Shown here: piece by piece, positions 1 to 64,000 of the stretch
Layout: each line of letters starts with the position of its first letter
Numbering within the stretch: the stretch's first letter is position 1
From: a virus
IMG/VR virus record: IMGVR_UViG_3300023213_000238
Reading direction: 5' to 3' (one strand)
Length of the DNA: 64,000 bases
Program-made: the position numbers and the translations under genes
Notes under the pieces: model-generated
What the model was told of the DNA's origin: nothing
The model's input: only the letters and a program-made list of their open reading frames with translations
The model's database searches: none

Positions 1-1347
1 GATGAACCAGCTCGAGGCCTTCAGGTGATCTCCGGCATCTGACAGGGCTCTTGCACCGTAGAACCAGGCATCAGGTAGATCGGACCGCCAGTAGATCGCG
101 CTCTGATAGGCCTCCATCGCATCGCTCAAGAATCCGTTCTCAGCTGCATATTCGCCGGCTTTCAGAAGAGCGCGGTAGCGATCGATCGGTACCGTGGCGG
201 CCTCGTACATGGCCCGGATGAATTCTTCGCGTCGAGCCGGATTGATGAGTCGGCTGTAGCTCTCGAGGTAAAAGCACCCGCGGCTATTGCGCTCGCCGGC
301 CTCGTACTTCTTCAGGAGCACATCCCAGTGCCGTTGGATAGCGAAGCTCGCACCAGCCGCATTCCAGCGACGATGATGAACGAAGACCAGCGAGGACAAG
401 TAGGCCTGACGCACCGGATGCTTCGGATCTTTCGGAACGCAAACTTCGTGCGCAGCCTCGGCCCAGTGCCAGCTTTGATCGAAATTGCGAATGAAGCGCT
501 CGCGATCTTGCCATTCGATCGCATTGCCCTCGACATCTGGATGGTAGAGGTAGGGGCACCAGATCGCTTCGATCTCTGGATGTTCCTTTTCGAACCATCG
601 AAGCAAATCCTCGAGCTTCTTGGGCTCCGTATCGATCGAATGCTTACCGTCGACGGGCGGTCCGGGCTTATTGCGTTCGTTTTTCACTACGATGCGTTCG
701 GCTTCCTTCGGATCCGGAAGGATATCATCTGCGTCGATCCAGGCCCGCCAGGTGCCGTGTGCTAGCTCGAAAGAACGCTGCCTTGCTGTTGCCGCATCAT
801 CGAACCAGACCATCTCCTCGTTCCAGTCACCGCGAGGGCCGCGGTAGACCTCGAAGACGTCCGCATAGATCTCTGCAATCCGGACCGTCGAATCTCCGTA
901 AGATATGCCCGTCAGGATAATCGGAGGGATGTCGAGCGCCTTCAGTACACGATCTCTCGTTTCGTCCCAAAGCGAATGCGGAATTTTGCTACCATCGTGA
1001 TTACGAACACGCAGTCGCACGGCCGGAACGACAATATCTTTGAATTCGTCAGCCGGATCCTCCTGCCACGTAAGCGTGGCCCATTCTTCAATGAAGAGCA
1101 ATTTCAACTGAACGCTCTCGAGCCGTGTCGCGACCTCTTCGTCAGAAATTTTCTCTGACCAAGCGTCCTTGGCAATTTCAATGTCGAGCCCAGAATCGTC
1201 GCTCGAGCATGTATCGACGCACACGATCTCTGCATCGGGCGCGCGATCGCGAATCGACTTCAGCGTGTACTCGAGCGTCGAGGCGCAGTTTCGGATGATG
1301 AGGCAGAAGGACAGATAGGGAGGTTGATCGGGAGAGAGCCGTTTCAT
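1..1347 (-). CDS. GT2 family glycosyltransferase with C-terminal TPR-like helices; runs off the left window edge
   Basis: Translated by hand, absent from ORF track because no stop is in the window: MKRLSPDQPPYLSFCLIIRN..VCVDTCSSD..FDDAATARQRSFELAHGTWRAWIDADD (GT-A fold, DxD motif), then helical repeats. Confidence 0.85.
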   Translation of the reverse strand, partial: MKRLSPDQPPYLSFCLIIRNCASTLEYTLKSIRDRAPDAEIVCVDTCSSDDSGLDIEIAKDAWSEKISDEEVATRLESVQLKLLFIEEWATLTWQEDPADEFKDIVVPAVRLRVRNHDGSKIPHSLWDETRDRVLKALDIPPIILTGISYGDSTVRIAEIYADVFEVYRGPRGDWNEEMVWFDDAATARQRSFELAHGTWRAWIDADDILPDPKEAERIVVKNERNKPGPPVDGKHSIDTEPKKLEDLLRWFEKEHPEIEAIWCPYLYHPDVEGNAIEWQDRERFIRNFDQSWHWAEAAHEVCVPKDPKHPVRQAYLSSLVFVHHRRWNAAGASFAIQRHWDVLLKKYEAGERNSRGCFYLESYSRLINPARREEFIRAMYEAATVPIDRYRALLKAGEYAAENGFLSDAMEAYQSAIYWRSDLPDAWFYGARALSDAGDHLKASSWFI

Positions 1348-1476
1348 TGAACGGGACCCTATCGGGGCCAGCCGCTCAAGTCAAAAAATCAACCGCGCTT
1401 GTGAACAAGAGCAAGAACCGTCAGAAGACGGATCAGCTCATCGCGTTGGCGCTCCCCCTCCCTCATTGGAGCGCGC

Positions 1477-1782
1477 TTACTGGATGAGCGAGTGGACGAA
1501 CACCACGTAGAGGTCGAACGCCGTGACCGGCGAAGAACCGGATCCGATGGTCGGCATCTGCACGCCGACGGTCGCCAAAGAGCCGTTGGCGCCCTCTGCG
1601 AACAGCTGCGTCGCATTGGATTGCCGCTCCATCGATCGCAGCTGAGGTAGAACCAGCTGCGGCGCGAGACCGGCAGAGCCCGGAACCGCAACGGAGTGAG
1701 GAAACGTGGTGGTCAGAGGAGCCGCGTTACCAGCGAAGGTCGAGAGCCGGTTGACGTTCCAGAAGGTTCCAAGCAAAGCCAT
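1477..1782 (-). CDS. hypothetical small beta-rich protein
   Basis: 101-aa ORF with AAGGAG SD upstream of the ATG. Confidence 0.6.
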   Translation of the reverse strand: MALLGTFWNVNRLSTFAGNAAPLTTTFPHSVAVPGSAGLAPQLVLPQLRSMERQSNATQLFAEGANGSLATVGVQMPTIGSGSSPVTAFDLYVVFVHSLIQ

Positions 1783-1847
1783 GATGTGAACTCCTTAAAA
1801 GCAAAAGCCTTTGCTTGGAGGGTAACGAGCCGGCGACATGGCGGAAA

Positions 1848-1883
1848 AGTTGACTTGAGTTTTCTGACGCAATAACGTCAACT
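1848..1883 (+). promoter_or_regulatory. sigma70-like promoter with overlapping palindromic operator
   Basis: TTGACT(1850-1855)-17nt-TAACGT(1873-1878); inverted repeats AGTTGAC..GTCAACT and TGACG-N6-CGTCA (1865-1880); directly upstream of an RHH gene. Confidence 0.55.
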
Positions 1884-1897
1884 CCGCCGGGGAGCCT

Positions 1898-2122
1898 ATG
1901 ATCAAAGAAAAGCCCAGTAAGAACGGGAAAATCCGAGTAACGATCCGGCTAGCGAAGGAGATCTACCGGGCGATCCTTCGCGAAGCGGTCGAGCGCGAGC
2001 TGTCAGTAAGCGACCTCGTCGTGGAGGCACTCCACACTCGAGCTATTTGGATCGAGAAGCCCGCGCCGAAGCCGGCGACAGCACCTATTGGTGCGACCGT
2101 GTCCGGCCAGCCGAGTCGATGA
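1898..2122 (+). CDS. ribbon-helix-helix (CopG/Arc-like) DNA-binding protein
   Basis: IRVTIRLAKEIYRAILREAVERELSVSDLVVEAL fits the beta-strand plus two helices RHH pattern; GGGGAG SD. Confidence 0.65.
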   Translation: MIKEKPSKNGKIRVTIRLAKEIYRAILREAVERELSVSDLVVEALHTRAIWIEKPAPKPATAPIGATVSGQPSR

Positions 2123-2336
2123 TATCGAAGGTCCAACCGCTCGGCAAAGTGACCGAGACCGCCTCGGCCTCGCTGCCGACCTTAAGCCCGTAGAACCGCA
2201 GAACGCGCTTGGAGACCAACCGCTCCTGGAGCTTGTATGGGAGCAACTGGAGGAGGCGATCCCATCCGGTGAAACCGGTGATCTTGACCCCACGATTCAG
2301 CTTGGTGGCAAGCGCCTCCGCTGGGAGACCGTCCAT
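2085..2336 (-). CDS. hypothetical protein
   Basis: 83-aa ORF at the end of the minus-strand operon; no recognised motif. Confidence 0.35.
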   Translation of the reverse strand: MDGLPAEALATKLNRGVKITGFTGWDRLLQLLPYKLQERLVSKRVLRFYGLKVGSEAEAVSVTLPSGWTFDIIDSAGRTRSHQ

Positions 2337-2391
2337 AGGCGGAACCTATCTTAGTTCGTCCGCTTCTGCAAATGATCCGCTAGCAGCTCTT

Positions 2392-2541
2392 TCAGTCCTT
2401 GGGAAATTTTTTGCTCGGGTGGTTATCGTCGAAGTCGCTACCGTAGATCCACATCGCGATGAAGGCGCCGCAGAGTACGGTGGCGATACCCGCGAAGACG
2501 AGTGCGGTACCGTTGAAGCTTCTGAGCCACTCGCCGATCAC
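2392..2541 (-). CDS. small membrane protein (49 aa)
   Basis: GTG start overlaps upstream TGA; MIGEWLRSFNGTALVFAGIATVLCGAFIAMWIYG is one TM helix; below ORF-track cutoff. Confidence 0.5.
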   Translation of the reverse strand: MIGEWLRSFNGTALVFAGIATVLCGAFIAMWIYGSDFDDNHPSKKFPKD

Positions 2542-2804
2542 TTAGTCTCTCGCTTCTTGCCGTTGAAATGCATCTCCGCGGCCTCCGTGAGGACTAGCCT
2601 GAACTTGCCACGCAGCTTCTTCTTGACGTTGTTCTTGTCGACTTGCGTGACGGTGCCACGCTCAGTATCGACAGCGCAGCAATCTACCTTCTCACCGTAA
2701 TCGTCGACGACCTCGACGAAAGACCCAGGAACCAGGCGGTGGCATGATGCGACGCGATCGAACGCGACAACAGCTGAAGCATTTTGAAGACTGAACTCGC
2801 TCAT
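2538..2804 (-). CDS. hypothetical protein
   Basis: Start moved to ATG 2804 (ATGA overlap with upstream stop). Confidence 0.5.
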   Translation of the reverse strand: MSEFSLQNASAVVAFDRVASCHRLVPGSFVEVVDDYGEKVDCCAVDTERGTVTQVDKNNVKKKLRGKFRLVLTEAAEMHFNGKKRETK

Positions 2805-3136
2805 GGCCCCGGCAGCATAGCGAGAGAGCACTCGTACGGCTCAAGCTCGGCGTCGCGGAAGAGTTCACCGCACCAAAAGATGCAGTTTTTGCGATCGTCC
2901 CGAGTCATGTACTCATGGTGACAGATCGTGAGACACGCGAGGCTACATTCAACGGAAAGGCCCTCGGTCAGCTCGAGCCGCTCGGAGGACTGTGCGAGTT
3001 TCGTTTTTTGTTCGGCAGCCTCGGCGCCGGCTCGCGAGCAGCCTGTCAAGAGTAGCCACGCCACGAACAGTCCCAGCGCTATGATGAAGAGCCAGGCACC
3101 GAGATCCTTTTTTGGTTGCTGATCAGCCGCGTTCAT
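2801..3136 (-). CDS. putative lipoprotein, Cys-rich
   Basis: Hydrophobic stretch ending in lipobox LLLTG-C; ATGA overlap at 3133-3136. Confidence 0.6.
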   Translation of the reverse strand: MNAADQQPKKDLGAWLFIIALGLFVAWLLLTGCSRAGAEAAEQKTKLAQSSERLELTEGLSVECSLACLTICHHEYMTRDDRKNCIFWCGELFRDAELEPYECSLAMLPGP

Positions 3137-3603
3137 CGACGTCTCCCGAAAAGTAGATATGCTACCACGCCGGCAGCCAGTGCAACGGCGATCGAGATTC
3201 CAGCCGGAGCGACCCATTTGCGCCAGCCAGGGATCTCCACGTGGCGCTTATCCTTCGGCACGTTCCAGTCGCCGCCCCAGGTGAAGCCGGCTGCCCTAGC
3301 CCAGTCGCCGAGCACATCCCAGGCCGGATCACTATCCGACGCAACATTGCCGGCCGCGTCGAGAATGTCGAAATCAATCGCCGAGGAGAGCGGTGCAGTC
3401 GTATGTGCAGATGTCTGAACACTGGTGACGATCGGACCGGGGCGCGTTCGTCCAGAAGCGAAGAGCCAGAGCTGTCGAGCCTGATCTCGAGCGACCTCTG
3501 CGATACGGAAGTTGTACGGGAAACGGGCTGCCAGATCTCGAGCGAAGCTTGCTAGCTCGGGCCGAGCCTGCGAGAGAAGCTCTGCGCCGGAAGTGAGACC
3601 CAT
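3133..3603 (-). CDS. M15 family (L-Ala-D-Glu type) peptidoglycan peptidase with C-terminal TM anchor
   Basis: RDQARQ..GRTRPGPIVT..SAH..AIDF..WGGDW..DKRHVE motifs; C-terminal hydrophobic helix followed by RRR. Confidence 0.85.
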   Translation of the reverse strand: MGLTSGAELLSQARPELASFARDLAARFPYNFRIAEVARDQARQLWLFASGRTRPGPIVTSVQTSAHTTAPLSSAIDFDILDAAGNVASDSDPAWDVLGDWARAAGFTWGGDWNVPKDKRHVEIPGWRKWVAPAGISIAVALAAGVVAYLLFGRRR

Positions 3604-3604
3604 C

Positions 3605-4198
3605 TCATGCCGCCCCACCCTGCGCGATCGACTGAACTCGCACGAGGACTGACTTGATATTCGAGAAATAGGTATCGGCCGGCTGGGTGTAGTAACCGCC
3701 CTGGCGTAGCGGATAGACGAATGTCGGATCTCCCTGCGCGAGTAGTGAATAGGCAGATCCGAAGCGAGGTTGCTGGATGAACTTCAGATAGTCCGCCACG
3801 CTATCCTCGAGATTGTAGTAGGCACGGAAACGCTGGGTGATCGGCCGGCAGTTGCCCGCGGCATCGCACTCCGTGTCTCCACCTGTAACGGTCGGCCCCG
3901 AATCATTGGCGCCTCTCGTGATGTTGAATGCGTTGTTCCCTTGCCGGTACGCGGTCGCATTGCCCCAGCCAGACTCATAGGCGCCATGTGCAACAAGGAG
4001 CAGTTCGCCAGGGCCAGTGAAGCCGAGATTCCTGACAGCATTGCGCATCCTCGCGACAAAGTCTGCTCTCGAGCCTGGAGTATTACTGCTCACATCCTGC
4101 TTGGGCAGACCGCCGCCGTTTCCGCCGGCAAATGCCTTCGAGGCGAGGAAAAAGAATGCGAGACCTGCGAGGATCGGAATGAGGGGGCTCACGTCCAC
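3605..4198 (-). CDS. GH73 glucosaminidase/muramidase (FlgJ-like) with N-terminal TM anchor
   Basis: AHGAYESGWG, NNAFNI, FRAY..LEDSVADY, GGYYT motifs. Confidence 0.85.
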   Translation of the reverse strand: MDVSPLIPILAGLAFFFLASKAFAGGNGGGLPKQDVSSNTPGSRADFVARMRNAVRNLGFTGPGELLLVAHGAYESGWGNATAYRQGNNAFNITRGANDSGPTVTGGDTECDAAGNCRPITQRFRAYYNLEDSVADYLKFIQQPRFGSAYSLLAQGDPTFVYPLRQGGYYTQPADTYFSNIKSVLVRVQSIAQGGAA

Positions 4199-5277
4199 CG
4201 TCTAATCTTGCGACCGCGCCGAATTGCTTGAGTGAGCGCGTAGTCAGCATCGTCGTAATCAGCAAAGGCACCGAAAACTTTCGCCTGTGCTTCCCAGTCC
4301 GCCACCTCTTGTGCGGTCGCTCCTCGCCGCAGCAATTCATCGTGCAGCTGTGGAATAATTTTCGGCCAATCGGTGCCGATAATTTGAGGACCGTTTTGGA
4401 TCACCAATCGAGCAAGACGTCTCACTTCACTCGGATCCAGCGTCGCGATGGGAGTTGCTGCCGTCACTGGAGCGCCGGTGCCGTCTGCCTGTTTGATACA
4501 CGCTCCTGTACCTTGTTGGCCCGCGCCCCACGGCGCATCTGGATCACGCACCACTCGAATTGAACTGCTGAGAATATCTGGAAGGGTATAGCCTCGATTG
4601 CATGGCGGTGGCGTACTATCCCAGTCAGCCTCGGTGGCTGCGAGCACGTCTGGCGGATAGTGATTGTCCTTCGTCATTAGATCGGTCTTCGGGATCTTCT
4701 TCCAGACGCCACCGCCAAAGATTCCGATCACTGGTGTGCCGACCCAGATGTAGGTCGTGAAATTGGTGAGAGCATCTTTGAGAATAACTTTGTCGTGTGG
4801 ATTGAGACCTCGCCAGATATTGCGCAGTTCTTCATCTGTACTTCGTTTTGCCTTTGTAATTAGATCGGTGATGACGAAACCAGCGACGACGACTGCACCA
4901 GCAATAGCAAGCGGTACCACAGCGCTACCGACCAACGGCGCGAGCGCGCTGATGCCTTTACCGGCTCCGAGAGCCGCAGTGCCGACCTTGAGCGCATCGG
5001 TGGCGAGATTTGATTTTGATGTAGACGGGGTTGCGGCAGGCTGCGCAGCATTCGCGGCTGGTTGTACCGCGCCCTGTTTAGCCTGCGCCTGCTGCTGTGC
5101 TGGCCCGGCACCAGGCTTTATTTTACCGAGCAGAAAGCCGACGACGCCGCCCACCACGCCGCCGAGAGGACCGGCGGCCAGCGCTCCAATACCTCCGCCG
5201 GCAAGCGCAGTTACGAGACCGCTCTTCGGCTTTTCTGCCGGCGCGGCTGCGGCTGCTGAGAAATCATTGAAGATCAT
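4189..5277 (-). CDS. putative virion membrane protein with glycine-zipper segments
   Basis: MIFNDFSA leader; LAGGGIGALAAGPLGGVVGGVVGFLLG plus a second hydrophobic segment. Confidence 0.6.
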   Translation of the reverse strand: MIFNDFSAAAAAPAEKPKSGLVTALAGGGIGALAAGPLGGVVGGVVGFLLGKIKPGAGPAQQQAQAKQGAVQPAANAAQPAATPSTSKSNLATDALKVGTAALGAGKGISALAPLVGSAVVPLAIAGAVVVAGFVITDLITKAKRSTDEELRNIWRGLNPHDKVILKDALTNFTTYIWVGTPVIGIFGGGVWKKIPKTDLMTKDNHYPPDVLAATEADWDSTPPPCNRGYTLPDILSSSIRVVRDPDAPWGAGQQGTGACIKQADGTGAPVTAATPIATLDPSEVRRLARLVIQNGPQIIGTDWPKIIPQLHDELLRRGATAQEVADWEAQAKVFGAFADYDDADYALTQAIRRGRKIRRWT

Positions 5278-5642
5278 CGCTTCTCTCCCAACGTCACACC
5301 CAGATTATGCAAAGCATGGGCTAGAAATGCTCCGAAGAAGCCATATTGCCGGTAGGCGGCCTCGTAGAGCAATCCACCCGTAGTCGCATCCAGGACCCTA
5401 AAGGAATTGAAGCTACGAGGCAGGCCTTTGACTCTGTGTGCTAGAGCAAATGGCACCGCGGTTGAACCGATCGGCACGTCTCCGGCCGAAAGGAACGGAA
5501 GCACGCGGTAACGAAATTCCTCTTCGAGCGGCGCCGACAAGATCTCACGCGTGAAGTTCGGTTTGCTGGCCGGCATCCCGAGACGTTTCGCTGCAAGCGC
5601 CTTGAAATAGCCAAAAGCTGCGCTGGCAAGGATCGGATTCAC
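5274..5642 (-). CDS. minimal CPBP (CAAX protease type II/Abi) family intramembrane metalloprotease
   Basis: Motifs APLEEEFRYR, FALAH, AHALHN in canonical order within 122 aa. Confidence 0.75.
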   Translation of the reverse strand: MNPILASAAFGYFKALAAKRLGMPASKPNFTREILSAPLEEEFRYRVLPFLSAGDVPIGSTAVPFALAHRVKGLPRSFNSFRVLDATTGGLLYEAAYRQYGFFGAFLAHALHNLGVTLGEKR

Positions 5643-6223
5643 TTGCCGGCCTTCTTTTTCCCGAGAAAGTATCCGGCCGCTCCGCCAGCGGCGGCCCCGA
5701 CCGGACCTCCGACCAAAAAACCAGTACCGGCACCGATCAACGCCGGCCAGAGTGAACCCTTCGCAGGAACTTTTGGCTGAACCTTCGGCTGATCGATGAT
5801 GGCAGGAGGCGGAGCTGAAATAGGGACGGGAGCACTCATTTCTGGCGCGGATTCGACTTCTTCTCCGCCGCCTTCGCTAGCGGAGGCGAGCAACTCCGTA
5901 GAAACCCCCTGTGACTCTTGTGTAGCCGGCTGCATAACGACCGGCTGTTCGATAGGAGCGGCAGCGGCTGCTTCTTTAGCCAATTTCGTGCTGTAGGCTT
6001 CCTGAATCATCTGAACCGGCGCCATGACCGGTGCTGACGGCGACGGCCTAGCAGGCTGCGGAAGAACAAACGCGCGACCGGGCGGAGGCGTCGCCAGCCC
6101 CGACGGCGGTCTCACGACCAGCGCGGGGAGAGGCGGCAACCACCAGGCAGTTACCGGAGACGCGGCTCTGATACGTGGTCGCGGCACTGGAAAGCCGATA
6201 GCTGAGTAGTCGCTCAAGATCAT
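5639..6223 (-). CDS. Pro/Ala-rich protein with C-terminal glycine-zipper TM
   Basis: Start moved to MILSDYSA (ATGA overlap at 6220-6223); LIGAGTGFLVGGPVGAAAGGAAGYFLGKKK. Confidence 0.6.
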   Translation of the reverse strand: MILSDYSAIGFPVPRPRIRAASPVTAWWLPPLPALVVRPPSGLATPPPGRAFVLPQPARPSPSAPVMAPVQMIQEAYSTKLAKEAAAAAPIEQPVVMQPATQESQGVSTELLASASEGGGEEVESAPEMSAPVPISAPPPAIIDQPKVQPKVPAKGSLWPALIGAGTGFLVGGPVGAAAGGAAGYFLGKKKAGK

Positions 6224-6420
6224 GGTGAAGGAATCTGTGGCGGCGATTTGAAAAAGCAATTTGCGATGACAGCACCGGCAGCGGCACCAAGTATGCCGCG
6301 GAACAAGATCAATCCGACAACGGCTCCGGCGATAGCAGGGTTTCGCTTTACCGTCTCTACGATGCTAGACGGCTCTACCGCGCCGAACGTTCCACAGGAG
6401 TAGCAGTCTCTGATCACCAT
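6220..6420 (-). CDS. small membrane protein
   Basis: AIAGAVVGLILFRGILGAAAGAVIA hairpin-like TM; coupled to neighbours. Confidence 0.55.
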   Translation of the reverse strand: MVIRDCYSCGTFGAVEPSSIVETVKRNPAIAGAVVGLILFRGILGAAAGAVIANCFFKSPPQIPSP

Positions 6421-6421
6421 C

Positions 6422-6889
6422 TTATCTCCTGAAAGCCGAGATTACGTACAGCAGGCCAAGCACTCCTGCGATGATCGCGAAACTAGGTGCCGCGCCAGCA
6501 GCCTTCTCTGCCACAGTCGCAACAGTTACAGCCGATGATTTGAGAGCGCCCGAAACCGCCGTCCATTGAGATCCCTCGACTGAAATCCCAAGTTGGTACT
6601 GCATATCCCTGCGCAACTCATCCCCGTAGTCCACCCAGTCCTGCCATGAGTAGGGAACACCGCTAGCCTTTTGGCCCTGTTCTGCCTGTGACCGAATCGC
6701 TGTTGCCCAGTTGTCGATGCGATCACCGAGGTCTTTGTAGGCTTTTCGCACTGCGGCGGCTTGCGCAGTCAGATCGAATGGGCCGAGCGTCGCGAGACCT
6801 CGAGCCCATGCAAGGCGCAGCTGTTGAATCAGATCGTCGGCTTGCGCCGCGATCGAACCGCCAGTCTGGCCATAGTGAGAAAAGATCAT
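6422..6889 (-). CDS. putative virion membrane protein, helical, C-terminal TM
   Basis: MIFSHYGQ leader; FAIIAGVLGLLYVISAFRR tail. Confidence 0.6.
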   Translation of the reverse strand: MIFSHYGQTGGSIAAQADDLIQQLRLAWARGLATLGPFDLTAQAAAVRKAYKDLGDRIDNWATAIRSQAEQGQKASGVPYSWQDWVDYGDELRRDMQYQLGISVEGSQWTAVSGALKSSAVTVATVAEKAAGAAPSFAIIAGVLGLLYVISAFRR

Positions 6890-6896
6890 TGGTCCT

Positions 6897-7502
6897 CTAC
6901 ATCGCCGAGGTCATCAGCTGTTCCATCGACGTTCCGCCTCCGCCGCCGCCACCCACACCTATCGGAGCTTCAGGCATCATCATCACAGGAGTTGCTACCA
7001 ACGGAGCCTCGGGCGTTGCTCCGTGCGGGCGGCCTCGACCAATCAAACCGCCGGCCAGAGCACCGACCAACGCGCCGATCGGACCTCCGAAAAGGAACCC
7101 GACGCCTGCACCACCTGCTGCGCCTCCAACGGCACCGGCAGCCGGACGCGGTCGCGGAGCTGAAATGCCGGGCCGACGGCCAATCGGTGAAAACGGCATG
7201 ATTGGCAAAATCGACCGTTCTGCGTGAACAACCCCAGCAGGCGACGCCATCCCCACCATCGCCTTTGCTAGAATCGCTTCTTTTTTCTTCTCCTCGACAT
7301 GAACGGCGCTCAAACGCTTTTCCGCGTAGCTCGCGACCTCTTTGATAGCCTGGCTTCGAGCGTCGCCTGGAGGAGCCCTCTCGAACGATTTTACGATCCG
7401 ATCAAGACTCGATTGATCCCCCGAGGTGTTGTAAGCATCAGCTTCGTGAATTCTCGACGCAGGTTTACTTAGTGCAGTGATTTGCCCGTAATAAGCGATC
7501 AT
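6897..7502 (-). CDS. putative virion membrane protein with glycine zipper
   Basis: MIAYYGQ leader; GGAAGGAGVGFLFGGPIGALVGALAGGLIG. Confidence 0.6.
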   Translation of the reverse strand: MIAYYGQITALSKPASRIHEADAYNTSGDQSSLDRIVKSFERAPPGDARSQAIKEVASYAEKRLSAVHVEEKKKEAILAKAMVGMASPAGVVHAERSILPIMPFSPIGRRPGISAPRPRPAAGAVGGAAGGAGVGFLFGGPIGALVGALAGGLIGRGRPHGATPEAPLVATPVMMMPEAPIGVGGGGGGGTSMEQLMTSAM

Positions 7503-7681
7503 TTTCTACTCCTCAAATGAAGATCTGCTGTGCAGATCTCTCCGTTCCTCAGTTGTTCTGTTACGCGATTGAGTTGCTGTGGCAGGTGTTCGAGGTGGTT
7601 TTCGATCTGGAGCTTCAGATCCGCCGTGATGATCCGAGGCTTCGTCTTGATGCCGAAATACTTGAGTAGTAGCTGGATCAT
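7499..7681 (-). CDS. small hypothetical protein (lysis cassette candidate)
   Basis: Translationally coupled 60-aa ORF downstream of the SLT gene. Confidence 0.45.
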   Translation of the reverse strand: MIQLLLKYFGIKTKPRIITADLKLQIENHLEHLPQQLNRVTEQLRNGEICTADLHLRSRK

Positions 7682-7902
7682 CGCCTACCTCGCTTCTTTG
7701 CCGCTGATGCGGCAGCTTGAACCATCGCAGTCAACTCCTGCGCGATGTGAACGGATTTGAGCGCGGTCGCAAGATGCGCCTTGTTCGCTCGTTGCAACGC
7801 GACCCACTGCGCTACGTTCGCGAGCACCGACAAGGTCAGAAACGCTGCCCACGGCTTCGCACTCAAATAGTCTCCGAGCTGCTTGACTAGCTCTATGTTC
7901 AT
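7678..7902 (-). CDS. holin-like small membrane protein
   Basis: One TM (WAAFLTLSVLANVAQWVAL), basic C-terminus, immediately after the lytic transglycosylase. Confidence 0.4.
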   Translation of the reverse strand: MNIELVKQLGDYLSAKPWAAFLTLSVLANVAQWVALQRANKAHLATALKSVHIAQELTAMVQAAASAAKKRGRR

Positions 7903-7908
7903 GATGGG

Positions 7909-8490
7909 TCAATCCGCTCCATCCTCAAGAACTGGCACTGCCAGGTATTGGTCACGACGCTTGAGCACATCACTAACGTAATCGTGGCCGGTCGTTACGG
8001 CATCGAGAGCTGCAATCAAGGCCTTCCGCTGCGCCGCGACGTACTCGGCAGGATCAGTCGAGCCAGTGACCGTGCTCGCTATCTGCTTCGCAGCGTGGAG
8101 AGCAGTCTCCATCTTGCAGTTGTAGGCCGCGATCGCGATGAAGAGATTGCCGCCGCACTCGATCAAGTTGGTACGGAGCTTCTCGGCGGCATAGAGCGCC
8201 TGGAATGCAGGCTCGTGGCAGATCAGCGAACCATCAGGGAATTCAGCAGCTAGAAAGCTTGCGTGAAAGCGCTTGTCGATCTGGAAAAGGCCGAATCCGT
8301 TTCCGTTATCGCCCCAGCCGGCCGGATCGTACTGCGGAACGAGGTACTTTCCAGCGCCAGATTCGCGACTCATCAGCGCGGCGACAAGGCGAGGTTCGTG
8401 ACGGTACATTATGCTTGCACCGTAGATCTCCTCAGCGTACTTCGCCAAGTCTTGCGGAAGCTGCGCTCGCAATTTTTCGAGATCGTTCAT
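7909..8490 (-). CDS. lytic transglycosylase (SLT/lysozyme-like), likely endolysin
   Basis: [25 protein letters not shown] motifs. Confidence 0.85.
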
Positions 8491-8493
8491 ACG

Positions 8494-9516
8494 TCACTGC
8501 CAGTCGCCCTCGATATCCACATTCCCTAGATAGGTTGCCTGCGACGTCGCGCAGGTCGAACTGAGAGTCGTATAGCTCAGGCTCGCCGAGGCCGCGTAAA
8601 CGCAGCCGGTACCGCCGGCACCCGCGCAAGTAGTACGAAGGTTCGTATTGGCTGTTTCTCCGGCGCACGCTTGAGCGCAGTTGCAAAGATTGGCGCCGTC
8701 TGTGACCTGCCAGGTATGAGTTCCGGCACCGACAGCCGCAACGGAAACGCGACCTTTAACAGCATTGACGGTGAAAGCGCGAGCCGGAAGAACGCCACCG
8801 CCATAGGTCTGAGCCCCGGCCGGGATCGCTGCGTTCACGAAGAATGAACTCAACGTGAACGGCGTAGTGCTCCTGATGTAGCCGTCAAACGTGCCCGTGA
8901 TTTGATTGGTCCCGTTGTTCTGGTAGGCAAACAACAGCCCGGCACCGCTCATCACGACCCCATTCGTGTTGAACGTATGAGCAGTACCGGTTGCAGCTGG
9001 TGTTGCCTGGATAAACAAAGCAGCACCCGAATTGCCTACCGTACCATTCACGTCCAACGCGAAACTGCCTGCGGCAGCACGGCCTATGCCGAGACCACCC
9101 GCGCCGGGACCCAGCTGCATCCTTTGCGTTGGCGTAAAGGTATTACCAATCGTGAGACCCGTATCCGAGAACCAGCGCAAAGATCCATCAAAGGCAGAAT
9201 TCCAGATCGATGCTAAGTTCGTCTTTGCCACCCATGCGGCGCCATTCCAAGCAGCGCCGCCTGACAAGAACAGCTCGGCCGGCGCTTCTGACATAATGAA
9301 GCCGCCATCATCCACCGTTGAATTGGAGCGAAGGTGGATTTGAGTCTGATTGGTCCCGCTGCGGATGTCTAGCTGATAGGCAGGTACACCGCCCCAGTCA
9401 CCGCCCGAAATGTTTCCCTTCCCAAATTGCTGCGCCGCCAGAGCAAGCATCGGCATAACCGACACGATGCCGGCGAGCGTCAGCGCGATCAGTTTATGCC
9501 ATCCGAATCGTTTCAT
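8494..9516 (-). CDS. spike/fibre-like beta-rich protein with signal-peptide-like N-terminus and Cys-rich C-domain
   Basis: Start moved to MKRFGWHKLIALTLAG..ALA-AQQ; G/T/A-rich body; CNCAQAC..C..C..C tail. Confidence 0.55.
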   Translation of the reverse strand: MKRFGWHKLIALTLAGIVSVMPMLALAAQQFGKGNISGGDWGGVPAYQLDIRSGTNQTQIHLRSNSTVDDGGFIMSEAPAELFLSGGAAWNGAAWVAKTNLASIWNSAFDGSLRWFSDTGLTIGNTFTPTQRMQLGPGAGGLGIGRAAAGSFALDVNGTVGNSGAALFIQATPAATGTAHTFNTNGVVMSGAGLLFAYQNNGTNQITGTFDGYIRSTTPFTLSSFFVNAAIPAGAQTYGGGVLPARAFTVNAVKGRVSVAAVGAGTHTWQVTDGANLCNCAQACAGETANTNLRTTCAGAGGTGCVYAASASLSYTTLSSTCATSQATYLGNVDIEGDWQ

Positions 9517-9518
9517 AG

Positions 9519-9704
9519 CTAGCAAGCCTCCGGACACGCTGAAGAGCAGAATCCACAAGGAGAAGACGGTTGAGTCGGTCGAACAGCAGGCTGATCTTGC
9601 TGCGGCGGGGGCGGACTCTGCTGCGCAAGTTTCATGGCACCGAACGTCAAAGCTCCGCCGATCGCGATCGCACCAGCAACTTTCTTGACCGTGTCACTGT
9701 TCAT
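9519..9704 (-). CDS. small membrane-anchored Pro/Cys-rich protein
   Basis: N-terminal hydrophobic helix; CGFCSSACPEAC tail; coupled to neighbours. Confidence 0.5.
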   Translation of the reverse strand: MNSDTVKKVAGAIAIGGALTFGAMKLAQQSPPPPQQDQPAVRPTQPSSPCGFCSSACPEAC

Positions 9705-11166
9705 AGACTCGTGCTCCGCTCATCATGTCTACGATCGACTTTGGCGACTGCGCCCGCATGTTCGCGAGCGTGAAGTTGTTTCCCTCGATCGTGATCTCGG
9801 TCGTCGCTCCGAGCGCGTACCCGGTATTGGTGATGAAGGAGGCGCCTTCAGAAACGTTGATGCCTGTTGTATTGCTAGATCCTGTTACCCCGCTGGACGG
9901 GAAGACCACTGCATAGGTTACCTTGCCAACGAGAGAGTGCGCTGTCGGACAATTTGAAATATCGTAGCTTTGCGCGGCGAGAATCCCGGAACCCTTTGTC
10001 GTATTGCCGCCGAACCATTGGATACCGACCGAACCCCCCTGACTATTGCAGTTGAGGCGATCTTCCTGGAGCAATCCCCCGAGTATGTTCTCGAGGCGAA
10101 AGGCTGCGATCGTCTGATTCTTGCAGGAGTTGCCGATCGTATTGAGCCAACCGATCCCAACATCAAGACAGATCGCGCCGTTGTCGACGACATTGCGCTG
10201 AACTGCTAACGTCATCGGTACGGTGTTCGATTGATCCACGGCGAGGAAACGCCCGCCAGCCGGAAGAGTTGCATAGTTGTCGTCGACCTCAAGCCGCGAA
10301 GCGGTGAAGCTCCGGATTGCACCGAGCGAACCAGATCCTGTCGTAGCAAAGCTGTTGTACCTGATATTCGCAAAGCCCTCGGTTCGAATGCCAACCGAGA
10401 TACCACTGAACTTGATCTTCTGGATCGAATAGCGACCATCTGTTCGGTTGGTCGTGTTGGTATCCGTGATGAGCAAACCGCCGGCACCCGCGACCGAGCC
10501 CGTATTTGGGCCGGCCGGCAGCGCGACTGCCGAATTGATCACAGTGCCCCAGTCATCGATCGCGAACGTGCTGGTAGCGTCGGGACAGGGGTTGTGCATA
10601 TGAGAGATCGTCATGGTTGTTGCAGTATTGTCGACGATCGCAGCCGTCTGTCCTGCTCCAGTCCCGCCAGTGATCACCAAAAGGAAGCGGCGCAAGTCGC
10701 TGGCTGTCCACGTTGCGGTTGAAAGAGTGAAAACGTCAAAGGCAGAGCCAGTATTGCAGGTCGTTGATGTGAACGTACCAGTCGCGGGACCTGTCGTAGG
10801 CGTCGCGGTGATCAGTGTACCAGCAATCGTCATGAAGGCGCCATTCGCTGGCGTGACGTTTCCTTCCTGCTGGAAGTTATAGATGTACGCGCCTGTATAG
10901 TTGCCTGATGCGATCGTGACATTGGCGGGCTGCTGCATCCGCTTCGGTATTTTGTTGATCGCAGCTTGGATCGTCGCGCATGCCGACGCACCTGACGCAG
11001 TACAGGCATTCGAATCGGAGCCGAGAGTACCGTCGACGAACAGATTGAGCGTCACGGTGTTGGTCAGCTGAGAGTTCTTGGCCAAGTCGCCCTGAGTCGG
11101 CGCCAAGTCCTGCGCAACTGCGACAGATGCAAGCAGAACCGCTATGGCAAGAGATCGTTTCATCAT
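9694..11166 (-). CDS. receptor-binding spike/depolymerase-like protein (parallel beta-helix candidate) with signal peptide
   Basis: Start moved to MMKRSLAIAVLLASVAVA-QDL (ATGA overlap); LFVDGTLGSDSNACT..ACATIQAAI is typical of pectin-lyase-fold N-caps; N/G/T-rich repeats. Confidence 0.6.
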   Translation of the reverse strand: MMKRSLAIAVLLASVAVAQDLAPTQGDLAKNSQLTNTVTLNLFVDGTLGSDSNACTASGASACATIQAAINKIPKRMQQPANVTIASGNYTGAYIYNFQQEGNVTPANGAFMTIAGTLITATPTTGPATGTFTSTTCNTGSAFDVFTLSTATWTASDLRRFLLVITGGTGAGQTAAIVDNTATTMTISHMHNPCPDATSTFAIDDWGTVINSAVALPAGPNTGSVAGAGGLLITDTNTTNRTDGRYSIQKIKFSGISVGIRTEGFANIRYNSFATTGSGSLGAIRSFTASRLEVDDNYATLPAGGRFLAVDQSNTVPMTLAVQRNVVDNGAICLDVGIGWLNTIGNSCKNQTIAAFRLENILGGLLQEDRLNCNSQGGSVGIQWFGGNTTKGSGILAAQSYDISNCPTAHSLVGKVTYAVVFPSSGVTGSSNTTGINVSEGASFITNTGYALGATTEITIEGNNFTLANMRAQSPKSIVDMMSGARVYEQ

Positions 11167-11399
11167 TTCCTCAGAAAGAACCAGAGACCTACGAGGCCCA
11201 CGCTGCCGATAATCCACGGCCATGCGCTCGGACCGAGAACTCCGCGGCCAGTGAGAGAGGCAACCGTCCACGATGGAGCAATTAGACCCTGGCTGGCGTA
11301 GCATGCTTTATAGGCCTCGGGATCAGGCTTCGAACCATAGGGACCACTGGCCTGATCACAACGAAGACCGGGGATTTGAGAAAAATCATTGAGAATCAT
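11163..11399 (-). CDS. small virion membrane protein
   Basis: MILNDFSQ leader; C-terminal TM WPWIIGSVGLVGLWFFLRK. Confidence 0.6.
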   Translation of the reverse strand: MILNDFSQIPGLRCDQASGPYGSKPDPEAYKACYASQGLIAPSWTVASLTGRGVLGPSAWPWIIGSVGLVGLWFFLRK

Positions 11400-11408
11400 T
11401 GATAGCTC

Positions 11409-11876
11409 CTATGAACACTCGATCGAGGTAACGGCCGTTGCTGCGGTATCTGAGATGCAGGATGGTGTCACGCTCGCGGAAATCGGATAGGTAATGCAGG
11501 AGCTGATGGTTAGAACGTCGCCCGGATTCGTATTGCCCATCACGGGCGTAACACCGTCGATCCGGCACTTCACTTTGGGCGAGCCGGGATTCTCGGGCGA
11601 GTTGCAGAGCGTAATGACCCTTCGGTTTGCCAGCTGAGATGATGGAGTCGACACGGCTGTCACACCGACTGAAGTGATCTTTTCAGCGGGAGTTCCGCAA
11701 AGCTGTGGAGTCGTGTTGACGCTACCGATCGAGACCGATCCAGAAGTGAGACTGACTAGCCAGGAACCGCGGTTACCCGGCGTTCCCTGATTGCACACGG
11801 TCTCTTGCGACCAGCCTATGCTCGAATAGAACAGCATCACCAGAATCGCGGCGATCGCTTGAAGTTTCCGCGTCAT
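11409..11876 (-). CDS. Cys-rich beta protein with signal peptide
   Basis: Start moved to MTRKLQAIAAILVMLFYSSIGWS-QET (ATGA overlap); several Cys. Confidence 0.55.
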   Translation of the reverse strand: MTRKLQAIAAILVMLFYSSIGWSQETVCNQGTPGNRGSWLVSLTSGSVSIGSVNTTPQLCGTPAEKITSVGVTAVSTPSSQLANRRVITLCNSPENPGSPKVKCRIDGVTPVMGNTNPGDVLTISSCITYPISASVTPSCISDTAATAVTSIECS

Positions 11877-12130
11877 GATTTCCTCGACGAGAAAATAGCA
11901 CCAAGAATCCTCGTGATGGCCCAGACGCCGACGCCGGTCGTGATGCCGACGAGGATCGCAGTGCGGTGCTTGGGATGCATGAACTCTTCTTCCGCAACCG
12001 CTACCGCTGCGCCCGCTACCTCGGGAATCTGTGCGTAGGCTCCGAAACCACGCACCAGATGGCGTCGGCGATTCCTTCGCCAACCCGCATCGGCCCCAGC
12101 ATGGCCATCTCTGAAATCAGCGAGAATCAT
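11873..12130 (-). CDS. small virion membrane protein
   Basis: MILADFRD leader, Arg patch, RGFGAY motif, C-terminal TM; TGATG overlap. Confidence 0.6.
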   Translation of the reverse strand: MILADFRDGHAGADAGWRRNRRRHLVRGFGAYAQIPEVAGAAVAVAEEEFMHPKHRTAILVGITTGVGVWAITRILGAIFSSRKS

Positions 12131-12444
12131 CAGTATCTGTACCGCCGCCTATATCGACCCAGCATCTTGCCGCCGCGCCTGCGACCTCCACGCTTCTTCA
12201 ACGCGCTTCTGCGTCCAGTCGGCTCAACCGCAACGTTCAACGAACCAACACAGGACTTCATCAGCCCGGCGCGCATACGCCATGATCCACCTGTAGCTTT
12301 GACGGCCTTCTTACCGCTCCACACGTAGCAGCGAGACGAAATCTTCTTCGCCACGTTGAAAAAAGATGGACCCCAGGTTGGATGGCCAGGAAACTTGAAG
12401 TGATCCCCGACTTTGAGATCCTTGAAGCGAGTGAGCTTACTCAT
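12130..12444 (-). CDS. basic protein with Arg-rich tail
   Basis: Start moved to MSKLTRF (ATGA overlap); tail RGGRRRGGKMLGRYRRRYRY. Confidence 0.55.
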   Translation of the reverse strand: MSKLTRFKDLKVGDHFKFPGHPTWGPSFFNVAKKISSRCYVWSGKKAVKATGGSWRMRAGLMKSCVGSLNVAVEPTGRRSALKKRGGRRRGGKMLGRYRRRYRY

Positions 12445-12797
12445 CGGAGTTTCCTCGAGAACCACGTGACAAGGTTGGCCGCGTGCCAGATTGGATCGCC
12501 GCACGGCCGGCATACGTAGACGGACACAGACCCGACGACCATCGTGTCATCGGTCGGCCGCTTGCAGAAAAGGCATTTGCCGCGTGCTTCATCTTTACCT
12601 CGATCGACGCGTACCAATGCAGTTGCAGCCTTGCCGCGGGGCTGCGACGATTCGACGACTAGATCCGAAGCCCTGGCGGTCACCACGCGCTGCGACGGCT
12701 TGAACTGCCGAGGGTCGAGATTGAACTTTTTGTTTCCCATCGAGGAAGATCCCCAACGCTGTGAGGGCGTGTTCTGCCGCTTTGAAGATACCATCAT
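12441..12797 (-). CDS. hypothetical protein with CxxC..CxxC zinc finger
   Basis: CLFC..CRPC; ATGA overlap. Confidence 0.5.
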   Translation of the reverse strand: MMVSSKRQNTPSQRWGSSSMGNKKFNLDPRQFKPSQRVVTARASDLVVESSQPRGKAATALVRVDRGKDEARGKCLFCKRPTDDTMVVGSVSVYVCRPCGDPIWHAANLVTWFSRKLR

Positions 12798-13174
12798 TCA
12801 TCTGTCCAGTCCTCTGGTCCGTCGGAGTTCACCGTGACTGGAGAATCCGTCAGGAGCGAAGTACCAGGGCTTGTCTCCAGCTCGACGGACGTTAGTGGAC
12901 CTTCGATCACGCTCACGTCACGGCCCTGGCGCGGCGTGAAAGTCGGCTCTTGCTCGAGACGGCGATCCAATTCTTCCTTTTCTCGTTCCAAATGTGGAGC
13001 GTAATACTGCCCCGGAAAACTGATTTGCTTGATTCGCTGAGCCGCCGCAATCAGCTTAGTCTTCAGCTGTCCGTTTTCTCGGCGCAACGCCTCATTTTCG
13101 TCGACGAGATCCTCATTCGCCTTCATGGTTCTCGCGAGCAGAAACTTCAACCGTTGATCATAGCCTTCACTCAT
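12794..13174 (-). CDS. coiled-coil protein
   Basis: Heptads in NEDLVDENEALRRENGQLKTKL; ATGA overlap at 13171-13174. Confidence 0.55.
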   Translation of the reverse strand: MSEGYDQRLKFLLARTMKANEDLVDENEALRRENGQLKTKLIAAAQRIKQISFPGQYYAPHLEREKEELDRRLEQEPTFTPRQGRDVSVIEGPLTSVELETSPGTSLLTDSPVTVNSDGPEDWTDE

Positions 13175-13836
13175 CGCTCGCAACCTCCTAGCGCCTTGCT
13201 GCGGCGCTTGCCTCTAGGGCGCCGACCTCTTCGATGGCTACCAAGCTGCAAGTAGTCATCCTCATCCTGATAGTCCTCGAGACGCTGTTCAGGATCGACC
13301 TCGTATGGGTGTGAGTAGTCATCGTCATCGAGCGCATTACCGTCGTCGTCAGCATCACCGAACGATTTCTTGCGATCCTTTTTCATCGAGCTGTAAGCCC
13401 ACCAACCGAGACCCGCGATCCCCAAGATTCCGAGCATGAGACCGACGGGCATTCCGGCGCCCGTGCTAGGCGCTGCACGCGCAAGGCTCGGAGCGATGCT
13501 TTTCTGGAAGTTCTGAACTTGATTGAGCAGCATAGCGGGAGCGACCTGCTGATCAGTCATCTGCTTTACCAGCGCTTCGAGAGAATTCGATGCCGCGATA
13601 ATGTCGCTCTTCCAAGCAGCGACCGGAGCGCCCCCCGACAGAACCTGGATACGCCGAAGCTCGAGATTTTGAATCGCCTGATCGATCGCCGCCGCTTGTC
13701 CGCCGTCGTTGCCGCCGGAGGCCGTCAGATATTGTCGAGCCTGGCCCACCAGAGCCTGAAAATTCGACAGGAGCTGCTGCATCGCGGGATCGAGCGCCGC
13801 TGCGCCGGGTTCCACATGCGTAAGAGCGGTTTCCAT
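13171..13836 (-). CDS. membrane protein with acidic then basic tail
   Basis: Helical N-domain, TM LMLGILGIAGLGWWAY, KSFGDADDD motif, Arg-rich end. Confidence 0.6.
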   Translation of the reverse strand: METALTHVEPGAAALDPAMQQLLSNFQALVGQARQYLTASGGNDGGQAAAIDQAIQNLELRRIQVLSGGAPVAAWKSDIIAASNSLEALVKQMTDQQVAPAMLLNQVQNFQKSIAPSLARAAPSTGAGMPVGLMLGILGIAGLGWWAYSSMKKDRKKSFGDADDDGNALDDDDYSHPYEVDPEQRLEDYQDEDDYLQLGSHRRGRRPRGKRRSKALGGCER

Positions 13837-14817
13837 TTAGAGTCTCCCGTACCTCGCGACGTCGACGAAGAGCCCGCTCAATCGTGCGGCACCGCTGTTG
13901 TCCACCATCACAATACCGCCATCGTCGGCTGCCAGTCGAGTAATACCGCCCGTGAGAACCTGGAACGGGTTCTGCGTCGCTAGGTTACCGGACGTGCCGA
14001 TCGAGCTGAAAGATCCCCAGGTGACATCCTCGAAGATCGGATTCGTGAGGTTCACAGACCCGTCACTATTCAGGCCAAAATCGTTCGTCGCCTGATAGAT
14101 GATGCGCATCGCAGACGCCATCGCGAGCGAAGAGGCACCGCGTAGCGCGATGATCGTTCTGGTTCCTTCGGTAATCGCGACGGCGGCCTGCCCTTTTTGA
14201 ATGATCTGGTTCGCGCCCTGCAACGCCTGCGTCCAGGGAAACCGCATCGGCCAGTTCAAAGGAGCGTTGTTGAAAGCGCCGCCTGCGGTCAGATCAGTAG
14301 GTTGCTTGATCGGCACCCTCATTCGATGGAAAAGAAGCTCTGGGTTGCCGTGCCACAGCACGTCAGCATCAGGTGTCGTGAAGACGTAGAGCTGGACAAT
14401 ACCACCGCCAAGCCAGCCGAACGGCAACCCGTAGGTGAATCCGTTGAAAGCGCACGACTCAGCGATCGGCTTACCGGTCGGGCGCACGATATGTCCGGGC
14501 TTCAAAATGAAAACGGTGGACTGCGTCGACTTGTCACCGGATCTGAATTGGACTGCCAACGGGGCCTGAGAGGCGGGATGGAGCCCTACGGCGTAACCGC
14601 GCAGCTGGCTCTCGGCCTTCGTCGATGGAATGATGGCTTGGTTTGGTGGCGCCGACAGGATCGCGTTCTGCAACTGCGTACTATCGAAGAACGACTGGAA
14701 CGCGAACTGCTGCACGATCGGCACGGATGGCGAGAGGACGTCTTTATACTGAACTGGCTGAACCAGCTCCGGCGCTCGCTTCATTCGAGGATAATCTGGT
14801 ACCTGTCCGAATCTCAT
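13837..14817 (-). CDS. beta-rich putative structural protein (penton/vertex candidate)
   Basis: Start moved to MRFGQVPD (GAGGAGG SD, ATGA overlap); follows the capsid-like paralogues. Confidence 0.5.
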   Translation of the reverse strand: MRFGQVPDYPRMKRAPELVQPVQYKDVLSPSVPIVQQFAFQSFFDSTQLQNAILSAPPNQAIIPSTKAESQLRGYAVGLHPASQAPLAVQFRSGDKSTQSTVFILKPGHIVRPTGKPIAESCAFNGFTYGLPFGWLGGGIVQLYVFTTPDADVLWHGNPELLFHRMRVPIKQPTDLTAGGAFNNAPLNWPMRFPWTQALQGANQIIQKGQAAVAITEGTRTIIALRGASSLAMASAMRIIYQATNDFGLNSDGSVNLTNPIFEDVTWGSFSSIGTSGNLATQNPFQVLTGGITRLAADDGGIVMVDNSGAARLSGLFVDVARYGRL

Positions 14818-15821
14818 TGCGCCTCCTCGAGCTTCACGTTTCTGTACCCGACTAGGGCCATTTGCAACTGCGCTATGGTGCCGAGAGCACTCACAAGGCC
14901 CGGCGCCGCGAAAAAGGAAGTCGGTGTTGCCGCAGCCGCCAGATTGACGATGAAGAACGTCTTCGGAGCCATCACGGTATTGACCGTCCACGTCTTGTCG
15001 TACAGATGAAATAGGTCGTAGACCGAAGTGAAATCCCTGACGAGAACCGATCCATACGAACTCACCATACGAAGTGTAGTAGTCTCCGAACCGATGAATG
15101 AAGCACCTCTGATATCGGCCTCGCCGCCATTAGGTCCGGAAACATTGTCATCTGTAGCCGTGACTATTCGCCCGTTGAACCGTTGGAGATGCAACGGCGA
15201 ATTGAACGGGTTTACCAGATCAGTTTCTCGCGAAGCATCAGTCGTAGCTGACGATTGATTGTCGACGCGGAAAAATTTGGAGTTCCAGAACGAGACCCAC
15301 GGCGCCTGGATGTACTTCGGTTTCGGATAATTGATGGGCAGGATTCGACCGATGTACGAGATCTCGATGTTGAATGGCGAGGCCGAATCGGTCAGAATCG
15401 TACCACCCGGCATCGCTGGCAGCTGATACTGGAAGCGCGGTTGCAAAATCTCGCCGGGCGGAATGTAAAGCGGCTTTGGAAGGCGCCAGACTCGACCCGT
15501 ACCATCATTCAACTCCTGTGGGTTGAGACTCTTACCAAGAACTCCGAGCGGAACGAATCCGTTCGTTATCGGCAACCGCCCCAACGTGAAGGAGACACCG
15601 GTAAAATCGATCGCCTGTATGAATCCCAGAGTCGCTGCTACGTTTGTCAATACCGGCGTGAAGTGAATCTCGTCGATGAGCATCGGCAAGCGCTCTGGAT
15701 TGGCGAGGAAAGATGTGTCGGGGATGCTGAGCGACTTACCGTTGCTGAATGCCGGCGTCTGCGCAGACAGCAACACTGGATAGGTCGTTCGAAGAATATC
15801 GCGAGGATTGTAGTTAGACAT
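14814..15821 (-). CDS. capsid-like two-domain beta protein, paralogue C
   Basis: Start moved to MSNYNPR (GGAGG SD); LANPERLPMLIDEIHF, WRLPKPLYIPPGE, ETDLVNPFNSP, LVGYR shared with the two upstream genes. Confidence 0.6.
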   Translation of the reverse strand: MSNYNPRDILRTTYPVLLSAQTPAFSNGKSLSIPDTSFLANPERLPMLIDEIHFTPVLTNVAATLGFIQAIDFTGVSFTLGRLPITNGFVPLGVLGKSLNPQELNDGTGRVWRLPKPLYIPPGEILQPRFQYQLPAMPGGTILTDSASPFNIEISYIGRILPINYPKPKYIQAPWVSFWNSKFFRVDNQSSATTDASRETDLVNPFNSPLHLQRFNGRIVTATDDNVSGPNGGEADIRGASFIGSETTTLRMVSSYGSVLVRDFTSVYDLFHLYDKTWTVNTVMAPKTFFIVNLAAAATPTSFFAAPGLVSALGTIAQLQMALVGYRNVKLEEAQ

Positions 15822-16791
15822 GGAGTGCCTCCTCCCGCCAACCAATCAGCGAGACCATCGGCGAAATGTTGCTGTTCGCTGGAGCACTGTAGTAGAAAGT
15901 GTAGCGATCGCGAGGCAGCAAAATTGATGGCGCGGTCCAGGATCGCCGAGCCGGATTGAAAACCGACGGCCACGTTGTGTACTCGCGAATTACGTCGCGA
16001 CCACGAGCATCCGACATCTTGACGATAAACTGTTGAGGATTCGGCGTCGAGCCAACGAAGGCACTGCTCTGTAGCTCATCAAGCGCGCCGGCTCCGCCTT
16101 GATCCGATCTTTGTAGCCGACCGACAAAGCGCTGTATATGAAGCGGCGTCATGAACGCATTGTAGAGATCCGTATCCGCGCTGATCGCGGCAGTCGCTCC
16201 GCGCTTTCCGATGAAGCTCGCCACGTACGGCACTGCGATTTGCCGTGGGACAGGCGTATTATCGGGAAGCCGCCGACCGCTATAGCTGATGGTCGCGCGC
16301 ACCGTCGCAACAGGCGACGACTCGTTGGTTCGGCTGAAAGATGGAACTAGAACCTGTCCGGGGCTGATGAAGAGCGGCGCCGGCAATTTCCATCTAAATC
16401 GACTGTAAGTGGCTGGTATAGCCGTGACGTCAACACCATTTTGTCCTTGAATGTTTTCAGATTGAACCTTCCCTGCGTTAGAGAACGAGACACTATTGCT
16501 GAGCATGATCGGGCCGAAGAGCCAGACTGGAATCGATCCAGACGTGATGCCGATACGGCCGAGGTCGAGCTTGACGCGGACCGAACCCCCAAAGTTCAAC
16601 AGTCCGCTCGCAACGGCGACAGAGTGCTTCAGAATGATGTTGATCTCGTCGATCACCATCGGCTGCCTGTACTGATTCTGCAACAGGCCAAGATCTGGAA
16701 TGACGGCCCCTGACGGCTCCGAGAGATTGACGCCCGCAGCCAGCAGGATCGGGACGCCACCCGATTGAAGTGATTGAATAGCCGGTTTCAT
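15814..16791 (-). CDS. capsid-like two-domain beta protein, paralogue B
   Basis: QPMVIDEI, FRWKLPAPLFISPGQ, DTDLYNAF..P, LIGWR. Confidence 0.6.
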   Translation of the reverse strand: MKPAIQSLQSGGVPILLAAGVNLSEPSGAVIPDLGLLQNQYRQPMVIDEINIILKHSVAVASGLLNFGGSVRVKLDLGRIGITSGSIPVWLFGPIMLSNSVSFSNAGKVQSENIQGQNGVDVTAIPATYSRFRWKLPAPLFISPGQVLVPSFSRTNESSPVATVRATISYSGRRLPDNTPVPRQIAVPYVASFIGKRGATAAISADTDLYNAFMTPLHIQRFVGRLQRSDQGGAGALDELQSSAFVGSTPNPQQFIVKMSDARGRDVIREYTTWPSVFNPARRSWTAPSILLPRDRYTFYYSAPANSNISPMVSLIGWREEALHV

Positions 16792-17936
16792 CGCTTGATC
16801 TCCACGTCGCGATAGCCGACGATTGAAATGAACGCCTGCATCAGAAAGGTCGTGTTTTGATCTACTGGAGCAGCCTTCTGTAGCTCTGCCGCATAGAATG
16901 AGCGCGGCGGCATCTGATGCGGTACCTCCCAGCTCTTAGTTGGATGTTGGAACACCGATTGGAACAGCGAGAGGTTCGGGATCAGTGGCTCACCGCGAGA
17001 CGAGAACATTCGGATCGTCAGAAGATTGGAACCGAAGTCCGCAGCATCAATGGTCGGCGTGAGCACGTTGATCGCATTCGCACCGCCCGACTGCGCCGTG
17101 TTGTTCAGCAGATTGATCCTCCCGATCATTCGCTGCACGTTGATCGGGATGTCGAACGGATTCACAAGGTCAGTTTCCTTCGATACCTCTGAATCCGCGA
17201 CCGAATAGGCGTTGAAAACTTTCGATGTGTAGGCCGAGACCCACGGGATCGCGATCTTACCCTTCGGGCGATAACCCGGCGACATCGTGCGCGCCGCATA
17301 GCTCACGATTACAGTCGCAGCCTGCGGAATGAATCCGAGATGCGCGATATGGGGCGTAAGAGCTTGTCCCGGCGCGATGTAAAGCGGCTTGGGAAGATTC
17401 CACCTGAAATGTGCATGGTAATTTCCGCTGTTCTGACCGTTAGACTCACCGCCTGGATCGATTTCGGCGGTGTCGACGCGGAGAGATCTACCGAAGCACC
17501 AGAGCGGAATGAATCCCGACGTGAGATGCTGCTCATCTAGCGTGAAGCTCGCGGCTATCGTGGCGCCTGTCAGAATCGGCAGCGTAGGCAACCCAGCAAG
17601 TCCGCCGATCGGAGACCGGATCTGAAACTTGATCTGATCGATCAGCATCGGAAGATTGAGCGGGTTGCGCAAAGATTCGGCGTTCACGCCGGAGCTGCTG
17701 CCTGCGGTCAGCGTCGCCTGCGCCGCGAGATGGATTGGCGCCTCGGGAAAGCTTCCCGACAACGAGTTCGGAAAATACGGCCCGCGGGGCGCTGGTGCGC
17801 CCGGCACGATTCTCGGCTTTCCCGGAGGAGGTCGGCGAGCCGGTCGTCCTGGAGGTGGCCGAATTGTGACCGGCAATCCAGGAGGAGGTCTTCGGCCCGG
17901 TCGAACTGGAACGCCTGAAGGCGGTGTCGGTGGCAT
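16788..17936 (-). CDS. capsid-like two-domain beta protein, paralogue A, with Pro/Arg-rich N-arm
   Basis: LRNPLNLPMLIDQI, FRWNLPKPLYIAPGQ, ETDLVNPFDIP, IVGYR; AGGAG SD. Confidence 0.6.
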   Translation of the reverse strand: MPPTPPSGVPVRPGRRPPPGLPVTIRPPPGRPARRPPPGKPRIVPGAPAPRGPYFPNSLSGSFPEAPIHLAAQATLTAGSSSGVNAESLRNPLNLPMLIDQIKFQIRSPIGGLAGLPTLPILTGATIAASFTLDEQHLTSGFIPLWCFGRSLRVDTAEIDPGGESNGQNSGNYHAHFRWNLPKPLYIAPGQALTPHIAHLGFIPQAATVIVSYAARTMSPGYRPKGKIAIPWVSAYTSKVFNAYSVADSEVSKETDLVNPFDIPINVQRMIGRINLLNNTAQSGGANAINVLTPTIDAADFGSNLLTIRMFSSRGEPLIPNLSLFQSVFQHPTKSWEVPHQMPPRSFYAAELQKAAPVDQNTTFLMQAFISIVGYRDVEIKR

Positions 17937-17950
17937 CTTCAACTTCTCCT

Positions 17951-18040
17951 GAGTGCTAGCTGCACTCGAAAAACTACGACAGCAACAACAGGCCAGCTCG
18001 ACCGCTCGTGGTAGCTCTTCACCGCCCCCGCGAGCGATCG
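17951..18040 (-). terminator. two hairpins between the capsid gene and the downstream paralogues (attenuator/stability element candidate)
   Basis: 10-bp stem 17999-18008/18031-18040 (one GU pair); GAGTGC-N5-GCACTC at 17951-17967 abutting the next SD; no U-tract. Confidence 0.35.
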
Positions 18041-18059
18041 AAACTGAACCTCTACTGCG

Positions 18060-18767
18060 TTACCGCACGTCGCCAGCGACGTTCGCGTACAGATTGAACC
18101 AGAGCAACGACGGCTGCCCGTCGGCGCCCTGTCCAGCGTTGAACGCGAGAGATGCACCGCCCGCCACGCCGTACACGCCTTCAAGCGTGTCGTTTCGGGC
18201 GACCGGGATCGGGATCTTCAACCGCCGGAGTGCCCCAGGCCAACCGTTGTTGACAACGGACGCGGTCTGAGCGGTACCGGTGGTCGAAACCGAACCGAAC
18301 GCTGCGCCAGAGCACGGGAACGCGAAGATCGGCCCGATGATCTGTGGCTTGTTCGCGATCCTGAGGATGAAGAACGACTTGCTGAGCACGTCGTTCACTT
18401 CGAACTGAGTCATGCCGAACGCACGGGGAGCGCCGGACGTCAACACGATAGATGCACCTTCGCAGGTGACACCGATCGCGCGGAGTGCAGCATCGCCGAT
18501 GGCCGAACCGAGTTCGCCAGCCTTGGTGAGGTTGGTCGTGGACTCAGTGAACGTGGTCTGGTGCGAGTTCGCAGTGGCGGTCTTACCAGAGCCTTTCAGC
18601 TCAGGAATCGACTGTCCCTGCGGAATCGTGAACACCTTCTGGATTCCAGCGCCACCGTCAGCGAGGACGAGTGCGCTGTAAATGTGCTCGTCTCGAAAGT
18701 CCGACTTCCCACCAACCGCGGTGGGAGACCGGAATCTCGGATCGGGCAATACGAGTTTCGGTTGCAT
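18060..18767 (-). CDS. candidate major capsid protein, single jelly-roll type
   Basis: 235 aa, beta-rich; motif order IYS..FTIPQGQ..TTNLTKAGEL..AIGV..RIANKP..FP..NG.P..IPIPV resembles, from memory, capsid proteins of tailless viruses; first large gene after the core-protein genes; hairpins downstream. Confidence 0.55.
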   Translation of the reverse strand: MQPKLVLPDPRFRSPTAVGGKSDFRDEHIYSALVLADGGAGIQKVFTIPQGQSIPELKGSGKTATANSHQTTFTESTTNLTKAGELGSAIGDAALRAIGVTCEGASIVLTSGAPRAFGMTQFEVNDVLSKSFFILRIANKPQIIGPIFAFPCSGAAFGSVSTTGTAQTASVVNNGWPGALRRLKIPIPVARNDTLEGVYGVAGGASLAFNAGQGADGQPSLLWFNLYANVAGDVR

Positions 18768-18870
18768 TTTGTTTCTACCTTCTATTTGCGGGCTTGAAGC
18801 CCTTTGTTTTCCCTCTCCTCAACTCCGAGACTGCCGCCAGAGGGTGACGGCTGTCTCACTCTCTTTCCTC

Positions 18871-19248
18871 TCACCTCTTCATCTTCATCAGGAACAGAAT
18901 CCCGACGACTCCCACCCCGGCCAGAGCGATATGCGTGACGGTCAGGCCGCCAAGAATTCCGCCTGGCTTACCCAGCCGTGCATAGCCGGGTTGATACTGT
19001 GACGCCGGTCCAGATCCGGGAGCGCCCGAACCTGGATACGGCTGAGTTGCCGGAGCTGCCGGAGCCGGCTTGAACGCGGTAACAACTGCCGCTGTACCTG
19101 ACGCCAGATCCTTGAGCCCACCCGTAAGATCCGACCACCAATCACCGAACGCTGCGTAGCGCCGGTAGTTGTCGAATGCTTCATCGTCTCTGGCGTCACC
19201 CTGCCAGACACGCTCGGCATTGGCTTGTCCGTCGTCAATGATAGCCAT
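18871..19248 (-). CDS. virion membrane protein
   Basis: YAAFGD motif, Pro/Gly linker, C-terminal TM ending MKMKR. Confidence 0.6.
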   Translation of the reverse strand: MAIIDDGQANAERVWQGDARDDEAFDNYRRYAAFGDWWSDLTGGLKDLASGTAAVVTAFKPAPAAPATQPYPGSGAPGSGPASQYQPGYARLGKPGGILGGLTVTHIALAGVGVVGILFLMKMKR

Positions 19249-19266
19249 GACGTCACCCCCAGCTCG

Positions 19267-19863
19267 CTACGGAGCGAGGCGTTCCATCATGTCTTCGTTG
19301 CCGTAGTCGGACATCGCGCTAGCCGACAGGTCGGATAGCACCTGCGACTGCACCGGGTTGTCGACGATCACGCCGGCATAGTCATTGTAGCCGGGATTAC
19401 CCGTGATGTAGTTGTCGACGATCACGCCGTTGTAACCAGCGTACTCGGCCATCGAAGGCAGAGTTACGAAGTCGGCGTACCGCTTGAGCGGACCGAGATC
19501 CCAGAGGTAGCCGACCAGAACAGTCGCACCACCCGCGATGACGCCGCCTGCCAGAGCCGCATTAGCCCACTGCGGTTTCTTTGCAGCTTTCAGCGCAACG
19601 CCGAGACCGAGCCCGCCTGCGATTCCGCCCAGAAGCGGGTAGAATCGCGCGACCATAGGTGGCACCTTGTCTTCGAGCTTCGTCGCGCTCAAAAGCCACT
19701 TGAGCAGAACGGTCCCGCCGACTACCGCAGCACCACCGCCGAGAACGAGCGGAAGATTGTGTTTTACTGCGCGCATCGCATCCTTGCCGACTCCAGTGAA
19801 GCCCGGCATGGTGATGAACGCGCCGTAGCGTCTTCGATGACGCCGTCTGTGATACCTTGCCAT
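19267..19863 (-). CDS. polytopic membrane protein with Arg-rich N-terminus and acidic repeated C-tail
   Basis: MARYHRRRHRRRYGAF; three TM segments; GVIVDN twice. Confidence 0.65.
   Translation of the reverse strand: MARYHRRRHRRRYGAFITMPGFTGVGKDAMRAVKHNLPLVLGGGAAVVGGTVLLKWLLSATKLEDKVPPMVARFYPLLGGIAGGLGLGVALKAAKKPQWANAALAGGVIAGGATVLVGYLWDLGPLKRYADFVTLPSMAEYAGYNGVIVDNYITGNPGYNDYAGVIVDNPVQSQVLSDLSASAMSDYGNEDMMERLAP
19357..19429. repeat. 19-bp direct repeat, period 54 nt
   Basis: GTTGTCGACGATCACGCCG at 19357-19375 and 19411-19429. Confidence 0.9.
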
Positions 19864-19905
19864 TGTGTTTATCCTCTCTCCTTGAAAGTTGAGCTGTTCA
19901 ACGGT

Positions 19906-20076
19906 CTAGTGCCGACGCATGTAATTGCGCATGCACTTTTTCCGAGCGCGCTTGCCCTTGCCAGCGCAGTGTTTCGACGCACGACCAAGCTTCGTGCTGC
20001 CACGACGGTGCCGGCGGCGCCGCCTACGGTGGCGGCCGAACGCGTCATACCCTTCCAGAATTGCGATCCTTGCCAT
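19906..20076 (-). CDS. protamine-like protein (56 aa)
   Basis: Not in ORF track; MARIAILEGYDAFGRHRRRRRRHRRGSTKLGRASKHCAGKGKRARKKCMRNYMRRH; purine-rich SD. Confidence 0.7.
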   Translation of the reverse strand: MARIAILEGYDAFGRHRRRRRRHRRGSTKLGRASKHCAGKGKRARKKCMRNYMRRH

Positions 20077-20132
20077 TGCCTCTTCCTTCTTCCCTCATAA
20101 AACGGGCGGGACCATTCCCTCCCGGTACCGCT

Positions 20133-20471
20133 TCACATCCGCTTACGAAAACACGCATGCGCGATCTTGTTCCGCGCTGTGAACAACATCCCTTCTGAAG
20201 GTTTGCCACACGATTTCTCCGCCGCTTGAGTGAGCATCCGAAGTGCCTCTACGCAACGACCTTCCATTGCGGCCTCGCCGGCACGAGAGGCCAGATGCGC
20301 AGCATCCCGACCTCCGCCGTGATGACCGTAGCGATGTCGTCGCCGCCGGCCAAAGGCGCGCATCGGATCATGGAACATCCTCTGCTGGCGCAGGTGGCGA
20401 CGGTGCCGACGGCGTCCGAAGCCGCGATAGGACTTCGGAGCACGAATGTATTTGACCTTCTTCCGCGCCAT
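20133..20471 (-). CDS. Arg/His-rich core-like protein
   Basis: RGFGRRRHRRHLR..RAFGRRRRHRYG followed by a small helical domain. Confidence 0.7.
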   Translation of the reverse strand: MARKKVKYIRAPKSYRGFGRRRHRRHLRQQRMFHDPMRAFGRRRRHRYGHHGGGRDAAHLASRAGEAAMEGRCVEALRMLTQAAEKSCGKPSEGMLFTARNKIAHACFRKRM

Positions 20472-20475
20472 ACAC

Positions 20476-20661
20476 TTACCGCCTTCGCCTTCGTCGATGA
20501 CGTCTGTGCGCTCGCTCGAAATACTTCTTCCAACGCCGATGACACGCGGTGAGCGCTTTCTTGCCTCGACGCTTTCGTATCCCTTTGCAGGCGATTGCGG
20601 CTTTCACCATCGGCGATGCCGCAGCTGCTTTCGCTCGTGCGATGTTTGATCGATAGCCCAT
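20476..20661 (-). CDS. protamine-like protein (61 aa)
   Basis: R/K-rich, ends RRHRRRRRR; TAATG overlap. Confidence 0.7.
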   Translation of the reverse strand: MGYRSNIARAKAAAASPMVKAAIACKGIRKRRGKKALTACHRRWKKYFERAHRRHRRRRRR

Positions 20662-21140
20662 TAACGCTTCCCTCGTTTCTTTCGAAGAGTCAGCAGAACG
20701 CCAACTCCGAGCAGCCCGGCGCCGATCAGCAACACGTTGGTGGAAAGGCCGCCGATCAGACCGGCTCCTGATACTGGCGCGAACGTACCGCCTGGCTGAG
20801 CAGCAGACGGCGCAGCAGCAGCAGCAGCAGGACCGGCCACCGGGAGCTTATCGGGCGGAAGCCCTCGCTCAGCACGGCCAAAGATCGTCCAGGGTGCAAA
20901 GAAACCAGTGACCTTACACTTCGGGAGCGCGCCCGCATCAGGCTGACTACCGCTCGGCCCGTACCGCTGATCGCACCAATCTGTCCACGCGTCACCGAAC
21001 CCGAGATATGCCGACGGTGAGACATAGCCGCGGTATTGTGTGCTGAGCGGCACGTCGACGGCGCCATATCGCCGTGCTCGCGCTCCGTAGTATCGAGTCG
21101 TAAGAGGAACATCTTGCGCGCCGAAGTTATCGAAGATCAT
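20661..21140 (-). CDS. virion membrane protein
   Basis: Start moved to MIFDNFGA (TGATG overlap); internal GAxDVPLxTxY repeat; C-terminal TM followed by RKKRGKR. Confidence 0.6.
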   Translation of the reverse strand: MIFDNFGAQDVPLTTRYYGARARRYGAVDVPLSTQYRGYVSPSAYLGFGDAWTDWCDQRYGPSGSQPDAGALPKCKVTGFFAPWTIFGRAERGLPPDKLPVAGPAAAAAAPSAAQPGGTFAPVSGAGLIGGLSTNVLLIGAGLLGVGVLLTLRKKRGKR

Positions 21141-21760
21141 CAGAGCCACTCGATCAGGTTGTAGCCGCCCGGAGGGTTCCAACCGACGACACCATCGCCA
21201 CCGACATCAGCTGAAGTGTCGAGTGCGACGACGCCCTTCCACGGCTGCTTTTTTGGAAAACGAACAACGGCGAAGACGTGATCTGGTTCATTCACCTTTC
21301 GACCCCATGCGTTCAAGCCCGCCTGGAATCCGCCAGCTGCCGCCAGCGCGGCAACGAGCGAAGCGTGACCGTCGCAGTCCTCGGCGCACATGCCTTCCTT
21401 GCACATCTCGAGGATCCGATAGGGCGAGGTGAAGAGATCGAATGCGACGGGATCGCCGATGTAGCGCAGCCCGCGCTGGAGACCTGGCACCTTGTCGGTC
21501 CCGTACTTGACCGCGTTGTAAATCGCGTCCAGCTCGCACCAGTCATCGCGAGCGTCGCACTCCATCGTGATCGCGGTCACGGCGCGGCGAAGTGTTGCCA
21601 GATGAGGCTCGAACAGCGACCGGCGTGTCAGCTTGGCGAGAGTCTTGAGAGCAGCCTGCTGGTCTCGAGTCGAAACGAATCGAGCCCGAGGCTGCACCTC
21701 GACCGAGCGCTCTTCACCTAGATATCCGAATGTCCCGTACTGACGACGATGAAGTCTCAA
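21140..21760 (-). CDS. transglutaminase-like cysteine protease
   Basis: EDCDGHASLVAAL (Cys), DHVFAVV (His), ALDTS (Asp) triad in canonical order; first gene of the structural operon. Confidence 0.8.
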   Translation of the reverse strand: MRLHRRQYGTFGYLGEERSVEVQPRARFVSTRDQQAALKTLAKLTRRSLFEPHLATLRRAVTAITMECDARDDWCELDAIYNAVKYGTDKVPGLQRGLRYIGDPVAFDLFTSPYRILEMCKEGMCAEDCDGHASLVAALAAAGGFQAGLNAWGRKVNEPDHVFAVVRFPKKQPWKGVVALDTSADVGGDGVVGWNPPGGYNLIEWL

Positions 21761-21882
21761 AGCGCCTCAGCTCATAGAGGTCGCGCGACTTATCGGGTAC
21801 GTGGCACCCCTTAAGTAAAGAGGTTGTGGCGTGAAGGCAACAGATCCTTGCGCTGATAAAGAAAGCAGCGCATAACTATGAG

Positions 21883-22311
21883 GTGATTCTCCACAGCACG
21901 CGCTCCGGATTCGGTACTTTTGGGGCATTCCAGCTCGTGCCGCCGATGCTTGTCGGCTCTGTCCGGCAGATACTCGCCGGTCAGGGAGTAGACCCCAGCA
22001 TCCTCAGCGACAGTGGCTCCATCGACGGTGCTAACCTTCTGTCGATCGCCTTCGATCAGGTCGAGATTCGTACGGCTGCCACACCAACGGTCAAGTTTTC
22101 ATTGGCCGGCCCGACGGATCCTCAAACGGATGCGCTACTTCGCGAGTTGCAACCGGCCGTCATCCTGACCGGACGCGCTGGAACCGCCAAGATTTCTCCC
22201 TACGGCGTGCCTGGCGGAGTCAGCGACGTCTTCAAGAGCGCCGGAGTCCAGATCGGGATCGGCGCGCTACTCGCGATCGCCGCTGCTGTGCTGATCGTTC
22301 GAGCGCTATAG
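21883..22311 (+). CDS. membrane-anchored protein
   Basis: MILHSTRSGFGTFGA leader; C-terminal TM. Confidence 0.55.
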   Translation: MILHSTRSGFGTFGAFQLVPPMLVGSVRQILAGQGVDPSILSDSGSIDGANLLSIAFDQVEIRTAATPTVKFSLAGPTDPQTDALLRELQPAVILTGRAGTAKISPYGVPGGVSDVFKSAGVQIGIGALLAIAAAVLIVRAL

Positions 22312-22323
22312 AAGGTAGACACA

Positions 22324-22701
22324 ATGAAATTCCTCAAAGTCGCACTCATCGCCGCCATTCTCTGTTCCTGCAATCACGCCACGCTCGCCGCCAAGGTTGC
22401 GCCGAAAGCTCCAGCGGTAGCGGTAGATCCCGCCCCGGAGGTGGGCAAGCTTTGCGATCACCTGCTAGCTCTTCAACTTGCCGAATGGAAAGAACCGGAA
22501 GATCAGAAGCAGGCCTTCTCGATCTACTACAATGCGATGTGCAATCAGGTCTTCGAGACAGCCAAGGAAGAGGAGCCGAAGAAGTACGACGGCTATACGG
22601 TCTGCCTCATGAAGGCAAAGACGCTCGACGAGGCGAGAGCTTGCCCAGTACCGGAAGATGAAAAGCCGGCGCCTGACGCAGGTCAGCCCTCGAAGGGCTG
22701 A
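22324..22701 (+). CDS. lipoprotein with Cys-linked helical domain
   Basis: MKFLKVALIAAILCS-C lipobox; four further Cys. Confidence 0.65.
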   Translation: MKFLKVALIAAILCSCNHATLAAKVAPKAPAVAVDPAPEVGKLCDHLLALQLAEWKEPEDQKQAFSIYYNAMCNQVFETAKEEEPKKYDGYTVCLMKAKTLDEARACPVPEDEKPAPDAGQPSKG

Positions 22702-22742
22702 TTACGGTAGTGTCCTGTCGAGACTCTCGACGACGAGAGCTT

Positions 22743-22776
22743 CTTGACGCTGTGAAGTCCGCTACAAAATGTCAAG
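22743..22776. promoter_or_regulatory. CTTGAC-N22-GTCAAG inverted repeat
   Basis: Intergenic; same TTGAC-N22-GTCAA geometry as 1850-1881. Confidence 0.4.
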
Positions 22777-23032
22777 ACCTGCACGCATTGCCCCATGTAC
22801 CGCCAGGGCAGTCATAAGTTGCACAACCGACGCTACGCGTATCTGTCGGACAATACGTGGTCCCGCAGTTTTCGGTGTATGGAGCGGCCAAAACTTTAGC
22901 GGATATCAAGGATTTGATGGTTTCTTTTTTCAAAACTAGGACTTTCATAATTCAATTACCTCGGTGTCAGGCGGAGCCTTTTTGGCGCCGAAGGTTTGAA
23001 GGAGATCGAAGAGGCGATTAAAGCATGGGTGT

Positions 23033-23308
23033 TCATGGCTTCTCCTCGAAGGGCTGATTGACGATCGCCGTCACGCGTTGCCACCGATAGTAGAGCGTAT
23101 CGGCAGTCGGATGGTTCGACCAGAAGACGTGTCCACAAGAGTGTTGGATTTGGTAGAGCTTAACGTCGCGCCTAGAACCGTACTTGCGAACCACTTTGGT
23201 CTTCCCGGTCGCGTAAAGATCGTAACTCGAATCGCGACGAGGTCGATCGCGCCAATACTCTCGATACGAGCACTTCTTACAACGGAGCGTAAGCGGCGCG
23301 GCGCCCAT
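23033..23308 (-). CDS. small zinc-ribbon-like protein
   Basis: CKKC..HSCGH; TGATG overlap. Confidence 0.5.
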   Translation of the reverse strand: MGAAPLTLRCKKCSYREYWRDRPRRDSSYDLYATGKTKVVRKYGSRRDVKLYQIQHSCGHVFWSNHPTADTLYYRWQRVTAIVNQPFEEKP

Positions 23309-23493
23309 CAGTTCTTCAGCTGGCGAAGAGTAAGAGAGCCGCTCGCGGTCACGCGCTCGTAGATCATTCGACCATCTCCATCGACGACGGAGTACGAATT
23401 GATCTCTACTTGCGGTTGCTCCGCCGACTTACGGAGGTCCTCAACCGTCGGGCGAATGAACCGAACGCCTCTACAATTCAGTGGGCGGCTCAT
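23308..23493 (-). CDS. hypothetical protein
   Basis: GTGA overlap with upstream stop. Confidence 0.45.
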   Translation of the reverse strand: MSRPLNCRGVRFIRPTVEDLRKSAEQPQVEINSYSVVDGDGRMIYERVTASGSLTLRQLKN

Positions 23494-23783
23494 TCGATCA
23501 CTCCGCCTGTGTCGAGATCGATATCCGCGATCTCCTCAAAACCGCTCTCAAAGACCTTCAGGATTGGCGGAGGCGATCCGCGGTCGACCCATGCCTCATT
23601 GACGAGGCGGATCGTCTTCCACTGCCCCCTCGTCACGGCACCACGGTAGAACTCGTCGGTCTTGCGATGGGCGCGCTCGATCGCGAGCGCACGCTCGAGG
23701 TTAGACCCATAGAACGTATGGCGAACCGTCAAGATCTCTTGTCCGTCAACCACCTCATAGGTCTCTACGATGATCGCGACCAT
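23490..23783 (-). CDS. hypothetical protein
   Basis: 97-aa ORF in a coupled chain. Confidence 0.55.
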   Translation of the reverse strand: MVAIIVETYEVVDGQEILTVRHTFYGSNLERALAIERAHRKTDEFYRGAVTRGQWKTIRLVNEAWVDRGSPPPILKVFESGFEEIADIDLDTGGVIE

Positions 23784-23787
23784 ACAA

Positions 23788-24693
23788 TCACTCTATGGTG
23801 ATGCCGTTCTCGTTTTCCGCAGCCTCGATCGCCTCTTCGCGCGAATTCCACACACGAGTTTTGATTCCATACCGTTTCAGAACGAGCGCGGGTGTTGACA
23901 CCTGCTTAATCTCGACGACCTGCTCTGCGGTAGGCGTCGGATCGTAACGCAAATTCACCGGAACGGAACCCACGAATCCCCATTTACCGCTAGGAAATTT
24001 TATGAGGCTCAGAGGCAGGCGGCCAGCAATCAACGCTTTTGCTTCTGGACCCCATTCGCCACCGCTGTAATTAACCCCCTCGGCATAAGAGAGGAACTTG
24101 CGAATTGCGACACGTTTAGCAGGAACCGTTTCAGCAGCCATCACAGCTTTGTAGAGCTGCATGAACTCAGCATCATTGCGGACGCGATCGCGTGAGGCCG
24201 CATCGCTATGAGAAGAAACGAAAGCGTTCCAGCGCTCTGCCCAGACGCCATCCTTCGACGCTGCAAGTTTTCGGAAGGCCTCGTCGCTTCGGCCAGCATG
24301 ATACTCTCGCTCTTCACGCTCGGCGGCAAGGCGGCTCTCCGTTTCTTTTTTTCGGCGCTGTTCCTCTGCGTACTCTTCTCGCTCTCGTTGGAGCTTCTTG
24401 AGCGTTGGATGGACCGCAACGGCGCCGCTATCTACCTCTGCAAGGGCTTGATCGAACGAATTCGCAGCATTAAACGGCGTCCAGGGTTCCTCTTTCCCGC
24501 GACGGATATAACGATGCTCAAGAACGTGACTGGCGAACGGTTTATACCGCTGCCAATCAGGGCCGAAAGCCGCCGCCAACTCTTCCGGCCGAAAAGTGGC
24601 TACCGTACGAACGCGCCATTCAGTACGAAGAATGCCGGGCTCGCCAGTTTGCGGATCGAAACTCTCGCGTTCTTTGTAAGCGACGATCGCCAT
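23788..24693 (-). CDS. modular hypothetical protein with central coiled coil
   Basis: Start moved to MAIVAYKE just after the upstream TGA. Confidence 0.55.
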   Translation of the reverse strand: MAIVAYKERESFDPQTGEPGILRTEWRVRTVATFRPEELAAAFGPDWQRYKPFASHVLEHRYIRRGKEEPWTPFNAANSFDQALAEVDSGAVAVHPTLKKLQREREEYAEEQRRKKETESRLAAEREEREYHAGRSDEAFRKLAASKDGVWAERWNAFVSSHSDAASRDRVRNDAEFMQLYKAVMAAETVPAKRVAIRKFLSYAEGVNYSGGEWGPEAKALIAGRLPLSLIKFPSGKWGFVGSVPVNLRYDPTPTAEQVVEIKQVSTPALVLKRYGIKTRVWNSREEAIEAAENENGITIE

Positions 24694-24694
24694 T

Positions 24695-24892
24695 TCAGTG
24701 AATCTTGCCGAGATGATCGTCGAGATCTTGCTGAAGCTTCGCGACCTGGACTTTGAGCTGCTCAACATCGGCGTAGATCTGTTTGCCGAGCCAGCCACCA
24801 AGGCTGAGCGCGATAGCTGTCGCGACCCCCACGGCCCACTTGAGCACCGAGAGAGACCATCCAGGGATCAATATGCCGTTGCCCGCTTTCAT
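24695..24892 (-). CDS. small membrane protein with coiled coil
   Basis: TM WAVGVATAIALSLGGWLG followed by heptads. Confidence 0.5.
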   Translation of the reverse strand: MKAGNGILIPGWSLSVLKWAVGVATAIALSLGGWLGKQIYADVEQLKVQVAKLQQDLDDHLGKIH

Positions 24893-25019
24893 GGTCCCTG
24901 GAACTCTACCACAATCTCCGAACTTTTCTGCGCGTGTTGTTCGTCCCAGGCCTTGCAAGCCGGACAATCACACTTTGGATAATCGTGTGGACGTGCCTTC
25001 AGTCCTTGATCAGCCTTCT

Positions 25020-25544
25020 TCATTTCAATTTGCCCTCATTGAGGAAACTGTAGAACGGACCGTCGCGAGTCACGATAATGTGATCGAGGAATCGAACCCG
25101 GATGTCATCAGCCCCCCGCTTTACGCTTCGTGTTAGCTCCTCATCAGTGGTACTCGGCTCTCGTTGCCCGCCAGGATGGTTATGTACCAGAATGAAGCCT
25201 GGAACGCCAGAAGAGACGACGATACCGAGCAGCAGCGCGGGATCTACTGGAGCGCCACCCATACCACCGACGGCAAGCTCGACGAGCGAAACTACCGCGT
25301 TCGCGTTGTTCATCAGAAGAACAAGGATCGCCTCCTGCGGCAGATCCCGGTAGTGATCCTCGACGAGTCTTACGACATCGTCCGGCGATTGGATTTTCGG
25401 CTTCGGTCCCACCCACTTACAGCCTGAACGGGAGAGAGCTAGACGCTGAACCGGAAACTGGCGCCTTTCACACGGCGGGAGCTTGTCGGATGCCCGATCG
25501 CCGAACGCTTCAAGCGCGCATCTCTTCGCCCGCCTCCGTGTCAT
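25020..25544 (-). CDS. RadC-like JAB/MPN domain protein
   Basis: QEAILVLLMN..ILVHNHPGG..EPSTTD..FLDHIIV. Confidence 0.9.
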   Translation of the reverse strand: MTRRRAKRCALEAFGDRASDKLPPCERRQFPVQRLALSRSGCKWVGPKPKIQSPDDVVRLVEDHYRDLPQEAILVLLMNNANAVVSLVELAVGGMGGAPVDPALLLGIVVSSGVPGFILVHNHPGGQREPSTTDEELTRSVKRGADDIRVRFLDHIIVTRDGPFYSFLNEGKLK

Positions 25545-25552
25545 CCCGCAAC

Positions 25553-25939
25553 CTAATCCTCGAGCCCGTGGCCTTCCTCGATCCGCTTCAACTCGTCGTA
25601 GACGTCCCGCTCGAGCGCGGCAAAAGCGAGACCAGCCCAGTTGATGCTGTCCCGAGTAGCGACGCCCTCGGTACCAAACTCTTCGACGTAGGCGTCGTGG
25701 TTCCGGCTCGCCATCAGGACCCAGAAATTGTAATGGGTATAGATGATCAGCTGCGAATTGTCGACGCCTTCGTGAACGACGTCGGAGAACTCGTCATCAT
25801 CGGGCTCGATCTCGCGGTCCTTCGCGTCATCGAGAATGTTATGAGCGAGGTCCGCGACCGCATGCATGTACCAGCGCTCGATCGCGCCGATGCCTTCCTT
25901 CGCCTTTTCCTCAAAATCCTGTCTCTTCTTCCTTGCCAT
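25553..25939 (-). CDS. Ocr-like acidic DNA-mimic candidate
   Basis: DDDEFSDVVHEGVDNSQLIIY..FWVLMAS resembles T7 Ocr [30 protein letters not shown] (recalled from memory); similar size and acidity. Confidence 0.55.
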   Translation of the reverse strand: MARKKRQDFEEKAKEGIGAIERWYMHAVADLAHNILDDAKDREIEPDDDEFSDVVHEGVDNSQLIIYTHYNFWVLMASRNHDAYVEEFGTEGVATRDSINWAGLAFAALERDVYDELKRIEEGHGLED

Positions 25940-25950
25940 TGCTTTGCTCC

Positions 25951-26748
25951 TCAGATTTCTTCGAAATCAATACCGCCCACGGCTCGACCACCTTCAGCAT
26001 CTACGGCGGACCATTTCTCATCAGAATCGAGATCGAAGATCCACCACTGTCCATGCTCGAACTCGGCTGTAAAATTTCGATCCTCGCCGAGAATAGCATG
26101 TGCAGCGTCAAGAATATGCTCTTCCATTGCTGGCGTGTTCGTTTCTGTTTTCAATTTGCCGTAATCGGAATATCTCTCAGCCTTCCCCTCAAGTCGCTCG
26201 ATGATCCTACGAGCCTCCTCCTTGGAGGGGCCACCCATCACGCCGACCATCGCATCGGGCATCCGAAGCGTCTGGTGCGCGATCTTGAGTTGGTGCTGCT
26301 CCGGTGTCGTCAGCTCGCGCTTCCGCTTATGTCGCTCGCTCGAGCTGAGATAGCCAGGATGTGCAGAGTAGCCGCCCTCTTCCTCTTCTGACTCTTCCAT
26401 TTCCTCTTCGGCTTGTGCCTCGACCTTGTCTATGAATTTTTCCAGCTTCTCTTTGCTGGCGAACTCCTCCGTGTTGACGAAGCCTTGATCGCTCTCCTCC
26501 ATCGCGACCGCGTAGACGCCTTCGAGTTCAGGGAACTCAGCGCGGTCTTCCGCCTCAACCAGCACGATATCGACACCGCTATAGGTCTCGGTGGAGCCGA
26601 CGTTATCGGTGGTGCCGTCCATCACGTGCTCCCAGAGTGCCGGGGCATAGATTGGCTCGCCCTCAAACTTGCCAGGCGAGCGAATGGTCTCGTAGCCGTC
26701 GCTATCGGCGCGAGTCTGGTAGGATTTCTTTACCTCTTCGCGAGTCAT
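25951..26748 (-). CDS. acidic modular hypothetical protein
   Basis: Three segments separated by a poly-Glu tract and a YSDYG linker. Confidence 0.65.
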   Translation of the reverse strand: MTREEVKKSYQTRADSDGYETIRSPGKFEGEPIYAPALWEHVMDGTTDNVGSTETYSGVDIVLVEAEDRAEFPELEGVYAVAMEESDQGFVNTEEFASKEKLEKFIDKVEAQAEEEMEESEEEEGGYSAHPGYLSSSERHKRKRELTTPEQHQLKIAHQTLRMPDAMVGVMGGPSKEEARRIIERLEGKAERYSDYGKLKTETNTPAMEEHILDAAHAILGEDRNFTAEFEHGQWWIFDLDSDEKWSAVDAEGGRAVGGIDFEEI

Positions 26749-26752
26749 CGGA

Positions 26753-28309
26753 TTACCCCTTCGTCATCAGGTGAGCGTTGCCATGATCGGAAATGAACCA
26801 GACGTTCGGATAGAAGTGATTCTTTCCCATCCACTCCTCTAGCGCCCCCCACATATCATCGCCCTCTTCGAGCGTGACAACCAGCTCGCCGGCCGAATAG
26901 AAATGGATATGATCTTCGGTCGTGAGGTCCTCTTCATCCGGTTCATCCGGAACCCCCTCTTCCTCTTCCGATTCCTCTTGATGCTCACCTTCCCAGGCCT
27001 CAAAGAAGTCACCCCAGCTCGTGATCAACCACTCACCATTTTCGGTGTCGTAGAGGAGCGTCGTCGAGTACGTGTCGCCCATGTTCACATAGAGCGCGAT
27101 GATGTCGTAGTAGTACCGATCGACCTGATACCCCTCGCCGCGCACGGCCTCGACGCCGTAGCCACCGATAAACTCGTTGGCGTCGTCCAGCGCTTGATCG
27201 ATGTCCTCGTGGCTCTTCGCTTGGTCGATTGCTTTGATGATCTTTTTCGCATCCCCCTCAGACAACTTGAACGCCTCGCGAAGTGCTTTGACCGAAACTT
27301 CGCCACCCTTGCTCGTTTCATGCTCGCCCATTTGCCGTCCGATCCTCATGCGCGGAATCCACTTGTCACCAGAAGGAACGTACTCTGCGATCGTGAAGTG
27401 ACTTCCATCAGACCAGGCCTCTTCGATCCAGGCTTTCGCATCGCGACCGAGAGGCGGATGGCTCTTCAACCAATCCGCCAGAGTCACCTGCGCCTCTGCG
27501 AGATCGGCTGCCTCAACTGAAATCTTGTGACCGCCACTCGCGTAGGGCAGCATGTCGCGCGTTTTGTAATCGTCATCTTTGCCCTCAACGCGGTAGACGA
27601 CTTTCGCCCGACGCTTCGCACCGTAATCGCTCATCTGCCCACCCCGATCCTTAATGAATTGGTCTACTGCCTTCTCAGCATCGGCGCGATTCGGGAAGAA
27701 TCCAACATCAGTCATCGCCTCGCGCGAAAAAATTCGACCCTTTTCAGTGGCCGGGAAAAATTGAACGTACTCATCTTTGGGGCGATGAAGCATCACGAAT
27801 TGTCCGATTTCTGTATCGAGAACATCTCGAGGAAACCCGTGCTGACTTCTATGAGGACGCCATTTCGCGCCGAAGCCGCTCAACGCATGATACGGCCGAA
27901 CGTTACCGGCCCAGCCAGCGTCGTCCCTGCCATGCATCCGGATAGCTCTAGCGATCGCAGTTTGAGGGGTTTGAACTTTGCGGACAGTATAGGTGTAGAT
28001 CTTGCCGCTCGAGCGGGACTCGACGTCAACCTCATAATCCATCGTTTTGCGGATGTCGCTCATCTGCCCGCCCCTTTCCTGCATATCGTACAGACTATCT
28101 CGCAGCATCTTATCCGATGCCGTTCCTCGAGCAGAAGCAGCGGACATAATCTGTTCGCGTTGCTCGGCCGAGAGAGAAAGCAACCCTTTTCGCAGCGCCT
28201 TCTTGTAGTCACGCGAATCAGGCCAGTTCCAGTCACGTGCAAGTTGGAAAATGTCGCCCTGCAACGCAAGGTCGATCAAGCGCTGAACTTGCTCGTCGTA
28301 GAGACCCAT
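26753..28309 (-). CDS. acidic multi-module (polyvalent-like) protein
   Basis: Modules joined by GGQMSD twice, SGFGA, RQMGE; contains YVNMGDTYSTTLLYD. Confidence 0.7.
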   Translation of the reverse strand: MGLYDEQVQRLIDLALQGDIFQLARDWNWPDSRDYKKALRKGLLSLSAEQREQIMSAASARGTASDKMLRDSLYDMQERGGQMSDIRKTMDYEVDVESRSSGKIYTYTVRKVQTPQTAIARAIRMHGRDDAGWAGNVRPYHALSGFGAKWRPHRSQHGFPRDVLDTEIGQFVMLHRPKDEYVQFFPATEKGRIFSREAMTDVGFFPNRADAEKAVDQFIKDRGGQMSDYGAKRRAKVVYRVEGKDDDYKTRDMLPYASGGHKISVEAADLAEAQVTLADWLKSHPPLGRDAKAWIEEAWSDGSHFTIAEYVPSGDKWIPRMRIGRQMGEHETSKGGEVSVKALREAFKLSEGDAKKIIKAIDQAKSHEDIDQALDDANEFIGGYGVEAVRGEGYQVDRYYYDIIALYVNMGDTYSTTLLYDTENGEWLITSWGDFFEAWEGEHQEESEEEEGVPDEPDEEDLTTEDHIHFYSAGELVVTLEEGDDMWGALEEWMGKNHFYPNVWFISDHGNAHLMTKG

Positions 28310-28453
28310 TCTACCGCTTCCTATCGAGCTTCCACATGAAGCTAATCAGTACCAGACCTCCCGCGAGGAAGGCAAGGACGGGAATGACGAAAGGTGCTTT
28401 GCTGGGTGATGCAGGAGGAGCTTGTCCGTATTCGGCGATCATAGTGGGTAGCC

Positions 28454-28756
28454 TTGTTATGCGGCCTTAGCCGTTTCGATGCAACTTGGCATGATCCGTG
28501 CTACTTTCCCGCTGTGGGAGTACAGCTAGTCGAGTCCCGTGATCCGAAGGACCTTGCGGAGGTCGAGCGCTTCCGCAACGCACTGATGGACCTCATCGAA
28601 CGGGATTTCGGCAAGACCAGAGGGTCGATTCTCATCTTCGTTCTTCTCGACTTCGCTGCAAAGGCGATGTATGACGTCCGGCCGCGGACCGCCTATATGA
28701 ACCTTGCCGGCGCGATCTGGGACAACATCGCGAAGCACACGAAGACGCCATCATGA
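28454..28756 (+). CDS. hypothetical protein (start uncertain)
   Basis: Coupled to the next gene by ATGA. Confidence 0.45.
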   Translation: MLCGLSRFDATWHDPCYFPAVGVQLVESRDPKDLAEVERFRNALMDLIERDFGKTRGSILIFVLLDFAAKAMYDVRPRTAYMNLAGAIWDNIAKHTKTPS

Positions 28757-29289
28757 GATGGATCTTTGCAGCCCTCGCGATCGCCTCGACAGGCCCGAAA
28801 TCGTCGGCGGTCGTATTCGGCGATCCAGCGAGGGAATGTAAAACCAGCTGCGGACTCGTGCTCGTTGGCTCCGACGATTGCTCAGCGATCCAACAGTACG
28901 AGGACGCGGTACTCGCGAGCTATGCGAAGCACGTCAAAGGCTGGACAGTCGAGAAGGAATGCGGAGGGCTCCGCGACTATCGGATCTATGTCCTAGATGC
29001 GGATCCTCGCGGCCGATTTCACACGGGCGAAGAGATCTACTATGGCGTCACGTACAAGATTCCAGTCTTCCACGTCGATGGTGGTGTCGATCCCGCACCC
29101 GGTGGTTTGATCTTCCTCGGAACCGACAACTGGGAACAGTCTGCGCTCGCCCACGAGATCGGCCATGTGCTCGATGACGTCTACAGCGTTCCGAATTCCG
29201 GCGACCATCCGAAATGGACCTCGCGCGGCCTTTGCGCCGCTATCCGCGAGGTATCGAAGCTCGCCGAATGGTGCTTCTTCTACGACTAG
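28753..29289 (+). CDS. exported zincin-like metalloprotease
   Basis: Hydrophobic N-terminus; ALAHEIGH (HExxH) and a downstream His. Confidence 0.6.
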   Translation: MRWIFAALAIASTGPKSSAVVFGDPARECKTSCGLVLVGSDDCSAIQQYEDAVLASYAKHVKGWTVEKECGGLRDYRIYVLDADPRGRFHTGEEIYYGVTYKIPVFHVDGGVDPAPGGLIFLGTDNWEQSALAHEIGHVLDDVYSVPNSGDHPKWTSRGLCAAIREVSKLAEWCFFYD

Positions 29290-29297
29290 AGGAACTT

Positions 29298-29435
29298 GTG
29301 GGACATCGTTTCGGAGCGTGGATTCGCAAAGTCAACTGGTTGGTTTTCTGCAAACGGTGCGGTCTCGTCGCGCTCAAGAACGAGCGAACTAGAAAAGCGA
29401 TGCGAGCCCCGTGTCCGGCAGATGATCCGGATTAG
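29298..29435 (+). CDS. small Cys/His protein (45 aa)
   Basis: GAGGA SD; MGHRF..FCKRCG..CP. Confidence 0.45.
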   Translation: MGHRFGAWIRKVNWLVFCKRCGLVALKNERTRKAMRAPCPADDPD

Positions 29436-29436
29436 A

Positions 29437-29790
29437 TCACGGCTCGATCACGAGCGCCAGAAAACCCCACAGAACAGCATGCGGTAGATCGATGCAAGCA
29501 CCCTGACCGTAATCCCACGAGGGAGTACCCATCGCTCGATCGAGCTGGCAAGCTCCGTATTCGAGAGCGCTGAGACCGGCCGCATAGGTGCCGATGCGAA
29601 CGGGAGCTGGTAGCCGCTTGATCTTCGGAGCGCCGAGCACGACACCCACTGACCCGAGCCCGTAAACCGGCAGGAACGGGATCTTTCGCTCTTTGCCGAA
29701 TACGTGCGAGTAGCGCTCGCCGAAAAGAAGATTCTCGATCAGCCATCCGGAGAAGCCGCCAATCACGAATGCCGTGAGAACGTTGCGCAT
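29437..29790 (-). CDS. CmpB/TMEM229-like (putative ABC transporter type IV family) membrane protein
   Basis: FSGWLIEN..FLPVYGLG..LEY..WDY..LWG pattern. Confidence 0.7.
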   Translation of the reverse strand: MRNVLTAFVIGGFSGWLIENLLFGERYSHVFGKERKIPFLPVYGLGSVGVVLGAPKIKRLPAPVRIGTYAAGLSALEYGACQLDRAMGTPSWDYGQGACIDLPHAVLWGFLALVIEP

Positions 29791-29807
29791 GCCCCCATCC
29801 TAACGAA

Positions 29808-29851
29808 GAAGAGCGCCGGAATCGAACCGGCAGCTACCAACCAGGCTCCCC
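29808..29851 (-). ncRNA. miniature tRNA-like element (acceptor-like stem plus T-arm, no anticodon arm)
   Basis: GGGGAGC-CTGGTTGGTAGCT-GCCGG-TTCGATT-CCGGC-GCTCTTC in an intergenic region. Confidence 0.4.
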
Positions 29852-29956
29852 CGACCTACAACGCTGGATCAAGCGGAGGATACGCACCTCGCGCCGCACC
29901 TTATGCGTTGGCTCGCGTCGGCGTGCAGCACCCTAGCCGGTATGCCATCCCGGCAG

Positions 29957-31678
29957 CTAAGCGACCTCGGCCTCTTCCTCGTCGTCTCCGCCCTCGCCCT
30001 CATAGATACCGGCCTTTTCGCCTTCCTCTTCGAGCGCCGTCATGAGTGCTTGCGCGTAAGCTCCGTTTTGAGGACTCGCCGAGACCCACTCCTCACCAAG
30101 TCGATAGTTCAGAAGCTTGGAGGGTACGTTGCCGACAGCTTGCAGCTCGCGTGTCAAGGATGGATCTTGATGGACCAGAGCGGTGATGAACAGCTGCGCG
30201 ACAGCCCGTGGATCTTGATAGTTTCTGATCATGTACTCGAGCTGATCGATAACGGTAGGCTGTGGCGGTGCAGCCGGAGCAGCGTGCGGCGCGGCGGTTG
30301 CTCCGTTTGAATGGGGTGGCGGAGTTGGAGCCGGCGCGGCCTCTTTCGGTTGGTTGGCATTTCCGCCGGCACGGCCCGGCATGGCCGGGACGTAATCGAC
30401 AGGAGCGGATGGAGGTGCGGGGGCTGCTGCGGACGCGGCGGCTACTGCCGGAGCTGTCGGCGGCAGCTGAGCCGGCGCTGGATAGCCAGCGAACGCAGGC
30501 GCAGGCGCGGGTGCTCCGCCGCCACCTCCCCCACCTCTGACCTTGAACCCTTCCGCGAGCGCTTGAACGCCCTTCAGGACTTCCTTGAAGATCATCATCG
30601 AAGGATGGTCTTCCTTCTCCTCGCCGAGCGCTTCTGTGACTGCTCTCATCGCATGAACGGAGCCGCGGATGATACTGCTCTGCGCTTCTGCCACTTGAGC
30701 AAAATCGCCAAACGCATTCGCCTTCTGATCCGCGATTCGCTCGTTCATCTTGTCGAACTTGTCGAGAATCTTTTCCATCATGGGATCGACCTGTGGCCGA
30801 GCCATCATCGCCAGGATGAGTTGCTGGAATTCCTTCGCCTGCGCTTGCTGAGCCCGCAACGACTCGAGGCGAGTCTCGTTGTTGCTCTTCATGATCTCAG
30901 CAACCAGAGGCGAGATCGCACCGACAACCGCTGCGATAAGCTCACCAGCACTCGGCCCTTGCTTCTGAGGCGGTGCCTGCTGCGCGTTCTGAATCTTGAA
31001 CTCCAGCTCTCTGATCTGTCGCTGGTATTGCGAGAGCTGTGCCTCGTTTTCCCGCTTCAGTGATCGAAGCTCACGATCGCGGTCATCGCGATCCATCTGC
31101 CGCAGGCGTCCCTCGAGCTGCATCTTGAGCGACGCGATTTCTGGATCTGCTGAAATGGTGCTCGGGGGTGTCGAGCCACCTCCGGGATTACTCCCGTCAG
31201 GGTTGCTGCCACGCGCCCGATCCCCCGGAGCACCTCCGCCAGGTAGCGTTTGAAAATGAAGAGGTTGCCCGTAATCCTTTTCGGGCAAGGAATTCTCGGG
31301 CGCTTTGATGAAGATAGGTGGTCCTCGCCAATCCGGCGACTTCACGATCGCGGGATCGGCTGCGATACTGCGCCCATCAATGAAGTGCGTGAGGCGACCG
31401 ACTGGGACAACTCCGACGCCCTCGACGCCTGTCTGATCGTGATAGACGTCGATCTGATAGATAGGTCCCCCTCCCGCAAGCTGTGGAAGCCACTCCTCAG
31501 CGTTCGCGACATGAGAGAGCATCGCCCCATCAAGGGTCGCGACGTGAACGAGATAGCCACCCGAACCACTTTGTCGGCGAGCGATCTTGATCCGGAATGC
31601 GTTGGTCCACCCGCCCGCGACTTTGTCGCTGAGTTCCTTAAGGACTTCTTCGTTGCTCAACCTTTTCTGTTCGGCCAT
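29957..31678 (-). CDS. large coiled-coil, Pro/Ala-rich hypothetical protein
   Basis: 573 aa; globular ends, long heptad region, low-complexity linkers. Confidence 0.75.
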   Translation of the reverse strand: MAEQKRLSNEEVLKELSDKVAGGWTNAFRIKIARRQSGSGGYLVHVATLDGAMLSHVANAEEWLPQLAGGGPIYQIDVYHDQTGVEGVGVVPVGRLTHFIDGRSIAADPAIVKSPDWRGPPIFIKAPENSLPEKDYGQPLHFQTLPGGGAPGDRARGSNPDGSNPGGGSTPPSTISADPEIASLKMQLEGRLRQMDRDDRDRELRSLKRENEAQLSQYQRQIRELEFKIQNAQQAPPQKQGPSAGELIAAVVGAISPLVAEIMKSNNETRLESLRAQQAQAKEFQQLILAMMARPQVDPMMEKILDKFDKMNERIADQKANAFGDFAQVAEAQSSIIRGSVHAMRAVTEALGEEKEDHPSMMIFKEVLKGVQALAEGFKVRGGGGGGGAPAPAPAFAGYPAPAQLPPTAPAVAAASAAAPAPPSAPVDYVPAMPGRAGGNANQPKEAAPAPTPPPHSNGATAAPHAAPAAPPQPTVIDQLEYMIRNYQDPRAVAQLFITALVHQDPSLTRELQAVGNVPSKLLNYRLGEEWVSASPQNGAYAQALMTALEEEGEKAGIYEGEGGDDEEEAEVA

Positions 31679-31680
31679 GA

Positions 31681-32004
31681 CTAATTTCCTTTTTGTCCTT
31701 CGTCTTTGAAGAGCCCGGCAGCTCGAGCGATGTTATTCGCCACAGCCATCACGGCCGAAGGAACGAGCGCGAGTCCGCAGCTGCCCGCGATAACACGCCC
31801 CTGCTTATCGAACTCGGTACCGATGTAGAGCTTGCAGAGGCCGCGAATGCAACGAACCGAAGGCGCCTCGTACTCGGCTGTTGAGACCGCCCCCTCCACG
31901 GCAGTCTGTACCTTCGATGCTGGACCTTCCGCCATGATGCGCGCGGCGGTCAAGATCGGACAGATCGCCTCAGCGGCGAACTTCTTCTCTGGTAGAGCGG
32001 TCAT
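31681..32004 (-). CDS. Cys-containing hypothetical protein
   Basis: Start moved to MTALPEK (ATGA overlap). Confidence 0.55.
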   Translation of the reverse strand: MTALPEKKFAAEAICPILTAARIMAEGPASKVQTAVEGAVSTAEYEAPSVRCIRGLCKLYIGTEFDKQGRVIAGSCGLALVPSAVMAVANNIARAAGLFKDEGQKGN

Positions 32005-32369
32005 TTCTTTGAATCTCCGAGAAGGCCAGCAAACTTCGCCAGCAAAAGATTTGATCCCGCTGTGGCGAACCCGACGATAAGTGCATCGCGCCAAGGCGGA
32101 TTAGAGACTGGCGGGAGCTTCTCCATGATTCCAGTCATGAAGCCGATCCAGAAACCGAGGCAGGCCGGACATTCGATCAGCTCGAGAAGCAAACCGAACG
32201 GTCTCAGATAAACCTTCGGCCTCAATCGAGGTGTCGAAGGATGACTCTGGCATCGGAGAGCAACACGGTCGCGCACTGATTGCGTGATCGTCGAATGCCC
32301 GAGTACGTAGGCGAATCCGAAAGCCGCGAGAAAGTAGAGCGAATAGATGAAGACGTATGCGAGTTCCAT
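32001..32369 (-). CDS. DUF1360-like membrane protein
   Basis: TM, then LIECPACLGFWIG, then TM. Confidence 0.6.
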   Translation of the reverse strand: MELAYVFIYSLYFLAAFGFAYVLGHSTITQSVRDRVALRCQSHPSTPRLRPKVYLRPFGLLLELIECPACLGFWIGFMTGIMEKLPPVSNPPWRDALIVGFATAGSNLLLAKFAGLLGDSKK

Positions 32370-32579
32370 CAGAATCTCTTTCCAATGTTGAAACCGACGA
32401 GGAAAAGGATGCCGCAGGCAGCGACGTACAAAATGAGAAAGGCGATAGTCATCGGAGCCTGAAGTAGATACTGGGGAGTTCCAAGTGAACGACTGGACAA
32501 CCCTTAGCCTGCCAGCCGCGGAGCCAGCGCGCGAAGTTGAACTTCGATCGCTTCGATCGCTTCTGTTGCTTCCTTCGCT

Positions 32580-32903
32580 TCATAGCTTCTTCAACCAGCC
32601 TGGCCAGATGAAGAGAACCGTCCCGAGGGCGAGCCCGCTTCCTACACCAGCGAAAAAGAAATGCACGATCGACTGATTACCGGCCGCGACGCGCAAGTTG
32701 GCGTTGTCCGTCTCGAGATCGTGAACGTGCTTGCCGATCGCAAGTAGCTGCGGTCGAGAGACCCACCAGCCATCCGGCAGGACCTCGCCCGTCATGCTCA
32801 CCGCTCCCTTTACTTCAATGATGTCTGGTCGCAGTGGCGCATCCGCAGGCGGTTGCGTCACTTGTCCGAGAACAAGAGCCGCGATGAGAGCAGGCGCGAT
32901 CAT
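32580..32903 (-). CDS. exported/membrane protein with coiled coil (spanin-like candidate)
   Basis: Hydrophobic N-terminus, short coiled coil, C-terminal TM. Confidence 0.45.
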   Translation of the reverse strand: MIAPALIAALVLGQVTQPPADAPLRPDIIEVKGAVSMTGEVLPDGWWVSRPQLLAIGKHVHDLETDNANLRVAAGNQSIVHFFFAGVGSGLALGTVLFIWPGWLKKL

Positions 32904-33121
32904 GATTTCGACTCGTACTCCTCACGCGTCATGGGTGGAGAGATTTCGAGGTAGTAATACTTACCGGTCTCGAACTCCAACCCACGTTCGGTCGTAATCT
33001 CAATCTGCCCCCAAGTCCTCGAGCCCAGCACGTCGAAGGTTACCGTGGTCAAAATGGTTCCCTTCGTCGAGTACCCATCAATCTCTCTTTTGAGAGCCCT
33101 ACAAACGAGTTCGAACTTCAT
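32900..33121 (-). CDS. hypothetical protein
   Basis: 73-aa beta-rich ORF, ATGA overlap. Confidence 0.55.
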   Translation of the reverse strand: MKFELVCRALKREIDGYSTKGTILTTVTFDVLGSRTWGQIEITTERGLEFETGKYYYLEISPPMTREEYESKS

Positions 33122-33193
33122 CGTTGCCCCGAGAGTGACATCGTAGACTGAAGCATCGTTAGTGTACCTTAGCTACCCCTCTGATGCAGCTAT

Positions 33194-33550
33194 CTACGGG
33201 CTTTTTGCGATCTGGCGCAACTGATCGGCTGCCTGCTGATCCGTCGTCGGCGCGGGTGAGCTTGGCGCATCCGGATTCTGCCGCAGCACGGTCAACAGAT
33301 TGAAGAGAGAATTGAGAACGTTCTGCGCCGTTCCGGCTTTCTTCAATCCGCGGCTGAGTGAATAGCCAACGCTCGAGCCGGCCGCCATTGCGGTACCGAC
33401 CTGCGCGAGGGTGCTGTTTCCTTTGATTCCGCCATAGATGACGAGCCCGAGGCCCGCGAGGAAGTTGAGTGCCGAGAGCCAAAACTCGGTGGTCTTGTAG
33501 CCCGGATTGTCGTTGGTGCTTTGAGGTACTGCTGGTGATTGCGTTGCCAT
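33194..33550 (-). CDS. holin-like two-TM protein
   Basis: GYKTTEFW followed by two hydrophobic helices; GGAG SD. Confidence 0.5.
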   Translation of the reverse strand: MATQSPAVPQSTNDNPGYKTTEFWLSALNFLAGLGLVIYGGIKGNSTLAQVGTAMAAGSSVGYSLSRGLKKAGTAQNVLNSLFNLLTVLRQNPDAPSSPAPTTDQQAADQLRQIAKSP

Positions 33551-33568
33551 TGTGTTGCTCCTTGCGAG

Positions 33569-33943
33569 TTAGGGTGTGACTTCAGGATCGTAATTCGGAT
33601 CTGGATTGAAAACGACGCGGTGTTCCGTACGTGCGCGCTCCACAATCGGAAGTTCCATCGAAGCGATGGACTTCTCGTAGCGATCAGCCGCTTCTGCGAG
33701 TGCCCACTGATCTAGTGAATTGATCACGTCGATCGGTGCTTGGTTGACGCACTCCTTCACGCACAGCATACAGATCGCGACATCGGATCGCATCTCCGAT
33801 GCGAAACGCAGGAGATTAAGATCTCCTAAATCCACGCCGCAGAATGCGCACGACTTCGCGACCTCCGGTTTACCATTCCGGATTGCCACGTACAGTGACA
33901 GCCTTGGATCCTCTGGAACTTCTACTACGACTTTGCCTGCCAT
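33569..33943 (-). CDS. ClpX-type C4 zinc-finger protein
   Basis: SCAFCG..AICMLCV. Confidence 0.65.
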   Translation of the reverse strand: MAGKVVVEVPEDPRLSLYVAIRNGKPEVAKSCAFCGVDLGDLNLLRFASEMRSDVAICMLCVKECVNQAPIDVINSLDQWALAEAADRYEKSIASMELPIVERARTEHRVVFNPDPNYDPEVTP

Positions 33944-33947
33944 CGTT

Positions 33948-34370
33948 CTACTCCTCTCCTAGCGCCTTGCGCATGATCTGATCGAAACTTCCCCCCTGCC
34001 CCCACTTGCCCGGATTGCGTGCCTCGAAGTGAATGCCGAACGGGATCGCGGTATCAGGGATCTCATCCGGACAGAAATCCTGTGGATGCATCATGACCGG
34101 AGCATTCGACAGCGTACTCAACAGCTCGCAAATGCCGAGTGACGCCAACGCGTGCTCAACGTCAACCCCTTCGCCGTCCTCTGCTTCATGCGCATAGAGA
34201 ATGTTGGGATTGTCCGCCATTTGCGTGAAGGTGTGTCGCCACCGATTGAGAAGGAGCATTCCTTCTTTGTCCTGCGAGAGCTGACGGATGATCGCTCGCG
34301 CGGCGTCCATGTTCCAGTGCTTACACAGGGAGCACGACGCGACGATCTCTTGATGTTGCTGCTCGGCCAT
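33948..34370 (-). CDS. Cys4 hypothetical protein, paralogue 1
   Basis: CSLCKHWN..GICE..FCP. Confidence 0.65.
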   Translation of the reverse strand: MAEQQHQEIVASCSLCKHWNMDAARAIIRQLSQDKEGMLLLNRWRHTFTQMADNPNILYAHEAEDGEGVDVEHALASLGICELLSTLSNAPVMMHPQDFCPDEIPDTAIPFGIHFEARNPGKWGQGGSFDQIMRKALGEE

Positions 34371-34531
34371 TAGTAGCGCATACCTCCTTCTCTTCTGGCT
34401 CGCTTATCCAGAGCTTTCTGTAGTAAACGCCGTAGCTGTCGAATGCGGGCATTAAGTTTGCCTCTCGTACTTCTAGGCGGTCCTACGTCGACCCATCGGC
34501 CGAAGCGGCTTCTGGTGCTCTTTCTCTTCAC
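34370..34531 (-). CDS. small basic protein (53 aa)
   Basis: GTGA and TAATG overlaps on both sides; not in ORF track. Confidence 0.5.
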   Translation of the reverse strand: MKRKSTRSRFGRWVDVGPPRSTRGKLNARIRQLRRLLQKALDKRARREGGMRY

Positions 34532-35118
34532 GACTTTCCTAGTGCGGCGTGCATCACGCTATCAAAAGCCATAGAGCCGAATTTCTCCATGTCAAGGTCG
34601 CGCGGCGCGAAATTGTCTCCGAACGGAACCGGCGGGTTCGTCTCGGGTACAACGGTCGGGCAGAAGGCCTGCGGATAGGTCACCATCGGAGCGCCGGCTG
34701 CCTCACTCAGCGGCTCACAGATGCCGCAAGCCAGAAGCGCCATGTTGATCGAGGCTCGATCTTCAGGGTTGACGTTCGAGGTCGCGACGAGCGCGTGACG
34801 CCAGCGCTCGAGGTGTTGATTCCCCTCTTTACTCTGGGACATCTTCGAGAGCCACGCATGCCAGGCTCGTTGATTCCAGTGCTTGCATCCGAAACAGTTG
34901 GCGCGGACCCCGTGCGCAAGATCGATCGCCGGCATCTCGATCGAGATCGACTGATCGAAGGCGCCCAGCGGACGGCCCATCTGATCGGTCATCTGAGCCA
35001 TCTCGCCGCCGATTACGAGCCGGCGCTCAGCGGGTCTTTCTTCCGGTTCGAGTTTGTCTCCCGTCTCCGGGTTGTGCTCGATCGGCAGGACCTTCAGTTG
35101 ATCGTCCTTGATATCCAT
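34528..35118 (-). CDS. Cys4 hypothetical protein, paralogue 2
   Basis: CFGCKHWN..GICE..FCP. Confidence 0.65.
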   Translation of the reverse strand: MDIKDDQLKVLPIEHNPETGDKLEPEERPAERRLVIGGEMAQMTDQMGRPLGAFDQSISIEMPAIDLAHGVRANCFGCKHWNQRAWHAWLSKMSQSKEGNQHLERWRHALVATSNVNPEDRASINMALLACGICEPLSEAAGAPMVTYPQAFCPTVVPETNPPVPFGDNFAPRDLDMEKFGSMAFDSVMHAALGKS

Positions 35119-35507
35119 CAGACTGGTTCGCTGATCACGTCCAGCATGAGAGTTGTCGATTCTCGGAGTGAAACACCGAGAATGCTAACCGAGACGACGT
35201 CGCTCCAGGAGATCGGGACGGGACGTGGTCCAAGAGTTTCCTGAAATTCTGCCTTCGGATCAGCAAAAGTCGATCCCTCGTCGGCTTCGAATGGGAGTGC
35301 ACCCGAGAAATGTCGCGTACCGTTGACGAGCAACTCTATCGGCGCGTCACATCGCATCTTCAGGATGCGGAAGTTCCGGGACTCGCCACCGACGAGATCA
35401 CCGAAGTTGCCGCGGTGGATTAGCTTCTCTTTTTCTGTCCCGCGGTTCTCGAAGACATCGTACTTGCTCGAGTCGACAGGGATGATCACCACCAAAGTTT
35501 CGTTCAT
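35118..35507 (-). CDS. hypothetical protein
   Basis: GGAG SD; TGATG overlap downstream. Confidence 0.6.
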   Translation of the reverse strand: MNETLVVIIPVDSSKYDVFENRGTEKEKLIHRGNFGDLVGGESRNFRILKMRCDAPIELLVNGTRHFSGALPFEADEGSTFADPKAEFQETLGPRPVPISWSDVVSVSILGVSLRESTTLMLDVISEPV

Positions 35508-35550
35508 CGGTCTCTCCTATCAGGGTTGAACTGCTCGATCAAAAATTCGA

Positions 35551-35826
35551 TCACACCATCGTTCCGGAGCGCTTTATCTCGATCCCGAGCTGATTGAAGA
35601 ATTCGTAGATCCGTGCGTGGACCCACGCGCGCGTTTCAAAGAAGGCGCGATTTTTTGCCGCGACGATCTGGCCTTCGAGTGGCGTGCTCGCGAGTGCGGT
35701 CAAGATCAGCTCGCGCACCGCGATTTGCTTACTGTCGATGCCTGCATCGCGTTGGTACTGCTCGACCGCAGCGTTGACGTCCGGATCGAGGGTCAGATTG
35801 AAGGAACGCGTGGAGGTCCTAGCCAT
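35551..35826 (-). CDS. RHH-like DNA-binding protein
   Basis: RSFNLTLDPDVNAAVEQY..SKQIAVRELILTAL. Confidence 0.55.
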   Translation of the reverse strand: MARTSTRSFNLTLDPDVNAAVEQYQRDAGIDSKQIAVRELILTALASTPLEGQIVAAKNRAFFETRAWVHARIYEFFNQLGIEIKRSGTMV

Positions 35827-36148
35827 GATCGGCCTCGATCAGATCGCGAAGCTCTTGCCAGGCTCGCCTGTAGTCAGGTGCGGTGGTCGGGCAAGCGAGA
35901 CTCGCATAGGACCACATCACTTCGACGTCGGCTTCCATTTGGCGCTGCAACGCGTCAAGACGCTTCACGGCCGCAATCAGGCCATCTGCCCGCCGGCAGC
36001 CTATGATCGGCTCAACGATCGGCACCCGCTGCCTGATCCACTTCCGGGTGGTTCTGATCATCAGGAGGATACCACCACCGAGCCCGAGCAGACCCAGGAC
36101 GCTGTTGGCGATGGTCAGGGCTACTACAAGGTCCTTGGCTGGCGGCAC
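35819..36148 (-). CDS. membrane-anchored hypothetical protein
   Basis: N-terminal TM followed by helices. Confidence 0.5.
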   Translation of the reverse strand: MPPAKDLVVALTIANSVLGLLGLGGGILLMIRTTRKWIRQRVPIVEPIIGCRRADGLIAAVKRLDALQRQMEADVEVMWSYASLACPTTAPDYRRAWQELRDLIEADHG

Positions 36149-36155
36149 GCGTACT

Positions 36156-36176
36156 CTTAAGGGGAAATCCCTTAAG
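36156..36176. promoter_or_regulatory. perfect 8-bp palindrome CTTAAGGG-N5-CCCTTAAG, operator candidate
   Basis: Intergenic, directly downstream of a minus-strand TTGACT (36178-36183). Confidence 0.45.
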
Positions 36177-36186
36177 CAGTCAAGAT

Positions 36187-36528
36187 CTAATCGCGATCGG
36201 ATAGCTCATCGACCTCAGCGTAGAGGCGCTCGACCTCTTCGATCAGGAAGCGTGTCTCTTCTAGCGTAAGGAATCGGTTACCGTGAGCAGATCCGGCCTT
36301 GGCTGCTATCTCTGCGAACCGGGAGCGCCGATCTTTGTCCCAAGCATTGGCGTCAGCACAGTGACCAGAGGCACACCCCCAGGCCGGCGCCTTCTGGCTA
36401 GTGGTCGCAGGAGTAGGCTCGGAAGGGGCAGGCTTGGCCGGGCGCGCGTTTTTCCAGTCGATCCGGTCGTACCCACGGCGGTACTCCTCGGTGGTCGGTT
36501 TCTGGCTCTCGTCGATCTTGCTGAACAT
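36187..36528 (-). CDS. hypothetical protein
   Basis: Start moved to MFSKIDES (AGAGGA SD). Confidence 0.5.
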   Translation of the reverse strand: MFSKIDESQKPTTEEYRRGYDRIDWKNARPAKPAPSEPTPATTSQKAPAWGCASGHCADANAWDKDRRSRFAEIAAKAGSAHGNRFLTLEETRFLIEEVERLYAEVDELSDRD

Positions 36529-36650
36529 GCTGGGTCCTCTCTGACAAAGCTGCGCGGATGTGCAGTCTTGGAGGGTTTTCTTTTTTGGGGCATGGCTCCG
36601 CCCGACCCGGAAATAAACGGGTTCGAGAGAGCGAACGGCCCGTTGGAGCA

Positions 36651-36679
36651 TGCATAGCGCAGGAGCGTAGCGCTGTCAA
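36651..36679 (-). promoter_or_regulatory. sigma70-like promoter
   Basis: TTGACA-17nt-TATGCA on the minus strand. Confidence 0.45.
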
Positions 36680-36892
36680 CTTTTCGATCGCCGAGTTCGC
36701 ACCATTTGCGAACTGCAAACGCAAAAATCGCAATGTGGTGTAGAGGCTACACTTTCAAAGCCAGGTGGTTCCCGATCGCAAAATTGAAATTGCAAGTAGT
36801 ACCGGTTCCCTCTCCGCGCCTTTTCTATAAAGGCGCGCGGGAACCGGGTACCAGTGGTTCCCTAAGTGGTTCCGGAACCAGCTGGGAACCAC

Positions 36893-38032
36893 CTAACCGA
36901 CCTGCCCGTTCTGACCTTGATCGGCAAGGAAGTGCTTCCCGTTCTTCCGAAGAAGCCCCTCCTCGACTAATTGACGCCATGCGGCAAGGAAAGCGGTGCG
37001 CTTCCCGCCGAGCTTCTCGAGCGCATCGTTCGCGCTGGTGAATTCGCCGGTCGGCGCCATCTGGAGGATCTTCGCTCGAGAGAGCAAGACTGGATCAGGT
37101 TTTCCCTGAATTTCCTCCCCTCCGTCCTCGTCTTCATTCTCCCGCCGCTGTGGTGCCTCCGCGACCTTCCAGGTTACCGAATCGGCCGAATGCACCTGAC
37201 CTTTTTCATCGTAGATCACGTTGCGGAGATCCAGCTCGAGGCTTAAGCTATTACCCATCCCGGCGAATGCCTTCCGCTTGGGCATGTGCAGATCGAACCT
37301 GAGCAATTTCGGGTCCGGAGACTCTCGCTTTATTGTCTCCAGGATCACCTCTGCATCACCGCTGATCGCGCTCGAACCACGCATGTGCTTGAGTGAGCCC
37401 TGCTTTGCGCCGAAGGCCGGCTTGTTGACATGATGTCCAAACGAGATCGAAGTCAGAGGTGAGCAGAGCCGCACCTTCTTGTAGAAGTTCTGAAGGATCT
37501 TCATGTCCTTCGCGTTGTTCTCGTCGCCCGCGTGGACGTTGTGAAGCGGATCGATCACGATCAGCGCAATGTCGTCGACCGGCAAGATATTGGTCACTAG
37601 ATCCTTGATCCACTCATCCGAATCCACGCGGAACCCGCGGCAGTGATAGGTGAGGATGTCCGAATTCATCCGCGCTCCGAGAATGTCGCCGCGCTGCGCG
37701 AGATCGAACGCCTGACCTTCCTCCTCTATAAGGAGCACGTTCCCGCTCTTCGTTGGGTAGTGCCCGAGGAAAGGGGAACCGTGAGCGACCGAGATCGCCA
37801 TGTCCATCAAGAGCCAGGTTTTGCCGGCGCCCGGCTCACCCTGAACGAAGCAGAGGTCTCCGCGACAGAGGAACCCCTCGATCTGAACGTTCGGGGGCGG
37901 CGCGAGCCGGCGGAATTCGCCCCAGAGAAGGCCGCCGCCCGGCCGGTCGCGAATCCGGAGAGGTTCATGCGAAATGGCATCTTGCCGATCTGCTATCCGA
38001 TGCAGCTCGGGAACGTCATCGAAGCCTTTCAG
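36893..38032 (-). CDS. AAA_25/RepA-like SF4-type replicative helicase, probable CTG start
   Basis: Walker A GEPGAGKT lies upstream of the ORF-track start; LLIEEE, Walker B IVIDPL, HHVNK, MRGSSAI; GGAG-6nt-CTG at 38032. Confidence 0.8.
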   Translation of the reverse strand: MKGFDDVPELHRIADRQDAISHEPLRIRDRPGGGLLWGEFRRLAPPPNVQIEGFLCRGDLCFVQGEPGAGKTWLLMDMAISVAHGSPFLGHYPTKSGNVLLIEEEGQAFDLAQRGDILGARMNSDILTYHCRGFRVDSDEWIKDLVTNILPVDDIALIVIDPLHNVHAGDENNAKDMKILQNFYKKVRLCSPLTSISFGHHVNKPAFGAKQGSLKHMRGSSAISGDAEVILETIKRESPDPKLLRFDLHMPKRKAFAGMGNSLSLELDLRNVIYDEKGQVHSADSVTWKVAEAPQRRENEDEDGGEEIQGKPDPVLLSRAKILQMAPTGEFTSANDALEKLGGKRTAFLAAWRQLVEEGLLRKNGKHFLADQGQNGQVG

Positions 38033-38073
38033 TTTTCGCTCCGTCGACTGCGAAGTTAGATGCTACCGCGTAC

Positions 38074-38155
38074 CTTATACAGGTGCGCGCGAGCACGATC
38101 AAAAATTCGAACGCGCGAGAAAAAACTTGACGTGCGCTCTATGATGCGCCATTGT
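38074..38155. promoter_or_regulatory. divergent sigma70-like promoter pair at the strand switch
   Basis: Minus: TTGATC(38102-38097)-17-TATAAG(38079-38074); plus: TTGACG(38127-38132)-17-CATTGT(38150-38155). Confidence 0.55.
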
Positions 38156-38163
38156 GCGCGCGC

Positions 38164-38646
38164 ATGGAAACTCCCGGCTTCGAGCAGCAAGTCCTCTTCA
38201 GCGCAGCATTTGACGAGCGAAGTCACGATCCTCGAAAGAATTACGGTGTTCACGGTTTCGAGATCAGACTGATCCTAAAAGGTCCGCAGGGCGCCGTCGA
38301 TCTCCGGATCAATACTGGTTGGCTGCTCCCCGAGACCATCGGCGTCAAGCCGGAGAATCAGGGCGGCTATCCGCTGCTAGATTACGGCAAATTCCTTTGT
38401 TCGTATTACGGTCACGGTCAACTGAGTTATCCGAGTCCTCGAGATCTCGGCTATCACTCACCGAAGCCGCGCTACGAAGGACAGGAGCTTGCTACAGAAG
38501 ATTGTCAGTGGGTCGAAGGCGGTCGCTGCTACAGCGACGCGAGCGGCCTTCAAGGCTGGGAACCCTTCGATCAGTTGCTGCGAAGCGGCGACGAAGTTTG
38601 GAATTGGTTGATCCGATACTACACTGAGCTGTTCGGAGTTCTCTAA
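38164..38646 (+). CDS. hypothetical protein
   Basis: First gene of the plus-strand operon; start moved to ATG 38164. Confidence 0.6.
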   Translation: METPGFEQQVLFSAAFDERSHDPRKNYGVHGFEIRLILKGPQGAVDLRINTGWLLPETIGVKPENQGGYPLLDYGKFLCSYYGHGQLSYPSPRDLGYHSPKPRYEGQELATEDCQWVEGGRCYSDASGLQGWEPFDQLLRSGDEVWNWLIRYYTELFGVL

Positions 38647-38648
38647 AG

Positions 38649-40562
38649 GTGCCGTCTCTCATCAGCGCATCAATCGATCGCATCTCCGGCTGGGTCGATC
38701 TCCGATTCCCATACTCGAGGTCCACGATTGCTCGACTGAAGGAGCTGCCGGGCTCGCAGTGGAACGCTGAAGAGAAGATCTGGCGCGTCCCGCTCAATAG
38801 CTGGGACGGAGTTCTAAAGAAGGAGTTCAAACACCGCGAGGACAAGCACGTCTGGCGCGACGTTCGTGTACCGGAGCGCCTCAAAGCGCGCTTGCGTCCG
38901 TATCAGTATGAGTGCGTTCAGTGGATGCTCGCGCATGGCGGATTCCTCTCCACGATGGACCCGAGAACTGGTAAGACGCCGGTCGCGATCGCAGCCGCAG
39001 CTGCACTGTTCGAAGCTCAGCAGATCGATGCTGTATTGATCCTCTATCCGAATGCGGCCTACGAGTGGCCGAAGCAGGTCAAGGACTGGGCCGGCGTGAA
39101 TCTCTATCGGCTGATCGGTCGCGCGCCGCTAACCGATACAGACGTGGCCGCATTGAGAGCGCGGGGCCAACTCTGGCTTGGATGTCATTACGAGATTCTC
39201 GCGGAGCGTGAGGAGCAGATCCACAAGATCCTTGTCGGCAAACGATTCGCGCTCATCGCCGATGAGATCCACCTCTGTAAGCGTCACGACAGCAGCTGGG
39301 GGGCCGCGCTCCTTCGCCTCGCAAAAGCTCGCGGTGCCGCAGATCTCGGTACGAAAGAAGAGCCGCGCCTGATCGTTTCTGGCTTCGTTCAAGCGCAATA
39401 TGGCCTCACCGGTACACCGATGAGAAATCGGCCGAAGGATCTTTGGGTGCTCTTCGAATTCTGCACACCAGGCGGTGGCGGTTACAGATCTCGATTCGCG
39501 AAGGCCTACTGCGATGGACATAAAGAGGATCTTGATGGCAATCGCATCGATGATGATGACGAAGCCGGATTCTGGAAGGACAATGGAAGCTCGAATGAAA
39601 AAGAATTGGCCGCACGCTTCGCCGCGATCAGCTACAGGAAGACGCGAGCCGAGGTCGCTGAATACTTGGGCAAAGCTGACACGAAGTTGATCTTCTGCGA
39701 GATGCTCGCGGATGAGCTGCGACGCTACCGCCAGATTGAGCGCGCGATCGATCGCGGTATCATGATGGCTGGCCTCGAAGAGGCCGAACCATCCGGCGCC
39801 GTTCGCGAACAGCTCGAGCTGCTAACGCGGGCGACCGCAGGGGCCAAGATCCGCACTGCACTCGAGCGTGTCCAGTTTCATCTTGACCGCGGAGTGAAGG
39901 TGATTTGCTTCGCCCATTTCCACGAGCCGCTCGAGATGCTCTATGCGGAGTACGAACGGTTATGGAACACGCAGGAGAAAGAACGCTCCGACTTTCCAGC
40001 CGTGTTCTGCGCTGGCGGCTGGCTCGTTAGCGAGAAGCGGAAGGAAGTTATCAAAGCTTGGAAAGAGCACAACGGCCCTGCGGTACTTCTCGCCAATACG
40101 ATGTCGAGCGGCATCGGGATCGACTTGAGTGAAGCGGAGGTCGGGATCTTCCTTCAGCTTACCTGGGTGCCGGCCGATTTCTTACAGGCGATGGCGCGAC
40201 TCGACGATATCCATCTCGGGAAGCGGAAAGTGCCGGCACTGTTCGAGCTGCTCGTGGTCAAGCATACGATCGATGAGGCGATGGGAGCCAAGCTCCTCAC
40301 GAAGTTCGCCACCATTGATAAGGTGATCGGAGCCGATCAGTCGGCCGCGGGCCTCTCCGGGACGCTCGAGCAGAGCGGTCTCGTGCCTATCGGAGCGCTC
40401 GGCCTCTCGAACAAGGCCGACCCAGAAGTTGTCAAAGCCGCCCTTTCTGATCTAGTCTCGCGCTGGTCCAACGAAAAAGAAGGCGACGTGATCGACATGC
40501 AAGAGCGACTTGCCGCCGAATTGAGCAACCTCGAAGTAGAGTACGAAGGAGCAAAATCATGA
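38649..40562 (+). CDS. SNF2-family (SF2) helicase with HARP-like N-terminus
   Basis: LRPYQ, DPRTGKT, DEIH, LTGTPMRN.PKDLW, GIGIDL, QAMAR. Confidence 0.9.
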   Translation: MPSLISASIDRISGWVDLRFPYSRSTIARLKELPGSQWNAEEKIWRVPLNSWDGVLKKEFKHREDKHVWRDVRVPERLKARLRPYQYECVQWMLAHGGFLSTMDPRTGKTPVAIAAAAALFEAQQIDAVLILYPNAAYEWPKQVKDWAGVNLYRLIGRAPLTDTDVAALRARGQLWLGCHYEILAEREEQIHKILVGKRFALIADEIHLCKRHDSSWGAALLRLAKARGAADLGTKEEPRLIVSGFVQAQYGLTGTPMRNRPKDLWVLFEFCTPGGGGYRSRFAKAYCDGHKEDLDGNRIDDDDEAGFWKDNGSSNEKELAARFAAISYRKTRAEVAEYLGKADTKLIFCEMLADELRRYRQIERAIDRGIMMAGLEEAEPSGAVREQLELLTRATAGAKIRTALERVQFHLDRGVKVICFAHFHEPLEMLYAEYERLWNTQEKERSDFPAVFCAGGWLVSEKRKEVIKAWKEHNGPAVLLANTMSSGIGIDLSEAEVGIFLQLTWVPADFLQAMARLDDIHLGKRKVPALFELLVVKHTIDEAMGAKLLTKFATIDKVIGADQSAAGLSGTLEQSGLVPIGALGLSNKADPEVVKAALSDLVSRWSNEKEGDVIDMQERLAAELSNLEVEYEGAKS

Positions 40563-41623
40563 GAGCGATCTGTTTAGCAGTAACCCTTTTCGTTTCAAGC
40601 GCTTTAGCAGGTGGCTGGGAGTCGCTAGCACCGCTACCTGTCGGTCGGTCCGTGGGTGCTTTGGTCATCGCCAATAGAGTTGACAGTCATAGGATCTACA
40701 TGCTCGGCGGATTCCGCGGTAACGGAATCGTTGATCCGTCTGGCTACACTGGCGACATCGAAAGGTTCGACGTTCTACCCGATAAGACCTTGTCAGGTCC
40801 GGTGCTTGCCGGCAAACTTCCCGACAATATCGGTTGGGGAAATGGTGGCGCGATCATCGCGGGCGGGTACATCTATTACCTGTCAGGCGACGGTCTTAAA
40901 GATCCAACCAGCTACGTCTTCTCCGCCCCCGTCAATGTAGATGGCACGATCGGGCCTTTCAAGCTGCTTTCGACATTCACAGGGAATTCAATGGCGCGGC
41001 GAGCGTTTGTCACGGCTGATCCCTACTATCCTTTCATCTATATCCTAGGGGCGGATAGCCCGACGACCTACGAATCCTATGTCGCTCAGCTAGGACCCAA
41101 CGGGACTCTCCTTAAAGATTTCCATCTACTCAAAGCGCCGCTTCCGCGGGCCGGAATGTCTGGCGCCATCGCGGGGATGGGCGATGGGTACCTTTACTTT
41201 GCAGGCGGCGTGGCCACTGATACGGCAGGCAGTAGTAGCGTAATCTCGCAAGTATATTCTTCCAACGTTGATTCCGTGACGGGAGAGTTGAACTGGGTCT
41301 CTGCCGGGGCGAACATGCTTGAACCGCGGCAACGCTTTGGAGGGATCCCATTCATCGACATCAACATCAATAGACTCTTTTGGATCGGCGGTTGTAACGG
41401 CAAAGACATTTCTACAACCACCAATTCAGTCGAGGTCCAATTCTTCGCGAATGGTTACATCACTCCGTCGGGCTACATCAACTCGCTGTCTGTAGCGATC
41501 TGCGATGTTCGGTCGGTGCTCTATTCTGTCAATGCGGTTCAGAACCCGGAAATTTTCGTACTCGGCGGCACCGACAAAAGCGGGCAAGCGGTCACCAACG
41601 TCCAATCACTAGATCTATACTGA
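40559..41623 (+). CDS. exported Kelch-repeat beta-propeller protein
   Basis: Signal peptide ..SSALA-GG; repeats IYMLGG, YIYYLSG, YLYFAGG, LFWIGG, IFVLGG. Confidence 0.75.
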   Translation: MRAICLAVTLFVSSALAGGWESLAPLPVGRSVGALVIANRVDSHRIYMLGGFRGNGIVDPSGYTGDIERFDVLPDKTLSGPVLAGKLPDNIGWGNGGAIIAGGYIYYLSGDGLKDPTSYVFSAPVNVDGTIGPFKLLSTFTGNSMARRAFVTADPYYPFIYILGADSPTTYESYVAQLGPNGTLLKDFHLLKAPLPRAGMSGAIAGMGDGYLYFAGGVATDTAGSSSVISQVYSSNVDSVTGELNWVSAGANMLEPRQRFGGIPFIDININRLFWIGGCNGKDISTTTNSVEVQFFANGYITPSGYINSLSVAICDVRSVLYSVNAVQNPEIFVLGGTDKSGQAVTNVQSLDLY

Positions 41624-42054
41624 TGAGAAAAGACCCGGAAATTTTGTTCGCTGCGACCCTCCAGGATGGTCGCATTCGAATCGTCAATAGGCGCTTCCCT
41701 CCTTCACCGGACGACGAGGGCAGAGAGGAACCGCGCGAACTCTTAACGGTGGAGCGATCAGTCACCACTGCGGCGCTCGGCGAACCAGTCTGGCACAACG
41801 CAGTGAAGCTGATCCGCGACACGGAACCGGTGACGGAGTATGGGAAATACGCCTCGAGCCCGTCGAGTCGAGCACGGATGGATCTCGAGTTGTTGATCTA
41901 CGACCTCGCATACGCCTTCATTAAGGAACGGACAGAGAAAGAGCAGATCAAGGCGCGGCTCTTTGACAAGCTCGCCGAGTGGTTCAAGGCGAACCATCCG
42001 CTGTTCGGTTACAATATCGCATCGAAGATAGAGGAGCTTGCGACGAAGCTGTGA
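41623..42054 (+). CDS. hypothetical protein
   Basis: TGATG overlap. Confidence 0.55.
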   Translation: MRKDPEILFAATLQDGRIRIVNRRFPPSPDDEGREEPRELLTVERSVTTAALGEPVWHNAVKLIRDTEPVTEYGKYASSPSSRARMDLELLIYDLAYAFIKERTEKEQIKARLFDKLAEWFKANHPLFGYNIASKIEELATKL

Positions 42055-42058
42055 TCTC

Positions 42059-42934
42059 ATGCTTCACTCTCTCATAGATGCCGGATTTCAGTTCGGATGC
42101 GTCGTCGCGGATCCTCCGTGGCGCTTCGACAACACGTCGACCCGCGGGGCCGCGGAGGATCATTACGAAACGCTCTCTCCTGAAGATCTCTTTGCGATGC
42201 CGGTCAAGCTGATTGCCGCGGAGAACGCGCATCTCTATCTCTGGACGACGGATAGTCATCTCCCGACGGCGCTGACAGTGATGATGGCCTGGGACTTTGA
42301 TTTCAAGCAAACGATCTCCTGGGTGAAGACAAAGGGTGCCTACCTACTCGAGATGCCGAAATTGCAGATCGGGCTTGGGAACTACTTTCGCCATTCGCAC
42401 GAGCTTTGCCTCTTTGGCGTTCGCGGTAAGGCGCCCGCGCGCGCGCACAATCTTCCCTCTGTAATTTTTGCCCCGCGTGGTCAGCACTCGGCGAAGCCAG
42501 AAACGCTTCAAGACTTCGCCGAGCAACTCTCGCCTGGTCCCTACTGTGAACTGTTCGCGCGGAGGCCGCGCGATCACTGGACGACCTGGGGCCGCGTCGA
42601 GGCAGGCAAACCACTTCTTAGCGTTACTGTTGGATCGGAGATAGCAATGGCAGAGCAGGAGAAAGTTGAGCCCGAAGGTCAGGTGGAAGAGTGGAAACCC
42701 GGCAAGGGATTCGAACAGGTCTCGCCAGCGTCAGAAGCGCCGAAGCGAGTACGTAGACCCCGCAAGAAGAAAGGTGCCGATGCTCAAACAGAGCAAAAAC
42801 CCGAGCCCGCCGCGCTCCGGATCATACGCCATCATCTCGATAGCGCTGCCGCAGTCGCTGTCACGCAGCGCGAGCCTGCGCCTGGTGAGTTCTACGAAGA
42901 GCGACCGCCAGGTCCGCCTGACGATCTTCCATGA
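42059..42934 (+). CDS. MT-A70 family N6-adenine methyltransferase with a charged C-terminal extension
   Basis: ADPPW, LYLWTT, WVKT, GNYFR..HELCLFG, HSAKP, ELFAR. Confidence 0.9.
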   Translation: MLHSLIDAGFQFGCVVADPPWRFDNTSTRGAAEDHYETLSPEDLFAMPVKLIAAENAHLYLWTTDSHLPTALTVMMAWDFDFKQTISWVKTKGAYLLEMPKLQIGLGNYFRHSHELCLFGVRGKAPARAHNLPSVIFAPRGQHSAKPETLQDFAEQLSPGPYCELFARRPRDHWTTWGRVEAGKPLLSVTVGSEIAMAEQEKVEPEGQVEEWKPGKGFEQVSPASEAPKRVRRPRKKKGADAQTEQKPEPAALRIIRHHLDSAAAVAVTQREPAPGEFYEERPPGPPDDLP

Positions 42935-43221
42935 AGATGGATCTTTTCAGTTTATTGGCTCTCTCGATCAACAAGCTTGCTAAAGAAGCTCTCGAGCGCC
43001 TCGACAAACTCGATGAGGTGCAAGTTGCTTATGTCGAGAAGCGCCTCGCTGAACTGATTCAGACCCATAAGCTGGACCTCGGTGCTCTCCAGCTCGCTCT
43101 CATTTGGAAACTTTCCGAGAAAGATATGTCGGCCAGAGTGCGCCGTCGGCTCGAGAAGCTTCATCAGATCGTGATCAATGCGGTCGAGCAGCAGGAAAAG
43201 TTGAAACGGCATTCTGAATAG
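42931..43221 (+). CDS. hypothetical helical protein
   Basis: ATGA overlap. Confidence 0.5.
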   Translation: MKMDLFSLLALSINKLAKEALERLDKLDEVQVAYVEKRLAELIQTHKLDLGALQLALIWKLSEKDMSARVRRRLEKLHQIVINAVEQQEKLKRHSE

Positions 43222-43236
43222 GGCAGAAGTGACGCC

Positions 43237-43404
43237 ATGCGAGAAGAGCCTAAGCACGGGATCGAAGCGGCCTACTACGCAAATGGCCCGGAAGGTTTTA
43301 TTCCCCATCTCGAGTGCTGCTGCGGTTGGATCACTTCTCGATCTGTCTTTAACTGGGAAGACGCCGGAGCAGAATTCGACGCGCATTTGAAAGAGACCAA
43401 GTGA
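43237..43404 (+). CDS. small hypothetical protein (55 aa)
   Basis: MREEPKHG..ECCCGW..FDAHLKETK; stop overlaps the next GTG. Confidence 0.45.
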   Translation: MREEPKHGIEAAYYANGPEGFIPHLECCCGWITSRSVFNWEDAGAEFDAHLKETK

Positions 43405-44369
43405 CCTCTCCGATTCTTCCAGCGCCAACCTCCGGAGTGCTCTTTGCTCAAGCGACCACCGAGCTGCCGATGATCCGGTACGTGATTCCGATCTCGGTCG
43501 ATGAGATCTTGAGCACGGGCGCGAGCGAGGAAGGTCACACAGCGACAAGCCGGAGGATTCTCTGTCCCGAGTATGCGCGCCTCGTCGAATCTGGCGTGCG
43601 CCGTAAACGCTTCGAGACGCCGATTTCGTTGGAGCCTGATTACCTCGCATGGGGCTCGATTATCCATGCGATCAGGGCGGTCCGGATTGTCCACGGGCAT
43701 CCTCGAGCACTCCAACTGATCAGTGACCTCGATCTCTGCAACGAGGACAAGATCAAGCTCCTCACGATGTGGAAGGTCTACGAGTCTCTCTTTCCAGTCG
43801 CCGAGGAGGCGTATGCGCCTCAAGGTTTGCCGTGGCCTTTCCGTTACCTTGGAATAGAAACTGAGGTCTGGACTGATCTCGGCGACGGGTACGGCGGGCC
43901 GCTACTGAAGTCGGTCCGTTACGATTCGGTCATTGCGCCACTAGATGGTAGCGGCGTGGTCTACTCCTTTGAGTGCAAGACCTCGTCGCGCTCTGGGCAG
44001 GGCGCTCTTGCCGCATATCGAACTCAGTTCGCCACGCAAACCACTATCTGGAATCGCAACGAGGCTCTCGTCGCCAAGTATGGTCCCATGAAGGGCGTGA
44101 TCGCCGATATGATCGTGAAGACCGAAGTACCGAAGATCGATCGGCTCGGACCGTTCTACTGCGGAGAACTCTGGGAGCAACGGATAACCGAATTCAACCG
44201 ACTTATCTCGCCGAATCCGCAGCGATCGCAGGTGGTCTTGCGACCGAATCTCGACGGTACTTATCCGCGCTTTCTGACAGCGTGCTTTGGCAAGTACCGG
44301 CCGTGCGAATTCTTAGATTACTGCTGGGAAGATGCGCAAGGAGCTTATGAAGTCAGACGAAAAATTTGA
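43401..44369 (+). CDS. PD-(D/E)XK exonuclease (Cas4/RecB-like)
   Basis: GIETEV, RYDSV, FECKT, Q..Q, C-terminal C..C..C. Confidence 0.75.
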   Translation: MTSPILPAPTSGVLFAQATTELPMIRYVIPISVDEILSTGASEEGHTATSRRILCPEYARLVESGVRRKRFETPISLEPDYLAWGSIIHAIRAVRIVHGHPRALQLISDLDLCNEDKIKLLTMWKVYESLFPVAEEAYAPQGLPWPFRYLGIETEVWTDLGDGYGGPLLKSVRYDSVIAPLDGSGVVYSFECKTSSRSGQGALAAYRTQFATQTTIWNRNEALVAKYGPMKGVIADMIVKTEVPKIDRLGPFYCGELWEQRITEFNRLISPNPQRSQVVLRPNLDGTYPRFLTACFGKYRPCEFLDYCWEDAQGAYEVRRKI

Positions 44370-44508
44370 ATCGTGTCCCAAATGTGGTAGTACCCGTTTC
44401 GTGATTCGCTATATCGCCCACGAGACCGCGCGGATCTGTGCCTCCTGTGGTTTCAAATGGACCGAAGAAACTTCGGACGAACTGGAAAAGAAGTATGATG
44501 ACCGCTGA
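44347..44508 (+). CDS. zinc-ribbon protein (53 aa)
   Basis: CPKCGS..ICASCGFKW; not in ORF track. Confidence 0.55.
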   Translation: MKSDEKFESCPKCGSTRFVIRYIAHETARICASCGFKWTEETSDELEKKYDDR

Positions 44509-44836
44509 GGCAACGCGCTCAACCGAAGAGGGGATGGCGCTTTTGAGGCGTCATAGAGCTGAACTCATTGCAGCAGGGCAGCAGATCGCGCGTTTTCTCG
44601 CGGAAATCAATGGCACTGTTCATAGTCGCGCTGTTCGAGATGAGATGGAACGTCGCGGGCTTCTAAACGGAGACGGATCTGAATGCTGGCTCGGAGCCGT
44701 CTTCAATGGTAAGAACAGCGGTCTCGAATGGACCGGACATTGGTACCGCTACACAGTAAAGAACAACAACCGGAACATTCACGAGAAGCACATCAAGATC
44801 TGGCGATTGAAAGGAGAAAATCGCGATGGGCAGTAA
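44495..44836 (+). CDS. hypothetical protein (winged-helix-like)
   Basis: Start uncertain. Confidence 0.5.
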   Translation: MMTAEATRSTEEGMALLRRHRAELIAAGQQIARFLAEINGTVHSRAVRDEMERRGLLNGDGSECWLGAVFNGKNSGLEWTGHWYRYTVKNNNRNIHEKHIKIWRLKGENRDGQ

Positions 44837-45626
44837 TGGATTGGTGATGCCGGCGGGACCTTCTCTACCCGGCGTAGAAATTTCGAGCTTGACCGCGACA
44901 GACGCTCCAATCGTTGTCGTGGTGGGTGGGTTTAAGACGGGAAAGAGTTGCCTCGCGCCGACGTTGAATGACTGGCCGAAGCCCGGCGGTAAGCCGATCG
45001 TGCTCGCCTGGGATGACGTTGGTCCGGATGCCTGCGCAGCGCTCGGTTATCCGGTTGAACACTACAAGATGAAACGCATGCCGGGTCGCACGCTGCAAGA
45101 AAAAGCGAATCACGTTCTCACCATTCTCGAGAACGCGAAGCGAAGTGGAACGCTCCCAAACACTACAATCGTCACCGACTGTATCTCAACTTTCGGCACT
45201 GCGCTCTTCGATGAGGCGAAACAACAGAACCCTCACTACAAGGATTCACGCAAATACTACGGTGACATCCTTCCGCAGCTGCGTTCGTACTTCAATCGAG
45301 TAAAAGATCTCGGCTTACCGTCGGTGTGGCTTGCCTGGCAGATGGATCCAACAGAGAATCGAATGGGTGGGCCAAATATCCCAGGAGCCTTCAAGGACAT
45401 GCTGCCAGGGATCGCCCACATGGTGCTCGTTCTCGAGTTACGCAAGATCGGACAGGGACAGCCGGGCGCCGATCAGGACGGCAACATTCGGTTGCTCCAT
45501 ACCAGGCCGTGGGCGGGAATCATGGCCGGCGGTCGGTACCGGTTACCAGAACCGCTCTATGCGAACCTCGCTTACGTTTTCGATCTCATCATGGGCAGAG
45601 TGGAGAACCCTGCTTTCGCCAAGTAA
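44826..45626 (+). CDS. Sak4/AAA_24-like P-loop ATPase (recombination)
   Basis: VVGGFKTGKS, IVTDCIS; located between the exonuclease and the SSB-like gene. Confidence 0.7.
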   Translation: MGSNGLVMPAGPSLPGVEISSLTATDAPIVVVVGGFKTGKSCLAPTLNDWPKPGGKPIVLAWDDVGPDACAALGYPVEHYKMKRMPGRTLQEKANHVLTILENAKRSGTLPNTTIVTDCISTFGTALFDEAKQQNPHYKDSRKYYGDILPQLRSYFNRVKDLGLPSVWLAWQMDPTENRMGGPNIPGAFKDMLPGIAHMVLVLELRKIGQGQPGADQDGNIRLLHTRPWAGIMAGGRYRLPEPLYANLAYVFDLIMGRVENPAFAK

Positions 45627-45726
45627 GGAAATCATCTCGCAGTAAGAGGCAGAGCCGCCGTCGGAGATGGTCTCTGGACGGTATAACGTCAACCCCTAAC
45701 TCACTCTCTTTCACAAGGAAGTAAAC

Positions 45727-46428
45727 ATGCAGAACTTTGAAAACACTCCGGACTTTTTCCAGGCGGCACCGCCCGACTGGTATCTGTCTAGATGCATCAC
45801 GGCGGAGCCTCACATTCGTGAGGGCAAAGCCTCGATGATTCACCTCGAATGGGAGATCATCGACACACGGTTCGCCGGACAACGGGCGCACCACTACATC
45901 ACGACCGATGGAAACGTGAAGGGCGGAGCTGCGATTTTTGCAAAGCAGTACCTTCGCGGACTCGGCGTCGACTTCAAAGTGACGCCGACGATCGTCGATG
46001 CAGAACTCTGTCAGGCGCTTCTCGGACGCGAGTATTTCGTCAAGTACGCGAACGACCGGCAGATGTCCGAGGACTCGAGCGGCAAGTACACCATCCCGGT
46101 GACCGCGCTCGATTACGATACGGGCAAGGAAGTTGAACTGAAGAAGCTCGTCGTTACCGGCTACATGTCGCAGGGTCTCTTTGCGAAGCGTCCAGCCGGC
46201 AATGGCGCGCAGACGGGCAAATCCGTGAGCGGTAGCACTGGCGCTCAAGGAGCAACCGCAAGCGGCTCACCTGTGCAGGGTTCGACCGGCGCACTGCCGT
46301 CAAACCCGGCGGGCTACCCGACGCTTGGTGGCGCTCCCGCAGGACAGCAAGCAATCTCGCCGGCTGTTGCAGCGGCAGCCGTAGCTGGCGCGCCCGCGAA
46401 CGGCCGACCTCCGTTCCTCCGCGACTAA
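45727..46428 (+). CDS. ssDNA-binding-like protein (DUF669-like) with low-complexity tail
   Basis: APPDWY..MIHLEWEII..LGV..LLGR pattern; AAGGAAG SD. Confidence 0.55.
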   Translation: MQNFENTPDFFQAAPPDWYLSRCITAEPHIREGKASMIHLEWEIIDTRFAGQRAHHYITTDGNVKGGAAIFAKQYLRGLGVDFKVTPTIVDAELCQALLGREYFVKYANDRQMSEDSSGKYTIPVTALDYDTGKEVELKKLVVTGYMSQGLFAKRPAGNGAQTGKSVSGSTGAQGATASGSPVQGSTGALPSNPAGYPTLGGAPAGQQAISPAVAAAAVAGAPANGRPPFLRD

Positions 46429-46441
46429 CCAGAGCAGTTCG

Positions 46442-46672
46442 ATGGATGAGCACGCGACCGATAGAGCCGAGGCAGAACTCGCACCTCTGTCGGTCGCGCA
46501 GGCTCTCCGTCTAATACAAGAGGAGCTGACCGAGCTTCTTGTGTTTGCAGCAGGTCATCTCGGTCCGCGCGAAAGTCACACGCGCATCATGTCGAAAATT
46601 TCCGCTGCTCTTGATAGAGTGAAGGCGCTTCGAAAGGCCTACGATGAAGCCAGAGACCCACCTACCGATTGA
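46442..46672 (+). CDS. hypothetical helical protein
   Basis: 76-aa ORF. Confidence 0.45.
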   Translation: MDEHATDRAEAELAPLSVAQALRLIQEELTELLVFAAGHLGPRESHTRIMSKISAALDRVKALRKAYDEARDPPTD

Positions 46673-46788
46673 TCCGGATCTTGTCTTCCGCGCATTCATG
46701 CTATTCTGGGCTTTGCTTTTCTTGGTTTGCATCATTTCGATCGTATTCGGAGTCGTTCGCGTAATCAAAAATTGGTTGGAGAACCGAC

Positions 46789-47358
46789 GTGGCGTATGAT
46801 CCGATCGAGGCCGGAGCGCTCTGCAAGAAGTGTCCATTGTGGCAAACGACGACACCGGTCCCGCCTCGCGGCAAAGAGGATGCCGAGGTCGTGATCGTCG
46901 GTGAAGGACCGGGCTACCAAGAGGTCAAATTCGGCAAGCCGTTCATCGGACCGAGCGGGATCCTGCTCGATGAGATCCTTGAAGAGAACGGCTTCGCCAG
47001 ATCACGTTGCTTCATCACGAATGCGATCCTTTGCAGGGCCGAAATCCCCGATGCGCGAGGCAAAGACAAGTTCGACTTCAAGAGCTACATGACGTGGCTC
47101 GGCAAGGAAAACAGCCGGCGCAAGAAATCAGCGAAGGCGAACGGACAGCAGTATGTGCCGCTCAACTCTCCGATCGACTGCTGCGCTCCTCGTCTTTGGG
47201 CGGAGCTTGACTACTTCGAGAGGCGTGCGGTAGAACGCGGGCAGCCTAACGGTGCCGTGGTCCTGGCACTCGGCAACACCGCGCTGAAGGCAGTCGCAGG
47301 ACGCGAAGGAATCATGAAGTGGCGAGGAAGTCCAATCCCGATTGAGAGGAAAGCCTGA
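46789..47358 (+). CDS. family 4 uracil-DNA glycosylase-like domain, N-terminal part (lacks the HP motif)
   Basis: CKKC, GEGPG..E, FIGPSG, TNAILC, CC..RL, VLALGNTA, KWRG then stop. Confidence 0.85.
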   Translation: MAYDPIEAGALCKKCPLWQTTTPVPPRGKEDAEVVIVGEGPGYQEVKFGKPFIGPSGILLDEILEENGFARSRCFITNAILCRAEIPDARGKDKFDFKSYMTWLGKENSRRKKSAKANGQQYVPLNSPIDCCAPRLWAELDYFERRAVERGQPNGAVVLALGNTALKAVAGREGIMKWRGSPIPIERKA

Positions 47359-48392
47359 TGGCGCGCATCGGAGAATGGGCGGTCAAGGTCACGGTTCCGG
47401 CCTCTGGCCGAGTGATCGCGTACTCGAAGAGTCTAACCCGCGCCGGGGCTCTTGACCTGGCCCGCGAGTTCAGTGTAGAAGGGGCTCGTGATCGGGCCGG
47501 GGAAATCCATCCGCCTGCCAGAGTTCTCATCACGATCGGCAAGGAGGACATCTTGGGAGACGCCAGATGAATGATGAATCGGCACCCGGTCGGATCCTGT
47601 GGATCAATCGCGAAGGGACAGTACGCCTTATTGAGGTGATGAAGGACGACCGCAATTACGTCATAGGCCAGCTTATCTTTGAGTATGTCGCTGATCACGA
47701 TGCGCTGGGACAACTCTGTTGGCACAGAGTGCTTACGGTTCCAGATCGTGTTGAATTTCACATCGCTGTAGCGATGCGCAACATGCTAGCGACTCTCAAG
47801 GATGCCGGTAGGAGCTTCGCGCCGTGAGCTTCGAACAGTTCACCTTCGTGCGCGGTTGGATCGAGGAGAAGCGCCGCGCACTCGAGTACGAGCTGCACAT
47901 TCTCGGCCTGATCGAGAAGGTGCTAGATGAGAAATCGACAGCGCCGGGATTCTACATAATGCCAAGCGCTGCCTACGATCACGTCTATGGACGCTTCGAT
48001 CGCGACAAACAGGTCCTTGCGTGGTTCTTCGCCGATGAAACACAAGGTGAGCATGGGCCTTTCGCAACGGAGATCGATGCGAAATTTGCACTCGAGCACT
48101 ACTGCAAAGAGAGCCTAGGAACCTAATGGGAACGAAACAAAATCCTGGTGCCTTCGACTGCTACGTGAAGGCGAAGCCAGACGAACCGATGTTCATTCTG
48201 CTCGCACGGGATCCCATCGCTCCGCTGCTAGTCAGGCTATGGGCCGTAATAGCGACGCTGCCCGAATACCATTGCGAAATCAGCACCGAGAAGTATCAAG
48301 AGGCTCTCGCGTGTGCCGATGCGATGGAAACCTGGCGTTTGATCCAGATGATCAAACGGGATTCGACGACGAAGGATCTAGGCAATGAGTGA
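47358..48392 (+). CDS. four small coupled hypothetical genes (47358-47570, 47567-47827, 47824-48126, 48126-48392)
   Basis: Stop/start overlaps; the last has KAKPDEPMFILLARD. Confidence 0.55.
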
Positions 48393-48981
48393 GCAAATAC
48401 CGCAACCGCGCTTCCAGTGCGATCAGTGGGTGGTTGTTTCAGTCAAGTCTCCCTACGGTCCCGCCTGGTCCCGGTGCCTTAAAGATCTCAACCACGAAGG
48501 AAAATGTGAACCTGGCCAATCGGCTCATGACAATTCGGGTGATCGAGTCAAGGAGACGAACCCGAAAGATGCTGTCGGGATCGCGAAGGTTCCTTTCTCG
48601 ACTGTTCCTGCACAGGTCGTTGCAGAGGTCGGCCTTGCGATGCTCGAGGGTGCCAGGAAATATGGCCGGTATAATTACCGCGTTGCCGGCGTCAAAGCAT
48701 CCGTCTACTACGACGGGAACTTTCGACACATGACAGGTTGGTGGGAAGGTCAGGATATCGATCCTGATAGCGGCCTCAATCACATCACCAAAGCGATCGC
48801 CGATCTTACCGTCCTTCGCGACGCCATGATCAATGGCTTGTGGGTAGATGACCGGCCGCCGAAGGTGAAAGACCAGGATTGGATCGCCAAGCTCAACCTA
48901 GATGCCAAAGGGATTATCGAGCGGTATCCGGATCCAAAAGAGCCCTTCACCGAGATCAACAAAGGAGATAGAAAGCCGTGA
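48385..48981 (+). CDS. dATP/dGTP diphosphohydrolase-like (DUF5664) protein
   Basis: NPKD..K..VP..GARKYG.YN..RH..W.G..D.DSGL.H..KA. Confidence 0.8.
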   Translation: MSEQIPQPRFQCDQWVVVSVKSPYGPAWSRCLKDLNHEGKCEPGQSAHDNSGDRVKETNPKDAVGIAKVPFSTVPAQVVAEVGLAMLEGARKYGRYNYRVAGVKASVYYDGNFRHMTGWWEGQDIDPDSGLNHITKAIADLTVLRDAMINGLWVDDRPPKVKDQDWIAKLNLDAKGIIERYPDPKEPFTEINKGDRKP

Positions 48982-49526
48982 GCTGCGTTCTTCAGCAGTG
49001 GGTGCAGAATCTCTCGTTCATGCAGCAGAGCGTGTTGCTTACTGCGATGCGCGGACCGGATGGCGTCGAGAAGAATCACGTCTCGAAGCTACTGATCCGC
49101 TGGCTTCGCCGATGCGTGCTCTACTCTGCTTTCGAATCGTTGCAGAACGGACAGCCCTACTTCTTCGTGACACCATATCGGACGGGTGGCGGGTCGTTCA
49201 CCGGACCTTCTTGCAACGATCCCGAGAAAGATAGCGGTCTGACTTGGGAAGTTCTCATGGACCGCGTACTTGAGCGGTACATGGAAAGTCTCGATGCTGT
49301 CCCGCATCACTTTCAGCTGCACTTCATGCACGCAGCTGAGATCATCGGGTACAAACACCCGACCACCACGATTTCGATCTGGTGGAGTCACGCCTATTAT
49401 CGGCTCGTGAGGGATATGCACCTGGAACCGGAAACGAAGGCCAAGATGGACAAGCGCCTCGGTGACATCGAGAAGAATTGGCGCGATGCTGAAGAGGTCA
49501 CAGCGAAAAACCCATGCCCGAAGTGA
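48978..49526 (+). CDS. hypothetical protein
   Basis: GTGA overlap; His-rich helix PHHFQLHFMHAAEIIGYKH. Confidence 0.6.
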   Translation: MSCVLQQWVQNLSFMQQSVLLTAMRGPDGVEKNHVSKLLIRWLRRCVLYSAFESLQNGQPYFFVTPYRTGGGSFTGPSCNDPEKDSGLTWEVLMDRVLERYMESLDAVPHHFQLHFMHAAEIIGYKHPTTTISIWWSHAYYRLVRDMHLEPETKAKMDKRLGDIEKNWRDAEEVTAKNPCPK

Positions 49527-49762
49527 CTGAAAAGATCGTTCTACCGGTTTGCTGGCCCTGCTTTCAGATGAAAGTAAAGGGTCGTCCTGTTTCAGCAGCG
49601 CCCGAGCCGGAGGATCCAGAGTATCCGGAATGGGCCAAGCTGTGGGTCGAATGGTTCAAACAACGAACGGCGGTATCGTCGCATCCGTGCCACTTCTGCC
49701 ACGCCTCGACGCGTACTTGCCTCTCATTCCGCTATGAAGCGCCTGCTACCATTCTCCCGTGA
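49514..49762 (+). CDS. small Cys-motif protein
   Basis: CWPC..CHFC. Confidence 0.4.
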   Translation: MPEVTEKIVLPVCWPCFQMKVKGRPVSAAPEPEDPEYPEWAKLWVEWFKQRTAVSSHPCHFCHASTRTCLSFRYEAPATILP

Positions 49763-51563
49763 CCTCGAGCTGCCGACCGCGGCAGTGACGCAGAAGTTCG
49801 CGATCCTCGGGACCTCCGGGCATGGCAAGACCTACTCCGCCATGCGTCTCGCCGAGCTGATGCTCGAGGTCAATGCGCAGGTTATCGCGCTGGATCCGGT
49901 CGGTCCGTGGTGGGGGCTTCGCGCGTCGGCGAGCGGTAAACGCGCCGGCTTTCCGATCACTGTCTTCGGCGGTGACCACGGCGATCTACCGCTAACGCCG
50001 GAGTCCGGCGCTCTCATCGCCGATGTCCTTGTCGATCGATCGATCTCTGCGGTTTTGGATATCTCGCAGTTCACTACTGCCGAGACGAAGCGGTTCGTTC
50101 GGGATTTCGCCGAACAGTTCTTCCAGCGCAAAAAGCGACCGGGCGGATCGTCGCCGGTTCATATCTTCTTCGAAGAGGCACAGACCTTCGCGCCTCAGAT
50201 GCCCGAGCGCGACGAGGGCGTGATGCTCAACCGCGTCGAGCGTCTACTGAAGATCGGCCGCAACTACGGAATCGGCTGGACTCTCATCTCCCAACAGCCA
50301 CAGGCAGTCCATAAGCGGTGCCTCAATCAAGCTGGTACCGTGATCGCAGTCGCGACGATCGGCAAGCATGAAAAGAAGGCGATCTTCGAATGGGTCAATG
50401 ACAAGGTGACCAAAGACGAAGATCTGAATCTGCTCGATAATCTTCCCTCCTTGGAGATCGGCAAGGCGCTTGTGTGGAGTCCAGCGTGGCTCCGCATTGC
50501 GCGGCTCGTTTACATCTCGAAGAAGATCACCTTCGATAGCTCGGCGACTCCCGAGTTCGGCGCGAAGGTCAAGGCGCCGAAGAAGCTCGCGCCGGTAGAC
50601 ATCAAGGCCCTCAAGGAAGCGATGAAAGGGCTTGTCGAGAAGGTTCAAACGGGTGATCCAGCCTGGCTACAGAAGCGGATCAGCGAGCTTGAAGCCGAGC
50701 TGTCACAGGCCAAGAAGCAAAAAGTTCAAGAAGTCGTCAAGGAGGTCTCGGTCTTGAAGGAACAACACGTCAAACGCCTCGAGAAGGCGATCGAGCGCAT
50801 GAAGAGTGTCGCCGCCGGCATCGACAAGGCAGCAGGCGACATCCAGTACGCGATTGGTTTCGCGCTCGGCAAGGAACCACTACGGCTGGAACGGCTAGTA
50901 AAGTCGAGTCCGCAGATACTTTCAGATTGGAACACGCCGGGGACCGCCGCACACCGAGCCATGATGATCGGCGAGATCCCGAAACCGCCACCCGAGTATC
51001 GCACCACAACGTCTGATGCTCTCAAAAAATCAGTCCATGCTCTAGCGGATCAATCCGAGAAACGCCAGAATGGTGCAGTCGCGATCAAGAAAGGCGCTCG
51101 CACCATGCTCATTGCCCTCTCGAGACGGCAGGGGATGTGGGTTAGCCGCAGCGCGCTCGGCGTTCTTGCCGGACTATCCTCGAAGAGCGGCACCTTCTCC
51201 TCCTACTTGTCAGCGCTGCGCAGCACCGGCCTCGTCTTGGAGCACAATGTCAATGCGGATCTCCAGATCTCGAAGGCCGGTCTCGAGTTCCTCGGGCCGC
51301 TGGCGCAGACGAAACCGGCTTCTACACAAGAGCTGATCGCCGTCTGGTCGCAGGCTATCAAGAAAGATGGCGCACGACGGATGCTTCACCGGCTTGTGGA
51401 ATGGTATCCGGTCTGGGCTCAGCGCGATTATCTCGGTTCAGCTACGAACATTTCATCGACGAGCGGTACGTTCTCAGCTTATTTATCGATCCTCCGGTCC
51501 GCCGGCCTGATCGAGGAGAAAGGTCAAGAGGTCAGAGCGAACCAAGCTCTCTTCATTTCCTGA
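49734..51563 (+). CDS. HerA/FtsK-like (DUF87) ATPase with coiled coil and two C-terminal wHTH-like repeats
   Basis: ILGTSGHGKT, LDPVG, FFEEAQ, GRNYG, ISQQP; SKSGTFSSYLSALR / STSGTFSAYLSILR repeat. Confidence 0.85.
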   Translation: MKRLLPFSRDLELPTAAVTQKFAILGTSGHGKTYSAMRLAELMLEVNAQVIALDPVGPWWGLRASASGKRAGFPITVFGGDHGDLPLTPESGALIADVLVDRSISAVLDISQFTTAETKRFVRDFAEQFFQRKKRPGGSSPVHIFFEEAQTFAPQMPERDEGVMLNRVERLLKIGRNYGIGWTLISQQPQAVHKRCLNQAGTVIAVATIGKHEKKAIFEWVNDKVTKDEDLNLLDNLPSLEIGKALVWSPAWLRIARLVYISKKITFDSSATPEFGAKVKAPKKLAPVDIKALKEAMKGLVEKVQTGDPAWLQKRISELEAELSQAKKQKVQEVVKEVSVLKEQHVKRLEKAIERMKSVAAGIDKAAGDIQYAIGFALGKEPLRLERLVKSSPQILSDWNTPGTAAHRAMMIGEIPKPPPEYRTTTSDALKKSVHALADQSEKRQNGAVAIKKGARTMLIALSRRQGMWVSRSALGVLAGLSSKSGTFSSYLSALRSTGLVLEHNVNADLQISKAGLEFLGPLAQTKPASTQELIAVWSQAIKKDGARRMLHRLVEWYPVWAQRDYLGSATNISSTSGTFSAYLSILRSAGLIEEKGQEVRANQALFIS

Positions 51564-52467
51564 TGGCACTCTCAGAAGACATCTACCGCCTCGCTTATCG
51601 GATCGACCGCGATGCAGAGATCATGTCGTATCCGGTTCTGCTCGAATCGGTTCACTGGCTCTGTCGCCAGGTCGCGCAGTTCAAAGAAACTAGCGAGCTA
51701 GAGCTGTTCAAGACTCGCGACAGGCTAATCCGCGAGAAGGCTCTCGACGAGGCAATCTTCGCGGTGCGGCGTGAAATCATTAACTGCGCCTGCATTCTCA
51801 AGATGGAAAAGGACTCCTGCGAGAGTTGCAAAGCGTGCGGCCGTCTTGAAGAGAAGCTCCTCGCGTTGCGCGATAGCATATCGGTCAGTAGATCGGAAGC
51901 CTGATGCTCATCTCGCGGTTCTCGGAAGCCGGCACCTCGACGCATTACCGCCGCTGCGATGTTGAGAAGAGCGGCGGATCATGCAACACGATCGCGCGTG
52001 CCCCGAACAAGCACGATTTGCCGGCCGGCTGGATCAGAACCGTTTACGGGATCGTGAATCCGACGGTCAATGATGTATGCCCGTCCTGTGGCGAGAAAGC
52101 TTTCGGGCTTGCCAAGCTCGACGAGAAAGGGTAGGTTCGCGCTATGGGCCTCATTCGCTACACGATCGATGCGGAGTGGGAATGCGACGGCTGCCGCAAG
52201 AACGAAACCGTCCACAGCGAAGGAAACCGCGACACCGGGGCGACGATTCAGCCGAAAGACTGGCATCAAAATCCGCGCTTCAATACAGCCGGTTGCTCCG
52301 ATAAGTGCTGGGGGCTTGTCGAAGCGGCAACGAATGAGGTGGTCAAAGAGGTTCAGATGCGCCTCGCCCCTGAGATTGAGCGCCGCTTGCGCGATGCTCT
52401 AAACGACCTTCAGGTCGTTCCGATCGAGGAACTCTTCACGAAGAAGGAACCGCCGAAGAAGAATTGA
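51563..52467 (+). CDS. three hypothetical genes (51563-51904, 51904-52134, 52144-52467), Cys-motif rich
   Basis: TGATG overlaps; CxxC motifs. Confidence 0.55.
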
Positions 52468-52468
52468 G

Positions 52469-53179
52469 ATGAGCAACGTCGATCAGCACAAGACGTGGTC
52501 ACAGACGGTCAGCGGGCTCGCTGTCTATCCGCTCAATCTCGATCCGGACTTGATCGATCTCCATGATATCGCCCACCACACTGCGCGGATCTGTCGCTTC
52601 CTCGGTGGCGTTGACGTCGACCTCTACAGCGTCGCCGAACATTGCGTTCGCGTCTCCTGGAGAGCCGAAGAGTTGACTCAAAAGAGATGGAAAGGCCAGG
52701 GTCCGTTTGTTGACGGCGCACGGATCGTCGAGCACATCAACTATAACGCTCGCTGGGGCCTCCTCCACGATGCGGCCGAATACGTACTCGGCGACATCGC
52801 GCGGCCGATTAAGGTTCAGCCCGGCTTCGATCCCTACCGGCTCATCTATGAACCGGATGTTCTAAAGAAGATCGTTGAGCGGTATGGCCTCGAGTGGCAG
52901 ATGCCTTCCTGTGTCCACCAGGCCGACTATGAGCTTTGCTCGACGGAAGCTCTCGAGCTGAAGGCGCCAGTGCTGCGCGCATGGCGCGAGCGAATGGTCG
53001 GAGTCGAAAAACCGCTACCGAAAAGTAGCTTCATCCGCCAAAATATGGGATGGTCCGCACGCGTGGCGGAGCGGCGGTACCTCGAAAGGTTCTTTCAACT
53101 CTGGCCAAAAGAAACCTATCGATCGGTGCGAGCACGAAAGGGTTCGCGACGGAGAAGCAAATGCAAGATCATGAAGTGA
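52469..53179 (+). CDS. HD-domain 5'-deoxynucleotidase (YfbR/DatZ-like)
   Basis: IAHH..ICRF.G, YSVAEHC, LLHDAAE..GDI..P.K, ADY. Confidence 0.85.
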   Translation: MSNVDQHKTWSQTVSGLAVYPLNLDPDLIDLHDIAHHTARICRFLGGVDVDLYSVAEHCVRVSWRAEELTQKRWKGQGPFVDGARIVEHINYNARWGLLHDAAEYVLGDIARPIKVQPGFDPYRLIYEPDVLKKIVERYGLEWQMPSCVHQADYELCSTEALELKAPVLRAWRERMVGVEKPLPKSSFIRQNMGWSARVAERRYLERFFQLWPKETYRSVRARKGSRRRSKCKIMK

Positions 53180-53232
53180 GCAGTGGAAGTGGACCTCACT
53201 GGGCGAAAAAGGATCTAGCGCAAGAAGCGACT

Positions 53233-53678
53233 ATGTCGCTGCTTACATCCATCATCACGGGTACGCTCATAGCGATCTTCAGCGGAGGAATTGCCGCTGT
53301 CGCACTCAGTCCGTGGATCGACATCTCCTGGTGGCGTGCTGCGCTTCTCGTGATCGCATTTCGTGTCTCTACCGGGAAAGCATAATGCTACTGTTCGCCA
53401 GCCTCTGCGTCACCGGGGGCCTTACCTATGGGCTCTGCCTTGCGATCATTTTTGTACTCAATGCGAGTAGAATCAAAAAGCATCAGAAAGACGCGGTGGA
53501 GCGGTTCATGCGCCAGCTTGATGAGGCCTCACATCCGAATGGATATCCGGTAACCGCGCGGATCGTGACCACCGAGATGGCGGATCGGTTTCTCGCCGAC
53601 TTTTTCAACCCGCCATCTGAATCGAAGCCGAAACCACCGAAGATGAGCCGGCAAGGGCCGTTGAAGCTTATCCCGTGA
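53233..53678 (+). CDS. two small membrane proteins (53233-53385, 53385-53678)
   Basis: Hydrophobic N-termini; TAATG overlap. Confidence 0.5.
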
Positions 53679-53679
53679 T

Positions 53680-55170
53680 ATGACAGCCCCCTGGCAAGAA
53701 CGGCGTTACCGGCGTCTGCAAATAGTTCTTGCGAAGACCGCAGGCAAAATGAAGGATCCAGAACCTATGAGCAAAGCGAAACCCGCCGCAGTAGCACCAG
53801 CACCCGAGAAGCCAAAGCTTAAAATACTCGGAGATCAGCCACCGCCGTGCCGGCATGCGGAGGCAGTCATCGTGACCAAGTTGCAAGATGGTACGATCTT
53901 CCGCCGCCTCGTTCCGGGGCATAGCTGCATCTATGTCGACCGACGCAATGCACTGATTCCTGCGGCCGAACGATTGGCGAACAAGCAGGTCGCCAAGATC
54001 GCTCCGAAATTCATGGAGCGGCCCGCGGCGCACCCGTCGTGGACTAAGCTCTTCCTCGCTGCAATGGATCAGCTCTGGGCGGAGGCGAATACCTCACTCC
54101 CGCCCGACGGCGGAGGCAATGGCGCACCAGCTCTGCCTGGTTCTGTCCGCTACGCGCTCGACCAGATCGAGCGCCGACAGCTTCAGTGAACTCGAGCAAA
54201 GACAGGACCGTGGAGATCGAGGCGTATTGCCTCCATGCGACTGATGCAGCGCTTCTCGTTGAAGTCGACGGCGAGGAGATCTGGATACCAAAGAGTCAAA
54301 TAGACCTATCGGTGTCCGAGGTAACAGGCGTAGGAGATCGTGGAACCTTGGTGATAACGCGATGGATCGCACAGAAGAAAAACCTAATCTGACTCCTTGG
54401 CTCTGGATCAAGGCGAGAGGCTTCAAAGGCCATTTCTGCACGACCGAGCTTCGTGACAGCCTCACAGTCGAGTTGCTCGGGCGCAGCGTCTCTGACGCGC
54501 TACTTGATGTCAGAATCGTTGAGGAGGCCTGTATCGACCTCGGCGGGATGTGGTGGATGGGTAACACGCACCAACGAATCGAGATCGGCAACATGGTTAT
54601 CGCTGTGCCGACGCGCGACTTCGAGGGCGTTCTCCACGAGTTGCGCGAAGCTCCCGTCCGTTACTTTCAGAACGATCAGCCGTACTACAAGGTTCACGGA
54701 TACTGGGACTGCGTCGTTCTGACATCAGCGCAAAAAACAACTCTCCTTGCCGCGATGGTCGAGATGTTGCCGACCGTTCGCGTCACGGCGAAGGAAGAGG
54801 ATGAAGGATTCGGCCAGAGCCTCAAGCTGGCCAACAAGAACCACGAGGTGACGTTCATCTCGCGGCGTGATCCAGAATCGATCAAGAAGGCGAAGGCGGA
54901 GGGCATTATCCAGGTGCAACCAATCTCCGGCACCGTGAACGGCGAGAAGAACTAATGCCCCAGGCCAGCCAAACGCTCCGCGAGAACATCATCCGTCGAT
55001 TCGGAGACCTCGACACACGTGGCCCGATAGCGTTCCTCGCGAACGCTGGCTATTCTATCGACGAAAATTTTTTCATCGTCACCGACAAAAACCGCGCGTT
55101 AACCGCTGACGAGGAAGAGTGCGTCCGGTTTCTGATTGATGAGTGGGATTTCTCTTGGAGAGACTTTTAA
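53680..55170 (+). CDS. four hypothetical genes (53680-54189, 54186-54392, 54362-54955, 54955-55170)
   Basis: Coupled ORFs; the second is a small beta protein with TDAALLV..WIPKSQI. Confidence 0.55.
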
Positions 55171-55805
55171 TGGCGTATGACGCAGAGTTCTATCGGCTCT
55201 ATCAGGAGTACCTCGCTGAGCCGCACGTCAAAGAGGCGCATCGTCGCGCCTTACGGCTACTCCATTTTCCCGTTTCCCGTCTACTCGAGCTTGGATCTGG
55301 CGGGAAAAACAGTCCGGAATCTCTCCGGCATTTCAAACTCAACCATCTCTCGATGGGAATTCACTACGTCGGGATCGACGTCAACGCGGAGAATACGAGA
55401 TCTTTCGTGTTTGATAGCGAACTCATATTCATTCAAGGCGACTACAGAGACATAGAGTTCTGGCATCGAACAGTCAAAAAGTTCGAGCTGAACAAGTTCG
55501 ACACGTTCTTTAGTCTCTTTTCCACCGAGATCACCGCTCCTGTATCTCAGAATTACTCGCTCTATCGATCTCTCTTCAGAGAGACTGACCTCCGGCAGGG
55601 CCTCGTCTCCGGCTTCTACTACTCGGACAAGCTAGATCAGAATCCGATCGAGGAGGCCGGCGGGATCACGAGCTATCAAACGCTCGAGCCGATCGAGAGC
55701 GACCGCTGCCCCGAATTCACCGAGACTCGCCTGATCATGCACGTTCCATCGAAACTCTTCGGAAAGAACGTCTACGAGGTATGGAAGCTCTTTCTCAGAA
55801 GGTGA
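55170..55805 (+). CDS. class I SAM-dependent methyltransferase-like protein
   Basis: LLELGSG, YVGIDVN, IQGD, FDTFFS; start moved to ATG 55170 (TAATG overlap). Confidence 0.6.
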   Translation: MAYDAEFYRLYQEYLAEPHVKEAHRRALRLLHFPVSRLLELGSGGKNSPESLRHFKLNHLSMGIHYVGIDVNAENTRSFVFDSELIFIQGDYRDIEFWHRTVKKFELNKFDTFFSLFSTEITAPVSQNYSLYRSLFRETDLRQGLVSGFYYSDKLDQNPIEEAGGITSYQTLEPIESDRCPEFTETRLIMHVPSKLFGKNVYEVWKLFLRR

Positions 55806-56044
55806 ACCCGGCCTGCCCGCGCTGCGGTGGTGAGCTGGAGCTGAGCCGGCCCGGTCCGCTGCCGCAGTGAATCGAATACGCGTGTCGCAGTTGCGACTTC
55901 TGGTGGGCAGCGAATACGAACACAACCTTCGAGGAGGCAATCGAGTATGAGCGGAGCCATAAGATTTCTAACTTTCAATCGACGCACGAAATCGCATCAC
56001 AAGCGAAAGCGCCGGAATCGGCGATGGAAGAGCGACGCATATAG
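55802..56044 (+). pseudogene. zinc-ribbon ORF interrupted by an in-frame TGA at 55868
   Basis: MNPACPRCGG..PLPQ*IEYACRSCDFWW; GTGA overlap at the start. Confidence 0.4.
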
Positions 56045-56231
56045 GTTCGCGCATCCAGGTCCTCAAGTCAGTTTTCATCTCTCGCCTACCGAATTGAGGC
56101 TTCTCAGTCAGTACCGAAAGAGGTTGGAGATCTACTTGCACAGGCGCGTCTCTCGCGAAGCGGCACTGAACGATCTTATTCGCTTTGGAAGCCGCGTTCT
56201 GATAGATATGAAGCTGATCCATGACCCATGA
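55947..56231 (+). CDS. basic protein with RHH-like C-terminus
   Basis: GAGGAGG SD; VSFHLSPTELRLL..SREAALNDLIR. Confidence 0.55.
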   Translation: MSGAIRFLTFNRRTKSHHKRKRRNRRWKSDAYRFAHPGPQVSFHLSPTELRLLSQYRKRLEIYLHRRVSREAALNDLIRFGSRVLIDMKLIHDP

Positions 56232-58306
56232 TCGTCGTCCCGACCCTCCACCCAGCTGCGATCCTCCGCGGTGAGGGCGAAGATAAAGGTCTCGTTCGCT
56301 TCCGTCTAACCGTCTCGGGAGACGTTCACCGCGCAATCGAGTACCTCCGGCGCAAGCCTCAGTGGGATGAGGCGGTCATCTGGGAGCGGGATGAACACGG
56401 CCGGCTCAAGAACCTCTTCCCAACGCTCGAGGAAGTCCGCCAGTTCTGCGTCGGAGCTTGGCGCGGGGAGATCTACGCCGATATCGAGACGACGGGCGAG
56501 GAGCCGCTAAACTGCAAGATCCTCTGCATCGGGATGTGCGATCAGAACGGCCGCGCGATCTGCGTCCCATTCCTGAAGAAGGGCGGAGCACCCTACTGGA
56601 AGCCCGAGGAAGAGAAGCAGGTAGTCTCTTGGATCGGTTGGCTCTTCAAGGATATAGAAACGCTGAAGGTCGCGCATAACGGCGTCAACTTCGATGGCGT
56701 AGTTCTGACTCCGTTCGGAATGCCGATTCTCGGCCCCGTCGACGATACGATGCAAATGTCGCACGTCCAAGACGGCGAGATGCCGCATAAGCTCGCGTTT
56801 GTTGGATCGACGCGGACCGAGGTTCCTTACTACAAGGACGATGTCAAGGGCAAAGCAGCGTGGATCGACATTGATGAGGTGGATCTGCGCAGCTACAACT
56901 TGCGAGATTGCCTGACTACGCGAGCGATCCGAAAGCCGCTCCTTGATAAGCTCCGCGAACTCGGTCTCGGGGGTCTCTACCATGAGGAGATGCAGGTCTG
57001 CCGCATCATGGCGCGAGCGAGCTTGCGCGGGATCACGGTCGATCGAAAGAAACGCGACGAGAACTTCCAGTTCTACCGCACGGCGGCCGATAAGGCGCTC
57101 GGGTCGCTATGCGCGATCGCCGAGAATCCAGAATTCAATCCGCGCTCGCATCCGCAACTCGTCGAGGTCCTGTTCGATCGGCTGAAATTCCCGGTCGTCA
57201 GACGGTCGAAAAAGACTGAAGGTCCGTCAACGGACAAGAACGCGATGGTGCTCCTGGCAATTCACGCAGAGCGCCCTGAGCAGGTCCAGTTCTTAGTCAA
57301 TCTGATCTCCTACCGCAAGAACGACAAGATGGCGACGTGGATCGACTCGATGCCGATTCTGCCCGACGGGCGCGTGCATGCCCAGTGGAATCACCTGCCG
57401 GTTACCGGGCGCCTCTCCAGCTCGCCCAACATGCAGAACTGGAACAAGAAGATCAAGTCGATGTTCATGGCCGGTCCCGGCATGCGGATCGTTTCGGTTG
57501 ACCTCTCGCAGGCCGAGCTGCGCGCCGAGGCCTACTTCGCATTCGATCAAGAATTTCTCCGCATGTACCGGCTCGGCGTCAACGCGCATACTGCGAACAC
57601 GACATTGCTCTTTGGCGTCCGCTGCGCGAATCCGAACGATACCAACCCGGCAACCGAGGAGTATTTGCGGGAGGCGTGTCGCAAGTACCGCAGCTGCGAA
57701 TTAGAATCGCTGCCGCTCGCAGTGAGCAAGGACAAGTGGAAGCAGTTCAGAACGCTGGCCAAGATCGCGATCTTCACTTGGTTCTATGGCGGACTGCCGC
57801 AGACGCAGCTCCAACAACTAGGCAGCAAACGGGATCCAGATACAGATGAGCTACTCTTCCCGAAGCTGACCCTGCGTGACATGGAATCGTTTAACGCAAT
57901 GGCGGCGCTTCTACACCCGGACATCGTAGCGTATCAGGATCGGCTCGTTGCACAGGTGAAAGGCCAGGGCTATTACCGCTGTCCTCTCTCAGGCCGAATG
58001 ATCTGGTTCCGTGCCGGATTCGGCCGTAACAAGATTCTTGACTATCCGAATCAGATGCTGGTAGCTTCCCGCGTGAACAAAGGCATGATTGCGATCGATG
58101 AGAAACTACGGCGGTACTGCCCTGGTGCGGTCATTGTCCAGCAGGTCCACGACTGCCTAAACGTCGAGACGCCAGAGGAGCATATCAAGACGGTCGGAGA
58201 GATCCTCTATGAGGAGTTCCAGCGGCCGTTCGCGCTGCCTGGATTCGAACAGGCGCTGCTTCCCGCCGAGCCGGCAACGAACGGGATCTACTTCCATGAG
58301 GTCTAG
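56228..58306 (+). CDS. family A DNA polymerase with 3'-5' exonuclease and the C-terminal fragment of the UDG domain
   Basis: MIVVPTLHPAAILR; ExoI DIETTG, ExoII HNGVNFD, ExoIII YNLRD; TGRLSS.PNMQN, DLSQAELR, R..AK..F..YG, VHD. Confidence 0.92.
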   Translation: MIVVPTLHPAAILRGEGEDKGLVRFRLTVSGDVHRAIEYLRRKPQWDEAVIWERDEHGRLKNLFPTLEEVRQFCVGAWRGEIYADIETTGEEPLNCKILCIGMCDQNGRAICVPFLKKGGAPYWKPEEEKQVVSWIGWLFKDIETLKVAHNGVNFDGVVLTPFGMPILGPVDDTMQMSHVQDGEMPHKLAFVGSTRTEVPYYKDDVKGKAAWIDIDEVDLRSYNLRDCLTTRAIRKPLLDKLRELGLGGLYHEEMQVCRIMARASLRGITVDRKKRDENFQFYRTAADKALGSLCAIAENPEFNPRSHPQLVEVLFDRLKFPVVRRSKKTEGPSTDKNAMVLLAIHAERPEQVQFLVNLISYRKNDKMATWIDSMPILPDGRVHAQWNHLPVTGRLSSSPNMQNWNKKIKSMFMAGPGMRIVSVDLSQAELRAEAYFAFDQEFLRMYRLGVNAHTANTTLLFGVRCANPNDTNPATEEYLREACRKYRSCELESLPLAVSKDKWKQFRTLAKIAIFTWFYGGLPQTQLQQLGSKRDPDTDELLFPKLTLRDMESFNAMAALLHPDIVAYQDRLVAQVKGQGYYRCPLSGRMIWFRAGFGRNKILDYPNQMLVASRVNKGMIAIDEKLRRYCPGAVIVQQVHDCLNVETPEEHIKTVGEILYEEFQRPFALPGFEQALLPAEPATNGIYFHEV

Positions 58307-58307
58307 C

Positions 58308-58610
58308 ATGAGCGACAACATCATTCCTTTCAAAGGTCCGCCGATAGAGCCAGATTGGTACACCGATTTCAGGCATGCAGTCTATTTCATCGCCGGTCAT
58401 TACGCGGCTGAACAGGTTCGAGAGGTGCAAAAGCATGCAACCTGGAGCGGCAGAAGTCTCTCAGCAGATGAGATTGCAACCATCTTTCGCGCTGAAGCAA
58501 AATTCATGGTCGAAAAAATAAGCAAGACAGCAAAAGTTTCAGCGACCGGAGAGCAGGCGAAGCCCAAGGTGCTAGTCGTATACTCTGACACGTCGGTAGA
58601 GGCGAAGTAG
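58308..58610 (+). CDS. hypothetical protein
   Basis: MSDNIIPF start directly after the polymerase stop. Confidence 0.55.
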   Translation: MSDNIIPFKGPPIEPDWYTDFRHAVYFIAGHYAAEQVREVQKHATWSGRSLSADEIATIFRAEAKFMVEKISKTAKVSATGEQAKPKVLVVYSDTSVEAK

Positions 58611-58676
58611 CCGCGCGTTATGCCGACTGCGATCATATCAACGGGATAGTGGACTGGGGCGGCTTTCCGGTCGCTG

Positions 58677-58967
58677 GTGTTGCAAATGATGACGGATGAA
58701 GAGGCACGTCGACTCGCGCATGGTGCCGAACACGACAAAGGATGGACAAGTATGAGTATTGAGTTCGAAGGTAGAATCTACTGCAAGTGTGGATGGGCCT
58801 ATTTGGTGCTCAAGAGCGAGATCATATCGGATAGTCAAGGATCTCGTCGCAGCCGAATCTTTTCAAAGGACTTCGTCTGTACGAGCTGTGGCGAGCTGCT
58901 AGTCGCCTTCAAGGCACCGGAGGATCCGGCGGACGTGGAACCCATTGCTGATCTGTGCCTGGTGTAG
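58677..58967 (+). CDS. small Cys-motif protein
   Basis: CKCG..CTSCG. Confidence 0.5.
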   Translation: MLQMMTDEEARRLAHGAEHDKGWTSMSIEFEGRIYCKCGWAYLVLKSEIISDSQGSRRSRIFSKDFVCTSCGELLVAFKAPEDPADVEPIADLCLV

Positions 58968-59535
58968 CTTCGCGTAGCGAGCAGTCGTCGCAAACCTGAA
59001 GCGATAAAACCGGGTGCAGCTCGATCCCGTTCGGAGCGGCGCCCTTCTGACCGCGCGGTTTATCCCAGAATCCTACGCCCGTGATCTTGAGACGTCGAGG
59101 GATTGCGATCTCGATGTACTTGGCTGATACCGGCTCTCCGATCATATAGGCGAATTGGAAGCGAACCGTTTCGATCTGAGACTGAAAGACCTCAGTCGTT
59201 TTCTTCTTCGTGCATTTCGGGTCGACAATCTCGATGATCATCGTAGCGCCTGAAGCTCCCTGGACGACGACGTGATAGTCGCTATCGGCTTCGAGCTTGT
59301 AGCCAATCACGTCCGCCGTGACCTCGTAAACGAATTTCTCGACGAGATCTCTTCTCATCTTCGGGCGCCACCGCCGCGGTAGTGTCATCGAAGTCAGCTC
59401 CTCGACCGTCATCGGGATCGGGTCAAGGTCGATCTTCCGAGCAGCTCTGTCTGACAGATTCTTGATCCAGGCGCGCTCGACCGCGCACTCGGGTGCTGAT
59501 ACTAGCGCGAAGCTCAGCATGACTGCTGCGATCAT
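58909..59535 (-). CDS. exported protein, OB-fold-like
   Basis: Signal peptide MIAAVMLSFALVSA; CAVERAWIK, EADSDYHVV, ITGVGFWD, IELHPVL. Confidence 0.6.
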   Translation of the reverse strand: MIAAVMLSFALVSAPECAVERAWIKNLSDRAARKIDLDPIPMTVEELTSMTLPRRWRPKMRRDLVEKFVYEVTADVIGYKLEADSDYHVVVQGASGATMIIEIVDPKCTKKKTTEVFQSQIETVRFQFAYMIGEPVSAKYIEIAIPRRLKITGVGFWDKPRGQKGAAPNGIELHPVLSLQVCDDCSLREATPGTDQQWVPRPPDPPVP

Positions 59536-60014
59536 TTCTCGAAACCTCCGAGGTTGACTCTCCACTCGATCGAGAGCGTCGAGGCCGGCGTACAGACGAC
59601 CCTAAACGTATCCGTGAACGGAAGTGGTTCAGCGAAACTGTAATCGCGTCGCCCATACCCGGCCGAACCAAAGATCACGCGATCCGTGATGAGCTTTGCT
59701 CCAGGCGGGTTCTCGAGGCTTAAAATACCGAGCTGAACCGGATTGGCATTGCCAGGAAGGGTTGTCTGGACGGCCTGAAACCCGAGATAGACAAGGTAGA
59801 AGGTCTTGCCGACCGGTACCACATGAGACAGAATGGCCTGGTCGACGGTCAAAGTGGTCGTCGTTAGAACCGCAGTCAACATGACGCGGTTCACAGCCTG
59901 CTCTACGAGAGTCGTCTCGAGGCGACCATCGGCGCCGACACGAACCAGAATCGTATCGCCCGTCGGAGAGGTTCCCCACAGCTCGACGGGCTGATGTGGA
60001 GCTGAACGCGACAA
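59532..60014 (-). CDS. beta-rich hypothetical (virion-like) protein
   Basis: TTG start; beta-strand pattern. Confidence 0.5.
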   Translation of the reverse strand: MSRSAPHQPVELWGTSPTGDTILVRVGADGRLETTLVEQAVNRVMLTAVLTTTTLTVDQAILSHVVPVGKTFYLVYLGFQAVQTTLPGNANPVQLGILSLENPPGAKLITDRVIFGSAGYGRRDYSFAEPLPFTDTFRVVCTPASTLSIEWRVNLGGFEK

Positions 60015-60056
60015 AAGAGCCCCACTCTACCGCAAAGTAAAGCGGTAAACGAGCCC

Positions 60057-60857
60057 TCAGTATTCGTTCAAGAACTGCTCGATATCGCGATGAGTCAGGT
60101 GAACGTACCGCAGCGTGGTCTGCATGCTGCGATGGCGCGCGGCCTTCTGAATGTCGAAAGCGTCGGCACCACGCCGGGCCAGCTTCGTAACGAAGGCGTG
60201 CCGAAGCATGTGGGGTCGCAATGACACATCGAGGCGCGCCTTTCGGCCGAGCTGGCGGATCATTCGATGCAGTAGATGGTACTGCGTAATGTAGCTCTTC
60301 GGCGAGAGGATTTCGCCGGCAACTGACCAGGCCAGTCCCTTCATGAGGATTATCCCGCGGCCGGGGGCTCTGGGCGCTTCGAGAAGCTCTTCAAGCAGCC
60401 TGAGGCACTTTGTCACCGTGACGAGTTCCTCTCTGTTCCCCTTGCCGAGCACCACCAGTTCGCCCGTTTTGAGCGCCCGCTGGACAGCTCGCCGAGTCAG
60501 CTTGAGCAACTCCTCGGCTCGAAGACCGATCGCCAATGGCAATAGTGCGAGTGCTCTTTTCCCGGCGGGAAGCCCGCGCGCCGCTCTCTCGTAGGCCGCT
60601 AGCTCCTCATCGCTCGGTATTTGGAGCACTCGCGAAATGGTCTTGGTCGCCGGCAATGCGCGGTCGATCCAGGTGCCGTCCGACCCATCCTCGCGGTGGG
60701 CTCGAGCTACAGCTGCGCGAAGGGCCGCCTTACAGCTTTCAGGCCAGTCACGGACAGAACGGGTTACCTGGCCAAAAGGCGGAGTTGTACGGCCGAAAGC
60801 CCTCTCCAGCATCCGGCCGTATTGCTGGACCGTTCTCGGTGCCAGCGCGCGAAGCAT
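60057..60857 (-). CDS. tyrosine recombinase/integrase (XerC/D-like)
   Basis: GLRAEE (R), VLGKG (K), HMLRH (HxxR), HRSMQTTLRY (H..Y). Confidence 0.92.
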   Translation of the reverse strand: MLRALAPRTVQQYGRMLERAFGRTTPPFGQVTRSVRDWPESCKAALRAAVARAHREDGSDGTWIDRALPATKTISRVLQIPSDEELAAYERAARGLPAGKRALALLPLAIGLRAEELLKLTRRAVQRALKTGELVVLGKGNREELVTVTKCLRLLEELLEAPRAPGRGIILMKGLAWSVAGEILSPKSYITQYHLLHRMIRQLGRKARLDVSLRPHMLRHAFVTKLARRGADAFDIQKAARHRSMQTTLRYVHLTHRDIEQFLNEY

Positions 60858-60860
60858 GGG

Positions 60861-61343
60861 CTATCGCCGCCTGCGACGGCGCCCCGAGCTACGACGACGA
60901 CCCCCTCGACGTTTCCCTCCCCCTCCCCCACTGAGAACGAGATAGGCACCGCCCGCGATCGCGGCAGCCGCAGCAAGACCAAGACCAGCAGCGCTAGGAC
61001 CAGGCGCAGAAGGGCCTGCTGGAGCGGCAGCAGCCGGCCTCCTGGCGAAGATCGTCATCGGCTCCATCGTTATAGTGGGTGCCGGCGGCGCCGAGTCCGT
61101 AGGGCCAAATAGCTGCTCTGGCGTCATACCGGCCGCTGCAATTATCTTCTGGAGAGCCGCAGCGGTTGCAGGACCGTAGATCCCGTCTGAAGTGAGGCCG
61201 GCGCCCGTCTGAAAATTCCTGACCGCGGAAGCCGTTGCTGGCCCATACTGACCATCGACACCAGTCGGGTAACCCGCCGTATTCAACATCTGCTGTAGAG
61301 CCGACACCTCGGGACCGCTGGAACCCTGTCGTAGTAGTGCCAT
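60861..61343 (-). CDS. peptidoglycan-binding domain protein with TM and Arg-rich tail
   Basis: LRQGSSGPEVSALQQML..VDGQYGPAT..AVRNFQ..DGIYGPAT; TM; RRSSGRRRRRR. Confidence 0.85.
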   Translation of the reverse strand: MALLRQGSSGPEVSALQQMLNTAGYPTGVDGQYGPATASAVRNFQTGAGLTSDGIYGPATAAALQKIIAAAGMTPEQLFGPTDSAPPAPTITMEPMTIFARRPAAAAPAGPSAPGPSAAGLGLAAAAAIAGGAYLVLSGGGGGKRRGGRRRSSGRRRRRR

Positions 61344-61496
61344 GCCAATAGGCTTAATGACAAAGCCTCGGCAATGCACGAAAACGCCGGCCTTGGCGCC
61401 TCACCTAGCGACCCCCGGACCGGCGCAGAGGGGTGAGAGGAAAACCGGCAGACGATCGGAAGCTGAAGCTATGCAACCGCCTACCGGAGCGCCGAT

Positions 61497-63098
61497 TTAC
61501 GAGGGACGAACCTCTGCGGGCGGAGCCGGCGGCTGCCGCCAGGTCGGATCGGGGATGGCAAGGCGAGTCACCGTTGGTGGTGATATTACCACGCGAGACG
61601 CTCTCCAGGCCTTGAACTCCTTCCAATACCCGCGCAGCGCATCGATCGCCCACGCCGTGCAGACCAGGCTGAACGCGATCTCTCCATAGAGACTGATTCC
61701 TTTGATGATGTTCATGGTTTCACCCTTCGGTTTTGAGCTTGAAACGGAGCGGGACGATAGATACCGGTCCGAGCGGAAACGGTTGTTCCTGCGGTTCCTT
61801 GTCGAGGTTCTTGATGCGGGGGAACAGTCTGGAGTCGTTATAGCAGGCCTCCCCCATGTGGATCAGCGCGGCCGAGATGGCTCGGCGTGCTGCCTCTGAT
61901 CTCGTAGAGCCGCTCGTGGTAATCCCGTTTGCGTACTTGTTGCCACTGATGCGCGCTACCCAAGGTACCGGTGCGCGCTCTTCTAGCTTCCATGTTTCCA
62001 GTTGCAGTGTGATCATCGTCGCCTCGCTTTCCTTTTCGCGGCAACCTCGGCCTTGACAACCTTCTCTAACACGAATGCCGCAAGCCAAGAGAGTGGTACG
62101 GAGTACACACGTCGCCGCCGCCGTGGGCGGACCAAGAACAGGCCGAGCTTCCGGTCAATCGTTACGGTAGCTTCCCGCTCCCCGTCAAATCCGCCATGAA
62201 CTCGGAAGTTTGCGAACCGGCGTTGCTTTTTTTGACCCGCCGGTTTTTCTGTGCCATCCTCCACAATGCGGGGGGATCCATTCATAGATTCAGTCTTTGA
62301 CTGCCTGGCGCCCATCACCTTGTCGGCGTAGGCGATCAGGTCTTCAACCGAGTCGCTCATCGCTGTGCCCACTCCTTCTTATTGAGAACGCGAACGACCT
62401 CGCGCACAGCGTCATCGAACGCTGCTGTTGGGTACGAGCCGGTGCCGATCGTCAGCCCGTTATCGGTCATGATGGAGCAGTCCCATGCCACGCCGTCGAA
62501 CGAGAATTCGATCGAATGTACGATCTCATCTTTGATGGAGATCTTCATCGGGTTGCCCTCGGTAGGTTGTTCGGCTTCCGGCGCTTCTTGAAGCGGCCGA
62601 GCAGCTCGTTGGCATCGAAGCGCGGGCCAAGCCGGTCGAACGAAGCCAGCTCGATCAGAGCATCCTGGAGCGCATACGTTGAGATCGTGCTGCGCATCCA
62701 GCGAGATGCCGGAATCGCCAGCTTCGCGATCTTCTCCAACGCCTCCAGGTACTGCTCACTGACCAAGATCTGACGATTCTCCTTCATGAGATCACTCCTT
62801 TGAAGGCCTCGGGTAGTTCCTTCGCGAGTCTGGCACGGAAATCGAGATAGTAACCTGTCCAAACCGAGAGGGCGATGTTCACACAGCGCTTCGTTTCATC
62901 GAGACGGGAGGCGTTCAACTTTTGGATTTCGCCAACGTGCTCAGCGTAGGCGCGCACGTACTGAGCGCGGAGTTCCTCGCCGCGCATCATGAGATTGCAG
63001 AACTTGTTGTTCTCTTCTTGCAACGCCTTGATTCGTTGCTCGAGTTCCATGACGAGATTTCTCAACTCGATGTTGGCTGCGTCTAAATGTTCGATCAC
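61497..63098 (-). CDS. six small coupled hypothetical genes (61497-61715, 61720-62016, 62013-62360, 62357-62548, 62545-62787, 62784-63098)
   Basis: Starts set by ATGA/GTGA overlaps; early-region-like. Confidence 0.5.
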
Positions 63099-63733
63099 GA
63101 TCCGCTCCTTTTCGCCTGGAACCGCCTGAGTACGGCCAAGGACCTCTCCGCGCTCTGCCGGCGGGTGGTAAGCGACTTGATCCTTTTGGTCAGCCGCGCG
63201 ATCTGCTCTTCGCGCTTGGCGATCTTCACCTCGATCGGTGGCGGCTTGGCGGCGAGCCGGACCTTCTCTTCGACGTGTTCCTTCTTTAGCGCGAGGCCAT
63301 GCGCGATCTCGCCGAGGTTCCATCGCTGCTTGACGATGTACCGGCAGGCACGATCGACCAGGCGAGCATGGAACTTATCGTGAGGGCGATGCGGTGGTGG
63401 GAGCGGCGTGAGCTGGTCCTGCGGGCGGCCCAGTGAGATCTGGGTCTGCCGGATCGCTTGGATCCGGCGCTCTTCGTCATGGCGACCATCCCAGAAGTGC
63501 GCGAACTCGTGAGCGACCAGGAGCCAGTTGAGGCAATCGACGTTCAGCAGGATTCGATTGCTGAAGCCCTTGCTGATGCGGCTACCGGATGTGAATTGAA
63601 CTGCGCAGTCTGGCGTGCCGAAGTGGCGCACCAGCTTCGCGACCGCAATTAACGCTTCTTCCGGCGTCAGCTTTGTCGCGTAGAGCTGCGGCCAACGTTT
63701 GGCTTCGTTGTCGTAGTATTTCAGGTGAGGCAT
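63095..63733 (-). CDS. SprT/WLM-like metalloprotease candidate with C-terminal coiled coil
   Basis: VAHEFAH (HExxH) and PHDKFH. Confidence 0.55.
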   Translation of the reverse strand: MPHLKYYDNEAKRWPQLYATKLTPEEALIAVAKLVRHFGTPDCAVQFTSGSRISKGFSNRILLNVDCLNWLLVAHEFAHFWDGRHDEERRIQAIRQTQISLGRPQDQLTPLPPPHRPHDKFHARLVDRACRYIVKQRWNLGEIAHGLALKKEHVEEKVRLAAKPPPIEVKIAKREEQIARLTKRIKSLTTRRQSAERSLAVLRRFQAKRSGS

Positions 63734-63778
63734 GTGCTTTGCTCCTTTGAAGTGGGTTTTCCAGTCCCACTGTGATTG

Positions 63779-63994
63779 CTACGTTACCACAATCTCCTTT
63801 GGAAGTCCAATCGCCCTCAGTCCGGCCTCCGTAATCTCCATCGGGCGATCCCACCGATTCAAGATGCCCCAGAGCCTTTCATGCTCGCTCTGTTCGATGT
63901 AGGTAGCGAAGCCGTACTTCGCGAGGCGCTGTTTCGTTGGCCGGCCGGTTCGAGGCTGGCGGCCGGCGGCGAGGTCTTTGAGAGCTTGCTTCAT
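63779..63994 (-). CDS. small basic hypothetical protein
   Basis: 71-aa ORF at the window edge; the true start may lie outside the window. Confidence 0.4.
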   Translation of the reverse strand: MKQALKDLAAGRQPRTGRPTKQRLAKYGFATYIEQSEHERLWGILNRWDRPMEITEAGLRAIGLPKEIVVT

Positions 63995-64000
63995 CGTTCT

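Follow-up and report, generated by a model that had tools for sequence, protein, structure and literature searches.

The window analysed here, 64 kb of viral DNA, covers 86% of a viral genome of ~74 kb; the contig to which it belongs is 74,334 bp long and runs from -6874 to 67460 in window coordinates. The window's minus strand carries a late operon in which a gene for a single jelly-roll (SJR) protein is followed by three genes for double jelly-roll (DJR) paralogues, p1 to p3. The features of this operon are:

29957..31678, minus: 573-aa conserved protein, coiled coil in its middle part and with low-complexity stretches rich in Ala/Pro; putative scaffold or size ruler of the capsid
21140..21760, minus: 206-aa candidate transglutaminase/papain-like maturation protease with invariant Cys, His and Asp; 41-49% identity in relatives
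18871..21182, minus: small membrane-anchored and Arg-rich basic proteins (20661-21182, 20133-20471, 19267-19863, 18871-19248) with hydrophobic segments, between the protease-like and SJR genes
18060..18767, minus: SJR protein, 235 aa, more conserved than any other virion gene product; putative penton or minor capsid protein
16788..17942, minus: DJR capsid paralogue p1, 384 aa as listed; profile A4 E 4e-101; alignable with p2 over the whole length
15814..16791, minus: DJR capsid paralogue p2, 325 aa; structure predicted
14814..15821, minus: DJR capsid paralogue p3, 335 aa; profile A4 E 4e-87; aligns in A2/A4; gene call as in the JGI record
13837..14817, minus: 326-aa conserved virion protein after the three DJR genes; 36-53% identity in relatives
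8494..12083, minus: three beta-rich, Cys-rich proteins (354, 536 and 224 aa) with N-terminal signal-like segments, candidate spike or receptor-binding proteins
7909..8490, minus: lytic transglycosylase of SLT type, encoded within the virion operon (precomputed PF01464, weak)
4189..7502, minus: consecutive membrane proteins with glycine zippers or C-terminal anchors (hydrophobic-segment scan and sequences)
5274-5642, minus: CPBP/Rce1-like 122-aa protein (weak precomputed Pfam match)
3605-4198, minus: glucosaminidase with N-terminal anchor (precomputed PF01832), lysis or entry enzyme
3133-3618, minus: M15 peptidase with C-terminal anchor (precomputed PF13539), lysis or entry enzyme

In all seven relatives examined, an SJR gene is followed by three DJR genes and the protease-like gene lies upstream of them; the 326-aa gene comes after the DJR genes in six of them (the seventh, the 12-kb contig L014, stops short of that position). 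The protease-like gene is found in L014 and in the relative G001 too, and its alignment (A3) has an invariant D-C-D at 128-130, H161 and D181. Its product has no match in Pfam, PHROG or PDB sequences, and Pfam and PHROG gave no family match for the small proteins of 18871-21182 or for the 573-aa protein. The latter occurs in all relatives at 26-38% identity, and the ESM Atlas gives it a poorly folded model (pLDDT 0.50). Profile comparison of the 326-aa protein to DJR or SJR families was negative. A previous reading, made from the sequence only, described a structural operon dominated by small TM proteins, and in the region from 2.8 to 22 kb some 17 ORFs do have a hydrophobic segment, in many cases C-terminal (the density in G001 is lower, 10 of 42 ORFs in a crude scan). 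The lysins it reported are also present, as the SLT, glucosaminidase, M15 peptidase and endolysin-type domains. The Cys-rich spike candidates diverge faster than core genes; in one relative the equivalent region encodes a pectate-lyase-fold protein.

The genome and its relatives

The 10.3 kb of flanks outside the window, obtained from two identical JGI contigs, hold, besides small ORFs, the genes for a sigma-70 factor and a 1225-aa glycosyl/methyltransferase. The size given previously, at least 64 kb, is corrected by the contig's 74,334 bp. Since the two ends of this contig do not overlap, its completeness is judged from relatives, of which G001 is complete (75,450 bp, 123-bp direct terminal repeat, CheckV 100%). 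A circular or circularly permuted genome is probable, G001 bearing a direct terminal repeat and inverted terminal repeats being absent from the window's contig. All 105 relatives are on contigs of at most 82.5 kb, and the genome size of 68-82 kb is tightly kept across independent assemblies, with none embedded in a larger chromosome contig. A search of 185,579 species genomes gave a single match, on a 12-kb contig. These counts bear on the earlier description of the virus as temperate: a tyrosine integrase is encoded, as in G001, but lysogeny has no support beyond it and no integrated relative was found.

ORFs of at least 90 aa span 88% of the genome, and Shine-Dalgarno-like motifs precede 44% of starts versus 20% at random positions. 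This enrichment points to a bacterial host, as do the sigma-70 factor and the peptidoglycan hydrolases; the hint that it might be Myxococcota-like found no support.

The jelly-roll proteins

The AF2-predicted structure of p2 is a double jelly-roll (pLDDT 88.6). Foldseek against the PDB gave 358 matches at E<=1e-3, and the best 50 of the 358 are all viral DJR major capsid proteins (MCPs), the top one being PRD1 P3 at 8.4e-11. The fold resembles the capsid proteins of PRD1 (P3), STIV, PBCV-1, FLiP and PM2, and an ESM Atlas shape search found a Sputnik-type MCP cluster (TM 0.58). Both p1, whose true start is uncertain (its first ~58 aa are a Pro/Arg-rich extension), and p3 are in the same family as p2 (profile E 1e-87 to 1e-101), and the family has 978 representatives at 50% clustering. 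The beta-rich paralogues noticed in the sequence-only reading are real and conserved, with p2 a double jelly-roll by predicted structure.

In the paralogue tree the proteins group by gene position (p2 clade support 99/95), and p1 orthologues from the same position in other genomes group together. Gene-position labels change 3 times on the tree versus a minimum of 2; 200 shuffles gave no count this low. The triplication is an ancient one, and the seven relatives share its gene order.

When p1, p2 and p3 were predicted as a complex, the score was 0.56 versus 0.17 for the best control, a result graded 'weak support' by the tool. In calibration, 58 of 80 solved complexes reached its mark, as did 2 of 110 mismatched pairs; only 7 of those 80, but both of the mismatches, had scores of 0.60 or below. 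In the predicted complex, each chain touches with its first barrel the second barrel of its neighbour, which is the arrangement of a DJR trimer. [The prediction does not separate hetero- from homotrimers, and solved DJR trimers were possibly remembered by the predictor.]

Cellular DJR enzymes score near viral MCPs by VIA, and it may be asked whether the DNA is a non-viral plasmid or integrative element, with the DJR proteins as cellular-type enzymes or surface proteins (glycosidase/PNGase-like) and the membrane operon as a secretion or surface apparatus. The signal peptides or membrane anchors on many operon proteins would fit, and SLT transglycosylases, HerA/AAA_10-like ATPases and integrases are known on conjugative elements too. 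However, the best 50 of the 358 p2 matches are viral MCPs, p1-p3 showed no match to a catalytic or carbohydrate-binding family, and there is no detected relaxase, VirB4, VirD4, VirB8-10 or other type IV secretion family. Together with the steady genome size outside any chromosome contig, and with SJR and DJR genes downstream of a protease-like gene being a signature of virus morphogenesis, this makes such an element very improbable indeed.

The 235-aa protein is predicted to be a jelly-roll beta-sandwich (pLDDT 90), as had been anticipated, and its best structural matches are viral jelly-roll capsid proteins, including the vertical single jelly-roll MCPs of SPV1, HHIV-2, P23-77 (VP17) and SH1. 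These matches favour the earlier proposal that it is the main shell protein, the DJR paralogues then forming a vertex, turret or outer layer. It is also by far the most conserved virion gene (52-87% identity to relatives versus 23-37% for the DJR paralogues), and fast evolution of the latter would suit exposed, host-interacting sites. Yet a Helvetiavirae-type shell requires a pair of distinct SJR MCPs, and a single SJR family was recognised here; every solved DJR virus has DJR facets and SJR pentons. A main shell of SJR protein consequently seems unlikely. The protein is real, conserved and a jelly-roll, as first thought, but predicted folds and gene context make it more likely a penton or minor capsid protein, and the facet shell is most likely built of p1-p3.

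Tailed-phage hallmarks, replication and packaging

Outside the virion operon, the following were found:

36893..58306, strand not given: replication and nucleotide-metabolism module (AAA_25 helicase-like, SNF2 helicase, MT-A70 methylase, AAA_24, family-4 UDG, MazZ-like diphosphohydrolase, HD 5'-deoxynucleotidase, PolA)
36893-37810, minus: AAA_25 helicase-like (Pfam/PHROG)
38649-40562, strand not given: SNF2 helicase (Pfam/PHROG)
49734..51563, plus: HerA/FtsK-superfamily ATPase, 609 aa (PF05872 9e-07; PF01935 1e-06; phrog_2666 2.7e-12; HerA structures E 3e-10)
56228-58306, strand not given: PolA (PF00476 2.4e-32; phrog_17 1.8e-81)
60057..60857, minus: tyrosine recombinase/integrase, 266 aa (precomputed PF00589)
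60861-61379, strand not given: endolysin-type domain protein (domain match)

The PolA, helicases and integrase named in the sequence-only reading are borne out by these Pfam and PHROG matches. PolA with UDG, SNF2 helicase, AAA_24 and primase-helicase is a typical tailed-phage replication module, and related clusters have been automatically classified as Uroviricota. A highly diverged tailed phage (Caudoviricetes) would have hallmark genes beyond Pfam/PHROG detection and jelly-rolls serving as decoration, cement or receptor-binding accessories. Pfam was scanned with all ORFs above ~130 aa and PHROG with the 50 largest or structural ORFs; none of the families for terminase, portal, HK97 capsid, tail tube or sheath turned up in the 74,334-bp contig, the recovered 10.3 kb of flanks included, and G001 likewise has no tailed-phage hallmark gene. 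Even at E<=1 neither gave a hallmark match, bar one 11.6-bit P-loop match. The sole tailed-phage-type signal in the window is a sub-threshold tape-measure-like match of the 326-aa protein (PF10145 18.9 bits, cut-off 33.2; phrog_1272 E 2e-4). The absence reported earlier is thus what these scans observe.

The fold evidence comes from p2 and the SJR protein, which leaves a tailed phage some room among the other conserved proteins (573, 326 and 536 aa). The 573-aa protein, with its coiled coil and low-complexity stretches, is unlike a portal. ORFs of at least 400 aa include just two ATPases, the SNF2 helicase and the non-conserved HerA-like protein, neither with a TerL nuclease domain. Three conserved full-length DJR proteins of PRD1/STIV-level similarity are unknown as tailed-phage accessories, and their genes are central in the late operon, beside the SJR gene, as in a classic major/minor capsid pair. 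A tailed phage is accordingly quite improbable.

The HerA-like ATPase is the sole packaging-ATPase candidate, yet is accessory in the lineage. It is 30 kb away from the capsid genes and its family is common in unrelated integrated elements; a role as the lineage's packaging motor is not supported, the complete relative G001 lacking it. No conserved FtsK/HerA/A32 packaging ATPase was found in the lineage, and for this reason co-assembly around condensed DNA is considered as likely as motor-driven packaging.

The proposed virion and known systems

This is very probably a bacterial virus, uncultured, tailless and icosahedral, that belongs to the PRD1/adenovirus structural lineage (Varidnaviria-like) and has a genome of ~74 kb; the structural roles are read from predicted folds and gene context. 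Its shell would consist of trimeric pseudo-hexameric capsomers of p1-p3, most likely with pentons of the adjacent SJR protein. Early products of the minus-strand late operon would be the scaffold or size ruler, the Cys-His-Asp protease-like enzyme and small basic and membrane proteins; capsid proteins would follow, then more membrane-anchored proteins populating a putative internal lipid vesicle, and last secreted Cys-rich spikes, the virion transglycosylase (for entry) and the anchored muramidase and peptidase (for lysis). DNA would be replicated by the virus's own PolA-based module, not by a tectivirus-type protein-primed PolB, and would enter the shell by either of the two routes above.

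Three DJR proteins and one SJR protein, the lack of hallmarks and the 68-82 kb relatives agree with the initial proposal of a much larger tailless lineage with its own replication module. Of the PRD1-like, PM2-like and P23-77/SH1-like architectures then suggested, a PRD1/STIV-like DJR build stands and the two single jelly-rolls of P23-77/SH1 do not. The genome is 4-5 times the published size for bacterial viruses of DJR build, and no published one of ~74 kb was found in the literature.

PRD1 P7 is the lytic transglycosylase of its virion operon. Tectiviridae (PRD1, PR772; class Tectiliviricetes) likewise have a transglycosylase there, an SJR protein adjoining the MCP genes (penton P31), many small membrane proteins and no tail, portal or terminase genes. 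They differ in having protein-primed PolB, one DJR protein and a P9-type packaging ATPase with no conserved equivalent here, and in genome form (here probably circular or permuted, with no inverted terminal repeats); Pfam, PHROG and tblastn revealed no sequence similarity to them. STIV, too, encodes a packaging ATPase; its MCP (345 aa), in the Turriviridae and bacterial 'STIV group' DJR elements, is of similar size to those here (~325 aa). The tectivirus genome is 15 kb, and STIV has an archaeal host, an 18-kb genome and a single MCP, versus a bacterial host, ~74 kb and three MCP paralogues here (PMC6260650).

The large eukaryotic DJR viruses (Nucleocytoviricota such as PBCV-1; virophages) also have multiple MCP paralogues per genome, a large genome size and replication genes of their own. 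Unlike these viruses, the present one has bacterial signatures (sigma-70, four peptidoglycan-directed enzymes, Shine-Dalgarno motifs, operons), PolA instead of PolB, no A32 ATPase and no eukaryotic-virus-type transcription apparatus.

SSIP-1 is a tailless, membrane-containing bacterial virus with a circular 44-kbp genome and a T=49 capsid of ~100 nm (PMC6260650), built of more than one type of MCP (PMC6356626). The present virus would resemble it in being tailless and membrane-containing, with an unusually large circular genome and a large capsid, several MCPs and almost no outside sequence similarity; the SSIP-1 MCP fold, however, is listed as 'single jelly roll?', the genome here is ~70% larger, and no similarity between the two was found (tblastn against GenBank phages; no PHROG matches). 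The metagenomic prokaryotic DJR viruses (Yutin et al. 2018: PM2, Odin, Bam35/Toil, STIV and FLiP groups) have genomes 'roughly, between 7 and 18 kb' (PMC5894146), whereas the present lineage has 68-82 kb, three MCP paralogues and ~100 or more genes. As here, a DJR MCP is their signature gene and replication modules vary, and the Odin and FLiP groups are likewise without a packaging ATPase (PMC6260650).

Jelly-roll proteins and the module that carries them

The 235-aa product of 18060-18767 folds with confidence as a beta-sandwich (pLDDT 90, pTM 0.87, AlphaFold2 with a 70-sequence alignment), and though its Foldseek matches are weak, nearly all of them are viral jelly-roll capsid proteins. It has 105 homologue clusters, at 38-87% identity, several of which are on contigs of 68-82 kb. 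The three genes downstream of it are mutually homologous, and each consists of two similar halves. The virion proteins referred to by name are as follows.

18060-18767, minus strand: 235-aa single jelly-roll (SJR) protein
16788-17942, minus strand: double jelly-roll (DJR) paralogue p1
15814-16791, minus strand: DJR paralogue p2
14814-15821, minus strand: DJR paralogue p3
13837-14817: 326-aa protein
21140-21760: protease-like protein
29957-31678: 573-aa protein

The p2 protein folds as two jelly-rolls (pLDDT 88.6, 146-sequence alignment). It has 358 Foldseek matches in the PDB at E<=1e-3, and every one of the best 50 is a DJR major capsid protein; PRD1 P3 (8.4e-11), PR772, PBCV-1, STIV (1.3e-9) and SGIV are among the best matches, and a shape search of the ESM Atlas leads to a Sputnik-type major capsid protein cluster. 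The sequence-only reading had proposed a tailless jelly-roll virus, and that central inference is supported, but the DJR capsid proteins are the paralogues while the 235-aa protein is an SJR, most likely the penton. The PRD1-like or P23-77-like architecture then suggested stands in part: the DJR fold of p2 matches that of PRD1 P3, but the Helvetiavirae feature of two different vertical SJR major capsid proteins beside a packaging ATPase (as in P23-77, SH1 and HHIV-2) is not present. Nor is that of Tectiviridae (linear, ~15 kb, ITRs, protein-primed PolB), the genome here being 74.3 kb with a family A polymerase and no ITR, and a relative having a direct terminal repeat.

The SJR, DJR and 326-aa families show no mutual relation by hhalign. 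Neither the SJR nor the DJR proteins have a tblastn match in GenBank phages, and megablast of window positions 1-25000 against the same phages gave none. Among 1.84 billion representative proteins, a profile search picked out 978 members of the DJR family on clustering at 50% identity. In a maximum-likelihood tree the paralogues cluster by gene position and not by genome (support for the p2 clade is 99/95), with three label changes where the minimum is two, a number as low as which was reached in none of 200 shuffles. The triplication is therefore older than the split between these viruses, and all three copies have persisted.

Complex prediction for p1, p2 and p3 together gave 0.56 against 0.17 for the best control, graded by the tool as 'weak support' and not separating heterotrimers from homotrimers. 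In the tool's calibration 58 of 80 solved complexes attain the mark, as do 2 of 110 mismatches, and scores of 0.60 or lower account for only 7 of the 80 solved complexes but for both mismatches. In the predicted complex the chains touch head to tail, the first barrel of each meeting the second barrel of its neighbour, as in the geometry of a DJR trimer. [p1 and several of its orthologues have a Pro/Arg-rich N-terminal extension of 40-60 aa that is absent from p2 and p3.]

Seven relatives were examined: five metagenome contigs (L005, L006 and L008-L010), a 12-kb MAG contig (L014) and the complete IMG/VR genome IMGVR_UViG_3300012359_000002 (G001). All seven have a module of common order, in which a coiled-coil or low-complexity protein of 520-570 aa is followed by a protein of ~190-200 aa with invariant Cys, His and Asp, small proteins, the SJR, three DJR proteins and a protein of ~310-330 aa (the first and the last lie beyond the ends of the short contig L014). 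The protease-like family profile has no informative match to PDB sequences, nor did the ESM Atlas yield anything informative on the 573-aa and 326-aa proteins. When IMG/VR was searched with an alignment as query two loci were found, and with a single protein none; an exact 40-mer taken from the window had no match there either.

Tailed-phage genes and the form of the genome

That tailed-phage hallmark genes are absent, as the sequence-only reading held, is borne out by a Pfam scan of all ORFs above ~130 aa and a PHROG scan of the 50 largest or structural ORFs (the contig ends are covered by JGI precomputed Pfam matches). The window ORFs include no terminase, portal, HK97 capsid, tube, sheath or baseplate family, and there is no terminase, portal or HK97 capsid among the genes of the recovered flanks. 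No scanned ORF matches a Pfam or PHROG capsid family that would point to an HK97-fold major capsid protein, and the two conserved capsid-position proteins that were folded are both jelly-rolls. As to a large terminase subunit, no terminase family is above cut-off in the window, and the phrog_2666 'terminase' match of 49734-51563 is confined to a HerA-type P-loop region. The sole tail-like signal is a sub-threshold tape-measure-like match in the 326-aa protein, at 18.9 bits against a cut-off of 33.2. The virion operon has three sub-threshold PHROG matches and otherwise none; since nothing in it is above threshold, it has no cultured relative. Virus-classification pipelines label contigs of this lineage Uroviricota, a blind spot that the lineage would expose.

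With a direct repeat of 123 bp at its termini, the 75,450-bp G001 is rated 100% complete by CheckV. The SJR that it encodes is 58% identical to that of the window, and its layout is divergent in the same manner, the capsid module being on the strand opposite to that of the SNF2 helicase and a fused UDG-PolA. A six-frame HMM search of it found no TerL_ATPase (PF03354), Terminase_6C (PF17289), Phage_portal (PF04860) or Phage_capsid (PF05065) at E<=1; Terminase_6N (PF03237) gave one P-loop match of 11.6 bits.

ORFs of at least 90 aa cover 88% of the window sequence, whose G+C is 55-62% and in which no tRNA genes were found. Shine-Dalgarno-like motifs precede 44% of starts compared with 20% of random positions. 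There are three gene blocks: minus strand from ~37.8 kb down to position 1, plus strand from 37.6 to 58.3 kb, and minus strand from 58.4 to 64 kb. Exact-protein look-ups show the window to be part of a 74,334-bp contig, with neither direct nor inverted terminal repeats. Two JGI contigs from sample 3300023212 (38,389 and 36,072 bp) match it at 100% identity and together span -6874 to 67460; they overlap by 127 bp at window 31389-31515, where the break is probably an assembly-graph branch due to strain variation or a repeat. In the left flank (-6874 to 0, positions 1-6874 of L003) are a sigma-70-family factor of 258 aa, a thioredoxin-like protein, DUF7768 and the remainder of a 1225-aa fusion of glycosyltransferase and SAM-methyltransferase whose C-terminal part is window 1-1347. 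The right flank has small ORFs without assigned function and nothing else. The distance of the SJR gene from the contig ends varies between assemblies, which fits circular or circularly permuted genomes of ~74-76 kb.

Replication genes, packaging and the standing of the lineage

The recognisable replication genes are those for PolA, an SNF2 helicase, an AAA_25 helicase-like protein, an MT-A70 methylase and AAA_24. Also recognisable are a family-4 UDG, a MazZ-like dGTP diphosphohydrolase, an HD 5'-deoxynucleotidase, RadC, a HerA-like ATPase and a tyrosine integrase. Those discussed here are the following.

36893-38062, minus strand: AAA_25 helicase-like ORF
46789-47358: family-4 UDG
48385-48981: MazZ-like dATP/dGTP diphosphohydrolase domain (PF18909, 7.7e-22)
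49734-51563: HerA-like ATPase
52469-53179: HD 5'-deoxynucleotidase (phrog_318, 1.8e-35)
56228-58306: PolA

The Walker A motif of the AAA_25 ORF (GEPGAGKT) is upstream of the first ATG, GTG or TTG of its frame, so the ORF may have a non-canonical start, be entered by frameshifting from upstream, or be decayed; at its position relatives have Prim-Pol/VapE fusions of 757-773 aa. UDG and PolA are 8.9 kb apart in the window and form a single 899-aa ORF (31396-34095) in G001. The MazZ-like and HD enzymes suggest nucleotide-pool editing, perhaps with a modified DNA base. A Z-genome pathway was considered and dropped: these two enzymes are there, but no PurZ-like family was detected. Also dropped was the idea of a conjugative element, neither type IV secretion nor relaxase families being found.

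The HerA-like ATPase matches HerA structures over its P-loop core (E 3e-10) and is located in the replication block. Its family has 262 matches at E<=0.001, and in the best 120 of these just two SJR-bearing large contigs occur, that of the window and a close relative of 74,213 bp. Other members lie beside integrases in integrated elements from MAGs of Anaerolineales and Archangium (L011, L012 and L013). Neither SJR nor DJR genes are seen there within 10 kb, and the elements may be temperate ones of another family. [The Anaerolineales element recurs as a free 53,216-bp contig, and has TIR-domain genes beside its ATPase.] The HerA-like ATPase is not supported as a conserved packaging motor, being missing from G001 (no Pox_A32 or HerA/DUF87 match by HMM and no phmmer match to the window's protein) and widespread in unrelated integrated elements. 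On these grounds it is treated as an accessory gene. The only other P-loop proteins of the window's genome are the AAA_24 and AAA_25 replication proteins. The FtsK/HerA-superfamily (A32/P9-type) packaging ATPase characteristic of Bamfordvirae-type DJR viruses (PRD1/adenovirus lineage) is also missing from some accepted DJR groups (PMC6260650).

Between the protease-like and capsid genes is an extremely Arg/His-rich 112-aa protein (20133-20471, minus strand). It could be a DNA-condensing core protein, which matters in a lineage where no conserved packaging ATPase was found.

Published prokaryotic DJR viruses are ~7-18 kb (PMC5894146). The genomes of PRD1, PM2 and STIV are 15, 10 and 18 kb, and that of SSIP-1, the largest cultured membrane-containing tailless phage, is 44 kb (PMC6260650). 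The 'large DJR viruses' of ANME-1 were rejected as a precedent, since the DJR viruses there are only ~10 kb and those of 70-80 kb are head-tailed (PMC9894754). Full-text searches turned up no published bacterial DJR virus close to 70 kb. It is put forward tentatively, and as a rather doubtful proposal, that the lineage is a widespread, undescribed, high-rank Varidnaviria-like group of bacterial viruses of 70-82 kb, whose shell is tiled by heterotrimers of the three DJR paralogues, long diverged from one another, and which have a Cys-His-Asp maturation protease, basic core proteins and no dedicated packaging motor, so that shell and membrane would form around DNA already condensed. If so, enlargement of the DJR capsid and a complex genome arose in bacteria independently of the eukaryotic giant viruses. 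Apart from this proposal, the lineage bears on the debate over the origin of large DJR viruses. Bacterial jelly-roll architecture would extend beyond small genomes, and several major capsid protein paralogues plus a possible size-ruler protein would offer a bacterial model of DJR capsid scale-up. The lineage also raises the question of how a genome of 74 kb gets into its shell with no conserved motor. This lineage of 70-82 kb appears common in metagenomes, where it counts 978 DJR representatives at 50% clustering and over 100 clusters of the SJR.

Host, membrane and accessory proteins

A bacterial host is indicated by the sigma-70 factor, the peptidoglycan hydrolases, the Shine-Dalgarno motifs and the arrangement of the genes in operons. 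The relatives have a G+C of 59-70%, and the sole taxonomic label on any of them is that of the 12-kb contig, from a Steroidobacteraceae MAG bin. The Myxococcota host earlier entertained found no support, the Archangium and Anaerolineales labels belonging to the unrelated ATPase family only. For the description 'temperate' there is an integrase in two members (the window and G001), because of which lysogeny is possible, but no provirus was found in a scan of 185,579 species genomes. None of the relatives is on a contig of more than 82.5 kb.

A hydrophobicity scan predicts a membrane segment in ~17 ORFs between 2.8 and 22 kb, many being C-terminal anchors or glycine-zipper helices, and from these putative membrane-anchored proteins of the virion operon an internal lipid membrane is a reasonable inference. 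In G001 membrane-segment proteins are fewer (10 of 42 ORFs in a crude scan). Three beta-rich, Cys-rich proteins at 8494-12083, candidate spikes, start with signal-like segments. Four proteins are directed at peptidoglycan: SLT, glucosaminidase, M15 peptidase and a protein with an endolysin-type domain.

Many proteins of the virion operon (4189-21760, minus strand) have a short aromatic-Gly motif at their start or internally (for example MIFNDF.., HYGQ, YYGQ, SDYG, DNFG, YGAF). The genes concerned are downstream of the Cys-His-Asp protease-like gene, and the motif may be a cleavage signal.

At 25020-28309 (minus strand) a RadC/JAB protein (PF04002, 3.9e-28) adjoins very acidic proteins of 128, 265 and 518 aa. 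These are possible anti-defence accessory genes, perhaps 'Ocr-like'. Compared with five relatives, the sole match of the acidic proteins is a short one of the 265-aa protein, elsewhere in L006.

Follow-up and report, generated by a model that had tools for sequence, protein, structure and literature searches.

Why should at least seven otherwise unrelated membrane-anchored proteins of a single virus begin with almost the same eight residues? The question arises in a window of 64,000 nucleotides (the whole stretch of DNA analysed here), which is part of the ~74-kb genome of an undescribed large tailless double jelly-roll (DJR) bacterial virus. Proteins of its late operon open with the consensus M-I-(F/L)-x-(D/N/H)-(F/Y)-(G/S)-(A/Q), here called the tag, and further proteins bear longer leaders that close in aromatic-Gly-(A/D/Q) (Table 1; single genes are named below by the coordinate of their start). 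A preliminary description of this DNA had listed these leaders and had proposed that they mark a cleavage site or a sorting signal, with a protease encoded at the head of the operon. We found all of the listed leaders, at minus-strand ATGs or, for the plus-strand gene 21883, at a GTG.

Table 1. Coordinates of the tagged and leader-bearing genes, the candidate enzymes and the neighbouring virion genes in the window
Feature	Coordinates	Strand	Basis or remark
Tagged 362-aa membrane protein MIFNDFSA, ORFan	4189..5277	-	Sequence
Rce1/CPBP-like intramembrane protease, 122 aa, second candidate processing enzyme	5274..5642	-	Pfam PF02517
Tagged 194-aa protein MILSDYSA, C-terminal Gly-zipper, KKKAGK tail	5639..6223	-	Sequence, independent gene call
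66-aa membrane protein, longer leader MVIRDCYSCGTFGA	6220..6420	-	Sequence, independent gene call
Tagged 155-aa C-tail-anchored protein MIFSHYGQ	6422..6889	-	Sequence, independent gene call
Tagged 201-aa protein MIAYYGQ, Gly-zipper TM	6897..7502	-	Sequence, independent gene call
Tagged 78-aa C-tail-anchored protein MILNDFSQ	11163..11399	-	Paralogue of the 20661..21140 protein core
Tagged 85-aa C-tail-anchored protein MILADFRD	11873..12130	-	ORF conserved in L026, L027
Conserved 326-aa structural protein MRFGQ, non-membrane	13837..14817	-	ATGA overlap and GAGGAGG Shine-Dalgarno; independent gene call concurs
Three paralogous DJR major capsid proteins	14814..17942	-	Paralogy by sequence, AF2 model, PDB fold matches
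C-tail-anchored protein, YAAFGD at residues 31-36	18871..19248	-	Sequence reading
Multi-TM protein	19267..19863	-	MA(R/K), Arg run, (F/Y)G, then (A/D)(F/Y)(I/V)(S/T)xP
Three small Arg/His/Lys-rich proteins (61, 112, 56 aa)	19906..20661	-	Sequence reading
Tagged protein MIFDNFGA	20661..21140	-	Start overlaps stop of enzyme gene 21140..21760 as TGATG
Transglutaminase-fold Cys-His-Asp enzyme, candidate maturation protease	21140..21760	-	Homologues, AF2 model, fold matches; heads operon
C-tail-anchored protein, leader (M)ILHSTRSGFGTFGA before conserved FQLVPP domain	21883..22311	+	Divergently transcribed

Six minus-strand ORFs begin with M-I-[FL]-x-[DNH]-[FY], and MIAYYGQ marks a seventh carrier. 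In a six-frame translation of the window, the strict pattern MI[FL].[DNH][FY] occurs six times, always at a gene start, on the same strand and in the same operon; 0.029 occurrences are expected from amino-acid frequencies, and 300 dinucleotide-preserving shuffles gave a mean of 0.027 and a maximum of 1. The database's own gene calls for this DNA (L036) have identical starts at 14817, 12130, 11399, 7502, 6889, 6420, 6223 and 5277. An AGGAG-like Shine-Dalgarno sequence lies 6-10 nt upstream of most starts, and the rest (6223, 12130, 14817 and 21140) lie in a stop/start overlap (ATGA or TGATG). Synonymous codons differ among the copies of the tag (TTG or CTC for Leu, TTC or TTT for Phe, ATC or ATT for Ile, TCA or TCT for Ser), so the constraint acts on the peptide, and the tag is very probably functional at the protein level.

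Past the tag, the carriers have no detectable similarity to one another, with the exception of one pair (11399 and 21140, 44% over 41 aa, E 2.5e-6). All of them end in a C-terminal TM or Gly-zipper and a basic tail (in the 6223 protein, the zipper matches Pfam Gly-zipper_Omp at E 0.016), and C-tail anchoring in a membrane is common to all strict-tag carriers, a point which is new relative to the preliminary description. The late operon encodes many such proteins, which are presumably components of an internal virion membrane; to our knowledge, no common N-terminal tag has been described for the membrane proteins of PRD1. Tags are limited to the structural operon, where they are enriched relative to non-structural genes; this is the comparison on which the preliminary description had staked its proposal. 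Among structural proteins alone, aromatic-Gly is over-represented within the first 25 residues (28/73 against 10/55 others by the database gene calls, p 5e-4), but this enrichment is just 2.1-fold, and (F/Y)(G/S)(A/D/Q) by itself is frequent by chance within proteins. MRFGQ and the longer variants match the core tag solely at its aromatic-Gly-(A/Q) end. A unified motif, [IVLMA][FL].[DGN][FY], is found at nine structural N-termini and at no non-structural one.

For the capsid protein at 15814-16791, an AF2 model (pLDDT 81.5) has 152 PDB matches with E<=1e-3, the best 50 of which are all DJR capsid proteins (PBCV-1 Vp54, PRD1/PR772 P3, SGIV, STIV); as modelled, the capsid proteins are double jelly-rolls of the PRD1/adenovirus lineage. 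Of the three small basic proteins, the 56-aa one starts with MARIAILEGYDAFG, a start of the form M.IA(V/I)(L/F)EG(Y/F) that recurs in the relatives L009, L010, L029, G001 and G003, and the 112-aa protein contains RGFGRRR and RAFGRRRR. Because the virus combines the double jelly-roll lineage with Arg-rich core-like proteins, the comparison with adenovirus that had been drawn earlier is apt. Membrane-containing DJR phages (PRD1/Tectiviridae, PM2 and those grouped by Yutin et al. 2018) have in common with this virus a DJR capsid protein, a HerA/FtsK-type ATPase and a virion operon with numerous small membrane proteins and lytic enzymes of the SLT type. The virus differs from these phages in its genome of ~60-80 kb, its family A polymerase, its three DJR paralogues and its Arg-rich proteins. 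Both the words 'protease' and 'maturation' are absent from the text of the 2018 survey.

Conservation in related genomes was a check proposed with the original observation. The strict MI(F/L)xD(F/Y) tag is largely confined to the window genome, and strong tag similarity is five times commoner within than between genomes. Relatives have tag families of their own, likewise on proteins with a C-tail anchor: L032 has three copies of MSFY, L028 has three of M(L/Y)(I/V)D, and M.IA.(L/F)EG(Y/F) is found in G001, G003, L002, L009 and L010. Orthologues of most tagged distal genes were not found: a database search with the 5277 protein returned only itself, and the 11399 protein was not found in L026 or L027. 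The 12130 ORF, on the other hand, is kept in L027 and in L026, where the copy has 71% identity and starts with MILSDFRDGH; its positional counterpart in L032 starts with MSFYYG, L032's own tag. Orthologues of the 14817 protein start with MRLEGF (L029) or have ..FKDFENA (L030) or ..LKDFRAFSDA (L034) near the start.

In the ortholog families of the 21140, 21883 and 19863 proteins, leaders of different lengths precede an aromatic-Gly junction that is preserved just before the conserved domain, the pattern expected of a propeptide junction. For example, orthologues of the 21883 protein in L003 and L002 retain a G(F/Y)G junction behind leaders of 15 to >24 aa, and nine aligned orthologues of the 19863 protein have Arg runs of differing length, most of them with the junction retained. 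The 21140 protein itself has, in order, (F/Y)GA..DVPL repeats, LGFGD, a W..WCD domain, a C-terminal TM and an RKKRGKR tail.

The first gene of the operon had been described as transglutaminase-like with an intact Cys-His-Asp triad, and both statements are borne out. The enzyme has 10 homologues; across 11 homologues, Cys129, His161 and Asp181 do not vary, and its AF2 model (pLDDT 84.8) matches 3isr, PNGase, PeiP, transglutaminases and NATs. Relatives, three of them complete genomes with terminal repeats, also have it as the leading gene of the structural module. It resembles bacterial transglutaminase-like Cys proteases, PNGase and PeiP/PeiW (PF01841 superfamily) in fold and Cys-His-Asp order, but differs from them in heading a virion module and in forming a separate family (53 clusters at E<=1e-30), of which 2/11 members match Pfam Transglut_core (PF01841) and the window's own enzyme falls below the threshold of every Pfam model. 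An assignment to the adenain/Ulp1 type was rejected, the fold being transglutaminase-like. Since this fold is common to amidases, isopeptidases, transglutaminases and acetyltransferases, the label 'protease' is an assumption. Of the earlier proposal of cleavage or sorting, the protein-level tag and the transglutaminase-fold enzyme stand, and the enzymatic activity does not follow, as the fold cannot tell a protease from an isopeptidase, amidase or transglutaminase.

The reading that we prefer, tentatively and by analogy, is that of a T4-CTS-like or adenovirus-like recognition tag which the transglutaminase-fold enzyme probably trims. A single virus-encoded partner would read a common recognition peptide made up of a hydrophobic Met-Ile-Phe/Leu cap and an aromatic-Gly junction, with a flexible linker behind them. 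On the model of the T4 CTS and the adenovirus pVI/pVII propeptides, the tag would first help to draw proteins of the membrane and core into the particle during assembly, and the Cys129-His161-Asp181 enzyme would then clip it after the junction Gly/Ser. The enzyme may also process itself, as its disordered residues 1-23 contain the same motif (QYGTFGYLG, limited to close relatives). Besides the breadth of the fold class, the missing Pfam match of the window's enzyme, the narrow spread of the enzyme's own motif and the confinement of the strict tag largely to one genome, two further points count against this reading: judging by their basic C-tails, the carriers may have a C-in topology, with N-termini across the membrane from a cytoplasmic enzyme, and the AT-rich codons of the tag could be partly due to selection on translation initiation.

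The closest precedents for the preferred reading come from two different capsid architectures. The T4 CTS, a tag of 10 residues, loads proteins into the particle and is then cut by the prohead protease gp21, which itself bears a site close to the N-terminus (PMC9026906). As in the T4 proteins IPI/IPII/IPIII, the tag in the window is a short element at the extreme N-terminus of proteins with diverged mature parts. T4, however, has an HK97-fold head, a herpesvirus-assemblin-type serine protease, cleavage after Glu (L/I-x-E) and soluble cargo, whereas the window has double jelly-rolls, a Cys-His-Asp transglutaminase-fold enzyme, an aromatic-Gly/Ser junction and membrane-anchored carriers. Adenovirus protease (adenain, AVP, MEROPS C5) cuts pVI, pVII, pre-mu, pVIII, pIIIa and pTP at (M/I/L)XGG↓X or (M/I/L)XGX↓G, and the N-termini of pVI and pVII occupy one hexon pocket (PMC4246237; bioRxiv 10.1101/857581). 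Points in common are the double jelly-roll, a Cys protease (a candidate one in the window), short sites in which a hydrophobic residue lies upstream of Gly (candidate sites in the window), protamine-like core proteins and N-terminal propeptides (putative in the window). Differences are the transglutaminase-like rather than Ulp1/adenain fold, the other site consensus, the bacterial host, a likely internal membrane and the DNA/peptide cofactors of adenovirus, of which no sign was seen here.

It is also conceivable, if somewhat unlikely, that the tag is never cleaved and acts as a docking peptide, which would bind an inner-face pocket of the DJR capsomers or an assembly factor and recruit the viral membrane patch under the growing shell, leaving the enzyme to do another job. 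Such a peptide would need the conserved Met-Ile-Phe/Leu at the extreme N-terminus more than a cleavage site would; the tags also sit on flexible Ala/Gly/Pro-rich linkers of membrane-anchored proteins, and their genome specificity is what co-evolution with a structural partner would produce. The cargo-loading peptides of encapsulins are one precedent. Another is given by the pVI/pVII peptides in the hexon cavity (bioRxiv 10.1101/857581). Docking nevertheless leaves unexplained why leaders of variable length close in the same aromatic-Gly junction, and why junctions are found in tandem in the 21140 protein and between the Arg runs of core-like proteins.

An improbable alternative has no connection with virion sorting: the similarity would reflect selection for efficient initiation on a 5' coding region that is AT-rich and weakly structured, or an N-terminal amphipathic element that aids the post-translational insertion or the stability of tail-anchored proteins. 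Indeed, only tail-anchored proteins carry the tag, GC in codons 2-6 of the tagged genes is 0.34, whereas it is 0.53 (sd 0.12) for 92 other genes, and I, F, N, D and Y have AT-rich codons. Yet the order of residues is fixed beyond composition (we estimate fewer than 0.1 such arrangements even with I/F/N/D/Y-rich starts), the codons at positions 7-8 are rich in GC, the tag is missing from the highly expressed capsid genes, and tags of relatives are GC-richer (LEGY, MSFY).

The window offers a second processing candidate, a link which is also new: the putative Rce1/CPBP-like protease encoded by 5274-5642, translationally coupled between the tagged genes 6223 and 5277, could process the tags at the membrane in place of the soluble transglutaminase-fold enzyme. 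The protein matches PF02517 at E 1.1e-5 (26 bits, cut-off 22.4), the CPBP motifs EExxxR, FxxxH and HxxxN are legible in it, and its would-be substrates are all membrane proteins; a precedent is MroQ, which takes the N-terminal leader off AgrD. We consider this quite improbable, given that its 122 aa are far below the length of characterised CPBP enzymes and that, among the sampled relatives, the gene is present only in the window, L029 and L030, while three complete relatives without it still have tag families and the transglutaminase-fold enzyme.

Very improbable is a true transglutaminase or ligase, for which the tags would be acyl-donor or acceptor sites covalently linked to the capsid or to one another. 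The fold class does hold real transglutaminases and TglA, and Gln stands immediately after the junction in four tags (YGQ, YGQ, FSQ, FGQ) and comes one residue later in a fifth (FGAQ), but other tags have Ala or Asp at this position, bacterial transglutaminase-like proteins are thought to be mostly hydrolases, and we know of no enzyme-made cross-links in virions of this lineage. Finally, chance or an artefact of the chosen start codons, which might be suspected of a pattern defined post hoc with some starts moved, is effectively refuted by the shuffle counts and the independent gene calls, together with a Shine-Dalgarno sequence or coupling at each start and the conservation of the small 12130 ORF.

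Cleavable leaders with a similar ending are also known outside virions: double-glycine leaders are short, end in Gly-Gly/Ala/Ser and are removed by a papain-like Cys protease (C39). Here, in contrast, both an ABC transporter and a C39 domain are absent, and the leaders have 5-15 residues and sit on membrane proteins, as against 15-30 residues on secreted peptides. The relatives' M.IA(V/I)LEGY(G) tag, in turn, agrees in L029 with the adenovirus site (M/I/L)-X-G-X↓G.

A short peptide recurs at the N-termini of otherwise unlike proteins in the structural operon of this virus. It has the form M-I-(F/L)-x-(D/N/H)-(F/Y)-(G/S)-(A/Q), and we refer to it as the tag and to its aromatic-Gly/Ser end as the junction. 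All of the leaders that the preliminary description had reported at minus-strand starts are present in the translated window DNA (see table), and its relocation of several gene starts was upheld by the gene calls made on the same DNA in a public metagenome (L036), which coincide exactly at 14817, 12130, 11399, 7502, 6889, 6420, 6223 and 5277. An AGGAG-like site lies 6-10 nt ahead of five of them, and the remaining ones overlap the preceding stop as ATGA or TGATG. The ORFs beginning at 12130 and 11399 are small and overlap longer ORFs in other frames; the longer ORFs have their true, signal-peptide-like starts further down, the 12130 ORF is kept in two related contigs at 64-71% identity, and both small ORFs are genuine coding sequences with C-terminal membrane anchors.

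Leader peptides and capsid paralogues in the window, with the basis of each assignment
Feature	Position	Strand	Basis
MIFNDFSA	start 5277	-	translation of window
MILSDYSA	start 6223	-	translation of window
MVIRDCYSCGTFGA	start 6420	-	translation of window
MIFSHYGQ	start 6889	-	translation of window
MIAYYGQ	start 7502	-	translation of window
MILNDFSQ	start 11399	-	translation of window
MILADFRD	start 12130	-	translation of window
MRFGQ	start 14817	-	translation of window
MIFDNFGA	start 21140	-	translation of window
(M)ILHSTRSGFGTFGA	GTG start 21883	+	translation of window
Three tandem double jelly-roll (DJR) major capsid paralogues	14814-17942	-	paralogy and model of one (15814-16791)

Translated in all six frames, the 64-kb window contains the strict pattern MI[FL].[DNH][FY] six times, always on the same strand, in the same operon and at a gene start, against a mean of 0.027 (maximum 1) in 300 dinucleotide-preserving shuffles and an expectation of 0.029 from amino-acid frequencies. 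This excess is far beyond chance even after a generous penalty for the post-hoc definition of the pattern. Enrichment of aromatic-Gly near the N-terminus is a weaker signal than the strict tag, yet a real one: counted only on the databases' own gene calls in the window and four relatives, its frequency per position is 0.0170 in the first 25 residues of structural-module proteins versus 0.0081 elsewhere in them (p 5e-4), and 0.0095 versus 0.0070 in other genes, which is not significant. It is carried by 28/73 structural proteins as opposed to 10/55 others (p 0.011; a separate count was similar), and the proposed enrichment over the non-structural background thus holds. A unified pattern, [IVLMA][FL].[DGN][FY], which was defined post hoc, marks nine structural N-termini and no non-structural one, and is 7.5-fold enriched at the former relative to the remaining parts of structural proteins (p 1.8e-5). 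Internal (F/Y)(G/S)(A/D/Q) triplets in the accessory proteins encoded at 23788-28309 were discarded, the chance rate being about one per 400-500 residues (partly an estimate).

The copies of the tag differ in their codons (Leu TTG/CTC, Phe TTC/TTT, Ile ATC/ATT, Ser TCA/TCT), position 6 alternates between Phe and Tyr, and they have no upstream sequence in common beyond the Shine-Dalgarno ribosome-binding site; it is therefore the peptide that is constrained. A repeat or recombination signal at the DNA level was rejected, since no more than about 9 nt are common to the copies, which vary at synonymous sites and upstream have only the Shine-Dalgarno sequence in common.

The window belongs to a large tailless virus of bacteria, so far undescribed, in the PRD1-adenovirus lineage. 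An AlphaFold model of one capsid paralogue (15814-16791; pLDDT 81.5, built on 21 paralogues and orthologues) matches only DJR capsid proteins (PBCV-1 Vp54, PRD1/PR772 P3, SGIV, STIV), with 152 structural matches at E<=1e-3; a DJR major capsid protein is a trait of that lineage. Searches of about 40 window proteins against Pfam and PHROGs were mostly blank, and almost entirely so in the operon. Among the genes that could be named, 49734-51563 matches HerA_C, DUF87 and a PHROG terminase family and encodes a HerA-like ATPase with a putative role in packaging, while others encode a family A polymerase, an SNF2 helicase and an MT-A70 methylase. Lytic or modifying enzymes of the operon include an SLT protein, a glucosaminidase, an M15 peptidase and a glycosyltransferase, and Arg-rich, core-like proteins of 56-112 aa are also encoded there. 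A scan around the operon start found no promoter or terminator. Relatives came as contigs from soil and groundwater metagenomes and from IMG/VR; three of them, of 58, 59 and 75 kb, have direct terminal repeats and are complete, and the window's own contig is about 74 kb long. At least 12 small membrane proteins of the operon suggest that an internal lipid membrane presumably underlies the capsid, and the tagged proteins are presumably the virus's membrane proteins.

In every carrier of the strict tag, a Lys/Arg-rich tail (RKKRGKR, FLRK, SSRKS, AFRR and KKKAGK were seen) comes after a hydrophobic or Gly-zipper segment. This segment is placed at or close to the C-terminus, the 5277 protein being the exception in that its segment directly follows the tag. 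A membrane segment is also present in the 7502 protein and in both proteins whose leaders end in GTFGA, being C-terminal in 7502 and 21883, and the 19248 protein (YAAFGD) and the multi-TM 19863 protein are likewise membrane proteins. The position of the 5277 segment apart, the carriers are, judging by their sequences, tail-anchored membrane proteins, an aspect that is new relative to the preliminary description. Its view that the carriers are unrelated stood up to BLAST beyond the tag with the exception of one pair, the 78-aa 11399 protein being a paralogue of the core of the 21140 protein. An Ala/Gly/Pro-rich linker follows the tag, as expected for a tethered recognition peptide or an exposed cleavage site. 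In the 21140 protein (20661-21140, minus strand), residues 1-50 consist of the tandem repeat FGAQDVPLTTRYYG, then YGAVDVPLSTQYRG, then YLGFGD; these junction copies are a recent expansion, since the orthologue in the closest relative (L003) is without the repeat. Signal-peptide-like or lipoprotein-like starts (MMKRSLAIAVLL.., MTRKLQAIAAIL.., MKFLKVALIAAILCSC) were noted at 8494-9558, 9694-11163, 11409-11876 and 22324-22701, and the particle therefore seems to mix N-terminally anchored or exported proteins with tagged, C-tail-anchored ones.

Among relatives the strict window-type tag is rare; G004 has MILSGFNF and MLVSNFRF. Three ortholog families combine a leader of variable length with a conserved junction just before the conserved domain: the 21140 family (an MI(F/V) start, 10-48 variable residues, (F/Y/L)G(D/G), then W..WCD), the 21883 family (an MI(L/V)H start, a variable stretch, G(F/Y)G..FG, then FQLVPP) and the 19863 family (MA(R/K), an Arg run of variable length, (F/Y)G, then (A/D)(F/Y)(I/V)(S/T)xP). 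Other genomes have tag families of their own on C-tail-anchored proteins, with MSFY three times in L032/L033 and M(L/Y)(I/V)D three times in L028. A further type, M.(I/V/L)A(V/I/M)(L/F)(E/Q)G(Y/F), was found in G001, G003, L002, L009, L010, L029 and L030, where it sits on a protamine-like or a tail-anchored protein, G001 and G003 having it on both kinds; there is a single copy in the window, MARIAILEGYDAFG at 20076. In L032, the protein that corresponds by position to the window's MILADF protein starts with MSFYYG, so that one and the same gene bears the tag of its own genome. Within genomes, 2% of tag pairs are very similar, versus 0.4% between genomes, a 5-fold difference. Taken together, the leader and junction families, the lineage-specific tags and the unified pattern point to a family-wide system. 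The tagged 362-aa protein (5277) returned only itself from the database search for homologues, and G001, G003 and G004 show little conservation of the distal tagged genes.

The protein encoded at the head of the operon (21140-21760, minus strand) had been described as a transglutaminase-like protease. Cys129, His161 and Asp181 follow one another in the order typical of the transglutaminase superfamily and are invariant in 11 sequences (10 homologues were found), as are four further Cys, which may hold a metal as in PNGase. The AF2 model (pLDDT 84.8) has the expected core, a Cys-bearing helix packed on the beta-sheet that carries His and Asp, and Foldseek matched it with probability 1.0 to the putative cysteine protease 3isr and to PNGase 2f4m, and further to the pseudomurein endoisopeptidase PeiP, transglutaminases (TG2) and arylamine acetyltransferases (NAT), all at modest TM-scores of 0.35-0.5. 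A search of PDB sequences with the enzyme profile gave nothing useful, and Pfam Transglut_core (PF01841) matches 2/11 family sequences (best E 4.3e-7), the window copy matching no family. Triad and modelled fold thus place the enzyme in the transglutaminase-like superfamily, with the window copy outside the curated HMM; the designation as a protease is unconfirmed, as the fold class spans several hydrolases and transferases and the matches themselves cover peptidase, amidase, isopeptidase and transferase activities. The family comprises 53 clusters at E<=1e-30 and 418 at E<=1e-10. All relatives that were recovered by means of the enzyme, the three complete genomes among them, have it at the head of the structural module; it was not found in the examined stretches of L028-L034. 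Its residues 1-23 are predicted to be disordered and hold QYGTFGYLG, with NYGFFGD or AYGHYGR in the same region of close relatives; a motif-bearing N-terminus as a general trait of the family was rejected, aromatic-Gly being at background in the extensions of 50 representatives. Prediction of a complex between enzyme residues 24-206 and residues 1-30 of the 21140 protein reached a score of 0.01, the mark being 0.32, which speaks neither for nor against binding. Several close homologues (P0015, P0022, P0025, P0030, P0036, P0037, P0046, P0048 and P0050), 300-530 aa in length, align to the profile in two parts; the break between these parts falls near profile position 110-119, shortly ahead of the catalytic Cys region, and may reflect an intein or some other insertion. 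An intein-bearing gene lies nearby in L001.

In this DJR virus, unrelated membrane-anchored proteins thus share a tag at the protein level, next to a Cys-His-Asp enzyme; that the peptide is functional is very probable. The original observation was confirmed and extended, while its interpretation as a cleavage or sorting system is in part supported. Our preferred reading, which we put forward tentatively as a possible rather than an established pathway, is that one virus-encoded partner would read the tag, which would serve assembly first, following the logic of T4 and adenovirus, and would then be clipped after the junction Gly/Ser by the transglutaminase-fold enzyme. Clipping is favoured because the junction, and not its distance from Met1, is constant in leaders of 5 to >24 residues, because junction copies recur in tandem in the 21140 protein and between the Arg runs of core-like proteins, as in adenovirus pVII and pre-mu, and because the disordered N-terminus of the enzyme itself bears the motif. 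Against it stand the several activities of the enzyme class and the basic C-tails, whose suggested topology might put the N-termini out of reach of a cytoplasmic enzyme. A tag that docks onto the capsid and stays uncleaved is a rather unlikely alternative.

An effect on translation initiation or membrane insertion draws on the low GC content of codons 2-6 in the tagged genes (5277, 6223, 6889, 7502, 11399, 12130 and 21140), which is 0.34, the value for 92 other genes being 0.53. These AT-rich codons may owe something to selection on initiation, which cannot, however, account for the fixed order of residues or the GC-rich codons 7-8; as an explanation of the tag, an initiation or insertion effect is distinctly unlikely. 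The clipping might instead be done by the Rce1/CPBP-like protein encoded at 5274-5642 (minus strand), which we consider quite improbable: it matches PF02517 at 26 bits (cut-off 22.4) and the EExxxR, FxxxH and HxxxN motifs of the family are readable, but among the sampled relatives orthologues were found only in L029 and L030 and, because the gene is missing from three complete relatives, it is not the universal partner. At 122 aa it is much shorter than characterised members of that family. The Gln right after the junction in several tags would fit a role of the transglutaminase-fold enzyme as a ligase that staples the flexible tags of membrane and core proteins to the inner face of the capsid or to each other, a role that seems highly doubtful; if true, it would mean enzyme-catalysed membrane-to-shell cross-linking in the virion, with tags co-evolving with the enzyme in each viral lineage. 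Chance, finally, is a negligible contender against six occurrences where shuffles gave 0.027.

To our knowledge, neither a maturation protease nor a shared loading signal is known from prokaryotic DJR viruses. Both are hallmarks of the related viruses of eukaryotes, namely adenoviruses, virophages and giant viruses, and separately of T4-like phages. The text of a 2018 survey of prokaryotic DJR viruses has neither 'protease' nor 'maturation', and our literature searches brought up no account of the group, nor of any transglutaminase-like protease from DJR phages. N-terminal virion-targeting or propeptide tags with a dedicated enzyme are a known kind of system, but have not been described in this virus lineage or with this enzyme fold. 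By function, the closest systems are the T4 capsid targeting sequence, ten N-terminal residues common to diverged internal proteins that direct targeting and are then cut by gp21 (PMC9026906), and adenovirus maturation, in which a cysteine protease cuts (M/I/L)XGG|X or (M/I/L)XGX|G in core and membrane-lytic precursors whose N-terminal peptides share one hexon pocket (PMC4246237; bioRxiv 10.1101/857581). The window system would work like both and is a member of neither. It has, as T4 does, a short tag at the extreme N-terminus of otherwise unrelated virion proteins; unlike T4, its capsid is not HK97-fold, its enzyme is not gp21-like and its site consensus differs. With adenovirus it has in common a DJR capsid and basic core proteins, but its aromatic-(G/S)-(A/Q/D) junction departs from the adenain consensus, which only some LEGY(G) tags of relatives fit, and the adenain/Ulp1 fold is absent among the top 50 fold matches of the enzyme. 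Should the enzyme recognise or clip the tags, this would be an adenovirus-like maturation in bacteria built with an unrelated protease, with a bearing on the evolution of virion maturation in the DJR lineage. An eight-residue tag that loads a membrane-containing particle would, if confirmed, also offer a practical handle for cargo loading.

Several further observations concern the make-up of the module. Its most conserved gene encodes a 235-aa protein (18060-18767; 87% identity to L003), and in L003 an HNH endonuclease gene (5463-6197), absent from the window, lies between this gene and the first capsid paralogue. In L001, the first capsid paralogue (14102-15343) starts with a twin-arginine-like stretch (..TRRQFLRGAAAAGAAAAFG..) after EGYGA, which is odd for a capsid protein. 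The operon ends with a 1225-aa protein with glycosyltransferase-2 and methyltransferase domains (L036 13931-17608; window 1347, running past the left end), and beyond it, on the opposite strand of L036, are a sigma-70 family factor, a thioredoxin-like gene and a DUF7768 gene. A 518-aa protein (26753-28309, minus strand) that contains the internal repeat RGGQMSD twice is conserved in relatives, where its gene directly precedes that of the enzyme (L001 6981-8564, L002 7437-9002); in the window about 5 kb of extra genes, one of them RadC/JAB-like, lie between the two.

Follow-up and report, generated by a model that had tools for sequence, protein, structure and literature searches.

A family A DNA polymerase gene that opens with the end of the uracil-DNA glycosylase (UDG) domain raises the question of where the remainder of that domain is encoded, and of how the two parts relate. 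In the 64,000-nt stretch of viral DNA analysed here (IMG/VR record IMGVR_UViG_3300023213_000238; hereafter, the window), a preliminary description made from the sequence alone had located the remainder in a separate upstream gene and had considered three readings: a natural heterodimer, an insert that DNA excision or RNA splicing takes out, or a decaying split. Our analysis favours the first of these. The two genes are likely the outcome of an ancient, inherited fission of a UDG-PolA fusion, and their products probably constitute a working two-piece enzyme.

The upstream gene, termed UDG-N (positions 46789..47358, plus strand), starts at a GTG codon with a GGAG sequence located 7 nt 5' of it, and encodes a 189-aa fragment of a family-4 UDG. 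Comparison of its product with Pfam yielded a match to the UDG family PF03167 (E 3.8e-18) that covers profile positions 1-101 of 141 only, and comparison with the PDB yielded the family-4 UDG structures 4zbx, 1l9g, and 1ui0 (E ~1e-16). Consistently, UdgX and family-4 UDG were the top Foldseek matches of its AF2 model (E 5e-9, probability 1.0), and PDB entry 9qhs was matched in both the sequence and the fold searches. By sequence and structure similarity, UDG-N therefore has the alpha/beta fold of the UDG superfamily. More specifically, the chain comprises strands beta1-beta3 (i.e., three of the four core strands), the CxxC motif, GEGPG (motif A, residues 38-42), the uracil-pocket residues F52 and N78, C82, CC131/132, and the RGS motif, and it terminates 8 residues past the latter. 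All three family-4 catalytic motifs expected in this portion (GE[AG]PG, the Phe of F-x-G-x-[AS]-G, and the Asn of TN) are present, with E39, F52, and N78 being kept in at least 90% of 36 homologues (from ~36 homologous clusters). The same homologues show little or no variation at C12, C15, C82, and C131/C132, which are putative 4Fe-4S ligands, based on what is known of T. thermophilus UDG. The chain has neither strand beta4 nor the C-terminal helix, and it also lacks the HP motif, as the preliminary description had noted; all three are encoded instead at residues 1-45 of the polymerase, 8869 bp downstream. A complete family-4 domain has motif A, the C-terminal helix, and motif B (HP[AS]) in one polypeptide, which UDG-N does not. 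Modelled alone, UDG-N is compact and three-stranded (pLDDT 90), with a low-confidence, unstructured tail (residues 171-189).

The downstream gene (56228..58306, plus strand) encodes a family A DNA polymerase (PolA) of 692 aa, which consists of a UDG-derived tag (UDG-C), a 3'-5' exonuclease domain, and a polymerase domain (PF00476, E 2.4e-32). Its ATG overlaps the stop codon of the preceding gene (ATGA), and the reading frame cannot be extended in the 5' direction because an in-frame TGA lies two codons before that ATG. None of the exonuclease residues D85/E87, N151/D156, and Y223/D227 or the polymerase residues D425, R508/K512/Y520, and H641/D642 varies among 46 family members, so that PolA carries exonuclease motifs I-III together with polymerase motifs A, B, and C, as a proofreading family A polymerase does. 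The exonuclease family PF01612 was not reported for this PolA at E<0.01, though most of its homologues match it.

The UDG-C tag occupies the first ~45 codons of PolA (56228..56362, plus strand), as delimited by a profile match, conservation, and a model of the complex. The protein begins with MIVVPTLHPAAILR, and the tag holds strand beta4 (IVVPTL), H8-P9 as the catalytic HP motif, and the C-terminal helix of UDG (~residues 22-39). When a profile of PolA residues 1-60 was compared with the whole PDB, it matched residues 156-190 of the 192 residues of T. maritima UDG (1l9g), i.e., the extreme C-terminus (E 3e-4), a correspondence that, as judged from the profiles, exceeds chance. As UDG-N aligns to residues 17-148 of the same structure, the two pieces tile T. 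maritima UDG, and the earlier reading of the PolA N-terminus as the missing piece holds. H8, P9, and R14 are kept in at least 90% of 53 sequences. In the AF2 model of PolA alone (pLDDT 92), residues 1-8 are coil and the tag helix is packed. Only the last ~45 UDG residues, rather than a whole UDG, are fused to the polymerase, which is true of all ~80 members of the clade.

Between the halves lies an interval (47358..56231, plus strand; a gap of 8869 bp) in which 19 genes were called (on the identical contig L006), all in the same direction and most of unknown function, in agreement with the "about 20" counted previously. These include genes for a protein with a MazZ-like dATP/dGTP diphosphohydrolase N-terminal domain (48385..48981, plus strand; PF18909, E 7.7e-22; phrog_801 and phrog_2252), a HerA/FtsK-like ATPase of 609 aa (49734..51563, plus strand; PF05872 and PF01935, E ~1e-6) that also partially matches phrog_2666 "terminase large subunit" (E 2.7e-12), and a deoxyribonucleoside 5'-monophosphate phosphatase-like protein (52469..53179, plus strand; phrog_318, E 1.8e-35). 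When the intervals of 8 relatives were compared with this one, none of its ORFs had a homologue there (E<1e-4). Its junctions carry neither direct nor inverted repeats, an Rfam scan of positions 46000-58500 returned no intron or other RNA family at E<=0.1, no Pfam or PHROG endonuclease was matched among the interval ORFs searched, and promoter-like and terminator-like sites were no commoner than in shuffled sequences. The interval is a variable accessory-gene zone without recognisable mobile-element ends. Beyond it, 1.75 kb downstream of the PolA stop codon and on the opposite strand, lies a gene for a tyrosine recombinase of 266 aa (60057..60857, minus strand; PF00589, E 4.5e-18). Genes with a PF00589 domain are also located several kilobases downstream of PolA in two relatives (L002 and L008).

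Comparison of split positions among homologues, as suggested in the preliminary description, revealed the same cut in ~80 PolA clusters and ~36 UDG-N clusters. Every one of the PolA clusters (37-64% identity) begins M-x-x-V-P-T-L-H-P, i.e., with the beta4/HP strand; none has a Pfam UDG domain, and the longer ones owe their length to inteins or inserts. Likewise, all of the UDG-N clusters terminate a few residues past the RGS motif, with a tail that varies from 5 to 40 aa before the stop codon, and PolA begins at its own ATG in every relative. Wherever contigs had enough upstream flank (11/11), both halves were present on the same strand with UDG-N first, separated by gaps of 204, 211, 1278, 1529, 1788, 2853, 3094, 3732, 5518, 6268, and 8869 bp, the last and largest being that of the window; in its closest relative, the gap is >9.3 kb. 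The interval ranges from one 71-aa gene to 19 genes among relatives, and its content is mostly unrelated. Mean column identity is 48% for the tag, 44% for UDG-N, and 41% for the whole polymerase, so that neither the tag nor UDG-N is less conserved than PolA overall.

Distant relatives that possess both parts have them in one ORF, except for three loci that are cut elsewhere in the polymerase, and the RG-to-HP loop in which the split clade is cut varies from ~15 to ~100 aa in these single-ORF relatives. In a quick polymerase tree (Pol I outgroup; half of the clade rows of 650-800 aa sampled), the split clade is monophyletic (SH-aLRT 100) and nested among fused UDG-PolAs, and split and fused forms together make up one clade versus Pol I (SH-aLRT 100), which places the window's polymerase among descendants of UDG-PolA lineages. 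The two halves thus tile one fold, share a conserved cut point, co-occur, have a single origin, and lack signatures of splicing or excision.

In some lineages, catalytic residues of the two halves have been lost together. The catalytic His is missing from 3/5 lineages lacking the catalytic Asn of the N-piece versus 0/6 in which the Asn is intact, a contrast drawn from 11 phylogenetically non-independent pairs (Fisher p ~0.06). This coupling is not strict, as two lineages (L008 and L010) have a degenerate N-piece active site yet retain the His. Motif A, Phe, Asn, and/or His have been lost in L008, L009, and L172, in which the fold is kept, and the Fe-S cysteines and strands persist throughout. 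The window's own copy retains all of the catalytic residues.

Structure prediction of the two pieces together, likewise suggested beforehand, gave an ipSAE of 0.89 in three runs, relative to 0.00 for the best of 3 controls. This mark is reached by 58/80 solved complexes and 2/110 mismatched pairs, a calibration that is roughly valid here, our own alignments having been used. The predicted interface joins beta3 and the tail of UDG-N to PolA residues 1-13 and 26-44. The score supports strand-and-helix complementation, but it may stem from the model's memory of single-chain UDG folds, and what it shows is likeness rather than binding. Most likely, UDG-N and PolA assemble non-covalently into a heterodimer whose catalytic His is contributed by the polymerase, a reading supported by the conserved cut, the co-occurrence of the halves, their single clade, the residues conserved on both of them (and lost together in some lineages), and the model of the complex.

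The following mechanism would account for this arrangement. A UDG-PolA fusion gene would have been cut in a surface loop within the family-4 UDG domain, giving rise to two proteins. The tag strand would add alongside beta3 of UDG-N and the tag helix would pack against UDG-N, so that a non-covalently rebuilt UDG fold would be docked onto the exonuclease/polymerase body, as in the single-chain UDG-PolAs of the SPO1-like and SP15-like types, and would scan the template ahead of the active site as those enzymes do. The UDG active site would be composite because its His comes from the polymerase, so that any uracil excision still performed would be confined to the assembled polymerase; both physical assembly, from the model of the complex, and catalytic activity are what we infer. 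Later, the DNA between the halves would have turned into a hotspot where accessory genes are gained and lost, having grown to 8.9 kb in the window. We put forward with more reserve, at somewhat less than an even chance, a fuller proposal: that the glycosylase is dead until the polymerase gives it the His-Pro strand, so that excision is licensed only in the replicating complex; that the break, kept in all ~80 clusters sampled, serves as a landing pad for accessory genes; and that this is the first PolA-associated domain described to have its fold and catalytic residues divided between two gene products. Our literature search found no paper describing this fission inside UDG.

The halves might instead no longer cooperate, with UDG-N being either an Fe-S protein that binds DNA independently or a glycosylase with impaired function, and the HP strand being a relic that now serves only the polymerase's own fold. 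Both proteins are modelled confidently alone (UDG-N as a compact unit, PolA with its tag helix packed), the active site is degenerate in some lineages, and phage metagenomes commonly contain UDGs encoded in trans to polymerases (PMC13697223). We nevertheless consider such independence unlikely: conservation of the tag, with its H8-P9, matches that of the remainder of PolA, no contig with enough flank lacks either gene, the His has disappeared only in lineages whose N-piece has also lost the Asn, the model of the complex passed its controls, and a UDG fold minus its fourth strand and last helix would leave core surface exposed.

It is highly improbable that the 8.9-kb interval is an intervening element, removed by the tyrosine recombinase, RNA splicing, or intein trans-splicing to yield a single UDG-PolA. 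The recombinase, named as a candidate for excision in the preliminary description, does exist and is close to PolA, and inteins are found elsewhere in the polymerases of some clade members. However, excision and splicing are rejected because no intein, intron, or flanking repeats were detected and the recombinase lies outside the interval, where a role in excision is unsupported; in addition, every relative has a UDG-N that ends at its own stop codon and a PolA that starts at its own ATG, the interval varies between relatives in content as well as in length (0.2-8.9 kb), and in the window it holds the HerA-like ATPase and nucleotide-metabolism genes. The specific candidates fail individually: a split-intein "fractured gene" in that neither UDG-N nor PolA has an intein Pfam domain, the post-RGS tail is 8 aa, and PolA opens with a UDG strand; an element of the skin/nifD type in the position of the recombinase and the lack of junction repeats; and a group I/II intron in the negative Rfam scan. 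The earlier observation of no intein residues and no clear flanking repeats was thus confirmed. Equally hard to credit is an artefact or decay, i.e., a misassembly or a recently broken pseudogene. The sequence is indeed a metagenomic contig, but a second contig (JGI sample 3300023212) is 100% identical over window positions 46228-64000 and has the same arrangement, the two-gene architecture recurs on 10 further contigs drawn from various samples and sources (JGI, NCBI, Logan, and IMG/VR), and neither ORF is broken, with catalytic residues conserved in both; we reject the notion of a decaying split.

Fission of the UDG-PolA fusion remains our preferred explanation, and it bears on several matters. 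UDG-PolA fusions were recently shown to couple uracil recognition to replication (PMC13697223), and in the one PolA gene fission on record to date, the cut is between domains (PMC10201439). A fission throughout a clade that falls within the UDG fold and divides catalytic residues between two proteins would exemplify natural protein-fragment complementation, and would allow the UDG module's docking and catalytic roles to be cleanly separated by genetic means. It would also mean that a replication gene, although essential, can stay broken as accessory genes build up inside the break to as much as 9 kb. For annotation, it is a warning that such polymerases are labelled "PolA without UDG" and the N-pieces "uracil-DNA glycosylase", neither of which is complete.

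Among known systems, "fractured genes" (Dassa et al. 2009, PMC2677866), which have split inteins and whose halves are separated by a homing endonuclease, resemble this locus in that a replication gene is in two pieces with foreign genes between them. In contrast to those genes, there are no intein fragments at the junction and no endonuclease match among the interval ORFs searched, and reassembly must therefore be non-covalent. The exo/pol gene fission of T7-like cyanophages (S-SBP1 group), reported as the first split PolA (PMC10201439), is likewise an inherited phage PolA fission that yields two separately translated proteins predicted to reassemble, with new termini in a surface loop; however, that cut falls between domains and leaves the genes adjacent, whereas here it falls within a catalytic domain, divides active-site residues, and has up to 19 genes between the halves. 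The N4-like UDG-PolA (cluster 17) has an inactivated UDG domain in a single chain (PMC10201439). Some members of the split clade (L008, L009, and L172) parallel the structural/processivity role of such an inactive UDG, having lost catalytic residues and kept the fold, unlike the window's copy, which has all of them. Also close are the SPO1-like and SP15-like enzymes (YerA41, phiLo, PDB 9qhs), UDG-PolA fusions that form one chain and keep the catalytic residues of UDG (Czernecki et al. 2023, PMC10201439; Missoury et al. 2026, PMC13697223), in which a family-4 UDG is likewise N-terminal to the exonuclease and polymerase domains of a phage family A polymerase. They differ in that ~185 UDG residues are a separate gene product here, with just the final ~45 joined to the polymerase, and the split genes lie 0.2-8.9 kb apart and have 24-31% identity to any fused form. 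In the SPO1-like and SP15-like enzymes, the UDG recognises template dU ahead of the active site (PMC10201439; PMC13697223), and by analogy the split enzyme probably recognises template dU in the same way.

The gene at 46789-47358 (plus strand) begins with GTG, has GGAG 7 nt 5' of the start, and encodes a 189-aa family-4 UDG fragment (UDG-N) that matched solved family-4 UDGs with an E-value of about 1e-16 and the Pfam UDG profile with E = 3.8e-18, covering only positions 1-101 of 141. UDG-N carries the CxxC and GEGPG motifs, the uracil-pocket Phe and Asn, and further conserved cysteines, and its stop codon lies 8 residues past the RGS motif. The gene at 56228-58306 (plus strand) encodes PolA, a 692-aa family A polymerase (PF00476, E = 2.4e-32) whose N-terminus reads MIVVPTLHPAAILR; its ATG overlaps the stop of the preceding gene, and an in-frame TGA two codons upstream rules out a longer ORF. 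When a profile built from residues 1-60 of the polymerase family was searched against the whole PDB, it identified the extreme C-terminus of the Thermotoga maritima UDG (1l9g, residues 156-190 of 192; E = 3e-4) and almost nothing else. As UDG-N aligned to residues 17-148 of the same structure, the two genes tile one UDG fold. Our data thus confirm the preliminary description of a UDG-PolA split inside the UDG domain, as well as its estimate of halves 8.87 kb apart with about 20 genes between them (i.e., 8869 bp and 19 called genes).

To place this arrangement among homologues, we searched 5.8 billion proteins and recovered about 80 clusters spanning the whole polymerase at 37-64% identity. Except for a handful of truncated entries, these polymerases all open with the strand M-x-x-V-P-T-L-H-P-A-x-L-L-R, and a Pfam UDG domain is present in none of the clusters. 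N-piece homologues formed about 36 clusters (181-231 aa, 44-68% identity), all of which stop a few residues past RGS and have variable tails. Wherever a contig extended far enough upstream (11 pairs, including the window), UDG-N precedes PolA on the same strand. Judged from these sequences, the split is not a chance event confined to the window. Several members of this split clade (P0046, P0048, P0056, P0075, P0079, and P0082) have polymerases of about 980-1025 aa; the extra length of such longer forms consists of inteins or inserts. Intein and HNH domains (PF14890, PF13392, PF07591) lie within the polymerase part of several members, so this gene is indeed a target of mobile elements, although not at the UDG break.

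The spacing between the two halves varied widely among relatives, being 204 bp (L010), 211 bp (L008), 1278 bp (L009), 1529 bp (L171), 1788 bp (L007), 2853 bp (L172), 3094 bp (L001), 3732 bp (L005), 5518 bp (L003), and 6268 bp (L004), and the 8869 bp of the window is the most extreme value seen. On the contig of the nearest N-piece relative (68% identity), PolA is still not reached more than 9.3 kb downstream. Interval content is mostly unrelated between relatives: no homologues of the window's interval ORFs were found in the other intervals, the only genes shared by any subset of intervals are an MT-A70 methylase and a MazG-like gene, and the MT-A70 gene of the window (42038-42934) lies upstream of UDG-N. 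A conserved third gene directly 5' of PolA, sought across relatives, was not found, and a promoter/terminator scan gave sites no commoner than in shuffles. The L010 gap represents the minimal form of the interval. At 9794-10000 of that locus, the UDG-N and PolA ORFs share one frame, with one stop codon and 68 open codons between them; read-through joining the halves was rejected because a 71-aa gene with Cys residues, read in a different frame and homologous to a gene in L008, fills the gap.

Several interval genes deserve separate mention. Between the polymerase halves of the window, 49734-51563 (plus strand) encodes a 609-aa HerA/FtsK-like ATPase with a partial match to a PHROG annotated as terminase large subunit, which may be a packaging ATPase of non-canonical type; the closest relative's interval encodes a protein of comparable size (611 aa; L170, 5618-7453). 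The window interval also encodes a MazZ-like dATP/dGTP diphosphohydrolase domain protein (48385-48981, plus strand) and a dNMP-phosphatase-like protein (52469-53179, plus strand), and MazG-like, ThyX, dCMP deaminase, and RNR genes lie near the split in relatives. Together, these nucleotide-metabolism genes suggest that the nucleotide pool is manipulated and that the DNA may be modified.

The preliminary description had also considered that the interval might be an insertion removed by DNA excision, with a nearby tyrosine recombinase as the candidate enzyme, or by RNA splicing. The recombinase (PF00589) is encoded at 60057-60857 on the minus strand, outside the interval, and PF00589 genes in relatives lie several kb downstream of PolA; repeats at the junctions were short and at chance level, with none at 47.35k/56.23k, and we therefore rejected excision. 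An intron was likewise rejected, as Rfam gave no match. A split intein, which would join the two products as proteins, is contradicted by the lack of an intein domain in either protein and of room for one, in line with the earlier remark that intein residues and clear flanking repeats are absent. Misassembly or a decaying split, the remaining readings, were rejected because the same architecture occurs on contigs from JGI, NCBI, Logan, and IMG/VR samples; a second contig (JGI sample 3300023212) is 100% identical across window 46228-64000 and has the same gene arrangement.

To address how the split arose, we compared it with distant relatives (24-31% identity) from IMG/VR and the protein database. 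Those with both parts encode them in a single ORF, except for three loci cut elsewhere in the polymerase. These three (L030, L056, and L057, from IMG/VR) are fused UDG-PolAs broken either just past the exo domain or inside the pol domain, with pieces in different or overlapping ORFs, representing either independent fissions or frameshifts. When the halves were aligned to fused forms, the cut mapped to the loop that links the RG motif to the HP strand and whose length in fused proteins varies between about 15 and about 100 residues. We inferred a maximum-likelihood tree over 692 columns from 33 split and 18 fused forms, with 8 Pol I rows serving as outgroup; every second clade member was sampled, leaving out fragments and intein-bearing rows. 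All split forms fell into a single clade (SH-aLRT 100) that branches from within the fused UDG-PolAs. The simplest reading of this phylogeny is that a fused ancestor underwent a single fission in a permissive loop, followed by repeated gene gain and loss at the break.

Whether the halves still cooperate was explored by structure prediction. Modelled alone, UDG-N folded with a pLDDT of 90 into three strands and a floppy tail, its nearest solved folds being UdgX and family-4 UDGs, and residues 1-8 of PolA alone were coil. The complex prediction proposed in the preliminary description, run with UDG-N and PolA residues 1-60, reached an ipSAE of 0.89 in three runs, compared with 0.00 for the best of 3 controls. 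This mark was attained by 58/80 solved complexes and 2/110 mismatched pairs, counts that are only rough because our own alignments were used. In the modelled interface, UDG-N contributes residues 152-163 (beta3) and 178-187 (tail) plus segments of its active site, and PolA contributes residues 1-13 and 26-44, placing the PolA N-terminal tag in the canonical position of the fourth UDG strand and last helix. The model supports, but does not prove, binding of the tag by UDG-N; it may owe something to single-chain UDG folds learned by the predictor.

Conservation was also assessed: with mean column identities of 48% and 44%, respectively, the tag and UDG-N were on par with the polymerase overall (41%). 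PolA H8-P9 and UDG-N E39, F52, and N78 were each retained in at least 90% of sequences, and all catalytic residues are present in the window's copy. Among the 11 pairs, the HP-motif His was lost (to S, P, or A) in three of five lineages whose UDG-N lacks the catalytic Asn versus none of six with the Asn intact; this coupling is suggestive only, as the pairs are few and non-independent (Fisher p about 0.06). The cysteines, strands, and RGS motif were kept in all 11. UDG catalytic residues were lost on one or both halves in L009, L171, L172, L008, and L010 (motif A reads LDQPS or ADAPS, Asn is replaced by Ser, and His by Ser, Pro, or Ala), loci that retain the cysteines and both genes.

The clade, whose contigs span 57-110 kb, appears to be a virus lineage that is still uncharted. 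Megablast of window 38-62 kb against cultured phages revealed no close DNA relative (best tblastn identity below 30%), and INPHARED contained no cultured relatives of the clade. Single-protein scans of IMG/VR gave no match, and a profile scan of it returned 80 loci with one split-clade member, L010. A scan of GTDB genomes gave distant PolAs only, and neither a prophage copy nor a hint of the host. Fourteen large ORFs examined in the presumed structural/accessory module (1-37810, minus strand) had no convincing PHROG or Pfam match.

UDG-PolA fusions are already known, as are fractured genes with split inteins (PMC2677866); in full-text literature searches, we found no account of a gene cut within the UDG domain. 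We propose that UDG-N and PolA form a non-covalent heterodimer equivalent to the single-chain UDG-PolAs. In the cryo-EM structures of the YerA41 and phiLo polymerases, the UDG engages the template before it enters the active site and removes dU (PMC13697223). In the split form, the motif B His is supplied by the polymerase, and any glycosylase activity would therefore depend on assembly; with every catalytic residue retained in the window's copy, the enzyme may plausibly be active. The degenerate sites in some split-clade relatives parallel the inactive UDG domains of N4-like polymerases and argue for a benefit of docking in itself.
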